Assembly (NCBI GenBank): GCA_001724265.1
Contig: MEDY01000102.1
Span: 1-64,000, forward strand
Reading direction: 5' to 3'
Length of the DNA stretch: 64,000 nucleotides
Origin: Rhizaria sp. SCN 62-66
Taxonomy: Eukaryota
The position numbers were made by a program, and so were the translations under genes. Shown in pieces: positions 1 to 64,000 of the stretch. The first letter of the stretch is position 1; every line of letters begins with the position of its first letter. The notes beneath the pieces were generated by a model, which was given only the letters and a program-made list of their open reading frames with translations, was not told the DNA's origin and did not search any database.

Positions 1-1419
1 CCCCAGGGCATGAACAAGATGATTATCAACCACCTGGGCAAGATGTTCGTCACGTCCGACACTGCGACGATCTTGTCTGAGCTAGAGATCCAGCACGCCG
101 CGGCCAAGATGGTCGTCATGGCGGGCCAGATGCAGGAGCAGGAGGTCGGCGACGGCTCCAACTTCGTCATCGTCTTCGCGGGCGAGCTGCTGCGCATGGC
201 CGAGGACCTCATCCACCAGGGCCTCAAGCCGCAGGACATCATCGCCGGCTACACCACGGCCGCCAAGAAGGCCCAGGAGTTCGCCACCGAGCTCATCCTG
301 GCGTCGACGACGCAGGAGGACCTCTTCAAGGAGGATGCCGTGGCGCGCGCCGTGCGCTCGGCCGTGGCGTCGAAGCAGTTCGGCTACGAGGACCTGCTGT
401 CCAAGCTCGTCGCTCAGGCCGCCATCGCCGTCATGCCCAAGAACACGTTCAACTTCAACGTTGACAACGTGCGCGTGGCCAAGCTGATGGGCGGCGACAT
501 CCACACCTCGCACGTCGTGCGCGGCATGGTGTTCCCCTTCCCCACGCTGCCCTCGGCCATCACCTCGGTCAAGGACGCGCGTGTGGCCGTCTTCACGTGC
601 GCCATCGACGCGGCCGACACCGAGACCAAGGGCACGGCGCTGCTCAACAACGCCAAGGAACTCATGGAGTTCAACCGCGGCGAGGAGGTCGAGATCGAGG
701 CGCTCATCGCCGAGGTCAAGGCCTCGGGCGTCAACGTCATCGTCACCGGCGGATCCGTCTCGGACATTGCCGCCCACTTCATGGAGAAGCACGGCATCGT
801 GTGCATGCGTCTCGGCTCCAAGTTCGAGCTGCGCCGCCTCTGCCGCGCCATCGGCGCCCGCCCGCTCGTGTCGCTGGGTGCCGTGTCGGCCGAGAACCAG
901 GGCTTCTGCTCGCACGTCTACGTCAAGGAAGTCGGCCTCACCAAGCTGACCATCTTCGAGCAGGACGACGCCAACACGGCCTCGGTCGCCACCATCGTGC
1001 TGCGCGCGCAGACTTTCAACATGCTCAACGACGTCGAGCGCGCCATCGACGACGGCGTTAACACCGTCAAGGCCATGGGCCGCGAGCGCGGCGGGCACTT
1101 CCTCGCCGGCGCCGGCGCCTTCGAGGTCGAGCTGTACAAGCGCATGAGCGACTACGCTGCCACCGTGTCCGGGCTGCAGCAGTACTCGATCAACAAGTTC
1201 GCCGAGGCGCTGCTCGTGATCCCGCGCACGCTGGCCGAGAACGCCGGCCAGAACGCCACCGAGACCGTGGCGGCGCTGATCGAGGCGCACGAGAAGGGCC
1301 AGCGCGCCATGGGCGTCGCCGTGGCGACGATCCTCCGCGTCGACCAGATCATCCAGTGCAAGGCCGCCGGCGGGCCCAAGCTCCCCGGCAACAAGCAGCA
1401 CTGGGACGAGGAGGACTAA
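1..1419 (+). CDS. CCT8: T-complex protein 1 subunit theta, 5' partial, with an apparent in-frame deletion of about 30 aa near the C-terminus
   Basis: Frame is open from base 1 (PQGMNKMIINHL). Contains QEVGDGSNFV, SKFELRRLC and ERAIDDGVN, and ends with ILRVDQII.K.AGGPK...WDEED, typical of CCT-theta. Stop is TAA. Confidence 0.95.
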   Translation, partial: PQGMNKMIINHLGKMFVTSDTATILSELEIQHAAAKMVVMAGQMQEQEVGDGSNFVIVFAGELLRMAEDLIHQGLKPQDIIAGYTTAAKKAQEFATELILASTTQEDLFKEDAVARAVRSAVASKQFGYEDLLSKLVAQAAIAVMPKNTFNFNVDNVRVAKLMGGDIHTSHVVRGMVFPFPTLPSAITSVKDARVAVFTCAIDAADTETKGTALLNNAKELMEFNRGEEVEIEALIAEVKASGVNVIVTGGSVSDIAAHFMEKHGIVCMRLGSKFELRRLCRAIGARPLVSLGAVSAENQGFCSHVYVKEVGLTKLTIFEQDDANTASVATIVLRAQTFNMLNDVERAIDDGVNTVKAMGRERGGHFLAGAGAFEVELYKRMSDYAATVSGLQQYSINKFAEALLVIPRTLAENAGQNATETVAALIEAHEKGQRAMGVAVATILRVDQIIQCKAAGGPKLPGNKQHWDEED

Positions 1420-1835
1420 GCGAGCCGGCCCTCTCCGCACGATCACGCGCTGCACATGTGTAAGAACATTCGGAAAGAGAAATAACATGCTTGTTCGAGG
1501 ATATGTTGTGGCTGTTTGATGGGAGTTTTAGTCTTGTGTGATATAGTGATAAATTGTGCTCGTGCTGGTTGTGACATATGATGTTGTGTGTTTGCCGTGG
1601 AGGCAAGCGCGTAAGTGGTTACAACAGCCAGCGTGAACGCGAGTTCGAAGTATGAAGTACAGTAATATCAGATAGAGAGTACATTTGTGTGTATTTGTAT
1701 ACATTAATAAACCTAGTAAATAACGTATATATAAAGCAGTCGATCTTTTATATATGAATTGGCCCGAAGTCGCGTTCAGAAGTACATGCCTATTTGTCGC
1801 ATGTTGTAGCTTTTCATTGGGTCGTTGCATCATCT

Positions 1836-2203
1836 TCACGCGTCTTTGTTCGAGTTGCGGGCCGCGACAGCAGATGTCGATGAGTGCTGCATAGGCTCCT
1901 CAGTCTCGTAGCGACGAAGCATGCGCTCGCGGTCCTTCTGCAAACCCTTGGTCATCTCCTAGGGGAACACAGGCAAGAGGGTTGACATCAAATTGGTACA
2001 TACAAGTAAGGTATGAGCATGTGAGTTAGTCATCGAGCAGATTCAGAGGACTCTAGCGAGGTCTAGCGGAGGACAACAGCTGTGGCAGAAGAGACATCGT
2101 TATAACGTACCTTGCGGTCAAACTCCTTCTTCCAGTGCACAAATGCAACTGAGACTGCGCAGAAGATGATGGAGCCGTAGAAAGCCTTCTGGCCACGATT
2201 CAT
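1836..2203 (-). CDS. PET117: PET117-like cytochrome c oxidase assembly factor (exons 2203-2111 and 1958-1836)
   Basis: Spliced product MNRGQKAFYGSIIFCAVSVAFVHWKKEFDRK|EMTKGLQKDRERM... has an N-terminal TM helix followed by the VH...DR..M..G...D.ER pattern. Phase-0 GTACGT...TAG intron. Stop is TGA. Confidence 0.75.
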
Positions 2204-2758
2204 GCTGGTGTCGGAGCGAGGCAGAGCGAGACAGGGCGAGTACAGAGGGTTGCGGAACACTTGAGAGGATATAAAAGAGGGAGAATCGAGATATCAACAC
2301 GGAAGTAAAGCTACACCAGCTACTAAGTCTTCTGACAATCAGATGAGGCTGCTTGTAAGTCCTTTGATGTTTGATGCACAGGTCTGCTCTGTGGCTACTC
2401 ATTTGCGGCCTAACTTCCCCGGGCTATGAGGCGATCACCGCAAGGGGTATTTCGTCGGGATAACGAGCTTTCCTGGGTGTATAATTTTATATTTTGATAC
2501 GATATGCTCTACTCTTTATCAAATTAATATCTATGTTTCTGTTGACGGTCAACCCAGCGTGAGGCAGCTCGATCCCTAGTCCTCATCAAGCTCGTCGTGT
2601 CGGCATCACATACCAAACGAAACGCGTCTCCTGAGCATGTCCCCGTCTTGCTTTAGGACTGCAGTTGAATGCTCATAGATTTCGCCCCATATAACTCATA
2701 ATCATCTTATTATTTTGTCTACTGACGCGATCCGTGCGTCTGTACAGGGGCTTTTAGG

Positions 2759-4975
2759 ATGTCCTCGAGCACAGACGCCGTCTTTGCGCCCATCCTCGCT
2801 CGCCTCAACGACGGCGACTACGCCGCGGCGCAGACTGCGATCGACAAGGCGCTCGCCCTCCGTGGTCCCAAGGCGCTCCCTGCGTCTGCGCGCCCTTCGC
2901 TGCAGCACATCCAGGCGTACGTGGCGTACCGCCTGGGCAAGCTGCCCGAGGCGCTTGACGCGGCGCGCCGCCTCCCGACCGAGTTCAAGGCCGCACACGC
3001 GACAGGCCACCTCGAGGCGCAGACGCTGTACAAGATGGGCAAGTTTGCCGACGCTGCGGCCGCCTACGACGCCTTCGTGGACGACGCCGCGCTCGCGGCC
3101 GACGCCGAAGTGCTTGTGAACGTGCTCGCCACGCTCGTCGCCGCCGGCCGCGCCGCCGACGCTGTGGCCATGCTCGAGCGCATCGGCACGCGTGCGCGCC
3201 TCGCCTCCGCGCCTGCGGGCGCCGCCGCCGCCGCCGCTGCCGCCGCGAGCGCGGGCGTGTCGCACGAGGTGGTGTTCAACGCCGCCTGCGCGCTCGCCGA
3301 GCAGGGTGACTTGACTGCCGCGACGGCCGCCGTGGAGCAAGCGAAGGCGATGCTGCGCGCGCAGGTCGCCGCCGCCGAGGCCGAGGCTGATGTCGACGAC
3401 GACGGCGAGGCTGAGGAGCGCGCCGCAGACCTGGAGGCCGAGCTGGCTGTGGTGCAGCTGCAGGGCGCGTACATCAAGCAGCTCGCCGGCGACGAGGACG
3501 CGGCCGCCGCAGTGTACAGCGCGCTTGCCGCGTCAGCCGTCGTCGCCGCGCGCCAGCCTGTGGCCGCGGCCATTGCGGCGAACAACACGGCCGCGCTGCG
3601 CCGCAACGGCGGCAAGGCGTCGTTCGAGGCCGTGCGTAAGCTCGACCACGCGCTCGCGCAGGCTGGCGACAAGCTGCTGCCCAAGCAGCGCCAGACGCTC
3701 GATCTCAACGCCGGGCTGCTGCTCGCGCACTGCAACAAGCCCGTCGAGGCCCGCGAGCGCCTCAAGGCCGGCGCGGCCGACGCTGAGACGCTGGCGCTCG
3801 TGGCCATCGCCGCGCTCGTCAAGGATAAGGCCTACGCCAAGGCCGAGGCGACGGCGCGTGACCACGTGGCTGCGCACCCATCGGCGGCCAAGTCGCTGCG
3901 CGCGCGCCTGGCGCTCGTGCACCTGCCGCTGCTGCGCGACAACTACGCCGTCGCGATTGCCGCACTTGAGGACCTCATCGCCGCGAGCGAGGGCGCAGAC
4001 TGGCAGGGCCGCGGCGGCGCGTTGCGTTTCAAGCCCGCCGTGACGGCCGTGTTGCTGGCCATCCACGGGCGCGCGGGCGACGCCGCGGGCGCCGAGGCCG
4101 TGCTCGACGCCGCTGTGGCGCACTGGGAGAAGGAGCTCGCCGCCGCGGGGCTGTCGGAGCCGGCGCGCCGCGCACGCGCGCAGTCGCTGCTGCACTCGCT
4201 GCAGAGCCAGGCCGCCGAGCTCAAGATGCGCGCCGGGCGCGCCGCCGAGGCCGTGGCGCTGCTCGAGTCGCTTGCCGCGCGCGCGCAGGCTTCCGGCGAC
4301 GACGAGGGCGCTCGCCGGTACCTGGTGCAGGTGGTGTCGACCGTGGTGGAAAGCGATCCCGCCAAGGCGCAGCGGCTGCTGGCCCAGCTTCCCGGCGCCG
4401 ACGCCGACGCCAAGGCCGCGGCGGGCAAGCTCGACGTCGACGCGCTCGAGGCCGGCCCCGCGCCCGCCATCACGGACGCCGCCGCCGCCACCGCTGCCGC
4501 TGCGAAGCCCGCGAAGACCCGCAAGGTTGCGATGGACGACGAGGAGGACGAGGACGGCCGTCTCGCTTCCGACGACGACGCCGAGGACGACGACGAGAGC
4601 GCGGCGGCCGCGGCGAGCGCCGTGGCTTACCTGCCCAACGGCAAGCGCGTGCTTTCGCCCGAGAAGCTTGCGCAGGTGCGCGCGCGCAACAAGCGCCGCC
4701 GCGTGCCCACCCTGCCCGGCAACATGACCGCGGAGCAGGCGGCGGCCAACATTGCCGCCAGCAAGGGGCCCAACCCGCACCGCTGGCTGCCCAAGTGGGA
4801 GCGCCCCGCCGCGCAGCAGGCCAAGGGCAAGGCCGCCAAGGGCGCCATTGCGCGCGGCCCGCAGGGCAGTGGCGTGAGCGAGAATAAGACCGAGGTGTCG
4901 ACGGTGGACGCCAAGCCTCACGTGATGAACTCGCCCTCGAACAACGACAAGCGCCCCCGCAACAAGCGCCGGTAA
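2759..4975 (+). CDS. SRP72: Signal recognition particle subunit SRP72
   Basis: 738-aa TPR-like helical protein with LEAQTLYK and FNAAC motifs, the C-terminal RNA-binding motif PNPHRWLPKWER, and GPQG. Stop is TAA. Confidence 0.9.
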   Translation: MSSSTDAVFAPILARLNDGDYAAAQTAIDKALALRGPKALPASARPSLQHIQAYVAYRLGKLPEALDAARRLPTEFKAAHATGHLEAQTLYKMGKFADAAAAYDAFVDDAALAADAEVLVNVLATLVAAGRAADAVAMLERIGTRARLASAPAGAAAAAAAAASAGVSHEVVFNAACALAEQGDLTAATAAVEQAKAMLRAQVAAAEAEADVDDDGEAEERAADLEAELAVVQLQGAYIKQLAGDEDAAAAVYSALAASAVVAARQPVAAAIAANNTAALRRNGGKASFEAVRKLDHALAQAGDKLLPKQRQTLDLNAGLLLAHCNKPVEARERLKAGAADAETLALVAIAALVKDKAYAKAEATARDHVAAHPSAAKSLRARLALVHLPLLRDNYAVAIAALEDLIAASEGADWQGRGGALRFKPAVTAVLLAIHGRAGDAAGAEAVLDAAVAHWEKELAAAGLSEPARRARAQSLLHSLQSQAAELKMRAGRAAEAVALLESLAARAQASGDDEGARRYLVQVVSTVVESDPAKAQRLLAQLPGADADAKAAAGKLDVDALEAGPAPAITDAAAATAAAAKPAKTRKVAMDDEEDEDGRLASDDDAEDDDESAAAAASAVAYLPNGKRVLSPEKLAQVRARNKRRRVPTLPGNMTAEQAAANIAASKGPNPHRWLPKWERPAAQQAKGKAAKGAIARGPQGSGVSENKTEVSTVDAKPHVMNSPSNNDKRPRNKRR

Positions 4976-5254
4976 AGAAGCGCGACGGTGTGGTTGCAGT
5001 GCTCATATTGAGGCGCGTCTATTTTATTTTAGTCCAGTTTTGCTTGATGGTTAAGTTTTTCTTCTATATTTCATCCTCCGTTGGATTGCTCCTGTGTTAA
5101 TCGTAGAAGCTTATGAGACATGGTGCTTTCAATTGGTCCACATTTTAGATAGTACGAGTATACTTTGTATGCATGTAAGTAAATAAGTAAACAACAAAAA
5201 AAAACACAATAATACAAACACTTCTTGAATCACACAGCGTTGCATGCATAATGT

Positions 5255-7625
5255 TCAATCAGTGGTGACAGTTGCCGTGAGATACGCCATCAGTTCGGTG
5301 TATACAGCATGGCCGGTGGCAATGCACGCGTCGCGCGCCTGGGCCAAGCGACGCGCAAAGAGCACGGCCATCTTGTCCTCCGCGCTAGACTTCGCAATCT
5401 GCGTGGCAAGCGTCTTAGCAAGGTTCTCCAGACCTGCACGGGAAAGAACAACAGTGAAGACGATGTGAGGATAAAGATGTGGTGAATTACGCGTCGATCG
5501 TAATATCGTATTCCTTTGCATGTTAAAATATTGAGAATTATGATCCGCATGATACAATTAAATTAAACGTACGCTTACGCTTCACCATGACCGCGGTGGC
5601 ACCGACCGCGCAGGCCAAAGCCACTGCCTCTGCAACAGATGCAGCAGAAACAGTCCCAGCACCCGCGAACGAGACTGTCACAGACCCAACTGATCCATTC
5701 TCACCACTTTGCTGCGTGAGGGCGCTAAAAAGCGCTGTCACAGTGTGGATGACGGACGCGGCGTCGTTAGTGAGAGCCCGCAGCGCAGTCTCAGTGTCTG
5801 CCGCGCTCACTGCCACGGCAGCCGACCCAGCTGCGTTCACGGTGATCACGAGCTTCGCATCCGCGTCTGCACCCTGCGTGCCCACGGTCACTGCGCCCAC
5901 AGCCGTCGCCGCAGTCAGCGCCTCGCGCACCGCCACGAGCGCTGTCGCAACGTCGCAGTCCACAGTGCTCACGCCGTCGCCACCGTCGCCGGACGCAACT
6001 GCAACAACCGACGGCACCGCGGCGGCGACGGCAGCGGCGACGTTGTCCGCGTCGTCACAGGTGTCGTCACACCACTCGTCCTCGTCTTCGTCACCGTAAC
6101 CATCGTTTTCGCCGTTACTGTTATCGCGATCAACCGGGGGCCGCGTCATCGTCCCATCGTCGGGGATGCCGTGGAAGCCGCAGAACCAGGCGCTGTTGGT
6201 CGCGCACCGCGGCAGTGCGGCCAGCCCGCGGCGCGGCAGCAGCGCGTAGTCGCCGTCAGGAGCGCGGGCGCCCACAGTCGCGCCTGGGCTGTTACTCGGA
6301 TTGAGGAGCAGCGGCAGAGGCATCAGCGAGAAGCCGGGGTAGCGCGTCGCAGACACGGCGCGAGCACAGTCGCACTCGTGCGCCAACACCAGTCCTTGCA
6401 CAGCCTCAGCCACGGCGTTCGCTTCAGGCGCATCAACAGCATCCGCGACTTTGCTGGGAGCCTTCTCAGCGCCGCGCTCGGCCCAGCGCATCTCCCACTC
6501 GTCGAAGCACTCGACGTACTCGTGCTTAACGAAGCCGACGCGCTGGAAAAGCTTCAGCGACGCCGCGTTCGTGCCCTTGATCTTGGCCACAAGCCGCCCG
6601 GCGCCGAGGAACTCGCGCGCAACAGTGACCATCGCGTGTAGAGTGGAGAGCGCAAGTCCGCGGCCGCGCGAGGAGGGCTCACCGAGCATGATGTCGACCT
6701 CAAGTGTCGTCGGAGGGACGGCTCCAGTCACACAAGTTGCAGCCGCTGTCTTGTTGTGATCAGCGTCGTTCTCGTTCTCATCACCGTCTTCCTGTTGCAA
6801 GTAGTCGTGGACAAAGAGGTTGACGTCGCCGACCGCGGCGGTAGGCGTTACCAGCGCAGCAGCTGCAATGGCGTAGGCGCTCATAGCAGCGGCATCACTA
6901 GCAGCAACCGCATCAACGTTGCCGTTCGCGTTGCTCTGCGCGCAGACGCCGGAGCACAGAGTGGCGCGACGGAGGTCCACAACGAGCTCAGGTGCAAGCT
7001 CAAAGCCGTCAGCAGCCAACGCTTGCTTGCTATCACTGCTTGCAGGCACAGACACTGCCGTTGAGAGTGCATGTGCGGGAAGAGTGGCCTTGGACACGCC
7101 ACGGGGCCAGTACGCAAGCGCGGTCTCAATCGCCTTCACTGGCAGCGCGGGCAACGCAGAAAGAGGCGCAGGGATCACAGCCGCTGCCACAGCTGCGTCG
7201 GGTTGAGGGACGGCGGTGACGGTGACGGAGAACGGTGGGGGAAGCTGGGCGCGATCAATGACGATGAATGTCCGCTTATCGGAGTCCAGTGCCCAAGAGC
7301 GTTGCATGGTGTACTCTTCGTCAAGCGAAAGGGGCTCAGAAGCGGTCATCTCGCGCACCCATGGGTCCAGCATCCAGGCTAGGGCGAAACAAGATGTCAG
7401 AAGGCCATCGGGGTGAGCAGTTGGTTCGCGTGCGATGTTGGGATTGAGAAGCGGTGAGATTTGGGCGATTGCGTAGGACGTACTGTGATATTTGGCAACA
7501 TGGCGCGGGAGATAAGGAACAAGGACTACTTGATCAGTGACAATCACGAGTTGCTTGTCGATAATCATCTTGTCCTGTAGAGTTGCCAGCCGCGCAGTGA
7601 TGTCTTCATCTGCACCAGTCGACAT
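5255..7625 (-). CDS. NAT9: NAT9-like GNAT acetyltransferase with a long insertion and a C-terminal extension (introns 7483-7379 and about 5578/5572-5434)
   Basis: VVLVPYLPRHVAKYH|TWM...TASEPLSLDEEYTMQRSW..D.DKRTFIV, VGDVNLF, EVDIMLGEPSSRGRGLA and AKIKGTNAASLKLFQRVGF match NAT9. The first intron is 105 nt with no stop, so the ORF track reads through it. Stop is TGA. Confidence 0.8.
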
Positions 7626-8125
7626 GGTCTTGCGAGGTATTCCGAGTATTGGTTTGAGCTCGATTGATCGTCAATAGAGCTCAAGTATCTATAAAAAACC
7701 TATTTGCACTAGTTGTACGATTTTCCTGTATAGCGTTACTGTAATAGGGATATAACCCTTGGAATACAGACTTTCAGAGTTGGTCCTCATGCAGGAGTAC
7801 GATTGTTACGGGCGGTGCTTTAGCTGTTTCATATTGTCATTGCACGTATAAGGCCGAGGCTGCTAAAACAAGTTTAACGGTTTTCCGTTTTGTATTAATG
7901 CTGACCATCACGCTCTATACTGAGCACGGTGCCCACGAAATAAACTACATATGAAAGCAGTGCGCACCGAGGATGCATCTTTAAGTTTGCTTTGCTTCGC
8001 AAACATGCAACCAACCTCAGGCAGCGACACTCCCTTTTATTCCTTTTATACTTACAACAACAAATCACACTCACTTTCTAATCTCACAACACTGCCGCGT
8101 CATATATATAGAAACAGATAGGATC

Positions 8126-9592
8126 TTACGCGGAGGGCTGGTTGAGCTGGTGGTTGCCGCCGCGGGGGCGGTGCACAGCCGTGGCGTTGGCCTTGGAACT
8201 GATGCGCGGCAGGGACTCGCTCGCCGCGGGGGCCTGCGCGCGGGGCGCGCGGGCCTCGGCGGGGCGGCGCTCGTTGGCCTCGGTGGAGCGAGGGGGACGC
8301 TCGCCGTCGCGGGGGACGCGGACAGCGCCGGTGCGGGGCGGGGCGCTGGTCTTGACCTCGACGACGAGCGGCAGACCCAGGGGCGCGAGACCCGCGGCGC
8401 AGACCTTCTTGACGGCGGCCTCGGACTCGAGCGTGACGAACGCGCAGCCGCGGGTGCCCATGAAGGAGATGTTGATGGGCGTGACGCCGAGTGAGCGCAA
8501 GGACGCGTCGAGGTCGTCCTTGGTGACGGCGCCGAGGGTGCCGACGAACAGCATGTTCTGCGAGGACGCCGCGGGGGCGGCGGCAGCGGCGGTGACAACG
8601 GGCTTGGCCTCAGCGGCGGGAGCGGGCTTGGCGGCGGCGGCGGCGGCGGCGGAGACGGGCTTGACAGGGCGCGCGGCGGCCGACGCGGCGGGGGCGGCGG
8701 CGGCGGCGGCCTCGCCGGTGGGCTTGGCGAGCAGCGACGCCCATGAGGCAACCTTGACGGGCTTGGCGTCGACGGGCGCGGCGGCGGGGGCGGCGGCGGC
8801 CGGCTTCGCGTCGGCCTTGGGAGCAGCAGCAGCCTTGGCGGCGGGCTTGGCGGTGGCGGCAGGCTTGGTCTCGGCGGCAGCGGGCTTCGCGGCGGCCTCG
8901 GCGGGCTTGGCAGCGGACTCAGCGGGAGCGGCGGCAGCCTTAGCAGCGGCGCGGGGCTTGGAGGGGCGGGCGTCAACCTTGGTCTTGTCATCGACGGCGG
9001 CGGCGGCGACGGCGGGGGCAGCGGCGGCCTCAGCGGGCTTGGCGGCCTCTACGGGGGCAGCGGCGGCGACGGCAACGGGCTCCTCGGCGGCCTTGGGGGC
9101 GGCGGCGGGGGCGGCGACCTTCTTGGTGGGCGCGCGCTCGCGCTTGGCGGGGGTGGGGGCCGCAGCAGAAGCAGTAGCAACGGCGGCGGCAGCGGGGGCA
9201 GCAGCCGGGGCAGCAGCGGCGGCGCCAGTGAAGACGACGAGGTCGGAGCCGATGTAGAAGCCGCCGTTGACGTGGGGGACAAGGATAACGCGCATGAAGG
9301 CGCGGTCGTTGGCGGCGCCGGTGAGGTGAACGAGGACGTTGCCATCGTGGGTAACCTGCACAGCGACCGAGTCGACGATGATGGTGCCCTCAGAGAAGGT
9401 TGCGGCCACCGCGGCCTTGATCGCAGATGCGCCGACGGTGTCGGCGGCGGGCGCCGCGCCGTCGACAAGAGTGAAGGAGGATTCGGAGGAGTAGAAGGTG
9501 GCGATGACGTCGAAGTTCTTCTCGAACACGGCCTCGTAGTAAGCGCGGACGAGCGCGCCAGCAACCTCGGTAGCCTCAGTGCGGTCAAGCAT
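8126..9592 (-). CDS. G3BP/Bre5-like protein (NTF2 domain, Ala/Pro/Lys-rich linker, RRM, Arg-rich tail)
   Basis: N-terminal NTF2-like region (VAGALVRAYY...FYSSES...GGFYIGSD). RRM with LFVGTL and RGCAFVTL. Stop is TAA. Confidence 0.8.
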   Translation of the reverse strand: MLDRTEATEVAGALVRAYYEAVFEKNFDVIATFYSSESSFTLVDGAAPAADTVGASAIKAAVAATFSEGTIIVDSVAVQVTHDGNVLVHLTGAANDRAFMRVILVPHVNGGFYIGSDLVVFTGAAAAAPAAAPAAAAVATASAAAPTPAKRERAPTKKVAAPAAAPKAAEEPVAVAAAAPVEAAKPAEAAAAPAVAAAAVDDKTKVDARPSKPRAAAKAAAAPAESAAKPAEAAAKPAAAETKPAATAKPAAKAAAAPKADAKPAAAAPAAAPVDAKPVKVASWASLLAKPTGEAAAAAAPAASAAARPVKPVSAAAAAAAKPAPAAEAKPVVTAAAAAPAASSQNMLFVGTLGAVTKDDLDASLRSLGVTPINISFMGTRGCAFVTLESEAAVKKVCAAGLAPLGLPLVVEVKTSAPPRTGAVRVPRDGERPPRSTEANERRPAEARAPRAQAPAASESLPRISSKANATAVHRPRGGNHQLNQPSA

Positions 9593-10402
9593 GGTGCGGT
9601 TGTGGATTCTGTAAGTTGGCCCAGGAAGCGCACAGGCGGGTGTGCAGCAAGTGCGTGGGTGGGAAGAGAGTGCGATGGAGTGAGATGGGTGAGTGAGAAG
9701 GTGAGAGGGCGGGATTGTGGTTTGTCAGATCGGGAGTGGAGAGGGCGGGAAGCAACAGCGATTGAGAGCGGGCAATGATAGCTCGCTGAGACTAGGGCAT
9801 GTTGAGCGAGCGTTAAGGTGCTCAAAAGAATGGTTTGAGAGAGCAAGTTGCGGACTCGTCAAAAACAGTGCTGTCAGCACTTGCCACAGCCATGGAGGCA
9901 TTGCTTGGACTGTTGATGAGAGGAACAGTCGAGTCTGTCAACCAAATCCGTTCGCGCGAACGCGCAGCGATATTGTGCACAAGGTACACAATGTAAATGA
10001 ACGATACTGTCTGCACACCTAGACCGGTGCTCAATGTGCATTATATCCTTAAACTAGATGTTCTGAATGCGCAGATGTTCCTATTTTTTCCCATGAAGTG
10101 GTTGCGGGATCCCTCTCGGTCGGCCAGTTCGGTCGGTCAGTCGTCAGCCGGGGTTGTGCGGCCTAACTTCGACCGCCCAGACGACTCAAAATCTGTATGT
10201 GGTTGGGCGCCGTTTTCAAGTTCAAACCCAATATAAACGACTGTTTCCAATAAAAATAACATTACCCCAAACTATATGATACAGTCACAAACATTGTGAA
10301 TGTATTATCATAGTGAAATCATGTACAAATCATAACAAAACCAATAAATTATCTGATGTCACATCATCATCAGTCGTCACTAATAAAAAACAGTAGTTCG
10401 TC

Positions 10403-11491
10403 TTAGTTGCGGTACCTGTACGCACTCTTGACGAAGAGCTTCTCGCCGTACTCCTCGACGGCAAGCACGCCCTGAGGCTCGTACGGGTACGGGACCTTGC
10501 CTCCGTGGTTGGGGCGCACCTGGACGCCGATCGAGATGAGGATCTCTGCGATCTTGGCCGCGTCGGCCGGGTGGACGTGAATGCAGCCAGCGCTGTTGGG
10601 CATGTCGAACGCCTCGTTCCACCCCGTCGCGTTGCTCCACGCGCCCGTGTGGATGAGGATGCCGTTGCGAACGCGCGGGACGAGGAAGCCCATGTTGCCC
10701 TCGAGCCCCTCGACGATGCGGTTCACCGGGTACGGCCCGTACAGATGCTGGTATTCGGGCGCGAACGCCTCGTTCAAGTCAATGCGCGCCAGCCCCGAGG
10801 GCGTGTTGCCGTTCGAGGTGAACGCGTTGAGCCCCGGCTCGCTGTCGAAGGTCGGCCAGTCCTCCTTGCCCACGGTTGAGTGCCCATGCAGACGCACCTG
10901 GAACGAGTGCAGGATCTTGTGGTTGGCGTCCAGCAGCAGCGCGCGGACCTCCTGGGCGCGCCGCGCGGGCTGTGGAACCCACACCTTGTACTTCCACCCG
11001 GCCGGCGCGGCGGCGTTCTTGCGGTCGTCGCGCCAGTCGTCGAGCGAGAGCACGGACAGCACGATACGCGCGGTGGCGAAGTCGAGCTTGCCGGTGGGGG
11101 TCAGCGTGCTACTGTGCATCACCTGAAACAGCTTGACGGCCGCGGCCGTGAGCGTGCCGAACTTGCCGTCGGGCGTGGGAACGTTGGTGAAGCGCGCGAG
11201 CAGGTTCTGGAGCACGTACACGTCGTTGCCCTCGTCGCCGTGCGCTAGCTCACGCGTGAAGGGGTAGGGGATCGAGTCGCCCATCGCGCGCGCGATCTCA
11301 ACGTCGGGCGTTACGGGTGCCGGCGCGGGGGACCGGTTCGCGTCCGTCAGCTCGTACGCAGAGCCGGGGTACGACCACACGGCGTCGTTGTTCGCGGCAG
11401 CGGCGACAGCGTGGGGGCAAGGCGCGGCGACAGTGCCAGTGGTCGTGGTCGCGGCCAGCACGGCACACGCAATGCCGAGGGATTTGAACAT
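10403..11491 (-). CDS. Secreted protein with a peptidoglycan-binding domain and a YkuD (L,D-transpeptidase-family) catalytic domain
   Basis: Signal peptide MFKSLGIACAVLAA. PG_binding_1 pattern L..GDEGNDVYVLQNLL...PDGKFGTLTAAAVKLFQ...LTPTGKLD.AT. NGNTPSG, then the catalytic pattern GILIHTG-(x)-SAGCIH. Stop is TAA. Confidence 0.8.
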   Translation of the reverse strand: MFKSLGIACAVLAATTTTGTVAAPCPHAVAAAANNDAVWSYPGSAYELTDANRSPAPAPVTPDVEIARAMGDSIPYPFTRELAHGDEGNDVYVLQNLLARFTNVPTPDGKFGTLTAAAVKLFQVMHSSTLTPTGKLDFATARIVLSVLSLDDWRDDRKNAAAPAGWKYKVWVPQPARRAQEVRALLLDANHKILHSFQVRLHGHSTVGKEDWPTFDSEPGLNAFTSNGNTPSGLARIDLNEAFAPEYQHLYGPYPVNRIVEGLEGNMGFLVPRVRNGILIHTGAWSNATGWNEAFDMPNSAGCIHVHPADAAKIAEILISIGVQVRPNHGGKVPYPYEPQGVLAVEEYGEKLFVKSAYRYRN

Positions 11492-11890
11492 GTCTGCAAT
11501 AAGGATACGGAGTATGACAAAGTGGATCCAGTCAGTCAGAGAAAAATATGCAGGAACGAATGCAGGGCAAAGGCATGACGGGTGCAACTGGGGCCAGGAC
11601 TGAGCTGACGCTATCAGGGATATAAAGTCAGCTTTAAAACTCGAACAAAATCGACCAGCACTTATGGCATAAGAGTATAATAGAAACTACATAGACTTCA
11701 CAATATTCCCTTAATTATGCATTCTGAATCGTCTCGTATGGCCGGTTTCTTCTTCTTTTCTGTTTCTCCTTTGGGCTGTTGCAACAGACCTCACACGGAC
11801 GCCAGCACCTAACCGCTCAATTTACTGTCCAGCGAGCTCAAGTCCTGCAACAAGACTTTCTAACGCTTCCAGGCGTTGACACATAGAGCC

Positions 11891-14800
11891 ATGAGTAACT
11901 CCCCCTTCGCGAGCTCGAGCGGGTTCTACACCGACGGCTCGTCGTCGTCGTATTACTCGCGGATATCTTCCTCCTCTGGCTCCGCCTCCGCGGCCGGCTC
12001 GAGCCTGCTCTCGCTGCAGCTGCAGGCTTCGGACCCCTTCTCCTCGGGCCCGCTCGGCTCCCCCGGTCTGCCGCTGATGGCGAGCTACGGCGACAGCTCC
12101 TCCTCGCTGCTGTTCACGGGGTCCGCCAAGAAGAAAGCCGTGACCAAGGACCACTACGGCTTTGCGGTCGACTCGGGCGAGCTAGTCGCCACCGTTCCCG
12201 CGCCCGCGCTGTCGGCGCGCGGGCTGCGCTACACGGCGGAGAAGCTTGCCGCGCACGACGCCGCGCGCGCGGCCGCGCAGACGCGCAGCGACAACGCGCG
12301 CGTGGCCAAGTGGGCCGACATGCTCGACGCCGGCCTCGAGGGCTTCGCCGTCGCCTTTCCCTCCAAGCTGCGCCGCCGCGCGCGGAGGGGCGTCCCGGCG
12401 CCGCTGCGCGGGCTTGTCTGGCTTAAGCTCTCCGGCGCGCAGGCGCTGCTGTCGGGCCAGGACCTGGGGCCGCTGCCCGCATCGCTCTGGGCCCTCGCGC
12501 TCGGCATGGCCCCGGGCTCAGTCCCAGTCAACGCTGCGAGCAGTGACAGGAGCACAGGCGCAGTGGACGGGGGCGTGATGGCGCACTCGGCGGCGCTGGC
12601 GCACCTGCGCGCCGCAGGGCCCGTTATCGAGGCCGCGCGCACACGCCTCGCAGCGGCCACCGCCGCCGAAACCGCCGCCGCCGCCGCTGCCGCCGCTGCC
12701 GTGGCTGCTGCTAGTGCGGGAGCATCGGATGCTGACGCCAACACGGCCGCCGCCGCGCTGGCTGCGGCTGCCGCCGCCTCCGCTGCCGCCGCGGAGGCGT
12801 CCGCCGCCGCCGAGGCCGCCGCCGCCGCCGCAGCAGCAGCAGCCGCTAGTGGCGGGAGCGGGAGCGGTAGCGGTTTGGGCGCCTACGCAGTGCCGCCCGC
12901 CAGTGTGGCCGCGGTGGCGCAGTACGACGCGTGGCTGTCGGTTGCGTCCGCGCAGCAGCACGCCCTTCGCGCCAGCACAGCCGCGCACGGACCCGCGCTG
13001 CCGCCCATGCATAACAGCAGCAACAACATGAGCAATACTGCGAAGACGAGGTTTGCGCCGACCGACGCGGCGGGTCTGGGTGCCGCCGCCGCCGCCGCGC
13101 TGGCCGCCGCGTCGTCCGGCTCCGGCTCCTCTGGCGTGGCCTCGACCGCGGCGGGCGCTGGCGCGGGCTCCGGCGCCGGCTCTGGGCTCGCCTGGCCGGA
13201 GTCCGCGGCCGTGGCGGCGACTGTGGGCGCGCTGTCCCCGCCCGATGGGGGCGCCGCGGGCGCGGGCAGCGGCGCGGTGCCGCCCGGCGTGCTGCTGTAC
13301 GCGGCGCTGGCGTCGCTGCCGGTGCCAGAATGGGAAGCCAAGATCCAGCGCGACCTGCACCGCACGCTGCCCCGCGCCGTGGCGCTGCGGGAGCGCGCGG
13401 GCGCGGGGCAGCGCGCGCTCGGCAACGTGCTGCGCGCGTACACGCTGTGGGACCCGCAGGTCGGCTACTGTCAAGGTACGCTATTGAACAACATGAATTC
13501 TTCGGTTGCTCATGTTGCATACATGTGGCTGACATGACATGATGGTTTGTTTCTATCGACCAATTGGTGGGTTTATTTTTGCAATGTTTTGCATATTACC
13601 GTAAATAGCTTTTTTTTTCTCACCATCCTATATCCGATCGTCATCTCTGTATTGCTCTTGCGCGACACTGTTTTATCCCTGTCTCTGCGCCACTGACACT
13701 CAGGTATGGGGTTCGTCGCAGCGCTGCTGTTGACGGTGATGCCCGAGCCGTGCGCGTTCTGGGCCCTTGTTTCAGTGCTCAACCGGCCCCGCTACGGACT
13801 GCGCGGCTTCTTCGCACCCGGAATGCCGCGTCTCGCCTCCGCGTTCTACCAGTATGAGGTATGTGTGACTTATTGCTAAAACTAAGGATATACTGTTGAT
13901 AACTGTAAATTTACACAACTTGCGGATATCATGTACATCAACATATCACCTAGCGATGTATGCGTAGTCCTGCTGTATCTCAGAGATACCGTTGAATCAT
14001 ACTCACGCATTAACATTTTGTAACATTCTTGTCTAACGCACCGCAGCGCTACCTGTCGCGGTACCTGCCACGCCTGTCCGCACACCTGGCGCACGAGAAC
14101 GTGCACCCGTCGATGTACGCGACGACGTGGCACATGACCGCGCTGGCGCTCGCCGTGCCGCTCGACTGCTCGCTGCGCCTCTGGGACGCCTTCCTCGTCG
14201 AGGGCTCGGCCGCGGTGCTGTCGGCCACGCTCGCGCTCATGGCCACCGCCGAGCCGCGGCTGCGCGAGCTCCGCTTTGAGGGCATTCTTGCGCACGTTAA
14301 GACGGTTGAGGGCGAGCTCGAGGCGGACGCGTTTGCGGCGGCGATGGCGCGCTTTCCGGTCTCACAAACGTACGTGAAATCAGCAAACATGCGCAAGTGA
14401 TCTAATCATTGTTCTATCTCAATTAAAACGATTTTTTGGGGGAATATTTCAATGCTTTGATGTTTGTGAGTCAATATTATTTTATTTGTCTAACTCACGT
14501 TTACTTTACTTCTCTCATTTTGCTTGTTTTCCGCTCCGCAGTGATTTGGCGACCCATTACGCCGCGTGGGTGCATTCCACCGGCATGCCCGCGCCCGCCT
14601 GGATCCAGCCGCCCATGGAGCGCGCCGCGGCTATGGCCGTCGCCATCTGGACCGCGCTTGGTGGCGCCCGCACGATCGCCGCCGCCAAGGCATCCACTGT
14701 GGCGGCCCTAGAGGAGCTCGCTCGCAGCGCGATCGGTCTTTCCGCCGCCGCCACTGCCGCGCACGCCGCGGCCGCAGCCAGCGGCAACGCCCCCGCGCTG

Positions 14801-17292
14801 AGTGTCGCGTCTGGCGCGGGCTCGGTCGCCGCGCTCTCGCCGCTGCCGCTGTCGCCCGCCGCCACGGCCGCCTTGTCTGCGGCTGGATCGGTTGGCAGCG
14901 CACCCACAGTCACCGGTACTGGTACCGCTGCTCCAGTTGCTGCGGCTGCTGCTGCTGCTGCGGTCACGGCGAGCCCCAAGGCCGTCGCCGCAGGCCGCAG
15001 CGATCTGACCGTGGCCACGACCGCGTTCTCACCCGCGGCGGAGGAGGGCGACGAAGACGACGATGCGGGGCCCATGCTGCCGTCTACGCCCTCGGTCGCG
15101 GCGCGCGCTACGCCCGCGGCCGCGCAGCAGCTGTCGCCGCTGTCGCTTGCGCTTTCGCTGTCCGCGCCCGCGCAGAGAGCGTCGGGCTCCGCCACGACCT
15201 CGCCCAACCGCACCGCTGCCGCCGCCGCCGCCGCCACCATTGCCAACACAGCTGTCAATGGTGTTGACAGTGTTGACAGTGCTGCAACTGTTGCGGCGGC
15301 GGCGGACGTGGGCTCATCACCGCTGCGCTCGCCGACCGCGTCTGCCGCCGCCTCGTTTGGCGGGGCCGGCATCGCTGCACTCCATAACAACGCGTCCGTC
15401 GCGGACGATATCGAGGCTGCTGCGAACATTCCTGCTGCTGCTACTGTTTCTGCTGCTGCAGCGACGCCTGCAGTGCCCGCGGCGCCCCGTGTCCCGCTCG
15501 CGGTCACCGAGGCCGCCGCCGCCGCCGCGCAGGCCGCCCGCGCCCCACTGTCCTCTGTGCGCGCGTCGGCCGCTCTGTGGGGGTTGTTTTCGTCCGCGTC
15601 GCTCAGCTACGACGACGTGCCCGCCGCCACGCTCTCGAGGTACGGAACAAAAGAAAAACAAAACTGGAGATGTCTACGTTCTCAAAATTATTTTTCACTC
15701 CACTCTGTCTGCTTCATCTATTTACTCTTCATTTTCCTTATCAAATCACCTTCATTATGTTCTTACGTATCGCTACCATTTTTTTCAGGCATATGCCGCT
15801 AGCTTCCGCTGCCGACGCCGACCTCGCGAGCTACATCAGCTCTCGCCTCTACAGCGCCACTGCCGGCGATTCCTGGCAGGCCGGCGACGCAGCTGACGCC
15901 AGCGCAGCCGCTGACAGCGCGGACAGCGCGAGTGCCAGAACGCGTGACTCTCGCGGGGAACCCGTGACGCTGGTGCACAGCGCCGCGTGTCCCGCTGTGT
16001 TCACGGCGCGCACCAGCAGCGGCCACAGCCCCGGCACGCAGTCCACGCCGCGGTCCACCGCCCGCTCCTTCGCCGGTGCTGGCCCCGCCCTCGGCAACAA
16101 GGGCCACGCCAGCTCCGCGACCGACGCCAAAGCCGAGGCTGCGGCTGCCGTGGAGGCGGCCAACTGGTATGCCTGGCTGTCCGCGGGCGGCGACGGCGCG
16201 GGCGACGGCGACGGCGACGGCGACGCCGACGCCGAGGCCGCGGCCGAGACGCGTCGCCTGCGCCGCGCATACGGCGCCTGGGCCGCATCGCACGCAGAAG
16301 CCGCGGCGCGTGAACACGAAGACCGCGCGCTTGCGCTGTCGAGAGCGCAGGATACCGCGTACACGCGCACAGCCATCCCCGCTCCCGTTTCCACCTCCGC
16401 CCAGGGGACCGCCGTTGTGGGCCGTGCTGTGTCGGGGCAGAGCGGCGCCAGCGCCAGTGCCAGTGCCAATAATGCGGCGTTTGTTAAGACTAGCGCGGGC
16501 GGTTTGGAGGGTTTCACGCGCATGCTCAGCGCGATGAAGACGGCGCCGCGCCCGACTACAGCGGCATCTGCAACGCCGACTCTTCTCTCTGCGCACCCGT
16601 CTCGCGCTCCCTCGCAGGCGCAGGCGCAGGCGACGACGGTGGCGGGCGCCGGGTTTGCCCGCCGCGTCCCCGCCTCTGCCACCGCAGCCACTGGCTCCAG
16701 CAGCGTCTCTCGCACGTCAAGTGGCGCGAGCGGCTGGGACCCGTTAGGAGCCGGCGTGACCGTGGGTGCCCGTGAGCACTCGACGCGCGCCGCCGCCGTG
16801 GTGCCGGCAAGCCACCGCTCAGCCAGTCACCGCGCCGCTGCACACCGCGCCGCCGCGGCACACGCCCACGGTCGCGCTGGAGCCGGGCTCGGTGTCGAGA
16901 GCGACGACGGCGACGACGACAGCGACGAGGATGGCGACAGGGACCGGCGCAATCGCAGTGTCAGCGCTGTCGCGGGCTCGAAGCCCGACCGGCTGAGCCC
17001 CGGGGCCGTGGCGGAGACGCCGTCGGGGCTGGCGCTGCAGCTGCACACCCACCACCCGCGTAGACTGGAGGACATGGAGGCCGCGGCGCAGGCCGAGGCT
17101 GATGAGTACTCCAAGCGAGAGGCCGCGGCTGCCGCGGCGGCTGTGGGCGCTGCGGCAGCCGCGGCGGACGCGCGCGGCGGCAAGCACGCACTGGAGCGCG
17201 ACCTGACGAACGACTTGGCGGTGCTGCATATGGTGATGAACCCTGAGCAGTCGCTGCTGGACGACAAGGAGCTGCTTTCACTTGGTGAGTGA
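11891..17292 (+). CDS. TBC-domain Rab GTPase-activating protein (exons 11891-13475, 13704-13858, 14047-14369, 14542-15639, 15789-17292)
   Basis: DHYGF, KW..ML, RRGVPAPLRGLVW, IQRDLHRT (Arg finger), GYCQG|MGF (Gln finger), MYATTW and LRLWDAF. All four GT-AG introns restore the frame. Stop is TGA. Confidence 0.88.
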
Positions 17293-17575
17293 GACGCGAC
17301 TTTGCGCTGAATTTCGGATATCGTGTTACCTTTCTGAGATATAACCAATTAAAACATGTTTAGATAGAGTAAATAAAAAATGTAATATTTTTATAACTTT
17401 AAAATCATGATATCATGAGTGTCAGCATGTAGCAAATTGCATCTTGACTGTGAGCGGCGTGCTACTTTTTCGGTCCTGGGCTCTGGCAAGCGGCGAAATC
17501 GGCTCGACGAGGGGCTGATGGCGAGACGGTGAGTTGCGCAACATTGGCTAGCTGGTTCGCAGGTAGAAATTCAAA

Positions 17576-18003
17576 ATGGTACGTGTCATCACTTTGCTCT
17601 TATGATATATGACGTAAACTCTCTATTTGTTAAATTGAGGCTTTCTTTGGCCCGTACTTTGCGTGGTACGGACTTCGATTAATTCACCATGCTCTGAGCG
17701 CCCACTCACCACGCTCCGCTTGTCCTTTTCGCGTCTGTTCATCCTCTTCCACCCCCTACAGGGCAAGCGCACTAAGAAGGTTGGAATCGTCGGTAAGTAT
17801 GGCACCCGTTACGGTGCTTCGCTCCGTAAGGTCGTCAAGAAGATTGAGGTTGCTCAGCACAGCAAGTACATGTGCCCCTTCTGCGGCCGCAACACCGTCA
17901 AGCGTGAGGCTGTCGGCATCTGGAAGTGCTCCAAGTGCGCTATCCCACCGCTGCTGCCACCCGCTCCACCATCCGCCGCCTCCGCGAGCAGAAGGAGTTC
18001 TAA
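17576..18003 (+). CDS. RPL37A: 60S ribosomal protein eL43 (L37a). Exon 1 is the ATG alone, intron 17579-17761. Frameshifting deletion at about 17939 as assembled.
   Basis: [24 protein letters not shown]...CPFCG...VGIWKCSKC. The conserved tail [19 protein letters not shown] lies in another frame (17944-18003, TAA). Confidence 0.92.
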
Positions 18004-18646
18004 GGTCACTGCGAAGTGTTAACGAGCAGAACAACAAATAGCGCAATTTTCTCATGACGTGCGCCCTCCAACGCGTACGTTGACGCTCTTGCTGATCCAG
18101 CGCGGTCTCACATGACTTGAACGTGCTTATGTAGCGCTTAATCGCTTTCGCTGTTTCCGTTCTCTTGCTTTGCTTAGTCAAATGAGCTCTGCACAGTGTA
18201 TGTCGACGGGCTCCAGAAAACTACTCTCTCTGGAGCTTCCGTACCATGCGCTGGAGAACGGAGCTGCGATTGTATGGCGCTGCTAGGTGCAGATAACGTT
18301 TGCTCCTGCTCGCTTGCGGACAGTGTGTAACGTTATGTGCACGCAAATGTGTTCTTGTTTCGCGTTTCGCGGATGCCTCAACAAGACTCCCCAAAATACA
18401 AAATTTATCTCAATAACGAGCGAAAGCTTTCTCAAGTCTATTATCTCACGATCACACCAAGTGCCACCATTGAAACGTATAACACCGATTCTCTTCTGTA
18501 TTTAACTATACCTAACTATCGTATTGGCCTTCTGACTCCTATTTCCTGGCCCGATGCTCTCCTCGCGACCAACTGTGCCCACAATGACTCCCTCACTCCC
18601 TCACTCGCTCGCTCACCGACCGACGAGCCCCACCGAGCCGCCCTCG

Positions 18647-20929
18647 TCACGGGTGGACAATGACGGCGCCCACAGGAGCGGCGGCGGCGTCGCGGAACGC
18701 CTGCCTGACGCGCGACAGCGGCACACGCTGCACCTGCACGGCGGGCACAAGGCCCTGCGCCGCGGCCACCAGCGCGTCCGAGAGCACGTGGCGCACGTCG
18801 CCCAGCCGCGAGGGCGCCAGCGCGTGCGCCAGCGGGCACAGGAACGCCACGCGCGCGCCGCGGAAGAAGAGCTGCGCCGAGCGCGCCGGGGTCAGCTCCA
18901 GGGCGCTGAGTGGTGGCGGGGGCGATGAAACACACAAAATGATTAGGTATGCGTGAGGGTGAGGGGTTATAGAGAGTTTAGCATTATCTTTAATATATAT
19001 AAACTTGATAACAGTATATATATCACGGGTTGGTTTGAATTTCGAAAACTAAGTTCAAAAGAAAAAGAAAGGAAACTGCATCGCGATGCCAAGAGGAATA
19101 GATAAGCGTGAACGTACCCATTTGCGACCACCCAGGTCGCGTGCGGCGCGAGACACGCAATAACGGTATCGGGTCCGACCGCGGGGCCCGCAGCGGCAGC
19201 GCGCGCGGCGGCGGCGGCGGCAGCGGTCACAGCCGAGCCACCGCCACGAATGGAGCCAGTGCTGCTGCTGCTGCTGCTGCTGCTGCTGCAGTTCGTGGCA
19301 CTAGAGGGCAAGTACGCCGACTCAAGCTTCGCCAGGCTAGCAGCGGTAGCGGCCGTACTCACGGACGCAGCAGGCGCCGCCACATGCGCCTTCTTAGCAG
19401 CACTAGCATCCACAGCTGCAGCTGCAGCTGCAGCAGCGGTTGCGTCGGCCGCAGTGGCATGCGCACCATTGCTCGCGCGCGCGTCGTCCTCATCCGGGTC
19501 CTCAAGTCCGCTGATGTCGAACGCACTCGCGCCGTCCGCACCGGCAGAGACCTTGCTGTCAGTCGCTCTACCAGCAGGACGCAATTGCGCCTGCGACTGA
19601 GCGCGTGCCTGGGCCGCAGCGGCGACCGAGGCCAGCGCAGCGCGCGCGGCGGGCGACAGACTACTGTCCAGCGCAGCCGCCGCCGCAGCAGCAGCAGTCG
19701 CCACGGCCGCCGCATCAGCGTCTACTCTCGCATGCGCGTTTGCGGTAGCGCTCGCAGCGGCGGAGGCGGCGAGCGCGTCAAACAGTGCCGCGCCGCTCTC
19801 CGCGCTCACCGCCCCGTTGCCCGCGCCCGCACCGGCGCCCGCAGCGCCCGCACCGGCACCAGCAGCGGCAGCTGCGGCAGCGGCGGAAGATGTGGCGGCG
19901 GTCGTGGCGGCGAAGGCGGGCGAGGGTGCCGAGAGGTCGACGATGAGGTCTGCGCCCAGCCCCGCGGACTCGGCTAGGACGACCGCCGCGAGGTCCGTGG
20001 CGCGCACATCAACGGCGCGCGCAACGGCGGGGCAGTCGGAGAAGAGGTTGAGCGCGGCCGAGGACGCGACGGCGACGACGACGCGGCAGCGCAGGCGTGC
20101 GGCGAGCAGCGGCAGTAGGGTGTCTGCGCCCGAAGGCGGCACGATCACCACGACAAGGCTGCCAGGGCGCAGGGACGAGAGCTGGTACAGCGCGGCGTAC
20201 GCGCGCAGGGCCGGCCACAGCAGCGCGGCTGCTGAGTCAAACGACAGCGCGAGCGCGGACGACGACGATGACGAAGATGAGGAAGTGGAAGAAGCTGCAC
20301 TCGTACGAGAAGTGGTGCCTGCGTCAGAGAACGAAAACCCTGTCAAATTGTTGCTGGCATTGCTCGCACTAACGGCCAACGCGCTATTGCTGGAGCTGCT
20401 GCTATTGGTGGTCGAGGCGGACACGGCGGAGAACGCGGAGGGAATGGGCGTGACGTAGGCGGCCGGGACGCAGGCGAACTAGCCGAGGCCGCCCGAGTGC
20501 GACTCTGCGGCCGGCGACGCAAGGGCAACCACGCGCATGCCGGGCGTAAGGTCCACAACGTCGGCGCCGACCGCGGCGACGGTGCCCGCAAAGTAGAAGC
20601 CGCCGACGCGCGGCGTGTCGGGCGAGGCGGCGGCGCGTGCGGGGGTGAAGGGGAGAAAAGCGCCCTGGCGGTGGTCCAGGTCGTCGGGCGTCAGCGCGCA
20701 CGCGTGCACGCGCACGATAACGTCGCTGGGGCCGCAAGTGGGCACGGGGTGCTGTGTATAAGGTATATCGAAACAAAACAGAGATGGTGGTGAGGTGCTT
20801 GAGTGATGCAAACAGGAGCAGTGAGATTGAAGCAAAGGAGAAGAGGGTGCGTACCGTTGTCGAGTACTGGAGCTCGTCATTGTAGCTGGTCAGCACTGCA
20901 GCCTGCATAAACTGCAATGACGCAGACAT
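18647..20929 (-). CDS. CRYZL1: Quinone oxidoreductase-like protein 1 (MDR family), about 655 aa (exons 20929-20855, 20751-19118, 18905-18647), with an internal in-frame TAG at 20481-20479
   Basis: VIVRVHACAL, FAGTVAAVG.DV...PG.RVV, LRAYAALY.L..LRPG, ESAGLGADLIVD, IACLAPHATWV and LELTP..S..LFFRGA.VAFL follow the CRYZL1 order on both sides of the TAG. Terminal stop is TGA. Confidence 0.8.
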
Positions 20930-21488
20930 TATTACTGTGTGAGAAGTAAAACAAAGGTTTTGGTATTACTGGAGGCGTGTCGTGGGGAGGAGGTGGGCAG
21001 GACAATGGGAGACTGACGTGAGCAAACGTATGACATTTTGTTCGAGGTATTGTGCATGACATATAAGGATTAGAAAGACTTAATAAACATATAAGCCGTA
21101 ATTTCAACTTCAATTTGTGAAACCACAAACCATATCGCTAACAACGGATGTTACATGTTAGGAGCAAAGTAGTCAGCGATGACATCACAAGAAGATATCC
21201 AAGGCTCCACTCCCAAAAGTAGCAAAAATGTGTGTATAAGATGATCTAAATAGCATTGATGAAGAGGTCAAGCGACGCACAAAATAAGGGCGCCGCGCTA
21301 TCTCGCACATAATAATTAATGAAACAAACACTGTTCGATCTTCAAAGCACAGATATGCGCTCACAGTACAGCAAATAGACAACAGAGTAACAATACAGCA
21401 CACAGAGACTGCGCACAACACGACAAACAAGAACAAACACAGCATGTACACATGAGTAACAAGGATAGATTGCGGCGTATCACCCCAC

Positions 21489-24400
21489 TCAGTTCAGCTT
21501 CACGTCGGCCGGGTCCGCGACCGCCCCGTTGGCGGCACCAGCGGCGGCGGCGGGTTCGTCAGTGGCGGAGCCCTCGGCGGCGGCGATCTGCTGGCTCCAC
21601 AGCGCCGCGTACTTGCCGTCGCGCGCAAGCAGCTCGTCATGCGTGCCGCGCTCGATGATCTTGCCCTGCTCCAGGACCAAGATCTGCTCAGCGTGCATCA
21701 CAGTGCTCAGACGGTGCGCGATGACCAGCGTCGTGCGGCCCTTCTCCAGGGAACGCAGCGCGGCCTGTGAACAAGAAAAAACAATGGGAAGATCATAATA
21801 TAATGTTACGTGAGCTAAGTCAATAAGTAAATACGAGTTATATACCCAAAATACAGTTTCAATACAGCAATACGTTTTGAATGAGATGATATAGCGGACT
21901 ATTTTGTTCGCAGCGACAACGTACCTGGATGCGCTGCTCGTTGAGCGTGTCGAGCGCGGACGTCGCCTCGTCGAGCAGAATGATCGGGGGGTTCTTCAGC
22001 AGCGCGCGAGCGATCGCAACACGCTGCTTCTCGCCGCCGGACAGACGCAGCCCGCGCTCACCGACCTTGGTCTCCCACTTGTCCTTGAGCGAGAGGATGA
22101 AGTCGAGGATCTGCGCGTCGCGGCACGCCTGCTCGACCTCCTCCATCGTCGCGTCGAGCCGGCCGTAGCGGATGTTGTACAGCAGCGTCTCGTTGTACAG
22201 CACGGCGTCCTGCGGCACCGACGACAGCGCCTGCCGCAGGCTGTGCTGCGTAACCTTGCTCGTGTCCTGGCCGTCGATCAGAATGTGCCCGCCAGTGGTG
22301 TCGTAGTAGCGGAACAGCAGCTTGCCGATGGTGCTCTTGCCCGCGCCCGTGGTGCCCACCAGCGCCGTCGTCGTACCCGGCGCGACGGTGAAGGACACGC
22401 CGTCGAGCCCGCGCCCGCTGCGCTGCTCGGGGTACGCGAAGCAGACGTCGCGGAACTCGATCGTCGCGCCGTTAGCGGGGTCCGTGAGGCGGAGCTCGGT
22501 GGCGTCGGGCGCGTCCTTGACGTCCTGCTTCACGCCCAGCAGGTCCAGCAAACTGGTCATGTCAGTCAGCGACTGGATCACCATGTCAAACACAGTGCCA
22601 AGGAATGACAGAGGGGTGAAGAGCTGCACGACGTAGGCGCTCACGGCACTGAAACGGCCGATTGAGAGCTCGCCGCTGGCGACCTTGGCACCGGCGACAA
22701 ACAGGGCCAGCAGCAGGCACATCTGGATGATGAAGCCCTGCAGAGTGTTCAGGAACGCAAGGGAGTACTGCGTCTTGACGTTGTATGCCTGCGGAGTGAG
22801 ATGGAAAAACAAGAAACATCAAACATATGTGAGCAAACGAAAAGAGTTGAATCTAAATCAAGATTCAAGACACCGAGAAAGAGCATGATTGGTGCAACGG
22901 TAAAATCGGACGTACCTGGTACTGCTTGATGGCATCGACGTAGCGTCCTTTCTCGAACTCCTCGTTGGAGAAGGCTTTTGCGGTCTCGTAGTTAATGAGC
23001 GAGTCGGCGGCCAGCTCGTGGTAGAGGTTGTCGTACATGTTGGTGCTCCGGCGGATGACCTTGCGCCACTTGGTGAGCTCAAACGTGCTGCAGAGGTACG
23101 CGGAGATGTGCACGAGCACGATGACCGACAGCAGCGGCTCGCGGAACACGGTCAGGAAGATGATGAAGACGACGAAGCACTCGACAATGCACGGCAGCAG
23201 GTACAAGAACAGGTACGTCACCACCGTGTCGGCAGCCAAGATGCCGCGGTCCGAGCTGCGCAGCACGGTGCCGATCTTCTTGCTGACGTGCCACTGTAGC
23301 GACAGCGAGTGCAGGTGGCTGAAGGTGTGCTGTGCGAGCTCCACGAACGCGTGCTGCTTCACCTGGAGGTAAATCGCGTTCTGCAGCTGCTTCAGCAGAA
23401 TCGAGCCGAAGAGGAAGCCGCAGTACAGCGACAAGTAGCCGTACGGCGTCGTCTCCTCGCTCGTCAGCTGGTCAACGGCCATGCCAATGAAGAGTGGCGC
23501 GATGATTGAGAAGACCTTCGACGCGACAAGCGCGGCCCAGGTAAGCGCGACCTTGACGCGCGGCATCACCCCCTCGGGCCAAAAGTACGGCCGCAGCAGC
23601 GTCGACAGCTCGCTGTAGCGCCACGCCTCCTTCTCCGCCCGCGCGCGCGCGGCGGCTGCGTGCTGCAGCTCAACCAGCTCGGCGGCCTCCACGCGCCGCG
23701 CCTCGCGCGCCTCGTGGTCGTGCAGCGCGTTGCCCGACAGGTGCCGCGCCTCAGCCGCCGCGCGGAGCCGCGCCTCGTCGTTGGCCGCGAGCCGCTTGGA
23801 GCGCGCCTCCAGCTCGGGCTCGGGGCCCGTGCCCCACTTGTCGGGAATGTGAGGGGCGAGCATGACGGCGCCGGCGCACTCGGCCGCGCAGCACAGCGTC
23901 GTGAGCAGCAGCAGGAACGTGTAGCCGCCGTTGGCGCCCGACCAGTCCCACACGACGAGCTTGCAGATGAGCAGCAGCAGCGAGATGAGCGTGACCCAGT
24001 ACGCGCTGATGGGCGCCCAGCGCGACGCGGAGCCCTCGTAAGTGACCGAGTAGAGGAACCAGAAGAAGACGGCGGCGCGGGCGAGCACAACGAAGAACAC
24101 GTCGAAGAGCGCGGTGCCCATTTGCCAGTGCGTGAGTTCATCGCGGCCCATCGACGCCAGGTCGAACCCGTTGATCGAGAGGTAGATGAGCGTGAAGAGG
24201 AAGAGCTCGCCCGAGACGACGTAGCGCGCATAGGTCCAGCGCTGCGTGAACCGCTCGCGGCACTCAGTGATAAACGCGTCGTCCACTGCGTTCGGGTCAG
24301 GCTTGTTCGCGGGCGCAAAACTATCTCCGGAGCGCGGCGACGGGGCGTTCGAGTGCGATTGCAACTGTGACTGCGCGTGTGCGCCGCCGGACTGCGCCGG

Positions 24401-24727
24401 GGAGGTCGCAGAGGAGGACGCGCGCGAGGACGCTTGCGGCAAGTAGGCCGACGAGGGCAGCGAGCCGCGGAACGACATGTTGGTGTCGGCGCGGTTCAGC
24501 GATGACGGGGTTGAGCCGGTGCGCGGCTGACCCTGCGCGGCGTGGTGGCCGGCACTGTGGCCGTTGGTGTTGTGGCCCCTGCTGTGGCCGGCGTTGATCG
24601 AGTGCGCGGGGGCGGCGGCGGTGGGGGAGGGTGCGGTGGCGTCGTCGTCCTCTTTGAAGACGGCGTAGTCGGCCTTCTTTGACCCCGCGGTGGGTTTATG
24701 GGAGCTCTGGCTCCCGTGAGACGCCAT
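21489..24727 (-). CDS. ABCB6/HMT1-type half-size ABC transporter with an extra N-terminal TM region (exons 24727-22916, 22788-21925, 21764-21489)
   Basis: [37 protein letters not shown], Walker [10 protein letters not shown], signature LSGGEKQR, Walker [11 protein letters not shown] and IAHRLST. Stop is TGA. Confidence 0.92.
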
Positions 24728-25256
24728 AGAGACGCCGCGGGCTGATCAGGAAGGAAGAAATAAAAGAGGACAAAGTGAAATCGTTGAGGAATGTGTGAGC
24801 GGTGAAATGAGTCATCGGGTCGAGTGTAGCCAAAGCGATCTAGTCCCATACGCAGGGATAGATACAGCTGCTGACAAAACATACAGCAAAATAAGTCTAA
24901 GTTGAGTGTGTAAATTGCATAACGCGCACTTTCTCACCAAAACAGCTGGTTTGTGTAGGATAAAAGCAGTCTTTCCGTTGCGCAGTTCCTGTTTGTCCGG
25001 ATCGGCATTTTCGCGGAAGTTGTCGGCTCCCGAAAAGAAGTGATATGAACGACAAATAGAGTGTCTGAAGTCGTCATTTTCGATATATTGACAATTTATA
25101 AGCATGTACTTCGATTGTTATCTCATATTGGTATTGACGGTGCTTTGATCGAGATCTCACATTGTCTAAGCTCCATGTTCTCGAAGCTCTTCCGTCACGT
25201 CGCAGCCTCCATCCACGTGACCCACACTCGCTGCTGCCCCCAGCGATACTCAGCGG

Positions 25257-27446
25257 ATGTCACTCGTTGAGTTGACCCGTGTGGGGCCAAGTTACTTCAT
25301 CTGGAACCATGCTACGGCCGAATTTGTTTCACGCTCCCACAATATCGTCCTTGAGGCCCCTTTCACCACAAACGCCTCGGTAACCACAGCGTCTTGTCCC
25401 GGGCGCGATCGCAGTGCTCGTAACGCTGCCCCAATTCCAGACGTTGCGACTGACGATGTCGCCGACAACGAGACTACTAGTAGCACTGACCAATTGCTCC
25501 AAGCGCCCCCATTCGCACTCTCGCCAGAACAGGCCCGCTACTTGATCCGCATCGGCGTCGCCCACATTGCTACTGATGAAACTGCAACGCAGGCGGTTGC
25601 CAGAACTGACGCAACCGTGGCACACGGGAGCGAAACCAGTTCGGGTTGCGTTGCCGTGTCTGTGGATGTTGTGGCGCGACTGGAAGCACAGGTCAGTGCG
25701 TATTTAAGCACGTTTGCAGACTCTACGCTAGCTGCTGTGGCCAAGGCTGCAGAGGGTCGCGCCCGCGCCCAGGCCCAGGTCCAGACCCGCGCGCGCGCTG
25801 CCGCCGCTGCTGCTGCTGCTACTGCTGCTGCCGCTGCTGTTGCTGCTACCAACACTGCTGTTGCTGACGCAAATGACGCTTTGACCACGACTGTGGACAA
25901 AAGCTGCAACGATTTATCACCTGAGACAGTCGCGTCTGAAGGATCACCAGAGTCTGGGTCTGAGTCTGTGATCGTGACTGCCACGGTGACTGCGACGGCG
26001 GCTGCGACGGCGGCTGCAGAGACTGCAACTGCGGAGACTGTTGCCCACAATGACAGCGTGCAGATTACGATTACAGTCCTCCCGCCGCCGCTGCCTGCAA
26101 ACGCCCTGTTCGTCCGCGTCCCACTCTGCGCCGCCGCAGTGTGTAGCGACCTCGACTACCTGCTTGCACTCGCAGTCAGCGCAGTCGTACAACACGCTCG
26201 CACGTGTGTGCCGAACACTGTCACAGGTGATACTGCGCCTGAGAGCGCGGCCCAGCTGTGGCAGCGGGTGTCGCCCGTGTTTCAGCTGCCCGCTGCCGCT
26301 GACGTTGCTGACGCGTACGTTCGCTCCGAGAAGCTTGGCCAGACTGCTGCGAGCCAGGGTGATAATCGCAGCTGTGAGTGCAGCAGTGCAAGCGCCAACG
26401 CCGTTGCATACGCCACGCGGCGCCTCACATCGCTGAGGGCGGGCGCTAGCGCCTTGTCTCAGCAGCCGGACCTATGGCGCCACCTTGGGCGCGCCCTAGC
26501 TGCCGCGGGGGCGTTTTCAACAGCGACGACGCCGACACAGTTAACTAATGATGAGTCAAATGGCGCAGATGTGGCGAAAGTGATCAACCGTTCTGCTGCC
26601 GCCTCCAGCGCGGCGGCGGCTCCCCCTATTGTAACGAACGTCGGAAACGGCGCATTCATTGCTGTACCGACTGGGGCGCCTGTCACAAAAACTGGTGTGT
26701 TGACCAGTGACGCCACACATGCAGAGTCTACTGTCACAACAGAGACGCTGCCACCCACGCACAAGGTACGCTTATGTCCATTCATCTCACCGACTCGGTC
26801 ACAGGTCACAAGCGGTTTACGGACCCCATCGTAATGTGTTGATGCAGCTAACGCACAATTTTCTATTTGTGCTCTTGTTTTGCTCTTTGTGTGTGTTTTT
26901 TTCTAGGACTGTGTTTTCGGCGATCTGACAGCGCAGGGGCTGTTCTTAGGCTCAGGCGCCTCGTTCGGTGCGCACTATCTGCTCTACACACGCCCGCCCG
27001 CGGCCGTACACTCGGCCGCGATGCTCACGGTCACGGACTGGGACGAGGGCGGTGAGGACGCAAACAGTGAGACGGGGCAAAGGGGGCAGACAGTCTTGAG
27101 GGGGCAGGATATTGCTGCAAGGTACGACGAAAGAACTCACATCTCATAGCAACGTGTGTACATATATAACGACGTTATATTAAGACGACACTTTAGCTTC
27201 GCGCATCTTGTATTTGTATGGTCTTTAATAACCCATCATGACGACTGTCCCTGCATTTGGCTCATAACGATATTACGTCTTTTGTCCCATTTTTAAACCC
27301 ATAGTATGCGCGTGGCAACCAATGCGCACAAGCGTTTTGTGATGGCTGCGCCTTTCTCCTCCTCAACAAACGTCAAAGACAGTGATTCCACGGTAGCATA
27401 TTTCACGTTTGAGTGGGACTCAGCGATGTCAGCCGTGCCGCTGTAA
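25257..27446 (+). CDS. TSEN34: tRNA-splicing endonuclease catalytic subunit Sen34 (exons 25257-26765, 26907-27121, 27305-27446)
   Basis: N-terminal YFIWN...HNIV and PFALSPEQARYLI..G. Spliced C-terminus VFGDL...GLFLGSGASFGAHYLLY.RPP...HS...RVATNAHK...YFTFEW retains the Tyr/His/Lys catalytic triad. Stop is TAA. Confidence 0.8.
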
Positions 27447-28022
27447 GCAGCGGCCAGTGAGAGGCTCGAATTTACCTGCGTTTCTTTTTGTGGCGACGGG
27501 CATCGCTTTACGGTATCTACAAGATATTCATGCATGATATATAGTTGACGGGATCACCCATACATATTGTAATTAATTCTATGCATTAGAGTTGACATTT
27601 TAATTTGAGCGCAGGTAGGCTCTATTACCAGGCTTAAAAGTCTAATATGGCGACAACTCCGCAAGCGAAGTTGCTCGTCGACTGCAAGAGTGCGACGCGC
27701 TGCAAAATTTGGCACGTCGACAAAAAAAGAATGCGCGACTTAAGCACAACGTCAACGTTGCGTCTTTTTACCTCATCGTAAAGGCATTGTGTGATACCGT
27801 TTGTATCCAATATTGAATTGCTCTACTGCAACGCACATCCTCTTATTTATGCGGTTGAGATGGCACCAATTTTCAGGTCAGGGTCAACGTTCTCCCGTCC
27901 ACGCATCGGCACCCCGTTTTCGGCTTCGGCTCACTCCCTTTTGCACGTGCGTTTACGTCCGTTTTTCTGTCGCTTTGCGCCATTTTAGACCCGAGTCTCA
28001 AGGTCTCCTTGTCTCGGCTATC

Positions 28023-30815
28023 ATGTCCACTGCCTCTTTGATGGAGTCGAGGGCAGTTGAGCCTTCTGGCGCTGCTTACGCTCGTCTCTCCGACGACGAG
28101 GATTTGCGCGCTCCTTCGCAATCCCCCTCCAAGCTATCTGGCGAGTTTTCCTCTGCTGAAGTCCAACCTGCCAATCTTCCTCCGTGGCACCGCCGTGTGT
28201 ACCGCTCCCTGCGTCGCTCCGTGCGCGGCGTCGTGCCGGTCCCGGTGCGTCTCGTCTTCATGCTGTTGAGCGTCAGTCAAGAGATGCCCGTGACGGCCAT
28301 TGGTTACATCCTCACCAACGACCTGAAGTTCGGCCCCGAAGAGCTGTCGTCTTATTACCTGGTTACCTACACCGCGTGGCTTTTCAAGCCCCTATACGGC
28401 TTTGTGTCCGACAACTTCCCCATCCTCGGCTACCGTCGCCGCCCCTACATCATGATCTTCTCCGTCGTCACCGCCTTCATCTTCTTCGCGATGTCGACCT
28501 GGGCGCACGACCACCTACTCTTTACCGTGCTTGGTGTTGCCAACGCGGCCGCTATTTGTTTTGCCGAGGTCATGATGGACGGCGTGTCGACGGAGCTGGG
28601 CAACGAACTCAAGCACAAGCTACGACAGCGCGACGCCAACGCCATCCTCCGCGCCCGCCGCTTCGAGCAGCAGGGCGCGGGCGCCGACGGCCAGCTCGTC
28701 GACGGCGAGTGCGAGTGCGAGTCCGACGGCGAGGGCCTGCTCACGCTGATGCCTCCCTCGAGCCACGGAGCGATCGAAGGCCACGAAGCCGACGGCGGAC
28801 TGCTCTCGCCGACTGCTGAGACGGCGCACACGATGGGCGACATCGCGATCTCGGCCGCGCCCGGTCCGCACGACCGCGCCGCGGCGTACTACGACATCCG
28901 CACGCTCGACACGGTGCGCGCGCACGACGCTCACGGTCACTGTCACGCCCACAGTCACGAGCACGCTCACGCGCTCGCTCTTAAGGACGGCTCCAACGCG
29001 CAGAGCCACGGCGCAGGGTCGCTTGAGGGCGACGCCGTGGCCGCCGCCGTGGCCGCGGTCGGCACCGTGTCTAGCTCCTCCTCTGCCGCGGACGCTGAGA
29101 ACGCCAAGAACGCTGCGCTCGAGGCGGCTGAGCGCGTGCTGCTGCCTCCACACGCGCGGACGCAGGTCGCCACCGGCACGATGCGCGCGCTCGACAAGAG
29201 CCTGCGCCGCGACGCTCAAAATGGCGACGGCAATGGCGTCTGTGTCAGCGGCAGCGGCGCCAAGTGTCGCGGCGGGCCCAAGTGCCGCCGCGGCGCCGGT
29301 GCGGCGCCAGGCGTGTCGACCTCGGGCAGCATCAACTCCGACGCCGACTCGGACAGCAACGACAACAACGACCTCAAGAAGAGCAGCAGCAAGGTCGGCT
29401 CCTGCAGCGGCGGCGCGCCCCCGCACTCGTGTAGCGTTGTCGCCGACGCCAACGACGGCTCTGGCACGCCCCTCACCGAGGACGAGGAGGACGAGCAGAT
29501 CCTCATGGCGGGCCTGTCCGCCTCGACTGCGCGTGCGTCGATCCAGGCCGAGTGCATGACTGTGCGTTCCTTTGCGTCGCTGCTGGCCGCTGCGGCCTCA
29601 CTGGGCGTGCTCTACTTCGCGACCCCGCGCGCTCTCGTGCTGGGCATGATGGCCGTGCCCATCGTCACCATCGTCGTCGCGCGCTGGGTCCCCGAGACCT
29701 CGCGCCGCGTTGTCGGCGCCGACGTGACTCGCCACGCGCAAAGCGACGCCGAGGCCGCGGCGCTGGCCGAGGCCGATGCCGAGCGCGCCGCGTACCCCTG
29801 CTGCGCTGACTCGATCGACGCCATGATGGCCGCAGAGGCCGCCGCGCTCAACGGCGGTGATAATAGCATTGGCAACGCCGACGCTTCTTTGAATGCCGCT
29901 GGCGCCCCCGCGCTCGACATGAGCAACGGCAGCCGCGCCGCTGTCGACGGCGTGGACCCCAGTGCGCTGTACGCGTCGCGCCCGCGCCGCCCACGCGTGA
30001 CGTGCTGCTCGTGCCGGCTCATCGGCCGCCTGCTCTGGTTCCGCACCAAGGTCGTGCTGCGTGCGATGCTGCTGCTGGCGCGGCCCGTGATCTTTATGTT
30101 CGTCGCCAACGCGATGCCCACGTCGACGGACTCGTACTTCGGATACATGTACTCGCTCTCGTACCCGGTGTGGATGTACTCGTTCTTCACCTTCGTGTCG
30201 CTGCTCGGCGCGTTGCTCGGCTCCATGCTCTACTGGAAGGGCTTCTCGCGCATCTCGCTGCGCAAGGTGTTCGTCATCGCCACTGCGCTGTCACTCGTGG
30301 CCTCGATCCCGACGCTGCTGTTCGTGTCGGGCTACGCGCACGACCACTGGGGCATCTCGCACAAGGTCGCCGCGCCCGTGGCCAACTTCTTCGGCGCCGT
30401 ATTCGGCCGCATCGTGCTCATGCCCACGGTTGTGCTGGCCGCCGAGTCGGCGCCGCCGCACCTGGGGCTCGAGTCGACGATGTTCTCCGTCTTCACGTCG
30501 GTGTCGCACGCGGCGTCGTTCGTGTCGTACGCCATTTCGGTCGCCTTCATCCGGTACTTTAAGCTGACGTGGGAGGATTACAGCAACCTCACGCCCTTTA
30601 TGCTTGTGTGCATGGCTTTCACGCTTGTCCCGCTGCTGGGACTCCCCATCCTCCCGCGCGCGAACGAAGAGGACCTGCTGGCCAACGAAGTCACCGTCCA
30701 GGCCCTGCTCGGCGCCGACGCGGTCACCGCGCCGGCCAAAGGGCAGCAGCAGCAACAACAGCAAGAGGATCTGAAGCAGAGTCAGCAGCAGGTGAGCACG
30801 AAGGTGAGTGTGTAA
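28023..30815 (+). CDS. BT1-family folate/biopterin transporter (MFS) with large loop insertions
   Basis: Family signature WLFKPLYGFVSDNFPILGYRRRPY, FAEVMMDG, MPTVVLAA...P...LESTMFS, and multiple TM segments. Stop is TAA. Confidence 0.88.
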   Translation: MSTASLMESRAVEPSGAAYARLSDDEDLRAPSQSPSKLSGEFSSAEVQPANLPPWHRRVYRSLRRSVRGVVPVPVRLVFMLLSVSQEMPVTAIGYILTNDLKFGPEELSSYYLVTYTAWLFKPLYGFVSDNFPILGYRRRPYIMIFSVVTAFIFFAMSTWAHDHLLFTVLGVANAAAICFAEVMMDGVSTELGNELKHKLRQRDANAILRARRFEQQGAGADGQLVDGECECESDGEGLLTLMPPSSHGAIEGHEADGGLLSPTAETAHTMGDIAISAAPGPHDRAAAYYDIRTLDTVRAHDAHGHCHAHSHEHAHALALKDGSNAQSHGAGSLEGDAVAAAVAAVGTVSSSSSAADAENAKNAALEAAERVLLPPHARTQVATGTMRALDKSLRRDAQNGDGNGVCVSGSGAKCRGGPKCRRGAGAAPGVSTSGSINSDADSDSNDNNDLKKSSSKVGSCSGGAPPHSCSVVADANDGSGTPLTEDEEDEQILMAGLSASTARASIQAECMTVRSFASLLAAAASLGVLYFATPRALVLGMMAVPIVTIVVARWVPETSRRVVGADVTRHAQSDAEAAALAEADAERAAYPCCADSIDAMMAAEAAALNGGDNSIGNADASLNAAGAPALDMSNGSRAAVDGVDPSALYASRPRRPRVTCCSCRLIGRLLWFRTKVVLRAMLLLARPVIFMFVANAMPTSTDSYFGYMYSLSYPVWMYSFFTFVSLLGALLGSMLYWKGFSRISLRKVFVIATALSLVASIPTLLFVSGYAHDHWGISHKVAAPVANFFGAVFGRIVLMPTVVLAAESAPPHLGLESTMFSVFTSVSHAASFVSYAISVAFIRYFKLTWEDYSNLTPFMLVCMAFTLVPLLGLPILPRANEEDLLANEVTVQALLGADAVTAPAKGQQQQQQQEDLKQSQQQVSTKVSV

Positions 30816-31772
30816 TTGAGACTGCGAAGACCGCTATTTATGATGATGTGTTTGACAGTGTTTTTCAGTAGCGATGACTACAAGAATTAGTATGGCCTGA
30901 TTTGTTGTTTGTTTTTGATATCTAGTTTTTGATCCTTGTATGATCAGTGTTTTGTTGCTTTATTTGTTTTAGTTGTCGTGAAATTAATATGAATACATGA
31001 ATCCATGGTGTTTAAGAGGTTAAATTTTAGTGTCGCAGTTTAGTTGCAGTACGGGCGGTGAAAGCGTCGCCGCTAGACGTACGGCAATTAAACAATGATA
31101 GATTGGGACCAATAATATATTGGGACATTTATTATCTGAGATTACATATGTGTAAGTTCATAAATACAAAATCTACTTGGAAGGTTGACCACAAGAGTTT
31201 TGATTTGAGGAGTGTGATCTGTGTATTGTTTATATTGCGATAAGTGCACACAGCTGCCATTTTGCGTCGGTCACAGAAGTGCACGCACATGCAGTTCATG
31301 CCACGTGACAGTGTCATCTTCTTTTGCTAAATCAAATCAACAACAATCGTGCTTTCACAGTTAAAAGTCAACGAAGTATTTTCAAACAGGTGCTATACAA
31401 AACCAAAACAAAACATACGATCGATTCAAACACACTTAATCGGTGCGTTCTTGTCCGCATATGAGTGTACGTGCTTTTCATTGTTGTTGAGTTGCTACAT
31501 TGTTCATAGCCAGCTTCATAATCACAAAAAGCTCGAGGGGGGATGCCAAGAAGCGGTCTAAGTAGCCGGCTCCCGCCCAACACATCCTGCAGCAAAACTC
31601 AAAACAAAGCACAAAACAAAACAAAACAAACAAAGCTAAAACAGAACAAAAACAAAAGCAGTTTCAAGCTAGACAAGCACGTGCGAATTGTCTTTACTTT
31701 ACTCCACCGTGCTGCTGAGCTGTTGCGCGCGTCATGCTTCACGCGTTCGCACTACTTACATCGACCGCGTAC

Positions 31773-33098
31773 TTACATGTGCGAGTAACTGTTTGCCGCG
31801 GGCACGCCCGCGCCGGCCTGGTAGCCCGGTGAAGAGTAGAACGACTGCTGCGGCGCGAGCCCGGGCTGCTGCTGCTGCGGGGACGCAAAGCCGCCCTGCT
31901 GGCCGTAGCCGGGGCCGTAGCCCGGGCTCGCAAAGCCGGGCTGGCCGCCGTAGCCGCCAGCTTGCCCGCCGAGCCCCGCGGGCGTGGGCTGTGCGTACCC
32001 CGACGCGCTTGCTTGCAGCCCGCCCGCGCCAGCCGTCGCCGCGCCGCCGCCCGGCGCCGAGGGCGAGAAGACGAGCTGGCCGGGCTGCATGTGCATGTTG
32101 ACGCCGCCGTTGTACCCCACGTTGCCGGGCGCGGCGCCGGGCGCGCCAGTGTAGGGCGAGGACGGCGCGCGGCCCATGCTGGGCATCGGCGCCGCGGCGC
32201 CGGGGAGTGCGGACCCGGTGACCTGGGGCGCGGCGCCGAGCCCCGAGACGGAGCGCGCGACGTCGCCGTTGGCCACGATACTGTTCTGCGCGTCGAACTG
32301 CGCGAGTGCAACCCAGAGGTTCTGCGCCTCCGAGATCGAGTCGATAGCGTTGAAGTTGTTGAGCGCGCGCGAGAGCGTCTCGAGGCACTGAGCGTGGTAC
32401 GCCAAGTGTGAGCGCAGCACGAAGTTCATCTTGTTCTTGAGCAGCTCGAGACGCGCGAACTCAAACTCAAGCATCGACGCGTTGAACGACATCTCCGTCT
32501 GTGCCATCGAGTCCAGCTCGGTGGCGTGGCGGCGCTGCATCTCCGCGGCCTCGGGCCCGCCGACCTTGATCTGCAGCTCGCTGAGCTTCTTGCCCGTGTT
32601 CTGGAGCTGCGAGAACTGCTTGCGCCGGTTCTCCGCCTGGCCGCGCTGCGTCGACAGCGTCGAGTCGAAGGCCTTGAGGTCGGGCAACACGTTGACCTGT
32701 AGCTGCGAGCTGAGCTGGACGACGGACTGGCGCGTCTTGGACCACTCGGTGTTGACGTTGGCGAGCGCAGCCTGGAACTGCGTCGAGCGCTCCACAGTCG
32801 CCATGTCTGAGATGCGGCGCATCGTCTCGCTCGTCGCCTCAAAGTCGCCTAAAGGGAAACAAACGCGAAATAGGTCGAATATAACGTAGAGTAGATTATA
32901 TGTGGGTTAGACTTAAATTTGAGGACATGGCACGGCATGGTAGAGTGAAACGTTCAAGTGGCACAGAGACAAGGCAGTGGTTGAGCTCGACGTACGCTCG
33001 AGGACGGAGCACATCTCACCGATGTGCTTCTTCATCTTGTTCTGGCTGCGGGAGACGTCCGCAAACAGCTTCTCCACATAATCGCTCTTACCGTTCAT
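31773..33098 (-). CDS. FAM92/CIBAR-like BAR-domain protein with a Gly/Pro/Gln/Tyr-rich tail (exons 33098-32996 and 32848-31773)
   Basis: Three-helix coiled-coil region ending FEFARLELLKNKM...HLAYHAQCLETLS.A..NF.AID, which resembles FAM92 helix 3. The GTACGT...TAG intron restores the frame. Stop is TAA. Confidence 0.65.
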
Positions 33099-33587
33099 TC
33101 TGGCGAAGCGAAAAGTCTACGCTGAGATAAGAAAGAGAGCAAAGAGCAAGGTTGTGAGTCGAGAGTCGTGAAGTGGGATACAAACACAAGCCCCGTGAGG
33201 CGCAGTGTCCGTAAGCAATCGTATATTTAAGAAATAAATTGCAAATATACTTGATAGAATTATAAATTTGTGAAACCGTCTTGAAAAATGCGGCTATATA
33301 GCATGGCACCTCGATTTGAGTAGTCGTAAGTTTTCTGACCGTTGAGAAACAGAGGCTCGCATTTTTTCGGAACCGAGCCCCAGCTGCAATCAGGAGCTTT
33401 CGACCAATCACAAAAATTGCGCCAGTACGGTCCATACTCCGTCAATAGTAATGGGATGACTTCAACCTATCTCTGCATATGCTTTAATAATATATACTTT
33501 GACATGCCATCTCCAAACTTGATTCTTGCTTCACAACCCCTCACGTGACAACTCATTCTCCTCTGTCACGCCGGTCTTGCTTCACAG

Positions 33588-35846
33588 ATGCTGTCCAAGG
33601 CCCGGCTCTTCGGCAGTGCGCTTGCGCGTCATCCTGCGCCTACCACTGCGCGTCGCGGGATGGCTACCGCCATAATGAACGTCTTTAATCAAGGTACGCG
33701 TCCTCTCTACACTCGCTCTTGCATCTGCGTTCGTCCCAATAACCACTTCCCCACACGCATCATCACTCACACTCACGGTCTCTCTCACGCCACTGCACCG
33801 TCCCGCTGCCACGACAGACGTTAAGACGATCCAGCGCGAGCGCGCCGCGCTTAAGGCCACGGGCGACGACTTTGGCTACATGCGCGACGAAATCTCCCGC
33901 CGCCTCCTTGATCGCCTCGCGTACGTCACACTCCTCAATATAGTATCAAAATGCAATATCTTGCAAGACAATATCATCGTACATGTATCGTGTGTCTATG
34001 TGTATTGCAATTACCTGTTTCAGATTACGCGCCTATGTTGCTATTTATGTTCATCTGCAACTCTCTGCACTCATTCCCCCTAAATCTTTTTTTTTTCTCA
34101 CAACTGTTGATGTTGTTCCCCCGTGTTAGCTTCGTGACCAAGACGTACCCTGTTGTGGTCGACCTTGGCTGCGGCAACGGCAACCTGGGCCGCCTCATCG
34201 CCTCGCGTGCGCTCGCCCGCGCCCAGCGTCCCCCGGCCAACGCAGCCGCCGAGGCCGCGCTGCTGGCCAAGCTCAAGTCTGACCCTAACAACCCGTCGGC
34301 GACGGAGTTCGAGCCCACGCCCGAGGAGACGCAGGAGTATCTGCGCATCTTCTCCGAGTTCTCGCTGCCCGGCGTGCGCGAATTCGTCCAGGTCGACTGC
34401 GCGCCCACGCACGTCGCCACAGCGCACTCCGCCGTCGCAGACACCATGGCCAGGCTCGCGGAGGTCCCCGGCGCCGTCGTGCCGCCTCCCGCCGCGCCCG
34501 CCGCCAAGGCGTCCTCTCTGTTCGGCTCGCTCTTCGGCGGCGGCAAGGACGCTGCTGCTGCTGCGGACGCAAGCGGCGTCCCCACGCTCGAGAGCTCGGC
34601 GCTGGCGCCCGCGCTGCTGACCCCTGGGGTGCCGCTTCGCGCCGCGGCCTCGAACGTGGCACAGGTCGTCTCGGCAACGGCGCCGGACGCCATCGGCGGC
34701 GCCGCCAACGCCAGTGCCGCGGCGGTTGTGGGCGACGGCGACAAGGTTTTTAACGTGTACTCGGCGACTGCGCCGCTGGGCACGATCCCCATCAAGCCTA
34801 ACAGCGCGAACCTCATCACGTCGGTGCTGGCCATGCACTGGATCAACGACCTTCCCGGGTACTTCAAGCAGGTTATCGACGCGCTCGCGCCCGACGGCGT
34901 CTTTATTGGCGCGCTTTACGGCGGCGAGTCGCTGCGCGAGCTCCGCTCGTCGTTCGCCATCGCTGACCTCGAGCGCATTGGAGGGTACGCAACACAAAAT
35001 ACGATATATAGCAACAAATCGATCGTTGAATTCACATATGCGTGAAATTTGATTAAGATTTATTATTGAACCATGTCTTCGTTGTTGCTTTTCGTTCTGT
35101 CTCACCGTGTTCACGTGTTCTTTGTTGTTGGTTTTTGCTTTGTTGTGTCCAGCGTGATGCCGCACATGTCCCCGCTGACGCGCAGCAACGACGTGGGCGA
35201 CATGATGAAGGCCGCGGGCTTCAACCTGCTCACCGTCGACCTGGACTCACTGCAGGTGCACTACCCAGACATGTTCACGCTCATCGAGCACCTCCACGGC
35301 ATGGGCGAGCAGCACGCGCCGCAGACGGGCATGGGCGGCGGCGCCGTCAGTCGCGACGTCTTTCTCGCTGCGAACGCGGCGTATGATCACCTGTACCGCG
35401 ACCCCGCCAACGGGCTGTGTCTCGCAACCGTCGACGTTGTCATGATGGTACGTCTCGTATTCTCTCCTTGCTCGAGACTGTGTGTTTTATTTTCCAATTC
35501 ACAGTCTTTATGTTTTTTTGCTTTTTGTTAACGACTTTCAAATGACTTGGTTCGCTCGAGTTACCGCACCCAGGACAGTTACGAGTCGGATATTCTCTTA
35601 ATTCTCAATTCACAATCCTAATTTTGCTATAACAACACAATTTTTCAATAATCTATCTTAATTTTCATCTCTATCATGCTTATTTTGTGTTTACCCGTTG
35701 CCATACAGATTGGCTGGAAGCCCCACGCGTCGCAGCCGAAGCCCAAGGCGCGCGGCAGTGCCCAGTACAAACTTGGCGAGGACGCCCCGATGACCGGCCC
35801 TACTAAGGCTGAGCTCAAAACCACGAGTGTCAAGCCCAGCGAGTGA
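33588..35846 (+). CDS. NDUFAF5: Mitochondrial complex I assembly factor NDUFAF5 (exons 33588-33693, 33818-33920, 34130-34984, 35153-35447, 35709-35846)
   Basis: Transit peptide, NVFNQ.VK.IQRERA, Y.RDEI..RL.DRL, VDLGCGNG, MHWINDLPG, L.ELRSS...A..ER.GG..PH.SP, L.GMGE and IGWKPH.SQPKP.ARGS. Stop is TGA. Confidence 0.93.
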
Positions 35847-36347
35847 GTGTGTGAGAGGGATTTGCTGCTTACTGCAACGCTTAACACGGAGCGGAGCCAA
35901 CGCGAAACGGACTATTGCGCTTTTTTGCGATGGATTCAGCTTACGTGAAGTGAGTTGCGTTAACTTATTATAGTTGTGTGAAATGAGGTGTTGTGTGTTG
36001 AGCGTAACAAATGTGATATGTGATTGTTATGTTAACACGCCGCAGCAATGAAGGCCAAATCCTGTTTGTTCTCGTCGGCACTGTTAAACATAACGATGTG
36101 AGTCAGTAATATTATTATGTATAGCGAATCGAAGCTAATATCTTAGCCCAATTCAATAAAGAATATAAGATACATTATACTTTTCACGATGTGATGTTTA
36201 GTTACAGTACTCGATTTTCGACCCAAATCAGGCTCCTCCACTCCACTATCGACAGACATTATGGGCCATCCTTGGTCAACAACAATAAGAGAGCGTAACT
36301 GCGCTTGTACGTAGTCACTTCACTGATTTACACTGCTGGACACCACT

Positions 36348-39300
36348 TCAACCCTGCAGCACGTAGTCACGCGGCTTAATTTCTGCGCCCTCGAGCCACT
36401 GCGCGGACTCGAAATAGGAGCCCGTGAGGTTGCGGAAGCGCAGAATAGTCGCCACGAGCGCGCGCTGCATGCGCATCTGTCGCGCGCGCGCCGACGCGGC
36501 CACCGCGTTGCCGGCGCCGCCCGCTGTGGGGCTCTGCAGCTGCTGCGCGAGTCCCTCAGCGCCCTCGGACGCCGCGCCCGGGAGGATACCCGCGGCGACG
36601 GCGTCGGCGGCGGCGCCGTCCTCGTCGTCCTGGCGGTTGAGCAGGCCCTGGCCCGTGGTGCCGGCGAAGTCGTCCGCCACGGGCTTGCGCAGCAGCTCGT
36701 CCTGGAACGGCTTGTAGAGGCGCAGGTCGGGCAGCGACGGGTATGCCGCATCGAAGGCCTTCATCTGCGCCAAGCGCTCTTGCGGCACTGTGTCGGGGCC
36801 GGAGAGCTTGGCCAGCAGCTTCTTGCGGTGCTCGCGGCGCACCTGGTTCTCGCGCACGAGCTGCAGCAGCGTCTTGCCGCTGTTGGGGTCGGACCCAAGC
36901 TCGGCGATGTGACGCACGACGACGTCAATGAGGATCGGCAGTGCGACGGCGACGGCGATAGCGAACCAAACGGGACCCGACTGGAAGAGGCGGAAGATGA
37001 CGCCGTAGAGCGTGGCGTTGAAGTCAGGGAACACCGAAAGCATGATGGCGACGAGGACAAGCGTGACGATTGAGAAGACTATCGACAGCGCGTGTAGCAG
37101 AGTCACACTCGACATGTCCAGCACGATCAAGAACGTCGCCAAGAATACGATCGAGATGTACACGGCGGCAGCGACGGTGTAGAGCCCGTGGTCGCGGCCG
37201 TCCTTGTTGGCGACGTTGTCCACGGAGAGAGACACAAACGCCACAAAGAAGACCATCGCGGCGTGGCCAAACGCGCGGACGACCCAGATCACGTACTTGC
37301 GGCGAGAAAACAGCGGTTGCATGCGGAGCGAGCGGTACACCTCGGGGTTGTTCTCAAGCGTCTCGCGGTCCACCACGCGGTCCAACACGGCCAGGCACAT
37401 GATCGGCGCGGCCGTGAAGAGCACGTTGAAGAACTGGTACAGCGGCTCGTTGAACAGCTGCTGGCCAGAGAAGCCGGAGAAGAAGCCGAAGTAGTACATC
37501 GTAAGCGCGACGAGCGCGGCCTTGTAGAAGACGTAGTAGATGAGGAACGACACACGCGCGTAGCACCACGCGCCGTGCACGAGCAGCAGCGTGTGCAGGT
37601 GCGAGAACTGCGCGATCGCGTAGTCGGCCGCCTTGACCGCGGCCGCGCCTTCGACGCCAGACACGCCGACGCCGACGTGCGCGGCCTTGATCATGAGCTC
37701 ATCGTTCGCACCGTCGCCGATCGCGAGAGTCACGGAGCCCTCGAACTCGCCCACACGCTTGCGCGCGGCCTCGATCTCGCGCTCCTGCGCCTCGACCAGC
37801 TGCGCCTCGAGCGCCGCCAGCTCAGCGTCGGTCACGCCGCCAGGCACGGCATCACTGACACTCCCGTTCCCGTTGCCATTGCCGTTGCCGCCGCCCGCGT
37901 CGTGCGCGGTGGCGTTGGCGGCGCGGCGCGCGGCGCGGGCGGCCTTGATGCGGCGCACGCGCGTCTCGAGCGAGACGGCGTCCTGCGCGGTGTGGTGCCA
38001 CACCTGCGGGTGCTGCATCGTCACCTTGCAGCGCTCCGAGAGCTCGCGCACCATGCGCTCCTTCATCGGCGGCTCCGCGCCCGCGAAGACGACCGACTTA
38101 CACGCCGACGCAAGCTTAAAGAAGTGGTACTGGAGCGCCGTGCGCTGCGCCTTAGAGACGGACAGATCGAGCGTCGCGCGCGGCGGCGCCGACAGCGACG
38201 GCGCGGGCGACGACAGCGACGGCGAGCCCATCGCGGGCGACGGGAGCGCAGGGGAGCCCAGCGACGGCGGCGCGGCCGGGGACGCGAGCGGGCCCGCAAT
38301 GGTGGAACCCGGCGTGCTGTAGGCGCCGCCCACGGCGGGAGACGCCGCGGAGGCCGCGGCGGCGGCGGCGACGCGGTCTGCGCGCGCCATGAGCCGCACG
38401 GGCGGGCAGATGACGGCGAAGGCTTCGCGCGTGACAACGAGTGACACAGGGAGCCCGCGCGCGCGCATGAGCTCGGCCGTGCGCAGCGACTGCATGATGT
38501 CGATGGCGACGGCCTCGAACTGCGAGACCTGGACCTGCTTCATGAAGGCCTGGAACTCGCTGAGCGTGAGCCGCCCGTCGTGGTCACCGTCGTACATATC
38601 GAACAGCAAACGCATCGAGTGCGCCGCGGGGTGCTCCGTCGGCAGCGTCGCCGGGCCCGCGCCGGCGCCAGACACGCCGCTGTTGCCGTGGGCCGCCGCG
38701 GAGCTGGTGTTGTCGTCGGAGATAACGCCCAGGCCGGAAAGCATGACGATGAGCGCGTCGAACGACAGCGTCACCACGTTGGCGGGCCCCGCGGTCGGGC
38801 TGCCAAGTCCGCCGCTGCTGCTATTGTTGCCGTTACTCGCGTTCGTGTTGTTAAAGCGCGTGGTGAAGTAACTGAAGAGCTCGTTGAGCACGGCGTCGTC
38901 GCCGGCCAGCCGCGCCCACTCGCCGGACACTTCCAGTACGCGGTTCTCTTTGTACGCCGCCTCGACAAGCTCCAGCGAGTCGCCCCCAGCGCGACCCCCA
39001 CCGGCCGCGGTGCCGGCGCCGTTGCTGGCGCCGGCGACTGCGGTGATGTCGGGCATCATGTCTGGGTCGATGAGGCAGCACGCCATGGCGATGTTCTTGG
39101 CCGTGTCCTTCTTGTCGCCCGTCAGCATCCACACCTTGATGCCCGCGCGCAGAAAGTCCGAGATGGCCTCTGGCGCGAGGTCCTGCAGCTCATCCTCCAG
39201 GCCCGACGCGCCCAGCAGACACAGCCCGGCAGAGCGCTCGATGTCCGTCTTGAGCTCGTCGAGCGCATCCTTGGCCTTCTTCTCGCTCTCGGCGTCGTTG

Positions 39301-42300
39301 GACCGGCGCGCCGCGTTGTCGAGCGCCGTGTACCGCGCCTCCCACTGCGCCCACCACGCCTTGGTCTGGCGCGCCTCGGCGACAAGCATGGAGCGCAGCC
39401 CGGCCTTGCACATGCGCTGCATCGACGACTGCAGCGTCGACCAGCTCTGCGCCGGGTTCACCAGCAGCGGCTCGATCACGGTGTCCTGGCCCTTGCACAT
39501 CACGTACACTTCGCCCTCGGGCGATGCCGGCCGGAACGTGCCCGCGCCGGGGGTCTCGAGCACGCGCTCGTACACAACTGTCACGCGGCGCCGTGCCGAC
39601 GTGAAGTGGAACGTCGCCAGCTTGCGGTACACCTCGACCTCAACGGCGTCGCCGCCGGCAGCAATCGCGTCACCTGCGGCAGCCGCGGCAGCGCCGGCAA
39701 AAACGGAGCGCGCGGGCGCGGGCGAGAGCGACGACGACGACGCGGCGGCGGCCTCGGCGGCGGCGGAAAGCGTGCGCACGCCGTCCTGCTCCGCCGGCGC
39801 CGCGAGCGCGAGCGCGGGGGCGGCGGCGGCGGCGCGGGGCGAGGCGGCGCCAGACGCGGCAGCGGCGGCCGAGTTGGGGTCGATATGCAGGTAGTAGATG
39901 GACAGGTCCGAGGGGCTACGTTCCTTGAGCGTAAAGCCGACGGAGCGCGCGAACATAGCCAGCGCGAGCTCGTCGGCCGACTCGGACGCGTACTTGAGCT
40001 CGCCGTGTTTGTCAATAAACGGGGTCAGCGTGTTAGACAGCGCGCAGTTGACCAAGTACCGCCGCAGCAGCATGCGCTGCCGTGCGTCGACTTCCTCGGG
40101 CGCTGGCGGCGCGTTCAGCACTCGCATGTGCGGCTGCAACTGCAGCGAGCTGCGGCGGCCGCGCGCCGCACGGCGGCGCTCCCGGCGCTCGGCGCGCGCG
40201 GCCTCGGCCTCGCTGCCGCTGAGCCCCGACGCGGACGCAGAAGCGGACGCAGACGCAGACGCGGAGCCGGAGCCCGCGCCCTCGGCGTCGGAGCCCAGCC
40301 CGGAGACCGTGGGCGCGGCCCCTACGGCGCCGGCAACAGCGCCGGGCGCGGGTTCGTTGCGGCCCCAGAGCACGTTGCGCAGCGCCGTCGAGTGCAAGAA
40401 CGACTCTGCGCCGGTCGACTGGTTCTCCTGCACGTGCGCCGCCAGCTCGGTCCAGTACGGCGCCGGGCGCGGCTTGACGGGCCGGCCCTGGCGGCGCGCC
40501 TCGCGCTCGTCCTGGAAGTCGAGCTCGCGGGCCGCGGCGCGCTTGGACATCTCCGTCTCCATCTTGCCGAAGGACATCACTGACGCCCACTCGGCAACGT
40601 CCGCCGGCACCGCACCTGCGGTGGCTGCGCCGGGGGCCGCGAGGGACAGAGAGCGCAGCGACGCGCTGGCGTTGGGGTTGGCCGACTCCGGCGCGGCGCC
40701 GGCGGCAAAGAGCGTGCGGCGCATCGACTCGGGCATGTGGCGCGGGTGGGTCGAGCACGACGGCTCGGTGCGCGCGGACGGCACGTCGAGCACGAGCGCG
40801 TAGCGGAACTCCATCTTGTTCTTGGTAAGCGTGCCGGTCTTATCGGTGAAGACGTACTCGATCTGGCCCAGGTCCTCGTGGATCGTCGACTTGTTGCAGC
40901 GCACGTGCTCGTCCTTCTCTGGGGAGTACATCGCGTGGTCCGACTCGATGAGGTAAGAGAGGAACATCTTGACGAGCTCGGACGTGACGAGCAGCGAAAT
41001 GGGCACCATCTGCGACAGAATAATGAAGAACGAAAAGAAAGACAAGATACCCGTCACCGCCGGCGCCGAAGCGAAGCGGATGTACCAGATGTGGCTGTGG
41101 TAGTGGTGCCAGATGCCCGCAAAGAGCCCCGCAACGAAGCACAGCGTCGTCTGCAGCAGCAGCATGTACAGCAGGAAGCGGTCTACAAGCTTGAAGATGG
41201 CCGTGCGCTTCAGATCGGGCTTCTGGTACCATTTGCGCGTGAGGCGCGACATGACGACATTTTGCCGGATCTTGGTGTCGGTGCCAGTGTAGACGACAAG
41301 GCCGAACGCCCAGTCCGTGTTGCGCAGCGTCGTTTCGCGCAGCAGCAGCACTTTGTGGTCCAGCTGCGCCACCACGGGGCCCGCGTTGCCGGCGCCGCTG
41401 GCGCCGCTGCCGGCGCCGACCGCGGGCGGCAGCGAGAAGCGCGCGTCGCCACCGTTCGCAACAGCACCGCCAGCGCCAGCCGCTGCGCCAGCGGCAGAGC
41501 CGGCGGTGCTGCTGCTGTTGGGCTGGTTGCGAAAGTCGGCGCGCCAGAACTCGTCGTCGCCGCGGCGCGCGTCCTGGACGTTGTAGAGCTCGAGTTGGCC
41601 CGAGAAGCGGTCGAGCACGCCGTCGGGCGGGTCGGACACAAGGCGGCAATTGAGCCGCTGCAGCGTCTTGGGATGGTTGAACAAATCATACGTCTCGCGC
41701 ACAGCGAGCATGATCTCCAGCGACGTCTCGCCGTTGAGCGACTTCTTGTCGATGAACGCCTGGCCGTTGCGCGCGTCCGAGGACGACAGAAGGATCATGT
41801 CGGCAGGCACAGCCTCGTCTTGGCGCACCATCACGAGGTCGCCGACAGCGATGTCGCCGGACCGCTTGAGCTCGAAGTTGCGTTTGTCGGCGTTGTAGAC
41901 CATATAGGGCGTCGAGCTCGTCTTGTCGTCGGCGCGGTGCCGCGCGATGTCCTCGACGGCAGCGCGAACGGCCGACACAAACACGATGAAGGCGAGCGGC
42001 ATGTAGATGGTCGGGTAGCCCTGCGTGGTGGAGATCTGTGGGATAATCTGGAGCAGACCGATGAAGAGGAAATACAGGTTCGCAAGCTCGGAAAACTGTT
42101 CGAAGAGGTTCTTGGGCAGGAACGACCAGGCCGTGTAGCGAGAGGTGACGACGATGTTGTTGCAGAACAGGTCCGAGAGCTCAGCGGGCACGGCGCCGTT
42201 GCGGACAATAACTTCGCGCGCGTTGGGGTCGGCCTCGGCGTCAGCGTCGTCGTCGTCGCTGCTCGCCGCAGCCTCGCGCCGCCGCCGGCCGCCACCAGGG

Positions 42301-42596
42301 GTGCGCGGCGACGCGGGCCCGCCTGGCGAGTCCAGCACTGTGACTGTGGGAGCGGGCAGCGGCGAGAAAGCCGCGGTGTGGCCGTCCTCGTAGTCGCCGT
42401 CGTCGTCCGTGGTAATGCCGGAGAGCAGCGCGGCGTCGTGCGAGTCCAGGTCGTGTGCGACGGTGCTGGTGGGGAGCTCCGGGACCGGGGTGGCGGGCGC
42501 ATCCGGTGCAGTGCCGCCGCCCAGCGAGAGCGCGGGCAGGCCCGGGCCGGGGGAGCCGTCTTCCGTGCGCTTCGGGTCGGAAGCGTCGTCGGACAT
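36348..42596 (-). CDS. P4-type phospholipid-transporting ATPase (flippase), about 2082 aa, with an EF-hand insertion
   Basis: FCNN.V.TSRYT..SFLPKNLFEQF, LNGET, PISL (TM4), DKTGTLT, FTSARRR, GLEDELQ, WMLTGDK, AIGDGAND, LLLVHG.W.Y.R and C-terminal TM helices. Stop is TGA. Confidence 0.93.
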   Translation of the reverse strand: MSDDASDPKRTEDGSPGPGLPALSLGGGTAPDAPATPVPELPTSTVAHDLDSHDAALLSGITTDDDGDYEDGHTAAFSPLPAPTVTVLDSPGGPASPRTPGGGRRRREAAASSDDDDADAEADPNAREVIVRNGAVPAELSDLFCNNIVVTSRYTAWSFLPKNLFEQFSELANLYFLFIGLLQIIPQISTTQGYPTIYMPLAFIVFVSAVRAAVEDIARHRADDKTSSTPYMVYNADKRNFELKRSGDIAVGDLVMVRQDEAVPADMILLSSSDARNGQAFIDKKSLNGETSLEIMLAVRETYDLFNHPKTLQRLNCRLVSDPPDGVLDRFSGQLELYNVQDARRGDDEFWRADFRNQPNSSSTAGSAAGAAAGAGGAVANGGDARFSLPPAVGAGSGASGAGNAGPVVAQLDHKVLLLRETTLRNTDWAFGLVVYTGTDTKIRQNVVMSRLTRKWYQKPDLKRTAIFKLVDRFLLYMLLLQTTLCFVAGLFAGIWHHYHSHIWYIRFASAPAVTGILSFFSFFIILSQMVPISLLVTSELVKMFLSYLIESDHAMYSPEKDEHVRCNKSTIHEDLGQIEYVFTDKTGTLTKNKMEFRYALVLDVPSARTEPSCSTHPRHMPESMRRTLFAAGAAPESANPNASASLRSLSLAAPGAATAGAVPADVAEWASVMSFGKMETEMSKRAAARELDFQDEREARRQGRPVKPRPAPYWTELAAHVQENQSTGAESFLHSTALRNVLWGRNEPAPGAVAGAVGAAPTVSGLGSDAEGAGSGSASASASASASASGLSGSEAEAARAERRERRRAARGRRSSLQLQPHMRVLNAPPAPEEVDARQRMLLRRYLVNCALSNTLTPFIDKHGELKYASESADELALAMFARSVGFTLKERSPSDLSIYYLHIDPNSAAAAASGAASPRAAAAAPALALAAPAEQDGVRTLSAAAEAAAASSSSLSPAPARSVFAGAAAAAAGDAIAAGGDAVEVEVYRKLATFHFTSARRRVTVVYERVLETPGAGTFRPASPEGEVYVMCKGQDTVIEPLLVNPAQSWSTLQSSMQRMCKAGLRSMLVAEARQTKAWWAQWEARYTALDNAARRSNDAESEKKAKDALDELKTDIERSAGLCLLGASGLEDELQDLAPEAISDFLRAGIKVWMLTGDKKDTAKNIAMACCLIDPDMMPDITAVAGASNGAGTAAGGGRAGGDSLELVEAAYKENRVLEVSGEWARLAGDDAVLNELFSYFTTRFNNTNASNGNNSSSGGLGSPTAGPANVVTLSFDALIVMLSGLGVISDDNTSSAAAHGNSGVSGAGAGPATLPTEHPAAHSMRLLFDMYDGDHDGRLTLSEFQAFMKQVQVSQFEAVAIDIMQSLRTAELMRARGLPVSLVVTREAFAVICPPVRLMARADRVAAAAAASAASPAVGGAYSTPGSTIAGPLASPAAPPSLGSPALPSPAMGSPSLSSPAPSLSAPPRATLDLSVSKAQRTALQYHFFKLASACKSVVFAGAEPPMKERMVRELSERCKVTMQHPQVWHHTAQDAVSLETRVRRIKAARAARRAANATAHDAGGGNGNGNGNGSVSDAVPGGVTDAELAALEAQLVEAQEREIEAARKRVGEFEGSVTLAIGDGANDELMIKAAHVGVGVSGVEGAAAVKAADYAIAQFSHLHTLLLVHGAWCYARVSFLIYYVFYKAALVALTMYYFGFFSGFSGQQLFNEPLYQFFNVLFTAAPIMCLAVLDRVVDRETLENNPEVYRSLRMQPLFSRRKYVIWVVRAFGHAAMVFFVAFVSLSVDNVANKDGRDHGLYTVAAAVYISIVFLATFLIVLDMSSVTLLHALSIVFSIVTLVLVAIMLSVFPDFNATLYGVIFRLFQSGPVWFAIAVAVALPILIDVVVRHIAELGSDPNSGKTLLQLVRENQVRREHRKKLLAKLSGPDTVPQERLAQMKAFDAAYPSLPDLRLYKPFQDELLRKPVADDFAGTTGQGLLNRQDDEDGAAADAVAAGILPGAASEGAEGLAQQLQSPTAGGAGNAVAASARARQMRMQRALVATILRFRNLTGSYFESAQWLEGAEIKPRDYVLQG

Positions 42597-43361
42597 GCAC
42601 TGCGCAGTGTTTAAAAGCAAAGGAGTAGGAGGCGAGCGGGGCAGAGTGTGAGTGGAGAGGGAATATCTTGGAAAACGAAAATGGGAGCGAAGGAGGCTCA
42701 CGTTTAGCCAGTACTTCAGCAACAGTCCTCAGAGCAACGGGGAAAGCTCCAGTATCAGCCAAATATTGAGAAAGTATATGTCGCAACATATTAATGCTAT
42801 TCATCGATCCTGTGTTGTCACTGTCGGTCGAATGGAGGCAGGGTAGTTCGCAAAGAGAAATTCATCAGCAACGACTGTGGGCTCGCCCACCACAAGAACA
42901 GACAAGCCGCTCGGACAGTGTCTAGAACGCGTCTGACTGGTCTCCCACTTACGCATATGACATTATTTCATCACTTTCTAGGGATTAGCGCTCCTATTTG
43001 ACTTGTCTTTTCAATCGCGTCTGTAGGCATCTGGTTTATTGGCGAACGCAGACCTCTTTTCTGTAGCTCGCCTCCCTCACCAACTCTCCCTCCCCGTCCT
43101 CTCTTCAGGCTTCTGTTTACCGCACTTCCAACGTTGTTTATGCTATATATCCAACTTTCTGCTTACAACACCGTTATTTATCACTGTTGGTATGTCTTTT
43201 TGCTCATTGAAGCAGGTCTTACCGCTCTCGTCGACCCTCCCTCTCCACTCGCGCGCCTCCACTGTAGTCAGCCCGCTTTCCCAGCGAGTTTAGCACGCGC
43301 CCTCCCGCCCGCATCGCCTCCATCCCGGCGTCCGCGCGCTTTCTACGCGTCTCCCGTTTTT

Positions 43362-46300
43362 ATGAGCGTTCCCACGGCCGTCGCCGAGCTCCCGGGCCTC
43401 ATTTTCGAGGTCCGCGTGGACCTCTCGCACGCTCCCGTGCCCTCTGTGCAGCACTACAAGCGCTCCGACACGGTGTTCCTCACCGTCTCGCTCGCCGAGT
43501 CCGTGCCCATGCTGCACTACACCATCAAGTCGGACCGGCACCGCGAGGCGCGCCAGGCGCCTATCATCTCCATCCCGGCCGCCAACATCAAGTCGGTTGA
43601 GGCCTCGTGCGAGCTCTCTGACGTCTTTTCGCTCGAGTTTACCGGCTCTGGCGCCAACCGCGCGCACACGTACCGCATTCACCACCTGCTCACCGGCGGC
43701 GGCGGCGCGCGCTCGCTCGACCGCGCGGCGCTGCTCACGCTGCTCCAGTGCGCTGCCCGTGGCTCTGCGTACGCGCGCGCCTTCGCGGCCCACAACTTCG
43801 GCTTCCCGCAGCGCGATGTGCTGCTCACTGAGGCCGTCAAGAAGCGCGGCTCCGTGCTGGGCAGCTCGGATCGCGTGCTCATTCTCACGCCCCACGCGCT
43901 GCTCGTCCGCGAGCGCCCCGCGGACGTATTTCCCACGGCCGCCTACCCGCTCTCGGCCGTCTCCGTCTCGGCAAAGGGCAGCGCCGACCTGCGCGTCGAT
44001 CTGCCGTCATCCGACTCACTCGCTCGCCCCGCCGCCGCCGCCGCCGAGGCCGCGGGCTCTAGCTCGGGCTCTGCCGCGCTCGCGGGCGTCAAGCTGGAGC
44101 CGCACTCGCTGCTCTTCGCCTTCCCCGAGCCGTCCGTGCGCGACGACTGGCTCGCTGCAGTCGCCGGCCTCACGCGCACGCTGCTGAACACCGCCGCGCA
44201 CACGCGCTTCGCCCGCGGCGAAGCCGGCGCCGTCGCGCACGCCAACGGCCCACTCGAGGCGCCCGGCGCCGGGCTGTGGACAGTGGAGCAGGTCGTGCAC
44301 ACGGTCGACGCCAAGCTCGCCGCGCGCGCCGCCAAGGCCGCCTCGAAACAAGCCGCCGCCGCGACGGCCGCCGGCATCACTGCTGCGGCTGCGGCTGGCG
44401 ACGCGAGCGTGGCCGCGACCGAGTCTGCGCGCGCCGCCGCGGTGAGCCCGACGCGCTCCTCGCTGTTCCCGCAGCAAGCGCCGGCGCAGAACCAGTTGCA
44501 GCAGCAGCTGCTGCAGTCGCAGTCATCCTCGTCCTCCTCGTCCTCGTCTTCTGCGACGGCGACGGCGGCGGCGGACGGCGCGGCGCTGGCCGCGGGCGGC
44601 AAAGGCTCGCGCAGCAAGATTTTCAGCATGCTGGGCACTGACGAGGCCGGTCTGTCGCGCAACCCGGAGGAAGTGAGCCGCGAGTTCCGCTCCCGCATGC
44701 GCGCCGCCGTCGACTCGAGCGGGCCTGCGCCAGACGCGTACTACCGCGTCCGCAGCGGCAGCCGCGGGCCCGCGTCCGCCGCGGACGGCGGGTCCGCGGC
44801 TGTGCGGTCCAACTCGGCCGCCAGCGCGCACAGCAACAGCACCGCCACCGCGGGCGGGGGCAGCAGCGCGGCCGCGGCGCAGCGCGACATGCTGGCGATG
44901 CTGGGTCCTCTCGTTGGCGGCTCCTCCGAGGCCTCCCAGGCGCGCAGCAGTAAGGGCAGCAAGCCCGCACGCGTGGCCACGCGTACCTCGTCGCCGCCCC
45001 CCGGCCACGGCCGCAATGGATCGCCGCAGCAGCAGATCAGGTCGACGGGCCCCGACGCCGGGAGCGCACTGTACGTGGACCCGGAGCGGCTGTACGTCAC
45101 CGCGGAGCGCAAGAAGCGCCAGGAGCGTACCACCGACAGACTCACCGCCGCCGAGCTCGCCGCCTCACCGTCTAACAGCAGCAACGGCAACGGCAGCGGC
45201 AACGGCAGCGGCAGCGGCAGCGGCGCGGGCACACCAGCGAGCGCCGCTAACAGTGCGAACAGAAGCCAGGGTGGCGTACGGCACAGTGTGCTGCCCTTTG
45301 CGCTGGCGTCCGACCCCGAGGCCGCGCTTACGGGCTCGCCGCTCGGCCCCTCCGCGCGCTCCATCTCCGGCGCACACGCCCACAGTCACTACGGGGCTCG
45401 CGGTCACCACGCTGCTCACGGTCACTCTGCCCACGGTCACCACGCTGCCCACGGTCACCACGTGGGTCCCGTTGCGGTCGCGACGGACGCGTCGGGCCTC
45501 GTATACACGCTGCCCAGCGCGCCCGCGCACGGCACCGCGCGCGACGCGCGGTCTCCTGTCGCCGTGGTCCGTAACAGCCGCTACGTCGAGGGCCGCGCCG
45601 CGTCCGTGCTGCCCATGTCGCCCCACAACAACGGCCACGGCCACGGCTACGGTCACCAGCAACAGCAGCGGGTGGGCACGGTCGTGGGCACGCGTGGCAG
45701 CGTGATGACGAGTCCGCGCGCGGGCAGCCACGGCGCCAGCGGCTTCGGTGCCGCGCCCATCACGCCAACCGCCGTGAGCTCCACCGGCACCGGCGCAGGC
45801 GCCGGCGCAGGCGTCCGCGGCAGCGTCGTCGCCAGCGGCGGCGGGAGAGGCCTGCGCAGCAGCAAGGGCGCGCGCGGCAGCCTCGCTATGAGCACGGCCA
45901 GCGGCGCCGGCGCCACTGCGGGCACGGAGAACGGCAGCGACGCCGGCTCGTCCCCGAAGCAGCGGCAGCGGCGCCGAGCGCGCGGACAAGGGCGGGACTC
46001 GGTCGACTCGCCCTCGGCCGCGCCGCTGTCGGCCGCGTCGCTCGCCACGGGCACCGACTGGACCAGCGACCTCGCAGCCGCCGCCGCAAACTCTCCCAGC
46101 ACGCCCGGGAGCGCGGCGGAGACCGTGGCGGCGCAGGGCCCGCGGCGCAGCGTGGCCGCCATCGCGTCCGCCGCGGCCGCCGCGCGCGCCGTGTCGCCCA
46201 ACGGCCAGGGCCAGGCGTGGTGGGCCGCCGCCGCCGCCGCTAGCCCCCGCGCGGGCGGCGGCGTCGCGCCCGTGTCCGTCCCCGACGACGGCGACGACAG

Positions 46301-49300
46301 CGGCGACGGCAGCGACGGGTCCGACTGCGTCGTCGTCGTCGATAACATCCCGCAAAACGCCGCCGCCGTCGCCGCGGCCGCTGCGGCAGCGTCGGCGGCC
46401 GCCGCGGCTCAGGCCAAGGTCGCGCGCCCGCTCGTCTTCTCGCCGCCCGCCGCCGCCGCGGGTAACGCCGGCTTTGTCACCACCCCGGTCACGTTTAGCG
46501 TCCCAACGCCTGTGTCTCTGTCTGCGCCTGCACCTGTGGCGCAGGCGATGCCCGCGCCTGCTCCCGTCTCCGTCACCGCGCATGCGCTTGTGCCCGCGCC
46601 TGCGCTTGTGTCGGTCACTGACGTCTCGGTGGTGTCCCCGGTGCCCGCGCCTGTCGCGGCCGCCAGCGCACCCATTGCAGCAGTCCATGCCGCACCGGCA
46701 AACGTGTTGCCGGTGCTTGCTGTGGAGGCGCCCGTGGGCGCGGTGCCCGAGTCGCGGCGCCGCAGCAACGCGCCGCTGCTGCCGCTGCCGCCCACTCCGC
46801 CCACGGCGCCCGCCGCGCCCGCCCCTCAAACGCAGACGCAGACGCAGACTCTCGCTTTGACGGGCACGCAGTCGCAGACAGAGCCGGCGCAACTGCCAGT
46901 CCCGCCGCGCCCGGCCCGCGCCCCCGCCACAGCCACGGCCACAGCCTCGTCCGTCGCTGTCGCTGCGACGATGAGTGCGGGCGTGGGTGTGAACGACGGC
47001 GCCGCCATGGCGGGCGAGACCAAGGACGGCGATGAGGCCGCCGCCGCTGCGTACCCGCGCACGTCTCCGTCCCCGTCGCCGGTGCCGTCGTCGCAGGCGC
47101 CCTCGCCGCCGCTCCCGCTCTCGCGCGCTGCCTCCAATGTCTACAACAGCAACAGCAGTAGCGGCAGCGTTCTGAAGCCCAGCGCCGTGGAGCTGGCGCT
47201 GTCTGCGCAGTCTGGCGCCGGCGCGGTCCTCGTCGCGCCCAGCGGCGCCGCGTACCCAGCGCCCGCCGACGTCGCCGCCGCGCTCGCCGGCACGCCGCTC
47301 ATCGCCGCCAACGTCGCCACTGCCAGGTCCGGCTCCGGCTCCGGCTCCAATGCGCAGAGCACACAGCGCAGCGCGACTGCTGCGGCAGTTGATGTGATTG
47401 TCGCAGCGAGCGTGCCGTCGGGCCCCGAGGCGCCGCTGCAGAGCTCGGCCAACCCGTCGAGCTCCGGCGTTGCCAGCAACGGCGCTGTCGACGGGCCTAA
47501 GGTTATCGCACGCGGCCGCACGCTGACCACGTTCAACGCCAGCGGCGGGAACGGGTCGATCGGCGCACACCATGCGACCAGCGGCGCCGCCGCAGCCGCC
47601 GCAGCCGCCGCGGCCGCCGCGGTCGCGATCAACGCCGGCGCGCACGGCCACCAGTCTGGCCGCGCGTCCCACAGTGCGCATCATGCAGTGTACGCGCAGA
47701 GCGCGCCCGAGGTGCCGGTGTCGCCCGCGGCGCCGCGCTCGCACTCAGGCATGATGCCGCCCGCGCCCGCGCGCCGCATCGTCCCCACGCCCGCGCCCGC
47801 GGCTTCGACTGCGCCCGTGCCGGTGCCTGAGGGCGATGATGATGACGACGATGAGCCGCCGCCGCCGCCGCCGATGGACGACGACGACGATGACGATGCG
47901 CCGCCGCCGCCGTGCCCGCCCAGCGACGACAGAGAGCCCGACTCTGCGGGCAAGGCGAACGCGGCCGCTGTTAACGTCGACGAGCATGATATCGACCTGC
48001 CTCCGCCGCCGCCCCCGCTCCTCACCTCGCCCGTCGCCGCGCCCACGCCCGTCGCGCTCGCTGCCGCACCGCCCAAGCCTAACCCGCGTCCCTCGCCCGA
48101 GCTCGCTGTCGCCACCGCTGCCGCCCCGCCTACCGCCACTGCTGCCGCTGCTGCGGACACTGTGTCTGCGACGGGTGCAGTCGCTGCGGAGTCGGAGCCG
48201 GAGGACTTAGTGGTGATGACCTTCGTGCTGCCGCCCAACTGCATTCTGCGGCCCGACCTCGCCGCCGCCCCAGCGCGCCGCCGCGGGCCCGCGCGCCCTG
48301 CCGGCCCCACGCCGACTGAGGAGCAGCCGCTGCTGCCCTACCTGGTGTCACCTCCGCCCAACGAGCCCGCGCCCACGGTCCGCGTCTTCACACTCATCTA
48401 CCCCGCCGAGGCCGCCACCGCCGCCGCCGCTGCCGCAGCCGCTGCCGGAGTCGGAGCCGCGAGCAGTAACAACCATGAGAACGCCGCGGATGGCGCTGGT
48501 GGCCGTTTGCCGCCGCTGCCGAAGCCGTACGTGCTGGACACGCGCACGCGCGTCGACTTAGGGCAACTGCAGCTGGCGCTGCCGCTGCCGGTGTGCGACC
48601 CGCGCGGGCGCTCGCTGCACCTGGTGATGCCGCCGCCCGGCGTGGCTCTGCCCGAGAACTTCCTCCTGGCGTCGAACGGTGTCATCTACTGCTCCGTCGG
48701 CGGCTCTGCCGAGGACGAGGCCGACTACGAGCTCGAGGTCAAGGGCACAATCCCGGGCGCCGAGGAGTCGCTCGCGCTCTATTTCACCGAACAAGAGCTC
48801 GCCACCGTCGCCAGCAACGCCGCGGCCGCCGTCGAGCAGGCCCAGGCCGAGGAGGAGGCCTGGGCCATGGCCGAGGCCGCTGCGGAGGCGGAGGAGGCGC
48901 GTGCGATCGCGGCCGCTGAGGCTGCGGAGGCCAAGGCCATTGCCGACGCCAAGGCTAAGGCCGACGCCAACGCGGCGGCGCGCGCCGCCGCCGCTACGTC
49001 TGCCGCCGCTAAGGCCGCCGCGCAGCGCAGCTTCATCAACGCCACCGCCGCTGCTGACGGCGACGACGACGACGACGACTTCGTGCCGCCCCCGCCCTCG
49101 GACCCCGAGTTCGATGGCGCCACAGCGGCGGCCAAGTCTGCCGTGTCGCCTCGCAGCGGCGCCGCGGTGCCCGCGCGCCCGCCGCGACCCGCGTCCACGC
49201 CCACCGCGGCCGGCGCGAGCGGCGCCATGGCCTACTCGCCGTCGGACTCGCCGCTCTCGCGGCCGGCGCGCCCGCCCAAGCCCGCTGGCACGGTGGCGCA

Positions 49301-50531
49301 GTCGCTGTCGCAGGCGCGCCTTGCTACCGCCGTGGCCGCGAGCGCGGCGGGCGTCGCGCTCGTCGCTGCCAGTGTGACTGGCGCTGCCGACGACGATGAC
49401 GACGCACCGCCCGCGCCTCCGTCTGACGACGCCGACGCCAACGCCGCGGCCGCTGCTTCTGGCGCCACGTTTGAGCCCGAGCCCATGTCCCTGAGCACGG
49501 TACAGTCGCACCCGCACTCGCAGTCGAGCGACTCGTCCGCCCGCTCGTCGCCGCCCCCCGCTTCCACTTCCGTCTCGGCCTCGGCCGCGGCCGTCGCCGC
49601 CGCAGCCGCCGCGCGGTTTGCGACTGTGGCGCTCGAGGGCAGTGCGCAGCCGATGGGGCTGGTGGCGCTGAGCACGCTGCCGCCCGCGGCGCCGCTGTCG
49701 GCGCTGCGCGACGCGCTCGAGGACGAGGTCGACGACCTGCCCGCGGACTGGGTGTTTCTGCTGCGCGGCGTCAAGGTCGGCCGCAAGCAGGAGGCCAAGC
49801 TTACGCTCGCGCACCTCCACGAGGCTGCCGCGGACGACGCCGCCGCCAACGCTACAGCTGCTGCTGCCGGTGCCGGTGCGTGTGAGCCCGCGGGCGACGT
49901 CGTGCGCGTCGTGATCCGCGACACGGCCGCTGCAGCCGCGGCCGGCGCGGGCGCGGCGACGCCCCTCGTCGCGTCCACGCCCGCGGCCGCCGTGCCGCGC
50001 GCGCCGACGCCGCCCCCGATGGACCTCTTTGGCGACTCGCTCTTCGGCCCCGGGCCCATTGCGCCCGCCGGAGGCTCCGCCGTTCGCGCGGGCGCGGGGG
50101 CGGGCTCGCTCGCCAGCGCCGCCGCGGCCGCCGCAGCCTCGCGCACCGCCGCCAGCGCCGGTAGCGCGGCTAGAGGCCCGTCGCGCCCCGCGCCCGGCGC
50201 TGGCGGGGCCCCCTCGCGCGCCGCGCCCCGCGCCGGCGTCCAGGGCCGGCGCTGCAGCAGCCTGCTGGTCGCGCAGGGCTAGGCCGCGGCGCCCGTGGAC
50301 CTGATGTCGGCGCTTAAGACCTTCTCCAGCGGCGCGCGCGCGCTACGGCGCACCTCAGTGCTGCCCGGCTCGCGCGCCATGGCGCCCGCGGACCAAAGCA
50401 AGGGCATGCTGGACAACATGGTCGGCGGCGAGCAGAACATGCATCGTGCGCTGCTGCGTGCCATGGCGGAGCGCAGGCCAGCGATGGTGATCGAGAACGA
50501 CGATGTCGCCGACGAGGAGTGGGATGACTAA
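43362..50531 (+). CDS. Large putative Arp2/3 nucleation-promoting factor (PH domain, low-complexity and Pro-rich regions, C-terminal WH2-C-A), with an internal in-frame TAG at 50280-50282
   Basis: PH-like region (VLLTEAVKKRG...RVLILT...FAFPEPSVRDDWLAAV) and poly-Pro/acidic blocks. Directly after the TAG and in the same frame: DLMSALKTFSSGARALRRT (WH2), MHRALLRAMAERRPAM (C) and ENDDVADEEWDD (A). Terminal stop is TAA. The start codon is uncertain. Confidence 0.75.
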
Positions 50532-51365
50532 GTCACCTAAAAAGTGAATTTACCCCCACCAGGAGTGGCTCCAGAAGATTATTGTCTCAGAATCTGACTA
50601 GAGGTGACAAACAGACTTGCTCTGACTGTATGTGAGTCGAACGAGCTGTGTGTCAGATATAATAATTACTTTAACGATTAAGATTTGTGTTTATGTATGC
50701 ATCATGTTCGTGATTCTGGTGAGCATCACATGAGCAGCATTCGAATAACCGCTTTTTGGACATCTGAGATAAATACAATAATACGTGTTATGTTGTGATT
50801 TCAACATGCTAACCTTATTGCCCGCTCAAATGCCGCACGATATACTTAATTTGATTGATTGTTACAATTGCTCCATCTGGAAGATGTTTTCACCAATCAC
50901 TCGTCGGCACAAGCCTTATCTCTCAGAAAAGTGCCAAATGTGACTCTTTCCGCGACATTCGCGAAAAGCATCGCCTGCATGCGCGACATTATCTTGGCGG
51001 CTGAAACCCCCTTGCGGCGAACGTCGACTCCGCTCACGTCTTTTAAGCAGCCCGCGAGTGCGCTGAGAAAGCCATGCTGGCACAGCCGAGCGCGATAGGA
51101 CTTGATGACGGTGAGGTCGAGTGGCTGACCTAAGTACACCAGGTGTTCTAGCATTGAGTTAACAAAATGTGTGTTCAAACAAATATTTGTATATACAGAG
51201 TCGAAGAGCGCAATTGGCGCCATTTGTTGTACATGTCTGTAATGAGCTATTGTAATCTATCAATCTATCCAGCAGTTGTGAGCGTCAGTCGCACAATCGC
51301 TGCTCTTGAGTGTTCCGGCACAAAAGTAGCGACGGGTGGCGGTTAGTTAGAGCACACGTCGCTGT

Positions 51366-51701
51366 TTAGCCGTGTTTAAACAGGAGCACCTTCATGTGTC
51401 CGACAGAGAAGAACATGCAGGTCTTAGCCTGGTGCGTAATGAAAGTGCCGAAGCTGGTGCCGACGATGCAGTGCCACGTCGCGCCAATCTGCTTGTCGAA
51501 CTCCTCTTTGATCAGCTGCGCGCAGTCCGTCCAGTTGACCACGTCGCCGCGCTCTTTGGCCAGATAGGCGATTTTGCCTAGCAGCAGCGCGGTCTCGCGC
51601 GTCTTGGTGTCCATGTCGCCGAACTCGATGCGCGGCTCAGGCACCTGCTCCAGGTCGGGGAGCTTCACCTTGAGCGACGTCGACGTCAGTGCGGTAGCCA
51701 T
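51366..51701 (-). CDS. Dynein light chain, LC8 (type 1) family, divergent and probably axonemal
   Basis: GDMD...AQLIKEEFDK..GATWHCIVG.SFG.FITH....FF.VG...VLLFKHG. Stop is TAA. Confidence 0.88.
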   Translation of the reverse strand: MATALTSTSLKVKLPDLEQVPEPRIEFGDMDTKTRETALLLGKIAYLAKERGDVVNWTDCAQLIKEEFDKQIGATWHCIVGTSFGTFITHQAKTCMFFSVGHMKVLLFKHG

Positions 51702-52290
51702 CGCAAGGGGATAGCAGAAGGGTCGTTGCTCTGTGTTTGGAGGGGCTGCGTCGGCTCTAGGGTCTCTGAGCAGGAGCTGGAAAGGGAGGAAAGCTTTCGT
51801 CCAGAGACCAAGGAGGAACGAGAAGAGGAGGGAGTGAGAAGTGAGGATAACAGGCCACATTTGAAGTTTAAAAAATGAATTAAAAGTGAAACATATGTGA
51901 ATTATCTTGGAACCCGTGATAAAATTGCAGCTGACGATGGCATCCCGACGAACTCGGTGTGCTTCGATATCGAGCCGTTTCTGACTTGTCCCTCGGTTGC
52001 CATCTCGTGGTGGCGCTGTAGTGGGGTGGACCGGTCAGAAGGCAGCCGAAAAAGCGACCGCAAACTGGGTTAAACTCGGTAATGTGATCGTCAATGTGGC
52101 TTTAACTTGTGCATATGAACCCCTCAGTGGCGCATACTTCCCGTTTTGATTTACGCATTTCCTCCATCACCCGTTTTTTCCATCTACCGCGACCTCACCG
52201 CCACCGCACTTGCCCTGTCCTTCTCGACCTCATAGACCCCCCGCGTCAGACCCGTTTGCCCCGGCTAAACGACCTGTTGCACAGACAAAC

Positions 52291-53107
52291 ATGTCTGATA
52301 TCAAAATCAAGAAGGCGGTACGTTCTATATACTTTTCAATTCTTCTTGATAACCCTCCTTCTATCCCTGTATCACTCGCACGCCGTACTCAATCACTCAC
52401 ACTTTTCCCATCCACGTCCTCCCCGATTGTCACCACCTCGTTGCCACCCGGTTGTGCCCGTTGTCTAGGTTGCCGAGTCCGGCAAGCGCAAGCTGACTGT
52501 AGTGATGATCAATGCGTGCCTGGAGACTGTCAAGACGAAGCGCGGCATCGAGCTCGTGACCGCCGACACGCACGCCAGCATTCTCAAGAAGCTCAAGCGT
52601 GCGCCCGCCGACTACCGCCCGGACATCCTGCATCAGTGTCTGCTCACGCTGCTCGACTCGCCGCTTAACAAGGCCGGCATGCTGCAGGTCTACATTCAGA
52701 CCACGAACAACGTGCTCATCGAGATCTCCCCGTCGGTCCGCATCCCTCGCACCTTCAAGCGTTTCGCCGGTCTCATGGTGCAACTGCTGTACAAGCTCAA
52801 GATCCGCGCCTCCGACGGCCCCGACGTGCTGCTCAAGGTGATCAAAAACCCCGTCACGCAGCACCTGCCGACGAACGCGCTCAAGTTCGGCACCTCCGTG
52901 ACTGGCGAGCTCATCAACATCGCCGACTTCATCCAGCCCATCAAGGACGACACGCCCGTGGTCTTCACCGTCGGCGCCCACGCGCACGGTCCCGCCGAGG
53001 CGGACTGGACGGAGAAGCTGCTCGCGCTCTCGCAGTACCCTTGCTCCGCCTCGGTCATCCTCGGCCGCATCTGCAACGCCTTCGAGGCCAAGTGGGGCGT
53101 TCTCTAA
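52291..53107 (+). CDS. EMG1: 18S rRNA pseudouridine N1-methyltransferase Nep1/EMG1 (exons 52291-52317 and 52469-53107)
   Basis: RPDILHQCLL.LLDSPLNKAG.LQVYI, RIPRTFKRFAGLMVQLL, LLKVIKNPVT.HLP and GA.AHG. Stop is TAA. Confidence 0.96.
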
Positions 53108-53700
53108 GCGAACCGGTGCCTTCATGTGCTCTTAACAAAGCAAAGCTAGACGAACTGGGAATAATGTGTGCAATGCGTATGTCTGTTGGTCTGTTGTACG
53201 TATTTTCCTGACGTTTGATTAATGTCCGCTCGCTTGATGTATCTTTAATCCGCAAACGGTGGCATGTTGAGAGTCTCTACAATCAATTTAAGTCGCATTT
53301 AAGTCGCATTATTCGAGCGGTTTTAGACGAACGTATCAATTTGGAGGGCTTTGTATAGGATATGATCTGAGATTAGCGACTGACCGCTTGCTCTCGGTAT
53401 ACAGGAGCAAGATCAGCACTATCAGTTGTAGCAGCAGGGCTGGAGACAAGACTAGTTACGTACAAAGGTGATGTGTGTCGCTTAACTAAAACAGTAGCAA
53501 CAACAACTTAACAGAAGCAAAAAGGAAAACAATATTAATACTACTTACTAAATGAAACAATCCAAAATAACACGAAACAAAACAAAAATACAAAAACGAC
53601 TAAAACACGACTTCAACCTAAAACAGACCGCAGGATCACTGCTGCTGACTTTCGTCGCTCTCGTGCAATTCGTGTGCCGTTTCACTCTGCGTCGTGCTAT

Positions 53701-55191
53701 TTAGTGGATGGAGGAGATGAGGACCTGGTGGCGCGAGAGCTGCGTGCGATACTTATCGGGCACGCCAAGCTGCTCGAGCTCGGCCAGCTTGGCCTGCTTG
53801 ATGCGCATCAGCTTAGCGCGGTCGGCCTCGTTCTGCGCGTTGTACAACGCCGAGTCGTCCTGCTTGTTGGCGCTCGCCTCCGTGCGGGCGCGCGCGCGCT
53901 CGTTGATCTGCTGCTTGAGCTCGACGCGGTACTGGTCGCGCCGCGCCTGCACGTCGACGCCCCACGCCTTGTCGCGCGCGCGTACGGCGTCGTTAGCGGC
54001 CGTGTTACGCTCGTACTCCTCGCGCTCTTGCAGCGCGAGCTCGGCCATGCGCATCGCCTTGTCGAGACGCTGCTCCTCGCGCGCCGCCGTGACCTCGCCG
54101 CGCAGCCGCGCCTGGCGCTCGGCGGCCGCGAGCTGCTCGTCGCGCCACTGCCGGTCCTTCTGCTCCTGGTACCGCCGCGCGCGCAGCTCGTCGATCTGCG
54201 CCTGGCGGTCCTGCGCGCGCTCCTGCAGCGCGCGGAGGCGGACGACCTCGCGCTCGCGGGCCTGCGCGACGCGCTGGGCCTCCTCCTCGAGCTGGAGCTC
54301 GCGGGCGTCCTTGCGCGCAATGTAGTCGGCGATGCGGAGGTCCTCCTCGACCTCCTCCTGCTTCTTGAGCATCTTCATGCGCGCCTGTTCGGCGTTGGCG
54401 AGACGGATCTGCTCCTGGTGCTGACGCCCGGCCTCGATCTTGGCGAGCCGCTCTTGCTCGGCGCGGCGCTCCTGCTCCTTGAGCTGCGCGACCATGGCCT
54501 GCGCCTCCTGTGCACGCGCCTCGTCCTGGCGGATGCGCTCGGCCTCGCGCTCGCGCATCTGCTGCAGGATCACGCCGGCGCCCAGCCGCTGCTCGTGCGC
54601 GCGGAAGCGCTCGCGGTCCTCCTGGTCGCGCATCTGCCGCACGCGGTCAATCTCCATCAGCGTGTCCATGCGGCGCTGCTCGGCGGCCTCTTCCTCGCGC
54701 CGCTGTTGCTTCTCCAACAGCTGCTGGTCGCGGATCGTCACGCACTTGGCGTACTGAGCCATCTGGTTCATCTTCTTCACGTCGTCCAGCTCCGAGTCCA
54801 GCGCCTGACGCGCGCGGGAAAGCGCGATGTCGCGCTCGGCGGCCTGGTGGTACTCCTCCTCGTTGAGGGGCTTGCGGCGGCCGGCGTCGCGCTCCATGAG
54901 CAGCATGCGCTCCTTGCGGCGCTGCGCCGCCTGAGTCTGCTGCAGGCGCTGTGAGGCCGTGGCCTGCTTCATGCGCTCGACCTCGCCCTGAGAGAGAATC
55001 ACGGCCGCGCCTTGCATGCGCAGCAGCTCCTGGCGCGATAGCACCACGGAGTCCGTGGGCACAGCGTGCGCGTGCGTCGCGCCCATGGTGCGGCCGCCGC
55101 TGCCGGAAGGGGTGGGCGCCTTCTTGGTCGCGAAGAGACTCTTGTCGACGTCGCCGCGGTACTGCCGCAGCGTGCGTGACTCGAAAGACAT
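53701..55191 (-). CDS. CFAP45: Cilia- and flagella-associated protein 45 (TPH domain)
   Basis: YRGDVDKSLF, DDVKKMNQM..YAKCVTIRD.QL.EK, LRALQERAQDRQA.IDELRARR.QE and KL.EL...GVPDKY. Stop is TAA. Confidence 0.9.
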   Translation of the reverse strand: MSFESRTLRQYRGDVDKSLFATKKAPTPSGSGGRTMGATHAHAVPTDSVVLSRQELLRMQGAAVILSQGEVERMKQATASQRLQQTQAAQRRKERMLLMERDAGRRKPLNEEEYHQAAERDIALSRARQALDSELDDVKKMNQMAQYAKCVTIRDQQLLEKQQRREEEAAEQRRMDTLMEIDRVRQMRDQEDRERFRAHEQRLGAGVILQQMREREAERIRQDEARAQEAQAMVAQLKEQERRAEQERLAKIEAGRQHQEQIRLANAEQARMKMLKKQEEVEEDLRIADYIARKDARELQLEEEAQRVAQAREREVVRLRALQERAQDRQAQIDELRARRYQEQKDRQWRDEQLAAAERQARLRGEVTAAREEQRLDKAMRMAELALQEREEYERNTAANDAVRARDKAWGVDVQARRDQYRVELKQQINERARARTEASANKQDDSALYNAQNEADRAKLMRIKQAKLAELEQLGVPDKYRTQLSRHQVLISSIH

Positions 55192-55798
55192 CAAACGCCT
55201 TCTGTGGGACCGAAAATGCACGGAACAAAGGAGGCAAATGGACAGGTTAAGTGATAAAGGCAAAGGTGGTGAAGGTGCACTTCAACGGTGAAGTTGGGCC
55301 TCGGGCGAACGGCCGAAACCACACCAAGGCATCCTCCTGATGTAGTGAAAAATAATGCACATACAAGACAATGCATATTCTCAATCATATTGCATCTACA
55401 GTGGAATCCAAGGAATTTAATAGACCGTTAATGCTCGATGAAATTGAGCTTGGCAGAAACGGTTGTGAGGCTTTGGTCGCAAAATCGCTGGTGGAATTGG
55501 GACCGAAAAAGTGGAAGATGTGAGCCGAGATGGTCGATACAAAAATGATTGCAGATCCGTTGATAATCATGGAAATGGCATTGTTTTTTTTCAACAAGTT
55601 ATACATTTGAGATGTATTTGGGTTATTTTAACCGCGATTTGTTCGGATGTCTCGATACCTCGCTATCCGGTGTAACCCAAACCCCTTCTCATCAGTCAGT
55701 TCTCGCTCTTATCTTGTCTCCCTGCGTTTCGCTCCAGCACGCCAGCTCCCCCACTCCCCAACCTGTCCGCTTTGCCCGGGACCCTCTGCACACACTTG

Positions 55799-57679
55799 AT
55801 GGCCGACTCGGACGCGGGCGCTTCTGCGGATGAGCTCTCGCAGGTGCTGTACACGGCGCTGGAAGACGGCGGCGTGCTCGGCTCCCTCAGCGGCCAACTC
55901 CGCGCTAAGCTCTTCGAGATCGTCGCCGGTTCGCCGCAGCCCAAGCCGCCGCTGTCGCACGTCAACCTTATCCTCAACGAGCTCATTGTCGAGTACCTCG
56001 CCTTCAACGGCTTCGCGCATGCCGCGTCCGTGCTGGAGCTCGAGTCCGGCATGCCCGCTTCGCGACTGACAAAGCCGTTGCTCGCGGACGCCGTTAACAT
56101 CCCCCTGACGCCCGCGGCGCGCGCCGTGCCACTGCTGTACTCTGTGCTTGCCACGCTTGCGCAGACGCAGTACCAGGACCCTACGCCCGCACAGCCCGCC
56201 TCCTACGCGGCGCCCACTGCCTCCTCCTCAGCCTCCGCTGCTGGTACTGCTCCTGGTGCTGCTCATGCGCCTTGCTCTAATGGGGCCGCTCGGCCTGCTG
56301 GCGCTGCTGCGTCGGGCAACAACAAGCCCCGCAGCGGCAACGGCCGCCCGCCCCGCGCCAGCGCTGCCCCTGGAGGCCCTGGCGCCGCGACTGCTGGCAC
56401 TGCTGCCGGCGATGCTGGTAGCGGTGCTGCGAGCGGTGCTGCTCACGAGGGCGAGGTTGAGCTCAAAGGCGACACTGAGCCTGAGCCGCTCTTCTTCCGC
56501 CGCCCTCCCCCGCCCGCCGGCGCTGCTGCTGCTACTGCTGCTTACGGCCACGGCCACGCCTACGGTCATGGGAATGAGAATCGAAGTGGGAGCGGCTACA
56601 ACAATGGCAGGGATTTGAGTTCGTTGCCGCTGCATGAGCACGGTCTCGCTCTCCGCCGTCTCCCGGGCGACAGCGGCGCTCATAATAACGAGCACCATCA
56701 ACAGTATCAACAACAGTATCCGCCGCAGCAAGGGTATGAGTCGCCGCGGCGTCCTCTGCACCCGCACTCTCGGTCACAGTCGCCTTACCGCCACCACGGT
56801 CACCCTGGCGCTGCCCACGGTCACCCCATGCGCCCGCCGCCTGGCTCCCCTGGCAGCATGGGCCCTCTGTGCCCGCCGTCCGCTGCAGCATCGTCGTCGT
56901 CGTCGGCTGCCGTCGCCGCCGCAGCAGCAGCAGCAGCAGCAGCGTCAGCCGCTGTCGCGAGCGCTATCAGCCACGATCCCGCCTATAGCAACAGCGCGGC
57001 GCAGCGGGCGCAGTACGGCGGCGACAGCTACGGCTACGGCGGTTACGACGCCAGCTATGGACACAACACCAACAGCTATGGCTACAACACCAACTACTAC
57101 GACCAGCAACAGCCGCAGCAGCAGCCGCCGCAGCAGCAGCTGGGCTATCCTGCGTACTACGATCACGGCTACCGCGGCGCCGGCTTTGGCAGCCCCTCCG
57201 CGGCGGCGGCGCCGGCGCGCGGGTCCTCAGACGGTCTCAGTGCATCCGCGGCCAATATCAGCGGTGGCGATGGCGGCGATGTGGAGAGCCAGCTGTCGCG
57301 CATTGAGCGGCTCCAAGAGGAGTTTTACCGCGCGACTGCGGTTATGGCCGCCGCCGCAGCCGCTGCGGACGACCAGGCGCCGCAACAGCAGCTGCAGCAA
57401 CAGCAGCAGCCGCCACAGGCTCGGATGAACCGCAAGAACAGTCAGTACCAGCAGCAGCATCAGAAGCAGCAGCAGCAGCAGCAGCAGCGGCCTCTGTCGC
57501 GGCCCCGCACGGCCTCTGGCGCTGGCCCCCACGCGCACAGCTACGCCTACGGCGGCGCCGCTCACAACGGCAATAGCGGCGGCCACGGCGTCGCCGGGTT
57601 TGTCGGCGCGATAGGGGGCAGCTCGCGGGCCAGGACTGGCTCGGTCGGGCGCGGGGGCGCAAGCGGCGCCTGGAAGTGA
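55799..57679 (+). CDS. CEP20: CEP20/FOR20-like LisH centriolar protein with a long low-complexity C-terminal extension
   Basis: ELSQVL..ALE..GVLG.L..QLRA.LF (TOF motif), NLILNELI.EYL.FNG..HAASVL..ESG (LisH) and VPLLYSVL. Stop is TGA. Confidence 0.8.
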   Translation: MADSDAGASADELSQVLYTALEDGGVLGSLSGQLRAKLFEIVAGSPQPKPPLSHVNLILNELIVEYLAFNGFAHAASVLELESGMPASRLTKPLLADAVNIPLTPAARAVPLLYSVLATLAQTQYQDPTPAQPASYAAPTASSSASAAGTAPGAAHAPCSNGAARPAGAAASGNNKPRSGNGRPPRASAAPGGPGAATAGTAAGDAGSGAASGAAHEGEVELKGDTEPEPLFFRRPPPPAGAAAATAAYGHGHAYGHGNENRSGSGYNNGRDLSSLPLHEHGLALRRLPGDSGAHNNEHHQQYQQQYPPQQGYESPRRPLHPHSRSQSPYRHHGHPGAAHGHPMRPPPGSPGSMGPLCPPSAAASSSSSAAVAAAAAAAAAASAAVASAISHDPAYSNSAAQRAQYGGDSYGYGGYDASYGHNTNSYGYNTNYYDQQQPQQQPPQQQLGYPAYYDHGYRGAGFGSPSAAAAPARGSSDGLSASAANISGGDGGDVESQLSRIERLQEEFYRATAVMAAAAAAADDQAPQQQLQQQQQPPQARMNRKNSQYQQQHQKQQQQQQQRPLSRPRTASGAGPHAHSYAYGGAAHNGNSGGHGVAGFVGAIGGSSRARTGSVGRGGASGAWK

Positions 57680-58060
57680 GCATATGACGGTATATAATAG
57701 TGCAATGAAAAATACGCATGTATTTGTACTCGATTTGCGATATAATTCCCCGGGCAAGAAGCAAGAGTTGCTAGAATAGTGCTGCTTGAGGTACTATCGT
57801 TGACCGAGGGCCAACGCTGATTGCCGACTGCGAACTCCTTTTGTCTCTGTCTCGAATGTGAACTTTGAAAACGAATGAAACACCCATGATACATACTCTT
57901 TTAACGCGATTTTGTCTTGAAGCGCCTTCCTACATCGAGATATCTTCTCACTTTTGACCTTGTGCGGTCTGCTTTTGTGCTTTGTGGCTGGCACTGATGT
58001 TTGAGTGTGGGGTCACTAAAATTGAAGCAACTAGCGCCCAGCGACCGTCAACACGGAATC

Positions 58061-60291
58061 ATGAAGCACTACATGTTTTTCATTGTTGCCTTGCTAGCGC
58101 AATTATATATTGCGCTCGCAGGAGACAATCTTGACGACCCCAACTCTCGTCTTGTCACTCTCACCGGTCCGTCTCATACTCCCGCCTAGCACTTCAACAG
58201 AACATCTCTCCTGCTATGTAATCTGATTGTTTTCGCAATGTCGCATTGTCATTGTATAACCATGGTGTCATTGTACTTGTCACTTGTGGAATTACTCTTA
58301 CAACACCAATTCACAATAATCTCAATACTCCTTCCCGCCTCTCGCCAACAGACGACAACTTCGCTGCCGTAACTGCGACGGGCTCGTGGATCCTGGACTT
58401 TTACGCGCCGTGGTGCGGGCACTGCCAGAAGCTCGCGCCAGTGCTCGCGGACGCGGGCCGCACTGCCGCAGACCAGGACCTGCCCGTGCGCTTCGGCCTG
58501 ATCGACTGCACGGTGCAGACCGAGCTCCGCGCCCGCTTCAACGTCAAGGGCTACCCGACGCTGCTCTTTTACCGTGACGGCGAGGCGCGTCAGTACCGCA
58601 ACCCGCGCACGCTGGACGGACTTCTGTCCTTTGCGCGCGCCATGACTGCCCCGCCCGTCTCCGCCGCGGACTCGTTCGCCGTGATCGACCGCGCGACCAA
58701 GCTCCCCGTGCACAACGGCCTCACCGAGCACCGCACCGCGTTCGTCTTCCTCGGTCCACCCGGCGACGAGCAGGCCGCGTTCCAGCGCGCCGCCGCCAAG
58801 TTGCAGGGCGTGGCAACCTTTCTGGCGCCCGGCGGCACCGTCTCAGACGCCGCGCTGGCCGAGGCCGCAGAGCTGGCCCCCGCCGCGGCGCTCGCGGCGG
58901 CCCCCGGCGGCGTCAAGGACGCCATGTACGCGCTGATGCAGCGGCTGGACATCCGCGAAGAGTTCCTCCCCGTCGTTGCCGCGGTGTCCCCCGGCATGAC
59001 GAACAAGTTCTTTGCGGGCCCCTTTGACGATGGTGCCCTGCGGCACTGGCTCGACGCCAACAAGCTGCCCCTCGTGAGCACGCTGTCGCCGATCAACTTC
59101 GAGGACATCATGAACACGGGCAAGCTCGCCGTGCTGGTCATCACGGACGACCGCTACGAGCTGGCGAACCCCTACATCAGCAACTTCCTCCCCACGGCGG
59201 CCCGCTTCGCGCGCGACTTCACCTTTGCCGCCATGGACGGCAGCAAGTTCCTGCCTTACTTGCAGCAGTTCGGCGTCACCAAGGAGCACCTGCCGACTCT
59301 GCTCGCGCTCGACTACCCCAACGACCTGTTCTTCGTCGACGACGCGCTGCTGGAGCGCGGCGAGGGCATCTACGACTCCGCCGGCCAGACCGCGTTCCTC
59401 GAAGGATTACTCTCGGGCGCGCTGCGGCCGCGCACGACGACGCGGTGGTACTCGCTCGTGCGGTACCAGCGCATGCTTGAGCGGTGGGCGGGCGCGCTGA
59501 CCGAGGGGCAGCTCATCGCCGTCGTGCTCCTGGTGATGCTGCTGCTCACGGGCGTCATGCTCGGCGGCTGCTACTACATGGTGATGCAGGATGACAAGAC
59601 CTCGGCTGACGCAGACGCCGTCAAGCGCGACCAAGACCGGCTGGCCGAGCTCAAGGCCCAGCGCGCGCGTGTGCAAGACGCCGTCGGCCGCGTCCAGGCG
59701 CAGCGCGCGGACCGGGGCGCCGCAGCGGCCGCCGTGCGCGCCGCGGAGCAGGCCGAGGCGGCCGCTCGCAGGGCCGGCGGTGGCGGCGACGCGCTGGCCA
59801 AGGCTGTCGCCGCGCGCGTCGCGAAGCAGGAGGCTGTGCGTGAGATCGACGGAAAAACGGCCCAGGCAGAGGCCGAGGCCGTGGCCGCAATGGCCAAGGC
59901 GCGTAAGATCGCTGAAACGCTCTCTGCCAACTCCGCCAAGCCGAATACCAATGCGAACAACAGCAACAGCAACAGCAATGCTAAGCCTGCTGCGGCTGGT
60001 GCTGCTGCTGCTGCTGGTGCGGCGACTGGTGCTGCTGCTGCTGCTGGTGCGGCGACTGGTGCTGCGAATGCGAGTGGTAGCGCGGAGGTTGGCGAGGAGG
60101 AGGACGAGGACGAGTACGAGTGGGTCGACGAAGACGAAGACGAGGACGACGATGGCAGTCAAAACAACACCGCTCATCAAAAGAGCTCCGATGCTACTCA
60201 GGCTTCCTCTTCTGCTGCGACGATTCAGGGACAGCAGGAGGGCGAGGAAGGCCTGCGCATGCGTCCTGGCGCTGTGTACGAGCTCGACTAA
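58061..60291 (+). CDS. TMX3-like transmembrane protein disulfide isomerase (signal peptide, a-b-b' thioredoxin domains, TM helix, coiled-coil and acidic tail; exons 58061-58166 and 58352-60291)
   Basis: Signal peptide, spliced LVTLT|DDNF, FYAPWCGHCQKLAP, F.VKGYPT, redox-inactive thioredoxin folds and one TM helix (LIAVVLLVMLLLTGVMLGG). Donor is GTCCGT. Stop is TAA. Confidence 0.82.
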
Positions 60292-61108
60292 GTCTCTTGT
60301 TTTGTTCTGGGACTCAGCAAAGAAAACGAATATTGATAATACCTACGATCACACTGCAAGCTGTGACACATTTGATAGATAGCATACATATTTCGATATA
60401 TCCCAGAATTAAAGCGTTAAAGATAAAGTTATAATTTTAATTGCATGCGAATATTTATGAAACTTGTCTTGATCAAAATAGATGACAGCAAGTTCCTCTT
60501 TCATTTGAAACTAAATGTGCGGCTGAGAAGGCTGACCGGACGATGGGTTGCGGGGAAGAAGTCTTGGGAAAATAGGACCGAAGGGAAGGTCGAGGCGAGC
60601 TCGTGGTCGCTGGCCTGGAGAAAATTAAGCCGCGTGGCTGCTTTGAGGAAAACCTCTCGACCCACTTTCGCAGGCTCTAACGGCGATTCCTAGCCTTGTT
60701 CGTCAGTGATTATATAGTTTGCTTCATTTCAGACTCTATATTGTTTGCACAGCATCTTAACACGAAACGGCGCTTCGAGGTAGAGATCGCCGGTTGGGCT
60801 CCTCGTCTCGCGAACCCAGCCCATGAACGACATCAGACTTTGTGGAATAGCAGCCCTGCACAGACACGCTAACGCTGACTGATTACCAAAATGGAATACT
60901 ATGTTTGTCTAGAACCGGAGTGTTCCCTTGCATGCCTCTTACGGCCTCGTGTCCGCGCAATAGTCGCACTTTTGCCCTAGCCTTCAACTCACCCTCTCTC
61001 ACCATCATCCCCTCCTTCTTCTCTGTCCCTCTGTCCCCTATCATCGCTTTGTTACAACATGTTGCTTTTCTTTGACGATTTTCTGCGTGTATAGAAAGAC
61101 TCGGAGTC

Positions 61109-62209
61109 ATGAAGCTCCTCGTCTTTACGGTGTTTTCGCTCCTCGTGGCGATCCTTGGCGCGGCTACCGCCCACACCTTCGCCTCCGCCGGCGACCTCGA
61201 CGCCGAGATGCCCGTCTCCGTCGTCGCTGCTGAGTCCGCCGTGGCTGCCGACGCCTTTGACGTCTCCCTCTTGGCTGTTGATTCCGAGATTGACGCAGAG
61301 CGCCCCCGTGCTCGCGCTGCTCCCGCTCGCCCCGCCGCCCGCAAGGCCGGCGTTGCCCGCAAGGCTGGCCGCGCCGTCAAGCGCGTCGCCCGCAAGGCTG
61401 GCCGTGCTGTGAAGCGTGCTGGTCGCGCTGTCAAGCGTGCTGGTCGCAAGATTCTCCGCAAGCTCGGCAAGGGTAAGAAGGGTCGGAAGGTCGCTCGCAA
61501 GGGTGGCAAGAAGGCTCGCAAGGCTGGCCGCAAGGGTGTCCGCAAGGCTGGCCGCAAGGGTGTCCGCAAGGCTGGCCGCAAGGGTGTCCGCAAGGCTGGT
61601 CGCAAGATCGGCCGCAAGGGCAGCAAGAAGGGCGTCCGCAAGGGTCGCAAGGCTGGCAAGAAGGGCGCCCGCAAGGGTCGCAAGGCTGGCAAGAAGGGCG
61701 CCCGCAAGGGTCGCAAGGCTGGCAAGAAGGGCGCCCGCAAGGGCCGCAAGGCTGGCAAGAAGGGTGCTCGCAAGGCTGGCAAGAAGGGTCGCAAGGGCGC
61801 TCGTAAGGCTGGCCGCCGCAGCGCCAACTCCGGCCTGCGCACCAAGAACACTCCCCGCGCGTCCGGCTCCAACGACGCCGCACACAAGGCGAGCGTCGTT
61901 GCGATGCAGAGCGAGATCCGCGACCTGAAGCAGGCCATCGTGAACCTGCGCCAGGACAGCCGCAACGCGCTCAAGGGCGGCTTCGGCCCTGTCGGCCGTC
62001 TGTCGCACATCCCCGAGGCGAACCTCGTCAACGGTTACGAGAAGAAGCAGGACCACGCCGCTCTTTACGCCACGGCCGTGCCCAAGGAGACTCGCCCTGT
62101 CACCAAGGCTGACGACTTCTACTCCGTCAACCTCGGCACTGATGCTAAGTCGCTCTCCAAGCTGACCCGCACCATGGCTGCAAAGGATGACATCTCCCTC
62201 GTCTTCTAA
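61109..62209 (+). CDS. Secreted Lys/Arg/Gly-rich tandem-repeat protein of unknown function
   Basis: Signal peptide MKLLVFTVFSLLVAILGAATA, an acidic segment, about 190 aa of RKAGRKGV / RKGRKAGKKGA repeats, a short coiled coil and a unique tail. Strongly biased codons (AAG, CGC, GCT, GGT) resemble those of RPL37A. Stop is TAA. Confidence 0.8.
   Translation: MKLLVFTVFSLLVAILGAATAHTFASAGDLDAEMPVSVVAAESAVAADAFDVSLLAVDSEIDAERPRARAAPARPAARKAGVARKAGRAVKRVARKAGRAVKRAGRAVKRAGRKILRKLGKGKKGRKVARKGGKKARKAGRKGVRKAGRKGVRKAGRKGVRKAGRKIGRKGSKKGVRKGRKAGKKGARKGRKAGKKGARKGRKAGKKGARKGRKAGKKGARKAGKKGRKGARKAGRRSANSGLRTKNTPRASGSNDAAHKASVVAMQSEIRDLKQAIVNLRQDSRNALKGGFGPVGRLSHIPEANLVNGYEKKQDHAALYATAVPKETRPVTKADDFYSVNLGTDAKSLSKLTRTMAAKDDISLVF
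61517..61768 (+). repeat. Coding tandem repeats: 24-nt unit x3 plus two variants, then 33-nt unit x4
   Basis: cgcaaggctggccgcaagggtgtc occurs three times at 61517-61588. cgcaagggtcgcaaggctggcaagaagggcgcc occurs four times at 61637-61768, the last copy a variant. Confidence 0.9.
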
Positions 62210-62693
62210 GTAATTCAGTCAGCGATGGCGGGATAAAGGCTGGTAGGTGTGACGGATGACTGTAGACCGTCACACATGTGTGTAAATGCGAACTTGTGAT
62301 TGGAGAAAGCGGCGTAAACTGATGTACATATGCTGATGTTTATGCGCTGATTGTTAAAAATATCACAAGACATCATTAATACAAAAGAATTTGAATCTCT
62401 GTCGTGCTTGAATCGGTAAATTCTATGGTGAGCTTGCCACCACAACTCGAAATTGGGAGTGAGGGCCAAGGAGCTAAATTAGAACACCCCGTATGCACTC
62501 ATTTGATCGTCAATATGGATTCAACGAGCAATTTCTATACTGGCGCTATTTATATTGTTCTATTTCTAAAATTGGTATTTGTTCCTGTCCTTATCTCTGT
62601 ATCAACCATAATAATGACGCTCTCGCTCCCGCAGCTCGACCCCCCACTCCAGCATCCTCGTTCCGCGCTCTCGCCGCCCGCCCTGCACCTGCC

Positions 62694-64000
62694 ATGAGCG
62701 ACCAGCCCACGCCCACATCAGTGACGGCCCCATTGCAGGCGCACTTTGAGGCCGTGGTCCGCGACAAGGCCGGGAAGGTCCTCGCCGCGTGCCCCGACGC
62801 CTTCGACTCCAACCTCACACCGGAACAGCAGGCCCGCGCGCGCCGCGCTGTCGAGAACGCAAGTACGTCCCAACTACCGGCTTCATACGCACTCTCTGCG
62901 TTTACTGTAGTCTTTTTGTAAACATTTCGTGATGCTTTTATTTCATCGGACGCTTTTAATTCTGTGAAATTGTTCGAGTTGTATTCACAGTTCTTCCGTT
63001 ACGAACATGCTCATGGACATTGTTTATTGTCTGCTGTCCCGGATTTCTTGTCCCCGCAGCCCGTGACCCAGATGACTCGGTTGCCGACATTATGCAGTTT
63101 GTGTCGTTTGCCATCTTTGCGATTTTGCTCGCCATCGTCTACATCTTCACCGGCATCAACGTTCCTGCCATCGCACTTGGTACGCTCATAGACTGCGCCA
63201 AATCCGAAGCAAACCCGGAAATAACTTTATACACGTAAATACTGGTAATATTTTGTTGTTTCTTATTGTGTTTTCGCTCGATTTGCGCTTATTCTGTTTA
63301 TCTCCATTTGTTTTCCTCATTTCCCTATAGCCGGCATCGACCGCCTGCTGGATCCCACCCCAGCCCCTGACCCGGCCCTGCTCGCAGTCGCGCACACCGC
63401 CGCCGCCGCCGCCGCGGTCTCGGCCCCGCAGTTGGCCCGCGCCTACGCCATCCTCGACGCCGCCGCGGCCGCCGCAGCCGCCGCCCTGGCCTCCACCTGC
63501 GCAGCGACTGTGACTGGGAGAGTGACTGTGAGCACTGCGACTACGGCAGCTCCCGGCTGGCAGTGGCGCCTTGTTTCCTCTGCGGCCGCCGACGCCGCAC
63601 CCGTGTTCGAGCCCGTGACCGAGGCCGGTGCGCGCGCTCTGACCGCCGCCGTCCTCGCCGCGCTCCCCGCCGCCCCCGCCTTCCCCATAGAAGCCGCCCC
63701 CGCAGCCGCCACAGCCACTACGACCGCGCCAATCGACCCCCCGCGGTCGCCCCCGCCCCGCACCGCGGCCCGCGTGAACCTCACCTGGCGCGGCGGCCTC
63801 CGCGGCGTCTGGAACTACTTCACCTTCGCCACGGCTCGCACCGCACGTCTCGCCTCTCGCGCCGGTCTGTTACCCAGCGCGCTCGTTGACTGGGCCACCG
63901 GCGACGGCGCCGCCGCGCGCAACCCCTACGTCTCCGTCTCGCTCCCGCCCGCCGGCTTAGACGGCGCGACCGCGGCATCGCCGAACGCCGCGGTGGCGTG
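62694..64000 (+). CDS. Uncharacterised membrane protein, 3' partial (exons 62694-62862, 63060-63179, 63331 to beyond 64000)
   Basis: Two GTACG...AG introns join one open frame containing a TM helix (IMQFVSFAIFAILLAIVYIFTGI). GC-rich coding-like composition continues to the window end. Confidence 0.7.

Follow-up and report, generated by a model that had tools for sequence, protein, structure and literature searches.

The window analysed in this study, a single stretch of 64,000 nucleotides, carries ~22 genes with roughly 16,000 codons (Table 1). Third-position G/C is ~88%, and the introns, which were recognised by reading in the CRYZL1-like, ABC, TBC and EMG1 genes, are AT-rich and range from tens of bases to ~150. 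Internal TAG is limited to two codons in two genes. TAG#1 lies in a CRYZL1-like oxidoreductase gene and TAG#2 in the gene of a long low-complexity protein; both are in frame and follow GGC, as a first-pass annotation of this DNA had described. The annotation's observation that no TAA or TGA interrupts any gene also agrees with the large exons read here, in which neither was seen in frame. TAG trinucleotides are plentiful in the non-coding frames, introns and upstream regions of the window, with 9 in each of the P4-ATPase antisense frames and another in an AT-rich intron at 15800-15802. The scarcity of TAG in genes is therefore not compositional. Within the 64-kb window ARAGORN reported no tRNA gene, hence no tRNA(CUA) gene there, and Rfam gave no match. 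The CCT subunit, used as a query for flanking sequence, had no match in genome or viral contig collections. In this GC-rich wastewater protist, UAG may be a sense codon.

Table 1. Gene ends and other features of the window (for gene ends, the positions are those of the stop codon).
Feature	Positions	Strand	Remarks
CCT chaperonin subunit, gene end	1417..1419	+	TAA
SRP72-like, gene end	4973..4975	+	TAA
GNAT acetyltransferase-domain protein, gene end	5538..5540	-	TAA
G3BP-like (NTF2 + RRM by eye), gene end	8126..8128	-	TAA
PG_binding_1 + YkuD protein, gene end	10403..10405	-	TAA
Multi-exon gene, TBC/RabGAP-like motif by eye, gene end	17290..17292	+	TGA
Ribosomal protein eL43, gene end	18001..18003	+	TAA
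CRYZL1-like MDR oxidoreductase gene	18647..20927	-	ends in TGA, 18647-18649
CRYZL1-like exons	exon 1 ~20850-20927; last exon 18650-18880	-	exon 1 short; exon 2 long, holds TAG#1
ADH_N (GroES-like, PF08240) across TAG#1	20440..20733	-	Pfam E 2.5e-11
TAG#1	20479..20481	-	GGC-TAG-TTC; exon 2 of CRYZL1-like gene
ABC half-transporter, gene end	21489..21491	-	TGA
ORF of 537 codons, gene end	26832..26834	+	TAA
BT1 transporter, gene end	30813..30815	+	TAA
ORF of 377 codons, gene end	31773..31775	-	TAA
P4-ATPase, gene end	36348..36350	-	TGA
Long low-complexity protein gene	43362..50531	+	~2390 codons, counted from the first Met that is plausible; frame continues past TAG#2 as far as TAA
TAG#2	50280..50282	+	GGC-TAG-GCC
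Tail beyond TAG#2, 82 codons	50283..50528	+	WH2-like, central, acidic-tryptophan arrangement by eye; ends EEWDD
Long low-complexity protein gene, gene end	50529..50531	+	TAA
Dynein light chain LC8-like (by eye), gene end	51366..51368	-	TAA
EMG1/NEP1-like (by eye), gene end	53105..53107	+	TAA
TPH-domain protein, gene end	53701..53703	-	TAA
FOP/LisH protein, gene end	57677..57679	+	TGA
Thioredoxin/PDI-like, gene end	60289..60291	+	TAA
Lys/Arg-repeat protein, N-terminal hydrophobic stretch resembling a signal peptide, gene end	62207..62209	+	TAA

Gene ends were determined by comparing stop-to-stop ORFs under the standard code, with TAG read as Gln and with TGA read as Trp, and five ends were read directly. 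The gene models were rebuilt in part, that of the methyltransferase gene (33912 onward), for example, short of its terminal exon. TAG was found at none of the 20 ends checked, which are made up of 15 TAA and 5 TGA. The earlier count gave 22 ends (14 TAA, 8 TGA), likewise none in TAG. At an assumed TAG share of 20% among stops, such an absence would have a probability of ~0.01, and at a share of 10% one of ~0.12. Because TAA is so dominant, the share of TAG prior to a change of code may have been low, which makes 0/20 weak evidence; by itself, the gene-end count is only suggestive. In the GC-rich relatives (L002, 89%, and L007, 74%) TAG closes 0/5 genes and TAA 4/5, which together with the window gives 0/25. 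A further relative (L005/L003), 79% identical in EMG1, ends two of six genes in TAG.

TAG#1 is residue 104 in the translation of 18967-20790 (minus strand), and the ADH_N match, which spans residues 20-117 of that translation and profile positions 1-103 of 104, runs across it. In an alignment of 24 homologues, chosen among the 150 matches listed of 717 with E<=1e-3, the TAG#1 column contains Glu in 21, Gln in two and Asp in one, and the homologues align ungapped on both sides of it. The frame stays open for 503 codons beyond TAG#1. Representative matches to the second domain cover query residues 182-287, Pfam reported no ADH_zinc_N for the protein, and the last exon corresponds, by eye, to a C-terminal block that is conserved in the homologues. 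The CRYZL1-type layout of ADH_N, then a Rossmann-type domain, then a conserved C-terminal block is present. No second stop or frameshift was seen in the gene, where a strain divergence of ~0.2% is too small to judge decay or dN/dS. In the alignment TAG#1 takes the place of a near-invariant Glu, and the residue fitting best is Glu, then Gln. The first-pass annotation had preferred Gln or Glu at this site while keeping Leu open; the column bears out the preference and counts against Leu. Pyrrolysine and selenocysteine were ruled out here, the column being a conserved Glu, the codon UAG and the host a eukaryote.

The evidence around TAG#2 is of another kind, as the gene has no homologues that can be aligned at its column. 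In the tail, 72/82 codons end in G or C (hand count), and the sequence turns AT-rich immediately past the TAA, as it does beyond other genes; in composition the tail looks coding as far as the TAA. No second stop or frameshift was seen in this gene either, and the divergence of ~0.2% is again too small to judge decay or dN/dS. The protein matched no Pfam family and gave only PH-like leads, under the Atlas threshold of 0.9. For the tail, Pfam listed no family at E<=1, the PDB gave no notable match (E 0.53 at best, to a protein of a phage baseplate), and a metagenome scan with it found no relative. The WCA name proposed earlier for the tail holds at motif level only. By eye, the tail has a WASP-like look, in that it contains a basic motif of the LRRT type and its acidic end bears Trp. 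Neither Pfam nor PDB detected the WH2 or central-acidic domain that a WASP-family nucleation-promoting factor (WH2-central-acidic) would have.

Both codons recur in other assemblies. A contig covering 19299-20674 carries TAG#1 and differs from the window by a single letter, elsewhere than in the TAG; it occurs identically in two runs (X2 and X3), which we counted as one data set. A contig from a 2025 study (X4), with SNPs at 20638 and 20659, covers at least 20443-20833 as judged by distance-to-end values. No difference at 20479-20481 appears among the 40 of 74 listed, and TAG#1 is thus probably retained in it. TAG#2 is present in a JGI contig (L001). The ORF ending at TAG#1 was recovered in 1+6 contigs, that following TAG#2 in 7 (JGI/IMG, Logan, ENA). 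In samples of several studies, dated 2015 to 2025, the assemblies contain the TAG alleles; the support at both sites consists of assembled contigs rather than raw reads. The strain divergence of ~0.2% corresponds to 6 differences in 2798 bases of one X4 contig. The same comparison revealed a genuine defect of the window in the eL43 gene at 17943/17944. Comparison of contigs is therefore able to expose such errors. The TAGs are not an artefact of this assembly: they are coding, reproducible across assemblies and beyond removal by splicing. At the RNA level, a piece from a polyA run (X6; 20539-20854) is unspliced, has a depth of 3.2 and gives no sign of expression or decoding. It falls short of TAG#1, no RNA contig over that codon was among the X6 pieces listed in the comparison of 10500-30499, and TAG#2 is likewise covered by no RNA contig. 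Public protein collections hold only fragments, gene callers having cut the two genes where the TAG lies. In the collections searched, neither gene appeared with its TAG read through or with a sense codon in its place. For the TAG#2 gene, proteins of 71-228 residues included just a 75-residue fragment and those of 229-2000 residues nothing, both weak negatives.

We consider it most plausible, at a probability of roughly 0.45, that UAG is translated in this organism as an incipient reassignment or a leaky stop, most likely as Glu or Gln. UAG would be an inefficient terminator, at which ribosomes would insert a residue, most likely Glu or Gln, and read through TAG#1 and TAG#2 to yield full-length proteins that end at TGA (CRYZL1-like) and TAA (TAG#2 gene). 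The decoding agent could be a tRNA with anticodon CUA, or a near-cognate tRNA-Gln or tRNA-Glu combined with an eRF1 that is poor at UAG. The stage would be incipient or leaky rather than mature, UAG being lost from gene ends and very rare inside genes, and UAG is perhaps tolerated in some contexts only, both sites being GGC-UAG. A settled Glu/Gln codon would be far commoner; hence the counts fit no state but an early or inefficient one, for which the prior is lower. The more specific proposal of an early, ambiguous stage between stop and Glu/Gln, in which UAG was purged from gene ends in the GC-rich subclade and sense UAGs occur only in a permissive GGC-UAG context, seems to us somewhat unlikely. 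The first-pass statement that the organism decodes UAG as sense is thus retained in part: the TAGs are real, coding and reproducible and the gene ends are free of TAG, whereas a change of code throughout the organism goes too far for just two codons.

Organisms in which UAG is a sense codon offer a standard for this reading. According to the available parts of PMC5304391, the rhizarian exLh (UAG=Leu) has 384 UAG across 71 genes, its genuine ends are UAA (56) and UGA (15) only, in-frame UAG lies within conserved genes, and Iotanema spirale likewise shows UAG-only reassignment, to Gln. The window resembles exLh in its TAG-free gene ends and in having in-frame UAG in coding sequence. It differs in that the meaning fits Glu/Gln and not Leu, in the GC-richness of the organism and in the number of internal UAGs, only 2 in ~22 genes. 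Moreover, the exLh and Iotanema cases rest on transcripts and eRF1 comparison, whereas the present one is known from DNA alone. In phyllopharyngean ciliates, as far as the accessible text of PMC11687900 goes, UAG means Leu or Gln, internal UAG occurs in 78-91% of genes, UAA is the preferred stop, relatives stop at UAG in 10-30% of genes and two of the UAG-reassigned genomes yielded genes for suppressor tRNAs. The preference for TAA is shared by the window, and the TAG-ending relative L005 parallels their UAG-stopping relatives; in contrast, no suppressor tRNA gene lies within the window, and only 2 of ~22 genes contain an internal UAG. A ciliate code in which UAA and UAG encode different amino acids is also on record (part of PMC10553269). 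UAG is uncoupled from UAA in both, although UAA is sense there and the main terminator here. In that ciliate UAG is said to specify Glu, the residue favoured at TAG#1. Unlike what is seen in organisms with a sense UAG, in-frame UAG does not occupy a large share of conserved genes in this 64-kb sample. Gene ends are without UAG, which is statistically weak given the dominance of TAA. As to a consistent residue, one UAG column is informative, that of TAG#1. The literature searched, supplements excluded, listed no altered meaning of UAG for a wastewater eukaryote or for a GC-rich one outside the ciliates.

The standard code with two fixed, recent nonsense alleles is a serious alternative, to which we give somewhat less credence. 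It would take TAG#1 as a null allele (GAG to TAG) of a dispensable CRYZL1-like gene, TAG#2 as the loss of the last 82 residues of the long protein, and the missing TAG ends as chance in a strongly TAA-preferring genome. A single G-to-T step separates TAG#1 from GAG, the Glu codon implied by 21/24 homologues. With G/C-ending codons dominant, we infer, though have not calculated, that most one-step nonsense mutations yield TAG; the finding of two TAGs and neither TAA nor TGA therefore weighs little, as plain mutation would also be expected to produce it. TAA closes 15/20 genes in the window and 4/5 in the GC-rich relatives, and internal TAG is >10x rarer than in the UAG-sense organisms described in the available portions of PMC5304391 and PMC11687900. 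At ~0.2% strain divergence a recent pseudogene would still appear intact, and coincidences are favoured by the choice of the window, which was picked out of many in a scan. On the other hand, that ~22 genes of a compact genome should include two pseudogenes, each clean apart from a single lesion, has an estimated probability of <=1e-3 at typical pseudogene rates, a second lesion was seen in neither gene, and TAG is the assembled form in several studies over ten years (2015 to 2025). The contrast between no TAG end in 20 here and 2/6 in L005 also speaks against nonsense alleles, which leave the common GGC-TAG context unexplained as well; its chance is ~1 in 20 by our estimate if the sites are unrelated. 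Two codons alone cannot yet exclude plain nonsense mutations.

Gene-specific programmed readthrough, with local signals that let some ribosomes pass under an otherwise standard code, is improbable. The -1 codon is GGC at both sites, and a truncated major and a tail-bearing minor isoform would be biologically sensible for the TAG#2 gene. However, a protein that stopped at TAG#1 would have an incomplete GroES-like domain. The next base is U at one site (UUC) and G at the other (GCC), so that the two sites have no common 3' context. In folding, the 102 nt from TAG#1 and from TAG#2 do not surpass shuffled sequences (z +1.26 and -1.41, respectively), and the TAG-free gene ends are not accounted for. 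Lone UAGs in otherwise open frames are also what readthrough by near-cognate tRNAs would show; in contrast to it, there is neither a shared 3' context nor downstream structure, and TAG#1 falls within the core of an enzymatic domain, not before a C-terminal extension.

The remaining explanations, artefact, intron and editing, jointly claim only a small part of the probability. It is very unlikely that the true codons are GAG or CAG and that both TAGs arose by sequencing or assembly error, even though coverage is low (~5-8x per contig), the window does contain the eL43 defect and GGC is a known Illumina trigger of sequence-specific errors (PMC3141275, as far as available). Independent assemblies that differ in run, year and source carry the same TAGs, and the protein collections searched were without any read-through form. 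The error after GGC feared in the first-pass annotation also finds no support in the available part of PMC3141275, by which such miscalls are confined to a single read direction and for the most part repeat the one or two bases ahead of them, which in this case are C and G and not T. That a tiny GC-rich intron or RNA editing removes or changes the TAGs ahead of translation is hardly credible even in a genome with introns (in the four genes named above), as the recognisable ones are AT-rich whereas both TAGs sit in GC-rich sequence, splicing at TAG#1 would remove conserved residues from an ungapped alignment, the nearest GT...AG pair there is 25 nt and frame-shifting, and no such system of nuclear U-to-C editing is known to us.

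If the two TAGs are plain nonsense alleles, the finding is an ordinary one. If translation of UAG is real, it would be another case of an already known type, UAG-only reassignment. Reassignment of UAG with UAA kept as a stop is found in few eukaryote lineages, and the cases in the accessible parts of PMC5304391 and PMC11687900 look mature, with UAG in most genes. UAG-free gene ends, a handful of sense UAGs and close relatives that stop at UAG would, if this reading is true, make the organism a natural intermediate, in which the codon-capture and ambiguous-intermediate models could be tested directly against each other.

Two in-frame TAG codons, both directly preceded by GGC, lie within genes of the window, as the first-pass annotation had reported. 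It is possible, with a probability of roughly 0.45, that the organism translates UAG as Glu or Gln in all its genes, in an incipient or leaky manner; this reading is drawn from the DNA sequence.

The window is nuclear DNA from a GC-rich eukaryote. Its GC content is ~54-76% per 2-kb bin, the exons are long, and the introns and spacers are AT-rich. Pfam recognized genes for a P4-ATPase, a BT1 transporter, SRP72, an ABC transporter, a thioredoxin/PDI-like protein, a TPH-domain protein, a FOP/LisH protein and a YkuD protein, and a CCT subunit, eL43, LC8 and EMG1 were recognized by eye. Since positions 15500-25499 were found in bioreactor, wastewater and activated-sludge runs of 7 studies, the organism is an uncultured wastewater protist. 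The domain combination of the YkuD gene is of bacterial type and possibly reflects horizontal transfer. One contig of a 2025 DNA study (X4) looks like a related species or a paralogue under purifying selection from the same sludge (12288-12481).

Features of the window and their coordinates
Feature	Position (strand)	Observation
Rejected ORF closing in TAG	82..1527 (-)	Long; antisense shadow of the CCT gene, not a gene
YkuD gene	10403-11686 (-)	Eukaryotic gene; N-terminal hydrophobic stretch, peptidoglycan-binding domain (E 5.8e-10), YkuD L,D-transpeptidase domain (E 1.1e-6)
Divergent X4 contig	12288-12481	19 listed differences, spacing mostly multiples of three
Rejected ORF closing in TAG	14378..15802 (+)	Long; enters AT-rich intron, not a gene end
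eL43 gene	17639-18003 (+)	Frame broken at 17943/17944
TAG, CRYZL1-like gene	20481-20479 (-)	
ABC half-transporter	22865-24745 (-)	N-terminal MENTAL cholesterol-capturing domain (E 1.6e-6, above cut-off), upstream of ABC membrane region
Spacer	27413-27415	X2/X3 contig omits one base, adds A two bases on; small strain or assembly difference
P4-ATPase	36348-42728 (-)	Very long, 2126 codons; extended Ala/Ser-rich inserts; cytoplasmic EF-hand match (residues 1372-1399), Pfam scores below gathering cut-offs
TAG, low-complexity protein gene	50280-50282 (+)	
EMG1 intron	about 52316-52470	~155 nt, right behind first nine codons
Repeat gene	61076-62209 (+)	Signal-peptide-like start, then mostly tandem Lys/Arg/Gly/Ala repeats (33 nt unit); two antisense frames also open >380 codons

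In the CRYZL1-like gene, the Pfam ADH_N match (E 2.5e-11) covers residues 20-117 of the translated exon and includes the TAG, which is residue 104. A HMMER search gave 717 homologous matches at E<=1e-3. In 24 homologues chosen among the 150 matches listed, the alignment block was gap-free on both sides and the TAG column held Glu in 21, Gln in 2 and Asp in 1, which bears out the residues favoured at first pass. The frame stays open for another 503 codons; an AT-rich intron follows, and then a last exon that matches the homologues' conserved C-terminal block by eye and ends in TGA.

The second TAG is followed by 82 codons, 72 of which end in G/C (hand count), and then by TAA, after which AT-rich sequence starts; therefore coding continues through this TAG. 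The tail resembles a WH2, central and acidic-tryptophan arrangement by eye, a name used as a lead because Pfam and PDB searches gave no match. A homologue showing a fitting residue was not found in the metagenome scan or protein collections.

Gene ends were assigned by comparing stop-to-stop ORFs under three codes (standard, TAG=Q and TGA=W), and five were read directly. None of the 20 ends checked was TAG, as in the first-pass annotation; 15 were TAA and 5 TGA. TAG is abundant in other frames. An EMG1 metagenome scan yielded three relatives of interest. L002 (89% EMG1 identity) is syntenic with the window for LC8, EMG1 and TPH, and its three ends are all TAA; the GC-rich L007 (74%) has one TAA and one TGA. 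With the window, these give TAG at 0/25 ends in the GC-rich group, TAA being dominant. In L005/L003 (79%, GC ~52%), 2 of 6 ends are TAG (a mitochondrial-carrier gene and a 1144-codon gene), and thus TAG is a normal stop in a relative. In L002, EMG1 is continuous (compared at L002 1119-1200) where the window has an intron, and so these close relatives differ by an intron gain or loss.

That the organism keeps the standard code and the two TAGs are fixed nonsense alleles is a serious, though not the favoured, alternative. Where G/C-ending codons dominate, nonsense mutations would mostly yield TAG, and the preference for TAA weakens the terminator count. Internal UAG is also scarcer here, by a factor of more than ten, than in the available data on the rhizarian exLh (384 UAG in 71 genes (PMC5304391), against 2 in ~22 genes here) and on UAG-reassigned ciliates (78-91% of genes (PMC11687900)). 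UAG translation is favoured by two clean, reproducible, single-lesion interruptions among ~22 genes, the conserved Glu column at the single informative site, the lack of TAG terminators and the GGC-UAG context common to both sites. Against it, no tRNA gene was found within the 64-kb window and no structure downstream of either TAG. Gene-specific readthrough, which the lack of such structure also disfavours, is improbable.

It is very unlikely that the TAGs are sequencing or assembly artefacts. Contigs of two public DNA runs (X2 and X3, identical and counted as one data set) span 19299-20674 with one difference from the window, located elsewhere than the TAG. Another X4 contig, spanning at least 20443-20833 by distance-to-end values, has SNPs at 20638 and 20659 and none at the TAG among the 40 of 74 difference rows listed. 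The second TAG is present in a JGI contig with 100% identical EMG1. The 88-residue ORF closing at the first TAG occurs in 1+6 contigs and the 75-residue ORF after the second in 7 (JGI/IMG, Logan, ENA). A GGC-context C>T error had been feared, but in the available part of PMC3141275 Illumina errors tied to GGC arise in one read direction and mostly repeat the one or two bases before them, so that C or G, not T, would be expected. The suspicion of other assembly defects was justified by the same contig comparison: a polyA-RNA contig (X6, depth 23) carries 33 extra letters at 17943/17944 that restore a conserved eL43 segment, the X2/X3 contig likewise ceases to fit at 17943, and the break is probably an assembly deletion. 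A small intron or RNA editing is scarcely credible, and the first TAG is not removable by splicing unless conserved residues are deleted.

In the available portions of the sources, UAG-only changes comprise exLh (Leu) and Iotanema (Gln) (PMC5304391) and phyllopharyngean ciliates (Leu, Gln) (PMC11687900), and in another ciliate UAA and UAG code for different amino acids (PMC10553269). Our literature search found no report of a UAG change in a wastewater or GC-rich non-ciliate eukaryote. If UAG translation is true, a GC-rich non-ciliate would join the UAG-only changes, and would be unusual in its very low use of UAG.

Follow-up and report, generated by a model that had tools for sequence, protein, structure and literature searches.

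The in-frame TAG at codon 116 of a CRYZL1-like gene is a real feature of the DNA under study rather than a product of chance, and it most likely represents one instance of the use of UAG as a sense codon. The window, which is the whole stretch of 64,000 nucleotides that was analysed, derives from the nucleus of a gene-dense eukaryote. For this organism we consider it somewhat probable that UAG specifies an amino acid genome-wide, with UAA and UGA serving as terminators. Two TAG codons without downstream decay, one of them located at a glutamate column, together with the lack of in-frame TAA and TGA codons and of TAG terminators, fit the decoding of UAG better than random lesions. Two codons and 22 terminators form the basis of this conclusion, and the same contig carries an unrelated broken gene. 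If UAG is indeed translated, the CRYZL1-like gene would be a working gene and codon 116 a rare sense codon, which would be decoded either by a tRNA with the anticodon CUA or by near-cognate readthrough; recognition of UAG by eRF1 would be expected to be weakened. The residue inserted would most likely be glutamate, or possibly glutamine.

The CRYZL1-like gene is encoded on the minus strand by three exons comprising 655 codons. Exon 1 (20929..20855) consists of the ATG and 24 codons (MSASLQFMQAAVLTSYNDELQYSTT) and specifies a typical MDR N-terminus, the homologues beginning with MKAAVL. It is followed by intron 1 (20854..20752; 103 nt, GTACGC...CAG), which has a lower G+C content than the exons. 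Exon 2 (20751..19118), with 544 codons plus 2 nt, contains the ADH_N domain extending across the TAG, a Ser-rich insert, and the Rossmann part, which bears the PPSGAD motif; also present is a long Ala-rich insert, at the site of which several of the aligned homologues likewise carry inserts. Intron 2 (19117..18906; 212 nt, GTACGT...CAG) is AT-rich and splits a glycine codon (GG|C). It thereby changes the genomic frame, and its characterization as frame-preserving in the preliminary description was wrong. Exon 3 (18905..18647), in which 1 nt and 85 codons precede the terminating TGA, encodes the CRYZL1-type C-terminus, which ends in GAVIVHP where the aligned homologues read GKVIIKM. This TGA acts as a true terminator, since the predicted protein ends where its homologues end. 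Around the stop codon at 20481..20479 (20479..20481 in forward-strand order), the minus strand reads ggc ggc ctc ggc TAG ttc gcc tgc gtc ccg gcc gcc tac gtc acg ccc att ccc. Both this reading and the gene model bear out the TAG as codon 116, and the protein across it would be ...SHSGGLG-X-FACVPAAYVTPIPSAFSAVSASTTN..., where X is the TAG position and glutamate or glutamine would be expected if the codon is read.

Under the standard code, a TAG at codon 116 qualifies as a disabling lesion. Decay beyond it in the form of further stops, frameshifts, or lost motifs and splice sites was looked for and not found. Not a single stop occurs in the 453 exon-2 codons 3′ of the TAG, as compared with 7 and 18 stops in the remaining two sense frames, and 7 of 20000 mononucleotide shuffles of this part of the exon were stop-free. 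No further stop is found in the 85 codons of exon 3; both introns keep the GTACG...CAG borders, and the homology to the closest full-length homologue (P0004, 360 amino acids) is retained. The earlier estimate of about 540 undisrupted codons after the TAG is thus matched by 539 codons. Since there is no in-frame ATG anywhere downstream of the TAG, these conserved 539 codons can be reached only by reading it. Codon usage in the CRYZL1-like gene is weakly biased, the score being 0.13 bits per codon versus 0.5-1.0 in strongly biased genes, with similar values of 0.10-0.21 bits per codon in the other low-complexity genes of the window; this fits low expression and also relaxed selection. A public 88-amino acid ORF call (P0003, 100% identical) stops directly before the TAG at 20481..20479.

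Assignment of the gene to the MDR family is based on profile and homology searches. With the TAG read as X, Pfam ADH_N (PF08240) is matched with 47.0 bits over profile positions 1-103 of 104 (cut-off 23.5), and the part preceding the TAG alone yields 42.4 bits. When 1.84 billion representatives were searched exhaustively, 506 matches were obtained at E ≤ 0.001, among which there is no close orthologue; at E ≤ 1e-30, the only match is the 88-amino acid self fragment P0003, and the next ones are about 40% identical or less. P0004 is 36-38% identical to the CRYZL1-like protein. According to BLASTP, it matches upstream of the TAG with E 1e-10 and in the Rossmann part downstream of the TAG with 41% identity and E 3e-19, including the common stretch PP.GAD...VVAVA.S.ALNLF.DC, while exon 3 aligns with P0004 residues 276-358 (35% identity, E 1e-15), in agreement with the CRYZL1 C-terminus named in the preliminary description. 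The best PDB match of P0004 is human CRYZL1 (7nd2_C; E 7e-49), the next family being the quinone oxidoreductases (2.9e-22). Direct PDB matches of the CRYZL1-like protein are the bacterial quinone oxidoreductase 4dup (E 8.8e-11), VAT-1 (2.5e-8), and CRYZL1 (7nd2; 5.1e-6). The name CRYZL1-like, as judged from these homologies, is therefore supported, albeit indirectly. Human CRYZL1, or quinone oxidoreductase-like protein 1 (PDB 7nd2), belongs to the same MDR fold family and has glutamate at the aligned position (GLCEV); its C-terminal LQLDPPDS...FL...W.L block is also present in P0004, where exon 3 aligns. It differs from the CRYZL1-like protein in that the latter is 655 residues long, contains a Ser-rich as well as a long Ala-rich insert, and matches it weakly in direct comparison. 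A word-indexed homologue search with residues 47-330 of the CRYZL1-like protein gave no scoring match, possibly because the word index was dominated by the low-complexity inserts. The sole match in a scan of genome contigs, a bacterial quinone oxidoreductase locus (L001, 33% identity), was dismissed as irrelevant.

In the preliminary description, the TAG had been placed at the Glu/Gln position of the MDR 'GG.AEY' segment and alignment of this column with homologues had been proposed as a check. The alignment supports the placement. PDB chain 4dup_A aligns its GGAYAEY with sgglgXf of the CRYZL1-like protein, so that a conserved glutamate stands opposite X, and the residue in human CRYZL1 is likewise E. 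In this column, E is found in 19 and D in 2 of the 21 closest homologues. The larger alignment of 148 homologues, built from 149 matches with one of more than 1000 amino acids left out, has E in 116, Q in 16, D in 8, S in 3, other residues in 4, and a gap in 1. Glutamate thus outnumbers glutamine by about 7 to 1, and the change from GAG to TAG takes one base. Judged from this one informative column, glutamate is tentatively the favoured residue for UAG; glutamine is the commoner reassignment in the literature surveyed.

The second in-frame TAG of the window is located on the plus strand at 50280..50282. It is codon 2427 of the open frame 43002..50531, which comprises 2,509 codons and encodes a protein with several polyproline tracts; the TAG interrupts it 82 codons before the TAA. 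The tail beyond the TAG (50283..50531) consists of 82 coding-like codons, ending in ...ENDDVADEEWDD, then TAA, after which the sequence abruptly becomes AT-rich. With a G+C content of 0.69, it scores +0.43 bits per codon for codon usage in frame versus about −1.0 in the other two frames, and scored as an ORF it reaches 0.52 bits per codon. The 150 nt immediately following this TAG have a G+C content of 0.73 and an in-frame score of +0.46 bits per codon; for the 150 nt following the TAG of the CRYZL1-like gene, the values are 0.61 and −0.03. By comparison, the 150 nt following 19 TAA or TGA terminators of the window have a G+C content of 0.29-0.57 and scores of at most −0.78 in all frames. In the ESM Atlas, the post-TAG ORF starts from Met 8 of the tail, which is the first methionine beyond the TAG, and public gene calling therefore broke at this place, too. 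Since public ORF calls break at both TAGs, neither is an artefact of the sequence copy analysed. Among the members of the nearest Atlas clusters, 16-19% carry WH2 (scores 0.87-0.88), which is below threshold and is to be read as a lead only. The end of the tail resembles what we take to be the WH2-connector-acidic end of an Arp2/3 activator. Pfam and PDB searches with the tail gave no real match, and a word-indexed search with its 82 residues, directed at longer proteins only, left 0 of 576 candidates at E ≤ 0.01. Composition, codon usage, and the weak Atlas lead are what this site rests on; for the identity of the residue, the column in the CRYZL1-like gene is the informative one.

When the window is divided into 2-kb segments, the G+C content ranges from 0.53 to 0.76. 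At third codon positions, G+C is near 0.9, many genes having values of 0.8-0.96, with introns and intergenic DNA being AT-richer. The A/G codon pairs are dominated by the G-ending member, with 428 GAG versus 42 GAA and 297 CAG versus 44 CAA. All six frames were scanned for stops with open, coding-like sequence on both sides. A codon-usage score was used for this purpose; position-specific G+C by itself failed to separate sense frames from antisense frames sharing their third positions. Exactly two such stops lie in the sense frames of recognised genes, and both are TAG, while no TAA or TGA flanked by coding sequence was found in the sense frame of any recognised gene. The other stops flagged by the scan are antisense to known genes. 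In-frame TAG codons therefore occur in 2 of about 22 genes, at one conserved site (Glu in 116 of 148 homologues) and at one site for which no homologues were found. Based on a tally of ORF lengths, this corresponds to two in roughly 16,000 codons, or about 1 in 8,000. Three further TAGs were considered and rejected as candidates: the TAG at 15800 is out of frame beside an intron, the one at 52466 is the 3′ end of an intron, and the one ending the ORF 2063..2293 lies inside the intron of a small gene whose terminator is TGA.

The picture is complemented by the terminators. A first set of 19 genes has 14 TAA and 5 TGA; to these are added the TAA of the eL43 gene, the TGA of a small two-exon gene (2202..1836), and the TAA of a gene at 61076..62209. 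In this small sample of 22 assigned terminators, TAG is absent, with TAA accounting for 15-16 and TGA for 6-7. At a TAG share of 20%, the chance of finding none among 22 is about 0.7%. A methyltransferase gene may end at the TGA at 35846 rather than at the TAA at 35531. Neither tRNA genes (ARAGORN) nor Rfam families were detected in the 64,000-nt window, and no eRF1 gene is present in it. The CCT-theta gene at the start of the window has relatives at 93%, 83%, and 72% (about 70%) identity; among the 120 best matches listed, none from EukProt taxa exceeds about 50% identity.

The broken gene on the contig is that of ribosomal protein eL43 (RPL37a), located at 17576..18003. Exon 1 consists of the ATG alone, and exon 2 matches eL43 residues 3-60 in many ribosome structures with E about 2e-27. 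The conserved C-terminus (residues 73/74-91) follows directly after the exon-2 match, but in the +2 frame, so that about 12 residues are missing and the gap, at 17938..17941, shifts the frame. A segment of the AGGA[YWF] type was not found near the gap. The best match of eL43 is a Toxoplasma ribosome chain, which is too weak for placing the lineage. A gap of this kind is repaired by no genetic code. The contig thus contains one or more ordinary lesions or assembly faults, which makes it more likely that the TAGs are lesions, too.

The choice between recoding and a young pseudogene had been left open in the preliminary description, and it still stands. With the standard code in force, the TAG in the CRYZL1-like gene would be a recent nonsense lesion, i.e., a young pseudogene, a fixed null allele, or a consensus error, and only a 115-residue fragment would be made. 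We regard this as the main alternative, but as less likely than the translation of UAG. The eL43 gene demonstrates that lesions occur on this contig; one substitution suffices to turn GAG into TAG; the codon bias of the CRYZL1-like gene is weak; a density of just two in-frame TAGs is unlike that of known reassigned codes; and a suppressor tRNA was not found in the window. What speaks against it is the conserved sequence downstream of the TAG, where no second lesion has arisen in 539 codons. Furthermore, if about 22 genes had independently acquired two nonsense mutations, both of them to TAG and none to TAA or TGA, the lesion rate would have to be high and oddly specific, and the absence of TAG from all 22 terminators would be left unexplained. 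A copy-specific error is argued against by the public ORF calls, which break at the same places. If, on the other hand, UAG is translated in the organism as a whole, it can tentatively be proposed that a nascent reassignment of UAG alone to glutamate in an uncultured eukaryote is seen, in which the codon has gone as a terminator and is just starting to reappear inside genes.

Gene-specific recoding with an otherwise standard code, either by programmed readthrough or by RNA editing (U-to-C, resulting in CAG, or A-to-I, resulting in UGG), would equally account for a CRYZL1-like gene that is open and conserved after the TAG, and both TAGs are preceded by a GGC codon. In filamentous ascomycetes, premature UAG codons are subject to stage-specific A-to-I editing, which provides a precedent. 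This explanation is nevertheless improbable. A-to-I editing would yield tryptophan where the family has glutamate, codon 116 of 655 is an unusual place for a readthrough extension, and the absence of TAG terminators would again remain unexplained. The common GGC is weak evidence, as GGCTAG is a depleted hexamer in the window (10 observed versus 29 expected). There is no common downstream signal, the next codons being TTC GCC in one case and GCC GCG in the other, and folding of the 120 nt after the TAG of the CRYZL1-like gene and after the second TAG gave z-scores of +1.06 and −1.63, with 175 and 15 of 200 shuffles, respectively, folding at least as well. Neither a stimulatory 3′ context nor an RNA structure common to both sites was found. 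Removal of the TAG from the mRNA by splicing, with the TAG itself serving as 3′ splice site, is highly improbable. Stretches of GT...TAG that keep the frame do exist; in the CRYZL1-like gene, they would start from the exon-1 donor (376 nt) or from an internal GT (54 nt), and in the second gene a 15-nt GTCGCGCAGGGCTAG intron would be required. Two real introns of the window also end in TAG. All eight window introns examined carry GTACG preceded by G at the donor site and a pyrimidine-rich YAG at the acceptor site, and they are AT-rich and 103-212 nt long. The candidates are G+C-rich and lack either the GTACG donor or the pyrimidine tract; both TAGs lie in G+C-rich sequence devoid of local intron signals, and excision would remove conserved ADH_N residues aligned with homologues. 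The earlier statements that the nearest GT...TAG (25 nt) would shift the frame and that no AT-rich intron-like sequence lies nearby hold on inspection of the sequence. A reading as pyrrolysine was set aside because the machinery is not known outside archaea and bacteria.

Nuclear codes in which UAG and UAA have different meanings are rare because eRF1 reads both codons, and each new lineage helps to show how the two are uncoupled. If the translation of UAG is true, the organism would represent a lineage whose genes do not terminate in UAG and contain it as a sense codon only very sparingly. This would be the intermediate state that is disputed between the codon-capture and the ambiguous-intermediate models, and it could be tested on the tRNAs and on eRF1. 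A practical aspect is that, as a result of standard gene calling, both genes are already broken at the TAG in public protein sets; should the code differ, proteins of this organism would be systematically truncated in databases.

Among the codes described in the papers cited here, reassignment of UAG alone is found in the rhizarian exLh (Leu) and in Iotanema spirale (Gln) (PMC5304391) as well as in phyllopharyngean ciliates (Leu, Gln) and Scotinosphaera (Ser) (PMC11687900). The window resembles these codes in that its in-frame stops are all UAG and that UAA and UGA terminate, UAA being the commoner. The density of the codon is far lower than in exLh, for which 384 in-frame UAG codons in 71 genes are reported, with 56 UAA, 15 UGA, and no UAG as terminators (PMC5304391), while the window has 2 in about 22 genes. 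Another difference is that the informative site of the window points to glutamate, whereas the changes described are to Leu, Gln, and Ser (PMC5304391, PMC11687900). The window is also G+C-rich, with third-position G+C near 0.9, and no suppressor tRNA was detected in it; a G+C-rich, non-ciliate case of UAG-only reassignment was not found in the literature surveyed. Translation of UAR as glutamate is described for peritrich ciliates (PMC11687900) and for Blastocrithidia nonstop (PMC12153298). In these accounts, UAA and UAG change together, in Blastocrithidia joined by UGA, whereas most genes of the window terminate in TAA and several, the CRYZL1-like gene among them, in TGA. The feature that the window would share with the latter codes is the reading of a UAR stop codon as glutamate.

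A second in-frame TAG, in addition to that of the CRYZL1-like gene, is found on the plus strand at positions 50280..50282, inside the open frame 43002..50531 (+). This gene comprises 2,509 codons and its product is high in alanine and proline. On the 3' side of the TAG, 82 coding-like codons, ending in ...EEWDD, lead to a TAA triplet, which is followed by AT-rich DNA. Among the 22 gene ends assigned in the window, 15-16 are formed by TAA and 6-7 by TGA, while TAG terminators are absent (0 of 22) despite a third-position G+C content of approximately 0.9; in the codon pairs for Glu and Gln, the G-ending member outnumbers the A-ending one by about 7-10 to 1.

The introns of the window (20752..20854, 18906..19117, 15641..15788, 52319..52468, and 17579..17761, among others) are highly alike, being AT-rich and 103-212 nt long; each opens with GTACG, preceded by a G, and closes with a pyrimidine-rich YAG, which in two of these uniform introns is TAG. 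At 31770..31775 (minus strand), the local intron-donor motif is also encountered, as GTACGC directly after the TAA of the ORF 31773..32906, where it may reflect either a 3'-UTR intron or chance. The ribosomal protein gene eL43/RPL37a (17576..18003, +) looks broken. Its exon 1 consists of the ATG alone, intron 17579..17761 follows, and residues 3-60 of eL43 are matched by exon 2. About 12 residues are then missing, and the sequence resumes at 17941 with the conserved C-terminus, now in the +2 frame.

The ORF 10403..11686 (-) is eukaryote-style with high GC3 and encodes the domains PG_binding_1 and YkuD (L,D-transpeptidase), both of bacterial type; it is possibly a transferred gene. The P4-type phospholipid-flippase gene (36348..42728, -) runs uninterrupted over 2,126 codons, the cytoplasmic region of its product containing an EF-hand match (residues 1372-1398). 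The ABC half-transporter encoded at 22865..24745 (-) weakly matches, in its N-terminal region, the cholesterol-capturing domain MENTAL (E 1.6e-6).

For the CCT-theta gene (1..1419, +), no named taxa above approximately 50% identity were found among the 120 best hits, which include public relatives at 93%, 83%, and approximately 70% identity. The source organism appears to come from a lineage that has been little sampled.

Follow-up and report, generated by a model that had tools for sequence, protein, structure and literature searches.

In-frame TAG in a putative nucleation-promoting factor gene and in an oxidoreductase-like gene: a probable rare sense codon

The window, a 64-kb stretch of DNA analyzed at its full length, carried genes typical of a eukaryote, for a CCT subunit, EMG1, a P4-ATPase, an ABC transporter, and a RabGAP, as well as flagellar genes, among them TPH, FOP, and dynein light chain. 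Exons were GC-rich (GC3 ~0.9), while introns and intergenic DNA were AT-rich. Ten predicted introns with a clear GTACG or GTATG donor had lengths of 149-468 nt, nine of them falling at 149-261 nt, and a GC content of 0.34-0.43 (examples in Table 1); the RabGAP gene model assembled from predicted introns stayed in frame. Donors were strikingly uniform, reading G|GTACG or sometimes GTATG. A tRNA scan of the 64-kb window yielded no tRNA genes, and no Rfam family matched in it. Near-identical DNA was present in metagenome runs of several studies on bioreactors and wastewater, and the source would be an uncultured, flagellated, intron-bearing eukaryote of such metagenomes.

Among the other genes, Pfam placed an EF-hand (residues 1328-1355) as an insertion within the cytoplasmic part of the P4-type phospholipid flippase [36348-42596 (-), 2082 aa], and in the ABC transporter [22865-24727 (-)] a match to the MENTAL (cholesterol-capturing) domain preceded the transmembrane domain. 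PG_binding_1 and YkuD (L,D-transpeptidase) domains are typically bacterial; an ORF at 10403-11491 (-) combined both with a GC-rich, exon-like composition and may represent a horizontal acquisition by the eukaryote.

The sequence-only reading of this DNA had proposed that a long ORF ends at an in-frame TAG and that the same frame then continues into a module of the type that activates Arp2/3. The underlying layout was confirmed: from ATG 43362, the ORF ran for 2306 codons to ...SSLLVAQG, followed by TAG 50280-50282, 82 GC-rich codons in the same frame, and TAA 50529-50531. AT-rich DNA began only after this TAA, the next 150 nt having a GC content of 0.41. Poly-Pro stretches bordered by acidic runs were found in the main ORF. 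Read as one gene, 43362-50531 would encode a nucleation-promoting factor (NPF) of 2389 residues, in which a PH-like N-terminus is followed by long regions that are of low complexity and rich in Pro, then by a conserved ubiquitin-like-looking domain and a C-terminal WH2-C-A module. Between this gene and the dynein-light-chain gene, high-depth contigs from all four runs that were compared covered a stretch of ~170 nt (50960-51127), and every one of them carried 11-15 differences; the stretch resembles a repeat or a conserved element that other organisms have as well. A 108-aa ORF (-) overlapping this stretch was without a significant Pfam match.

Table 1. Positions of the features of the two TAG-bearing genes, and example introns, in the 64-kb window.
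Feature	Position	Strand	Basis or remark
Main ORF, NPF-like gene	43362..50279	+	Single exon, Ala/Ser/Pro-rich; colinear homology to P0006
N-terminal conserved region, probably tandem PH-like	43473..44201	+	Homology to P0006 N-terminus
Conserved 'DDLPADWVFLLRGVKVGRKQE...VVIRD' domain, possibly ubiquitin-like beta-grasp fold	49623..49925	+	Homology to P0006
In-frame TAG	50280..50282	+	~6 codons before WH2 helix, in non-conserved linker
82-codon tail, putative WH2-C-A module	50283..50528	+	Same frame as main ORF
WH2 motif LMSALKTFSSGARALRRT	50301..50354	+	Published WH2 pattern, linker relaxed to 6-10 residues
C (central) helix MHRALLRAMAERR	50439..50477	+	Hydrophobic i, i+4, i+8, then RR
Acidic tail with Trp, DDVADEEWDD	50499..50528	+	Pattern match, stop directly behind
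TAA, real stop	50529..50531	+	AT-rich sequence behind
Quinone-oxidoreductase-like (MDR family) exon before TAG	20482..20754	-	Pfam ADH_N
Second in-frame TAG, inside ADH_N	20479..20481	-	Glu/Gln position of GG(L/Y)(A/S)(E/Q) motif
Exon continuation behind TAG	19118..20478	-	453 open codons, cofactor-binding-domain homology
Last MDR-like exon	18647..18905	-	After predicted intron 18906-19117; ends with TGA 18647-18649
Example introns	13476-13703, 14370-14541, 15640-15788, 34985-35152; 21765-21924 (-)		

An exhaustive HMMER search of 1.84 billion representatives with the last 700 residues, read through the TAG, gave six matches at E ≤ 0.001. Two of these were the window's own pieces, three contained only the ubiquitin-like-looking domain, and one, P0006 (1322 aa), was the only non-self homologue in this collection to extend beyond that domain. 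P0006 and the window protein were colinear over three blocks, comprising an N-terminal block (E 8e-25), a middle block (2e-08), and a 'DDLPA..FL..GVK..RKQE' domain (1e-13). The extreme C-terminus of P0006 was an uninterrupted WH2-C-A sequence, ...LLNEIRGFKATNLKKL...LRAQLAARRAKVHDEQDADWD, and its last 62 residues gave the best local alignment to the tail behind TAG 50280 (z 4.4; 1 of 2000 shuffles scored as high). Fusion of the module to the end of P0006 and alignment of the tail at that same place indicated that the module belongs to the gene family and is C-terminal in it. Word-based protein searches returned nothing for the N-terminal domain, only the window's own pieces for a 136-aa query centered on TAG 50280, and only itself for P0006. 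When P0006 was used as protein query against genome contigs, nothing was found, and two metagenome-contig scans and one exact 47-mer scan recovered no relatives of the NPF locus.

The conserved N-terminal region shared 28% identity with the N-terminus of P0006, which itself showed a weak Pfam PH match (E 0.026). An AF2 model of the region had low confidence (pLDDT 53) and consisted of two beta-sandwich-plus-helix units; the region is probably a tandem PH-like domain. For residues 1-346 of the NPF protein, no Pfam family matched at E ≤ 1, including the WH1, SCAR, and WASH models. The 'DDLPADWVFLLRGVKVGRKQE...VVIRD' domain was 48% identical to its counterpart in P0006. Its AF2 model, also of low confidence (pLDDT 61.5), gave no Foldseek hit at E ≤ 0.001; the best E was 1.0, and the top chains, although not significant, were mostly ubiquitin-like, and the domain possibly has a ubiquitin-like beta-grasp fold. 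Two to three tandem copies of this domain ('LPADWVF..G.PVGKKQE.K....IRD') also occurred in P0004, P0005, and P0007, which are small proteins of other metagenomes; no Pfam family exists for the domain, which may be an undescribed one of ubiquitin-like fold. The window gene and P0006 would together represent a type of WH2-C-A protein whose N-terminus is PH-like and which also contains a ubiquitin-like-looking domain.

Pattern matching recovered the WH2, C, and acidic-Trp motifs of the tail where the sequence-only reading had placed them. The WH2 pattern and the description of the C domain were taken from Kollmar 2012 (PMC3298513), in which the printed WH2 pattern has a 10-residue linker, linker length is variable, and the C domain consists of three large hydrophobic residues spaced by three and followed by an R/K doublet. 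With its linker relaxed, the WH2 pattern had a single match in six frames of 64 kb, which was the tail motif, with a linker of 8 residues. The C helix reads M-xxx-L-xxx-M..RR and fits the general description; the C pattern by itself is common, with 71 matches across the window, and carries weight only together with the other motifs. An acidic-Trp-stop pattern devised for this analysis matched once in the window (50511-50531), as did a composite W-C-A pattern (50301-50531), which combined our own version of the WH2 and C descriptions in that paper with a terminal Trp. A profile check of the read-through tail for WH2 (PF02205) was negative, with no Pfam match at E ≤ 1, and phmmer with the tail found no WASP-family chain among PDB chains at E ≤ 10. 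P0006 did not match the Pfam WH2 model at E ≤ 1 either, though its C-terminus is WH2-like by eye, and the WH2 model may therefore be insensitive here. By its motifs and one distant homologue, the tail is a putative WH2-C-A module, and from these motifs it would be expected to bind actin and activate Arp2/3. The window protein shares with the WASP-family NPFs described in PMC3298513 a Pro-rich region and, C-terminal to it, the succession of WH2, C helix, and acidic Trp-bearing end. Unlike them, it is very large (2389 residues), with a tandem PH-like N-terminus and a ubiquitin-like-looking domain before the Pro-rich linker; in the main text of the Kollmar 2012 survey (PMC3298513), 'PH domain' and 'pleckstrin' each occur 0 times.

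The tail also had the statistical properties of coding sequence. With a codon model trained without the NPF gene, it scored 0.37 log-odds per codon, compared with a mean of 0.48 (sd 0.24) for true sense windows, at most 0.02 for the other five frames of the tail, and -0.68 for the 100 codons behind TAA 50529. The polyA-RNA run X10 had contigs of this strain on 47500-49833 but none on 49834-50401, and in the same run a contig of a ~89%-identical relative covered 50402-50529 with 14 differences at a depth of 2.5; in the run labeled 'RNA?' (X5), a contig was found only at 50557-50708. Eight of the 10 listed differences between relative and tail were synonymous, the others being L>M and I>M, and four of the 14 were not displayed. 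Since the X3 contig (see below) was without the relative's variants, the relative is another organism rather than a paralogue. The predominance of synonymous differences indicates that the tail is under constraint.

The possibility that TAG 50280 was a base-calling error was ruled out by run X3 of another study, in which a 1493-nt contig across 49540-51032 showed 0 differences. In the public protein collection, a 75-aa ORF starting just behind the TAG (P0003) had been called on 7 contigs. A 178-nt contig from run X4 also carried the TAG but, with only 14 letters on one side of it, was not counted as bridging.

The window was scanned in six frames for further stops bordered by coding-like sequence, with flanks of 25 codons. 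Once frames antisense to genes with Pfam support, e.g. 30230 (-), had been discarded, one further case was left, TAG 20479-20481 on the reverse strand. A version of the scan with 12-codon flanks was rejected, as its three hits were spurious (two antisense of known genes and one AT-rich) and both real TAGs were missed. The second TAG lies in a quinone-oxidoreductase-like gene of the MDR family. With the TAG written as X, the Pfam ADH_N profile was matched over positions 1-103 of 104 (E 2.3e-11), while a sequence cut at the TAG matched only positions 1-62. PDB homologues aligned over X without a gap: opposite GGLG-X-FA in the window stood GGLAEFA in 5a3j, GAYAEYC in 4dup, GGLSEYA in 1tt7, and GGYSQKA in 5gxf. 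The residue facing the TAG was thus Glu in three of these four solved homologues and Gln in one, the last two being individually weak matches; His stood there in a fifth alignment, which was insignificant. The 453 codons behind the TAG aligned to VAT-1 and QOR over their cofactor domain, and the end of the last exon may resemble MDR C-termini. The ORF ending at this TAG (P0009/P0010, 88 aa) was found on 6 ENA contigs and 1 JGI contig.

Codon usage across the window was consistent with a very sparse use of TAG. The modelled genes comprised 11,410 sense codons, with two in-frame TAGs (~0.2 per 1000 codons) and neither TAA nor TGA in frame. The rarest ordinary codons in this set, ATA (4), TTA (4), and CGA (9), were in a range similar to that of the two TAGs. 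Were TAG freely interchangeable with CAG, ~35 occurrences would be predicted from the TTG:CTG ratio of 42:417, compared with the 2 observed, and 2 codons in ~11,400 do not amount to widespread sense use of TAG. Some 17 gene ends in the window consisted of 12 TAA, 5 TGA, and 0 TAG, in a sample that is small and in which 17290, 30813, 31773, and 57677 precede a donor-like GT and are possibly exon ends.

Both genes were coding-like and homologous to relatives on either side of their TAGs. The homologous, constrained tail and the position of the second TAG at a conserved Glu/Gln site indirectly support translation of TAG 50280. This part of the sequence-only reading is well supported, though by indirect evidence, and of its two suggested mechanisms, decoding at the level of the genetic code fits best; the other, a gene-specific switch for Arp2/3 activation, is disfavored for reasons given below. 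The second TAG in the MDR-like gene and the lack of TAG at ~17 gene ends make a rare sense codon the most likely interpretation of TAG. We consider it probable that the organism as a whole decodes TAG as an amino acid, probably Glu or Gln, and uses the codon rarely. Ribosomes would then read TAG as that amino acid and terminate at TAA and TGA, and TAG 50280 would specify an ordinary residue in the linker before WH2, with no role as a regulatory switch. The NPF-like gene would then be an ordinary, though very large, nucleation-promoting factor of undescribed architecture. More specifically, and only tentatively, UAG alone might be a Glu codon in a previously unrecognized eukaryotic lineage, at an incipient stage and with UAA and UGA as stops; at such a stage, UAG would have disappeared from gene ends and would so far have returned to coding sequence at only some two codons in 11,000.

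An unlikely alternative is that two independent, recent nonsense mutations occurred, whereby the NPF would have lost its WCA tail and the MDR-like gene would be dead, with downstream sequences that have not yet decayed. With a GC3 of ~0.9 and abundant NAG codons, most nonsense mutations would indeed yield TAG, use of TAG was otherwise nil, and the MDR-like gene looks diverged: its diverged nucleotide-binding motif and long low-complexity inserts mean that it could be a decaying gene. However, this scenario needs fixed alleles in 2 of ~20 genes of a single 64-kb window, and both TAGs were present in several assemblies from different sources or studies. The open frames behind the TAGs extended over 82 and 453 codons, compared with a chance expectation of ~70 at this GC content, the tail differed from its relative by ~2 replacement versus 8 silent changes, and TAG was not used at any gene end.

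Programmed readthrough confined to TAG 50280, by which most of the product would lack WCA and a smaller share would activate Arp2/3, is in our view a still less probable explanation. Readthrough that adds a functional C-terminal extension is known from peroxisomal targeting extensions, Drosophila kelch, and viral gag-pol, and the NPF-like gene resembles such cases in having an in-frame stop followed by a conserved coding extension. The TAG is located exactly between a Pro-rich linker and an effector module whose sequence is intact and constrained, and a stable GC-rich hairpin (-28.6 kcal/mol) is possible just behind it. The predicted structure was, however, no more stable than that of shuffled sequence (z -0.61 and -0.29), and the +4 base was G, as at most normal stops in the window. 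Unlike programmed readthrough, the locus thus offers neither a leaky context nor a stimulatory structure, and the same codon occurs inside the catalytic domain of another gene, which such readthrough leaves unexplained together with the lack of TAG at ~17 gene ends. The TAG in the other catalytic domain, the ordinary +4 G, and the absence of RNA structure beyond composition are what disfavor an Arp2/3 switch. Among the papers listed by a literature search linking stop codon readthrough to nucleation-promoting factors, none contained the readthrough term.

Repair at the RNA level, either by editing of UAG (e.g., U-to-C, giving the Gln codon CAG) or by removal of an atypical short GC-rich intron, appears highly improbable. 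Gln would suit the MDR position, as it does in one of four homologues, and frame-keeping GT..AG pairs are present around 50280, among them a candidate mini-intron of 45 nt at 50238-50282. These pairs span only 45-51 nt and are GC-rich, and the candidates show neither the G|GTACG donor nor the pyrimidine tract nor the AT-rich composition seen in predicted introns with a clear GTACG or GTATG donor. The surroundings of TAG 50280 are continuously GC-rich, unlike window introns, and an intron removing this TAG, which had been raised as an objection to its translation, is accordingly very unlikely. At the second TAG, splicing out of the codon does not fit, as homologues have one residue and no gap opposite it. 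Least credible of all is an artefact, that is, an error of base calling or assembly or a tail forming a small gene of its own from ATG 50304 onward, as the 75-aa ORF (P0003) called separately by prokaryotic gene callers might suggest: the X3 contig is independent and identical across the site, the module is fused in P0006, and the 21 GC-rich nt between TAG and ATG 50304 leave no room for a promoter where intergenic DNA is AT-rich.

If TAG is a rare sense codon, the organism would be comparable to lineages with UAG as sense and UAA and UGA as stops. In such nuclear codes, UAG encodes Leu in the rhizarian exLh and Gln in Iotanema spirale (PMC5304391), and Leu or Gln in phyllopharyngean ciliates (PMC11687900). 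As in these UAG-sense codes, the window has in-frame UAG in conserved genes and none at gene ends, with UAA as main and UGA as second terminator. Usage is far sparser: PMC5304391 gives 384 UAGs in 71 genes and 204 in 126 genes for described UAG-sense lineages, and with ~0.1 UAG per gene the window compares with 1.6-5.4 in exLh and Iotanema. It also differs from the described codes in that the genome is GC-rich (GC3 ~0.9) and that one informative position favors Glu over Gln; a change of UAG alone to Glu is not reported in the available portions of PMC5304391 or PMC11687900. An aphelid-type code with TAG as Gln was rejected because, in aphelids, UAA and UAG are both reassigned (PMC5304391) and the organism studied here stops at TAA. 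Of the papers listed by a search on UAG reassignment in activated sludge protists, none dealt with such an organism, as judged by title or abstract.

Such a code would have consequences beyond the two genes. Nuclear stop-codon reassignments are, to our knowledge, rare, and only in few of them do UAG and UAA part ways. If confirmed as such, a GC-rich lineage outside the ciliates that does not terminate at UAG and barely uses it as a sense codon would provide a snapshot of an early or weak reassignment, a stage about which the codon-capture and ambiguous-intermediate models disagree. Gene callers that apply the standard code would cut proteins of this organism at TAG, and the effector part of an actin nucleation factor would be among the things thereby hidden. 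The pieces are indeed found apart in the public protein collection, as P0002 and P0003 and as P0009 and P0010.
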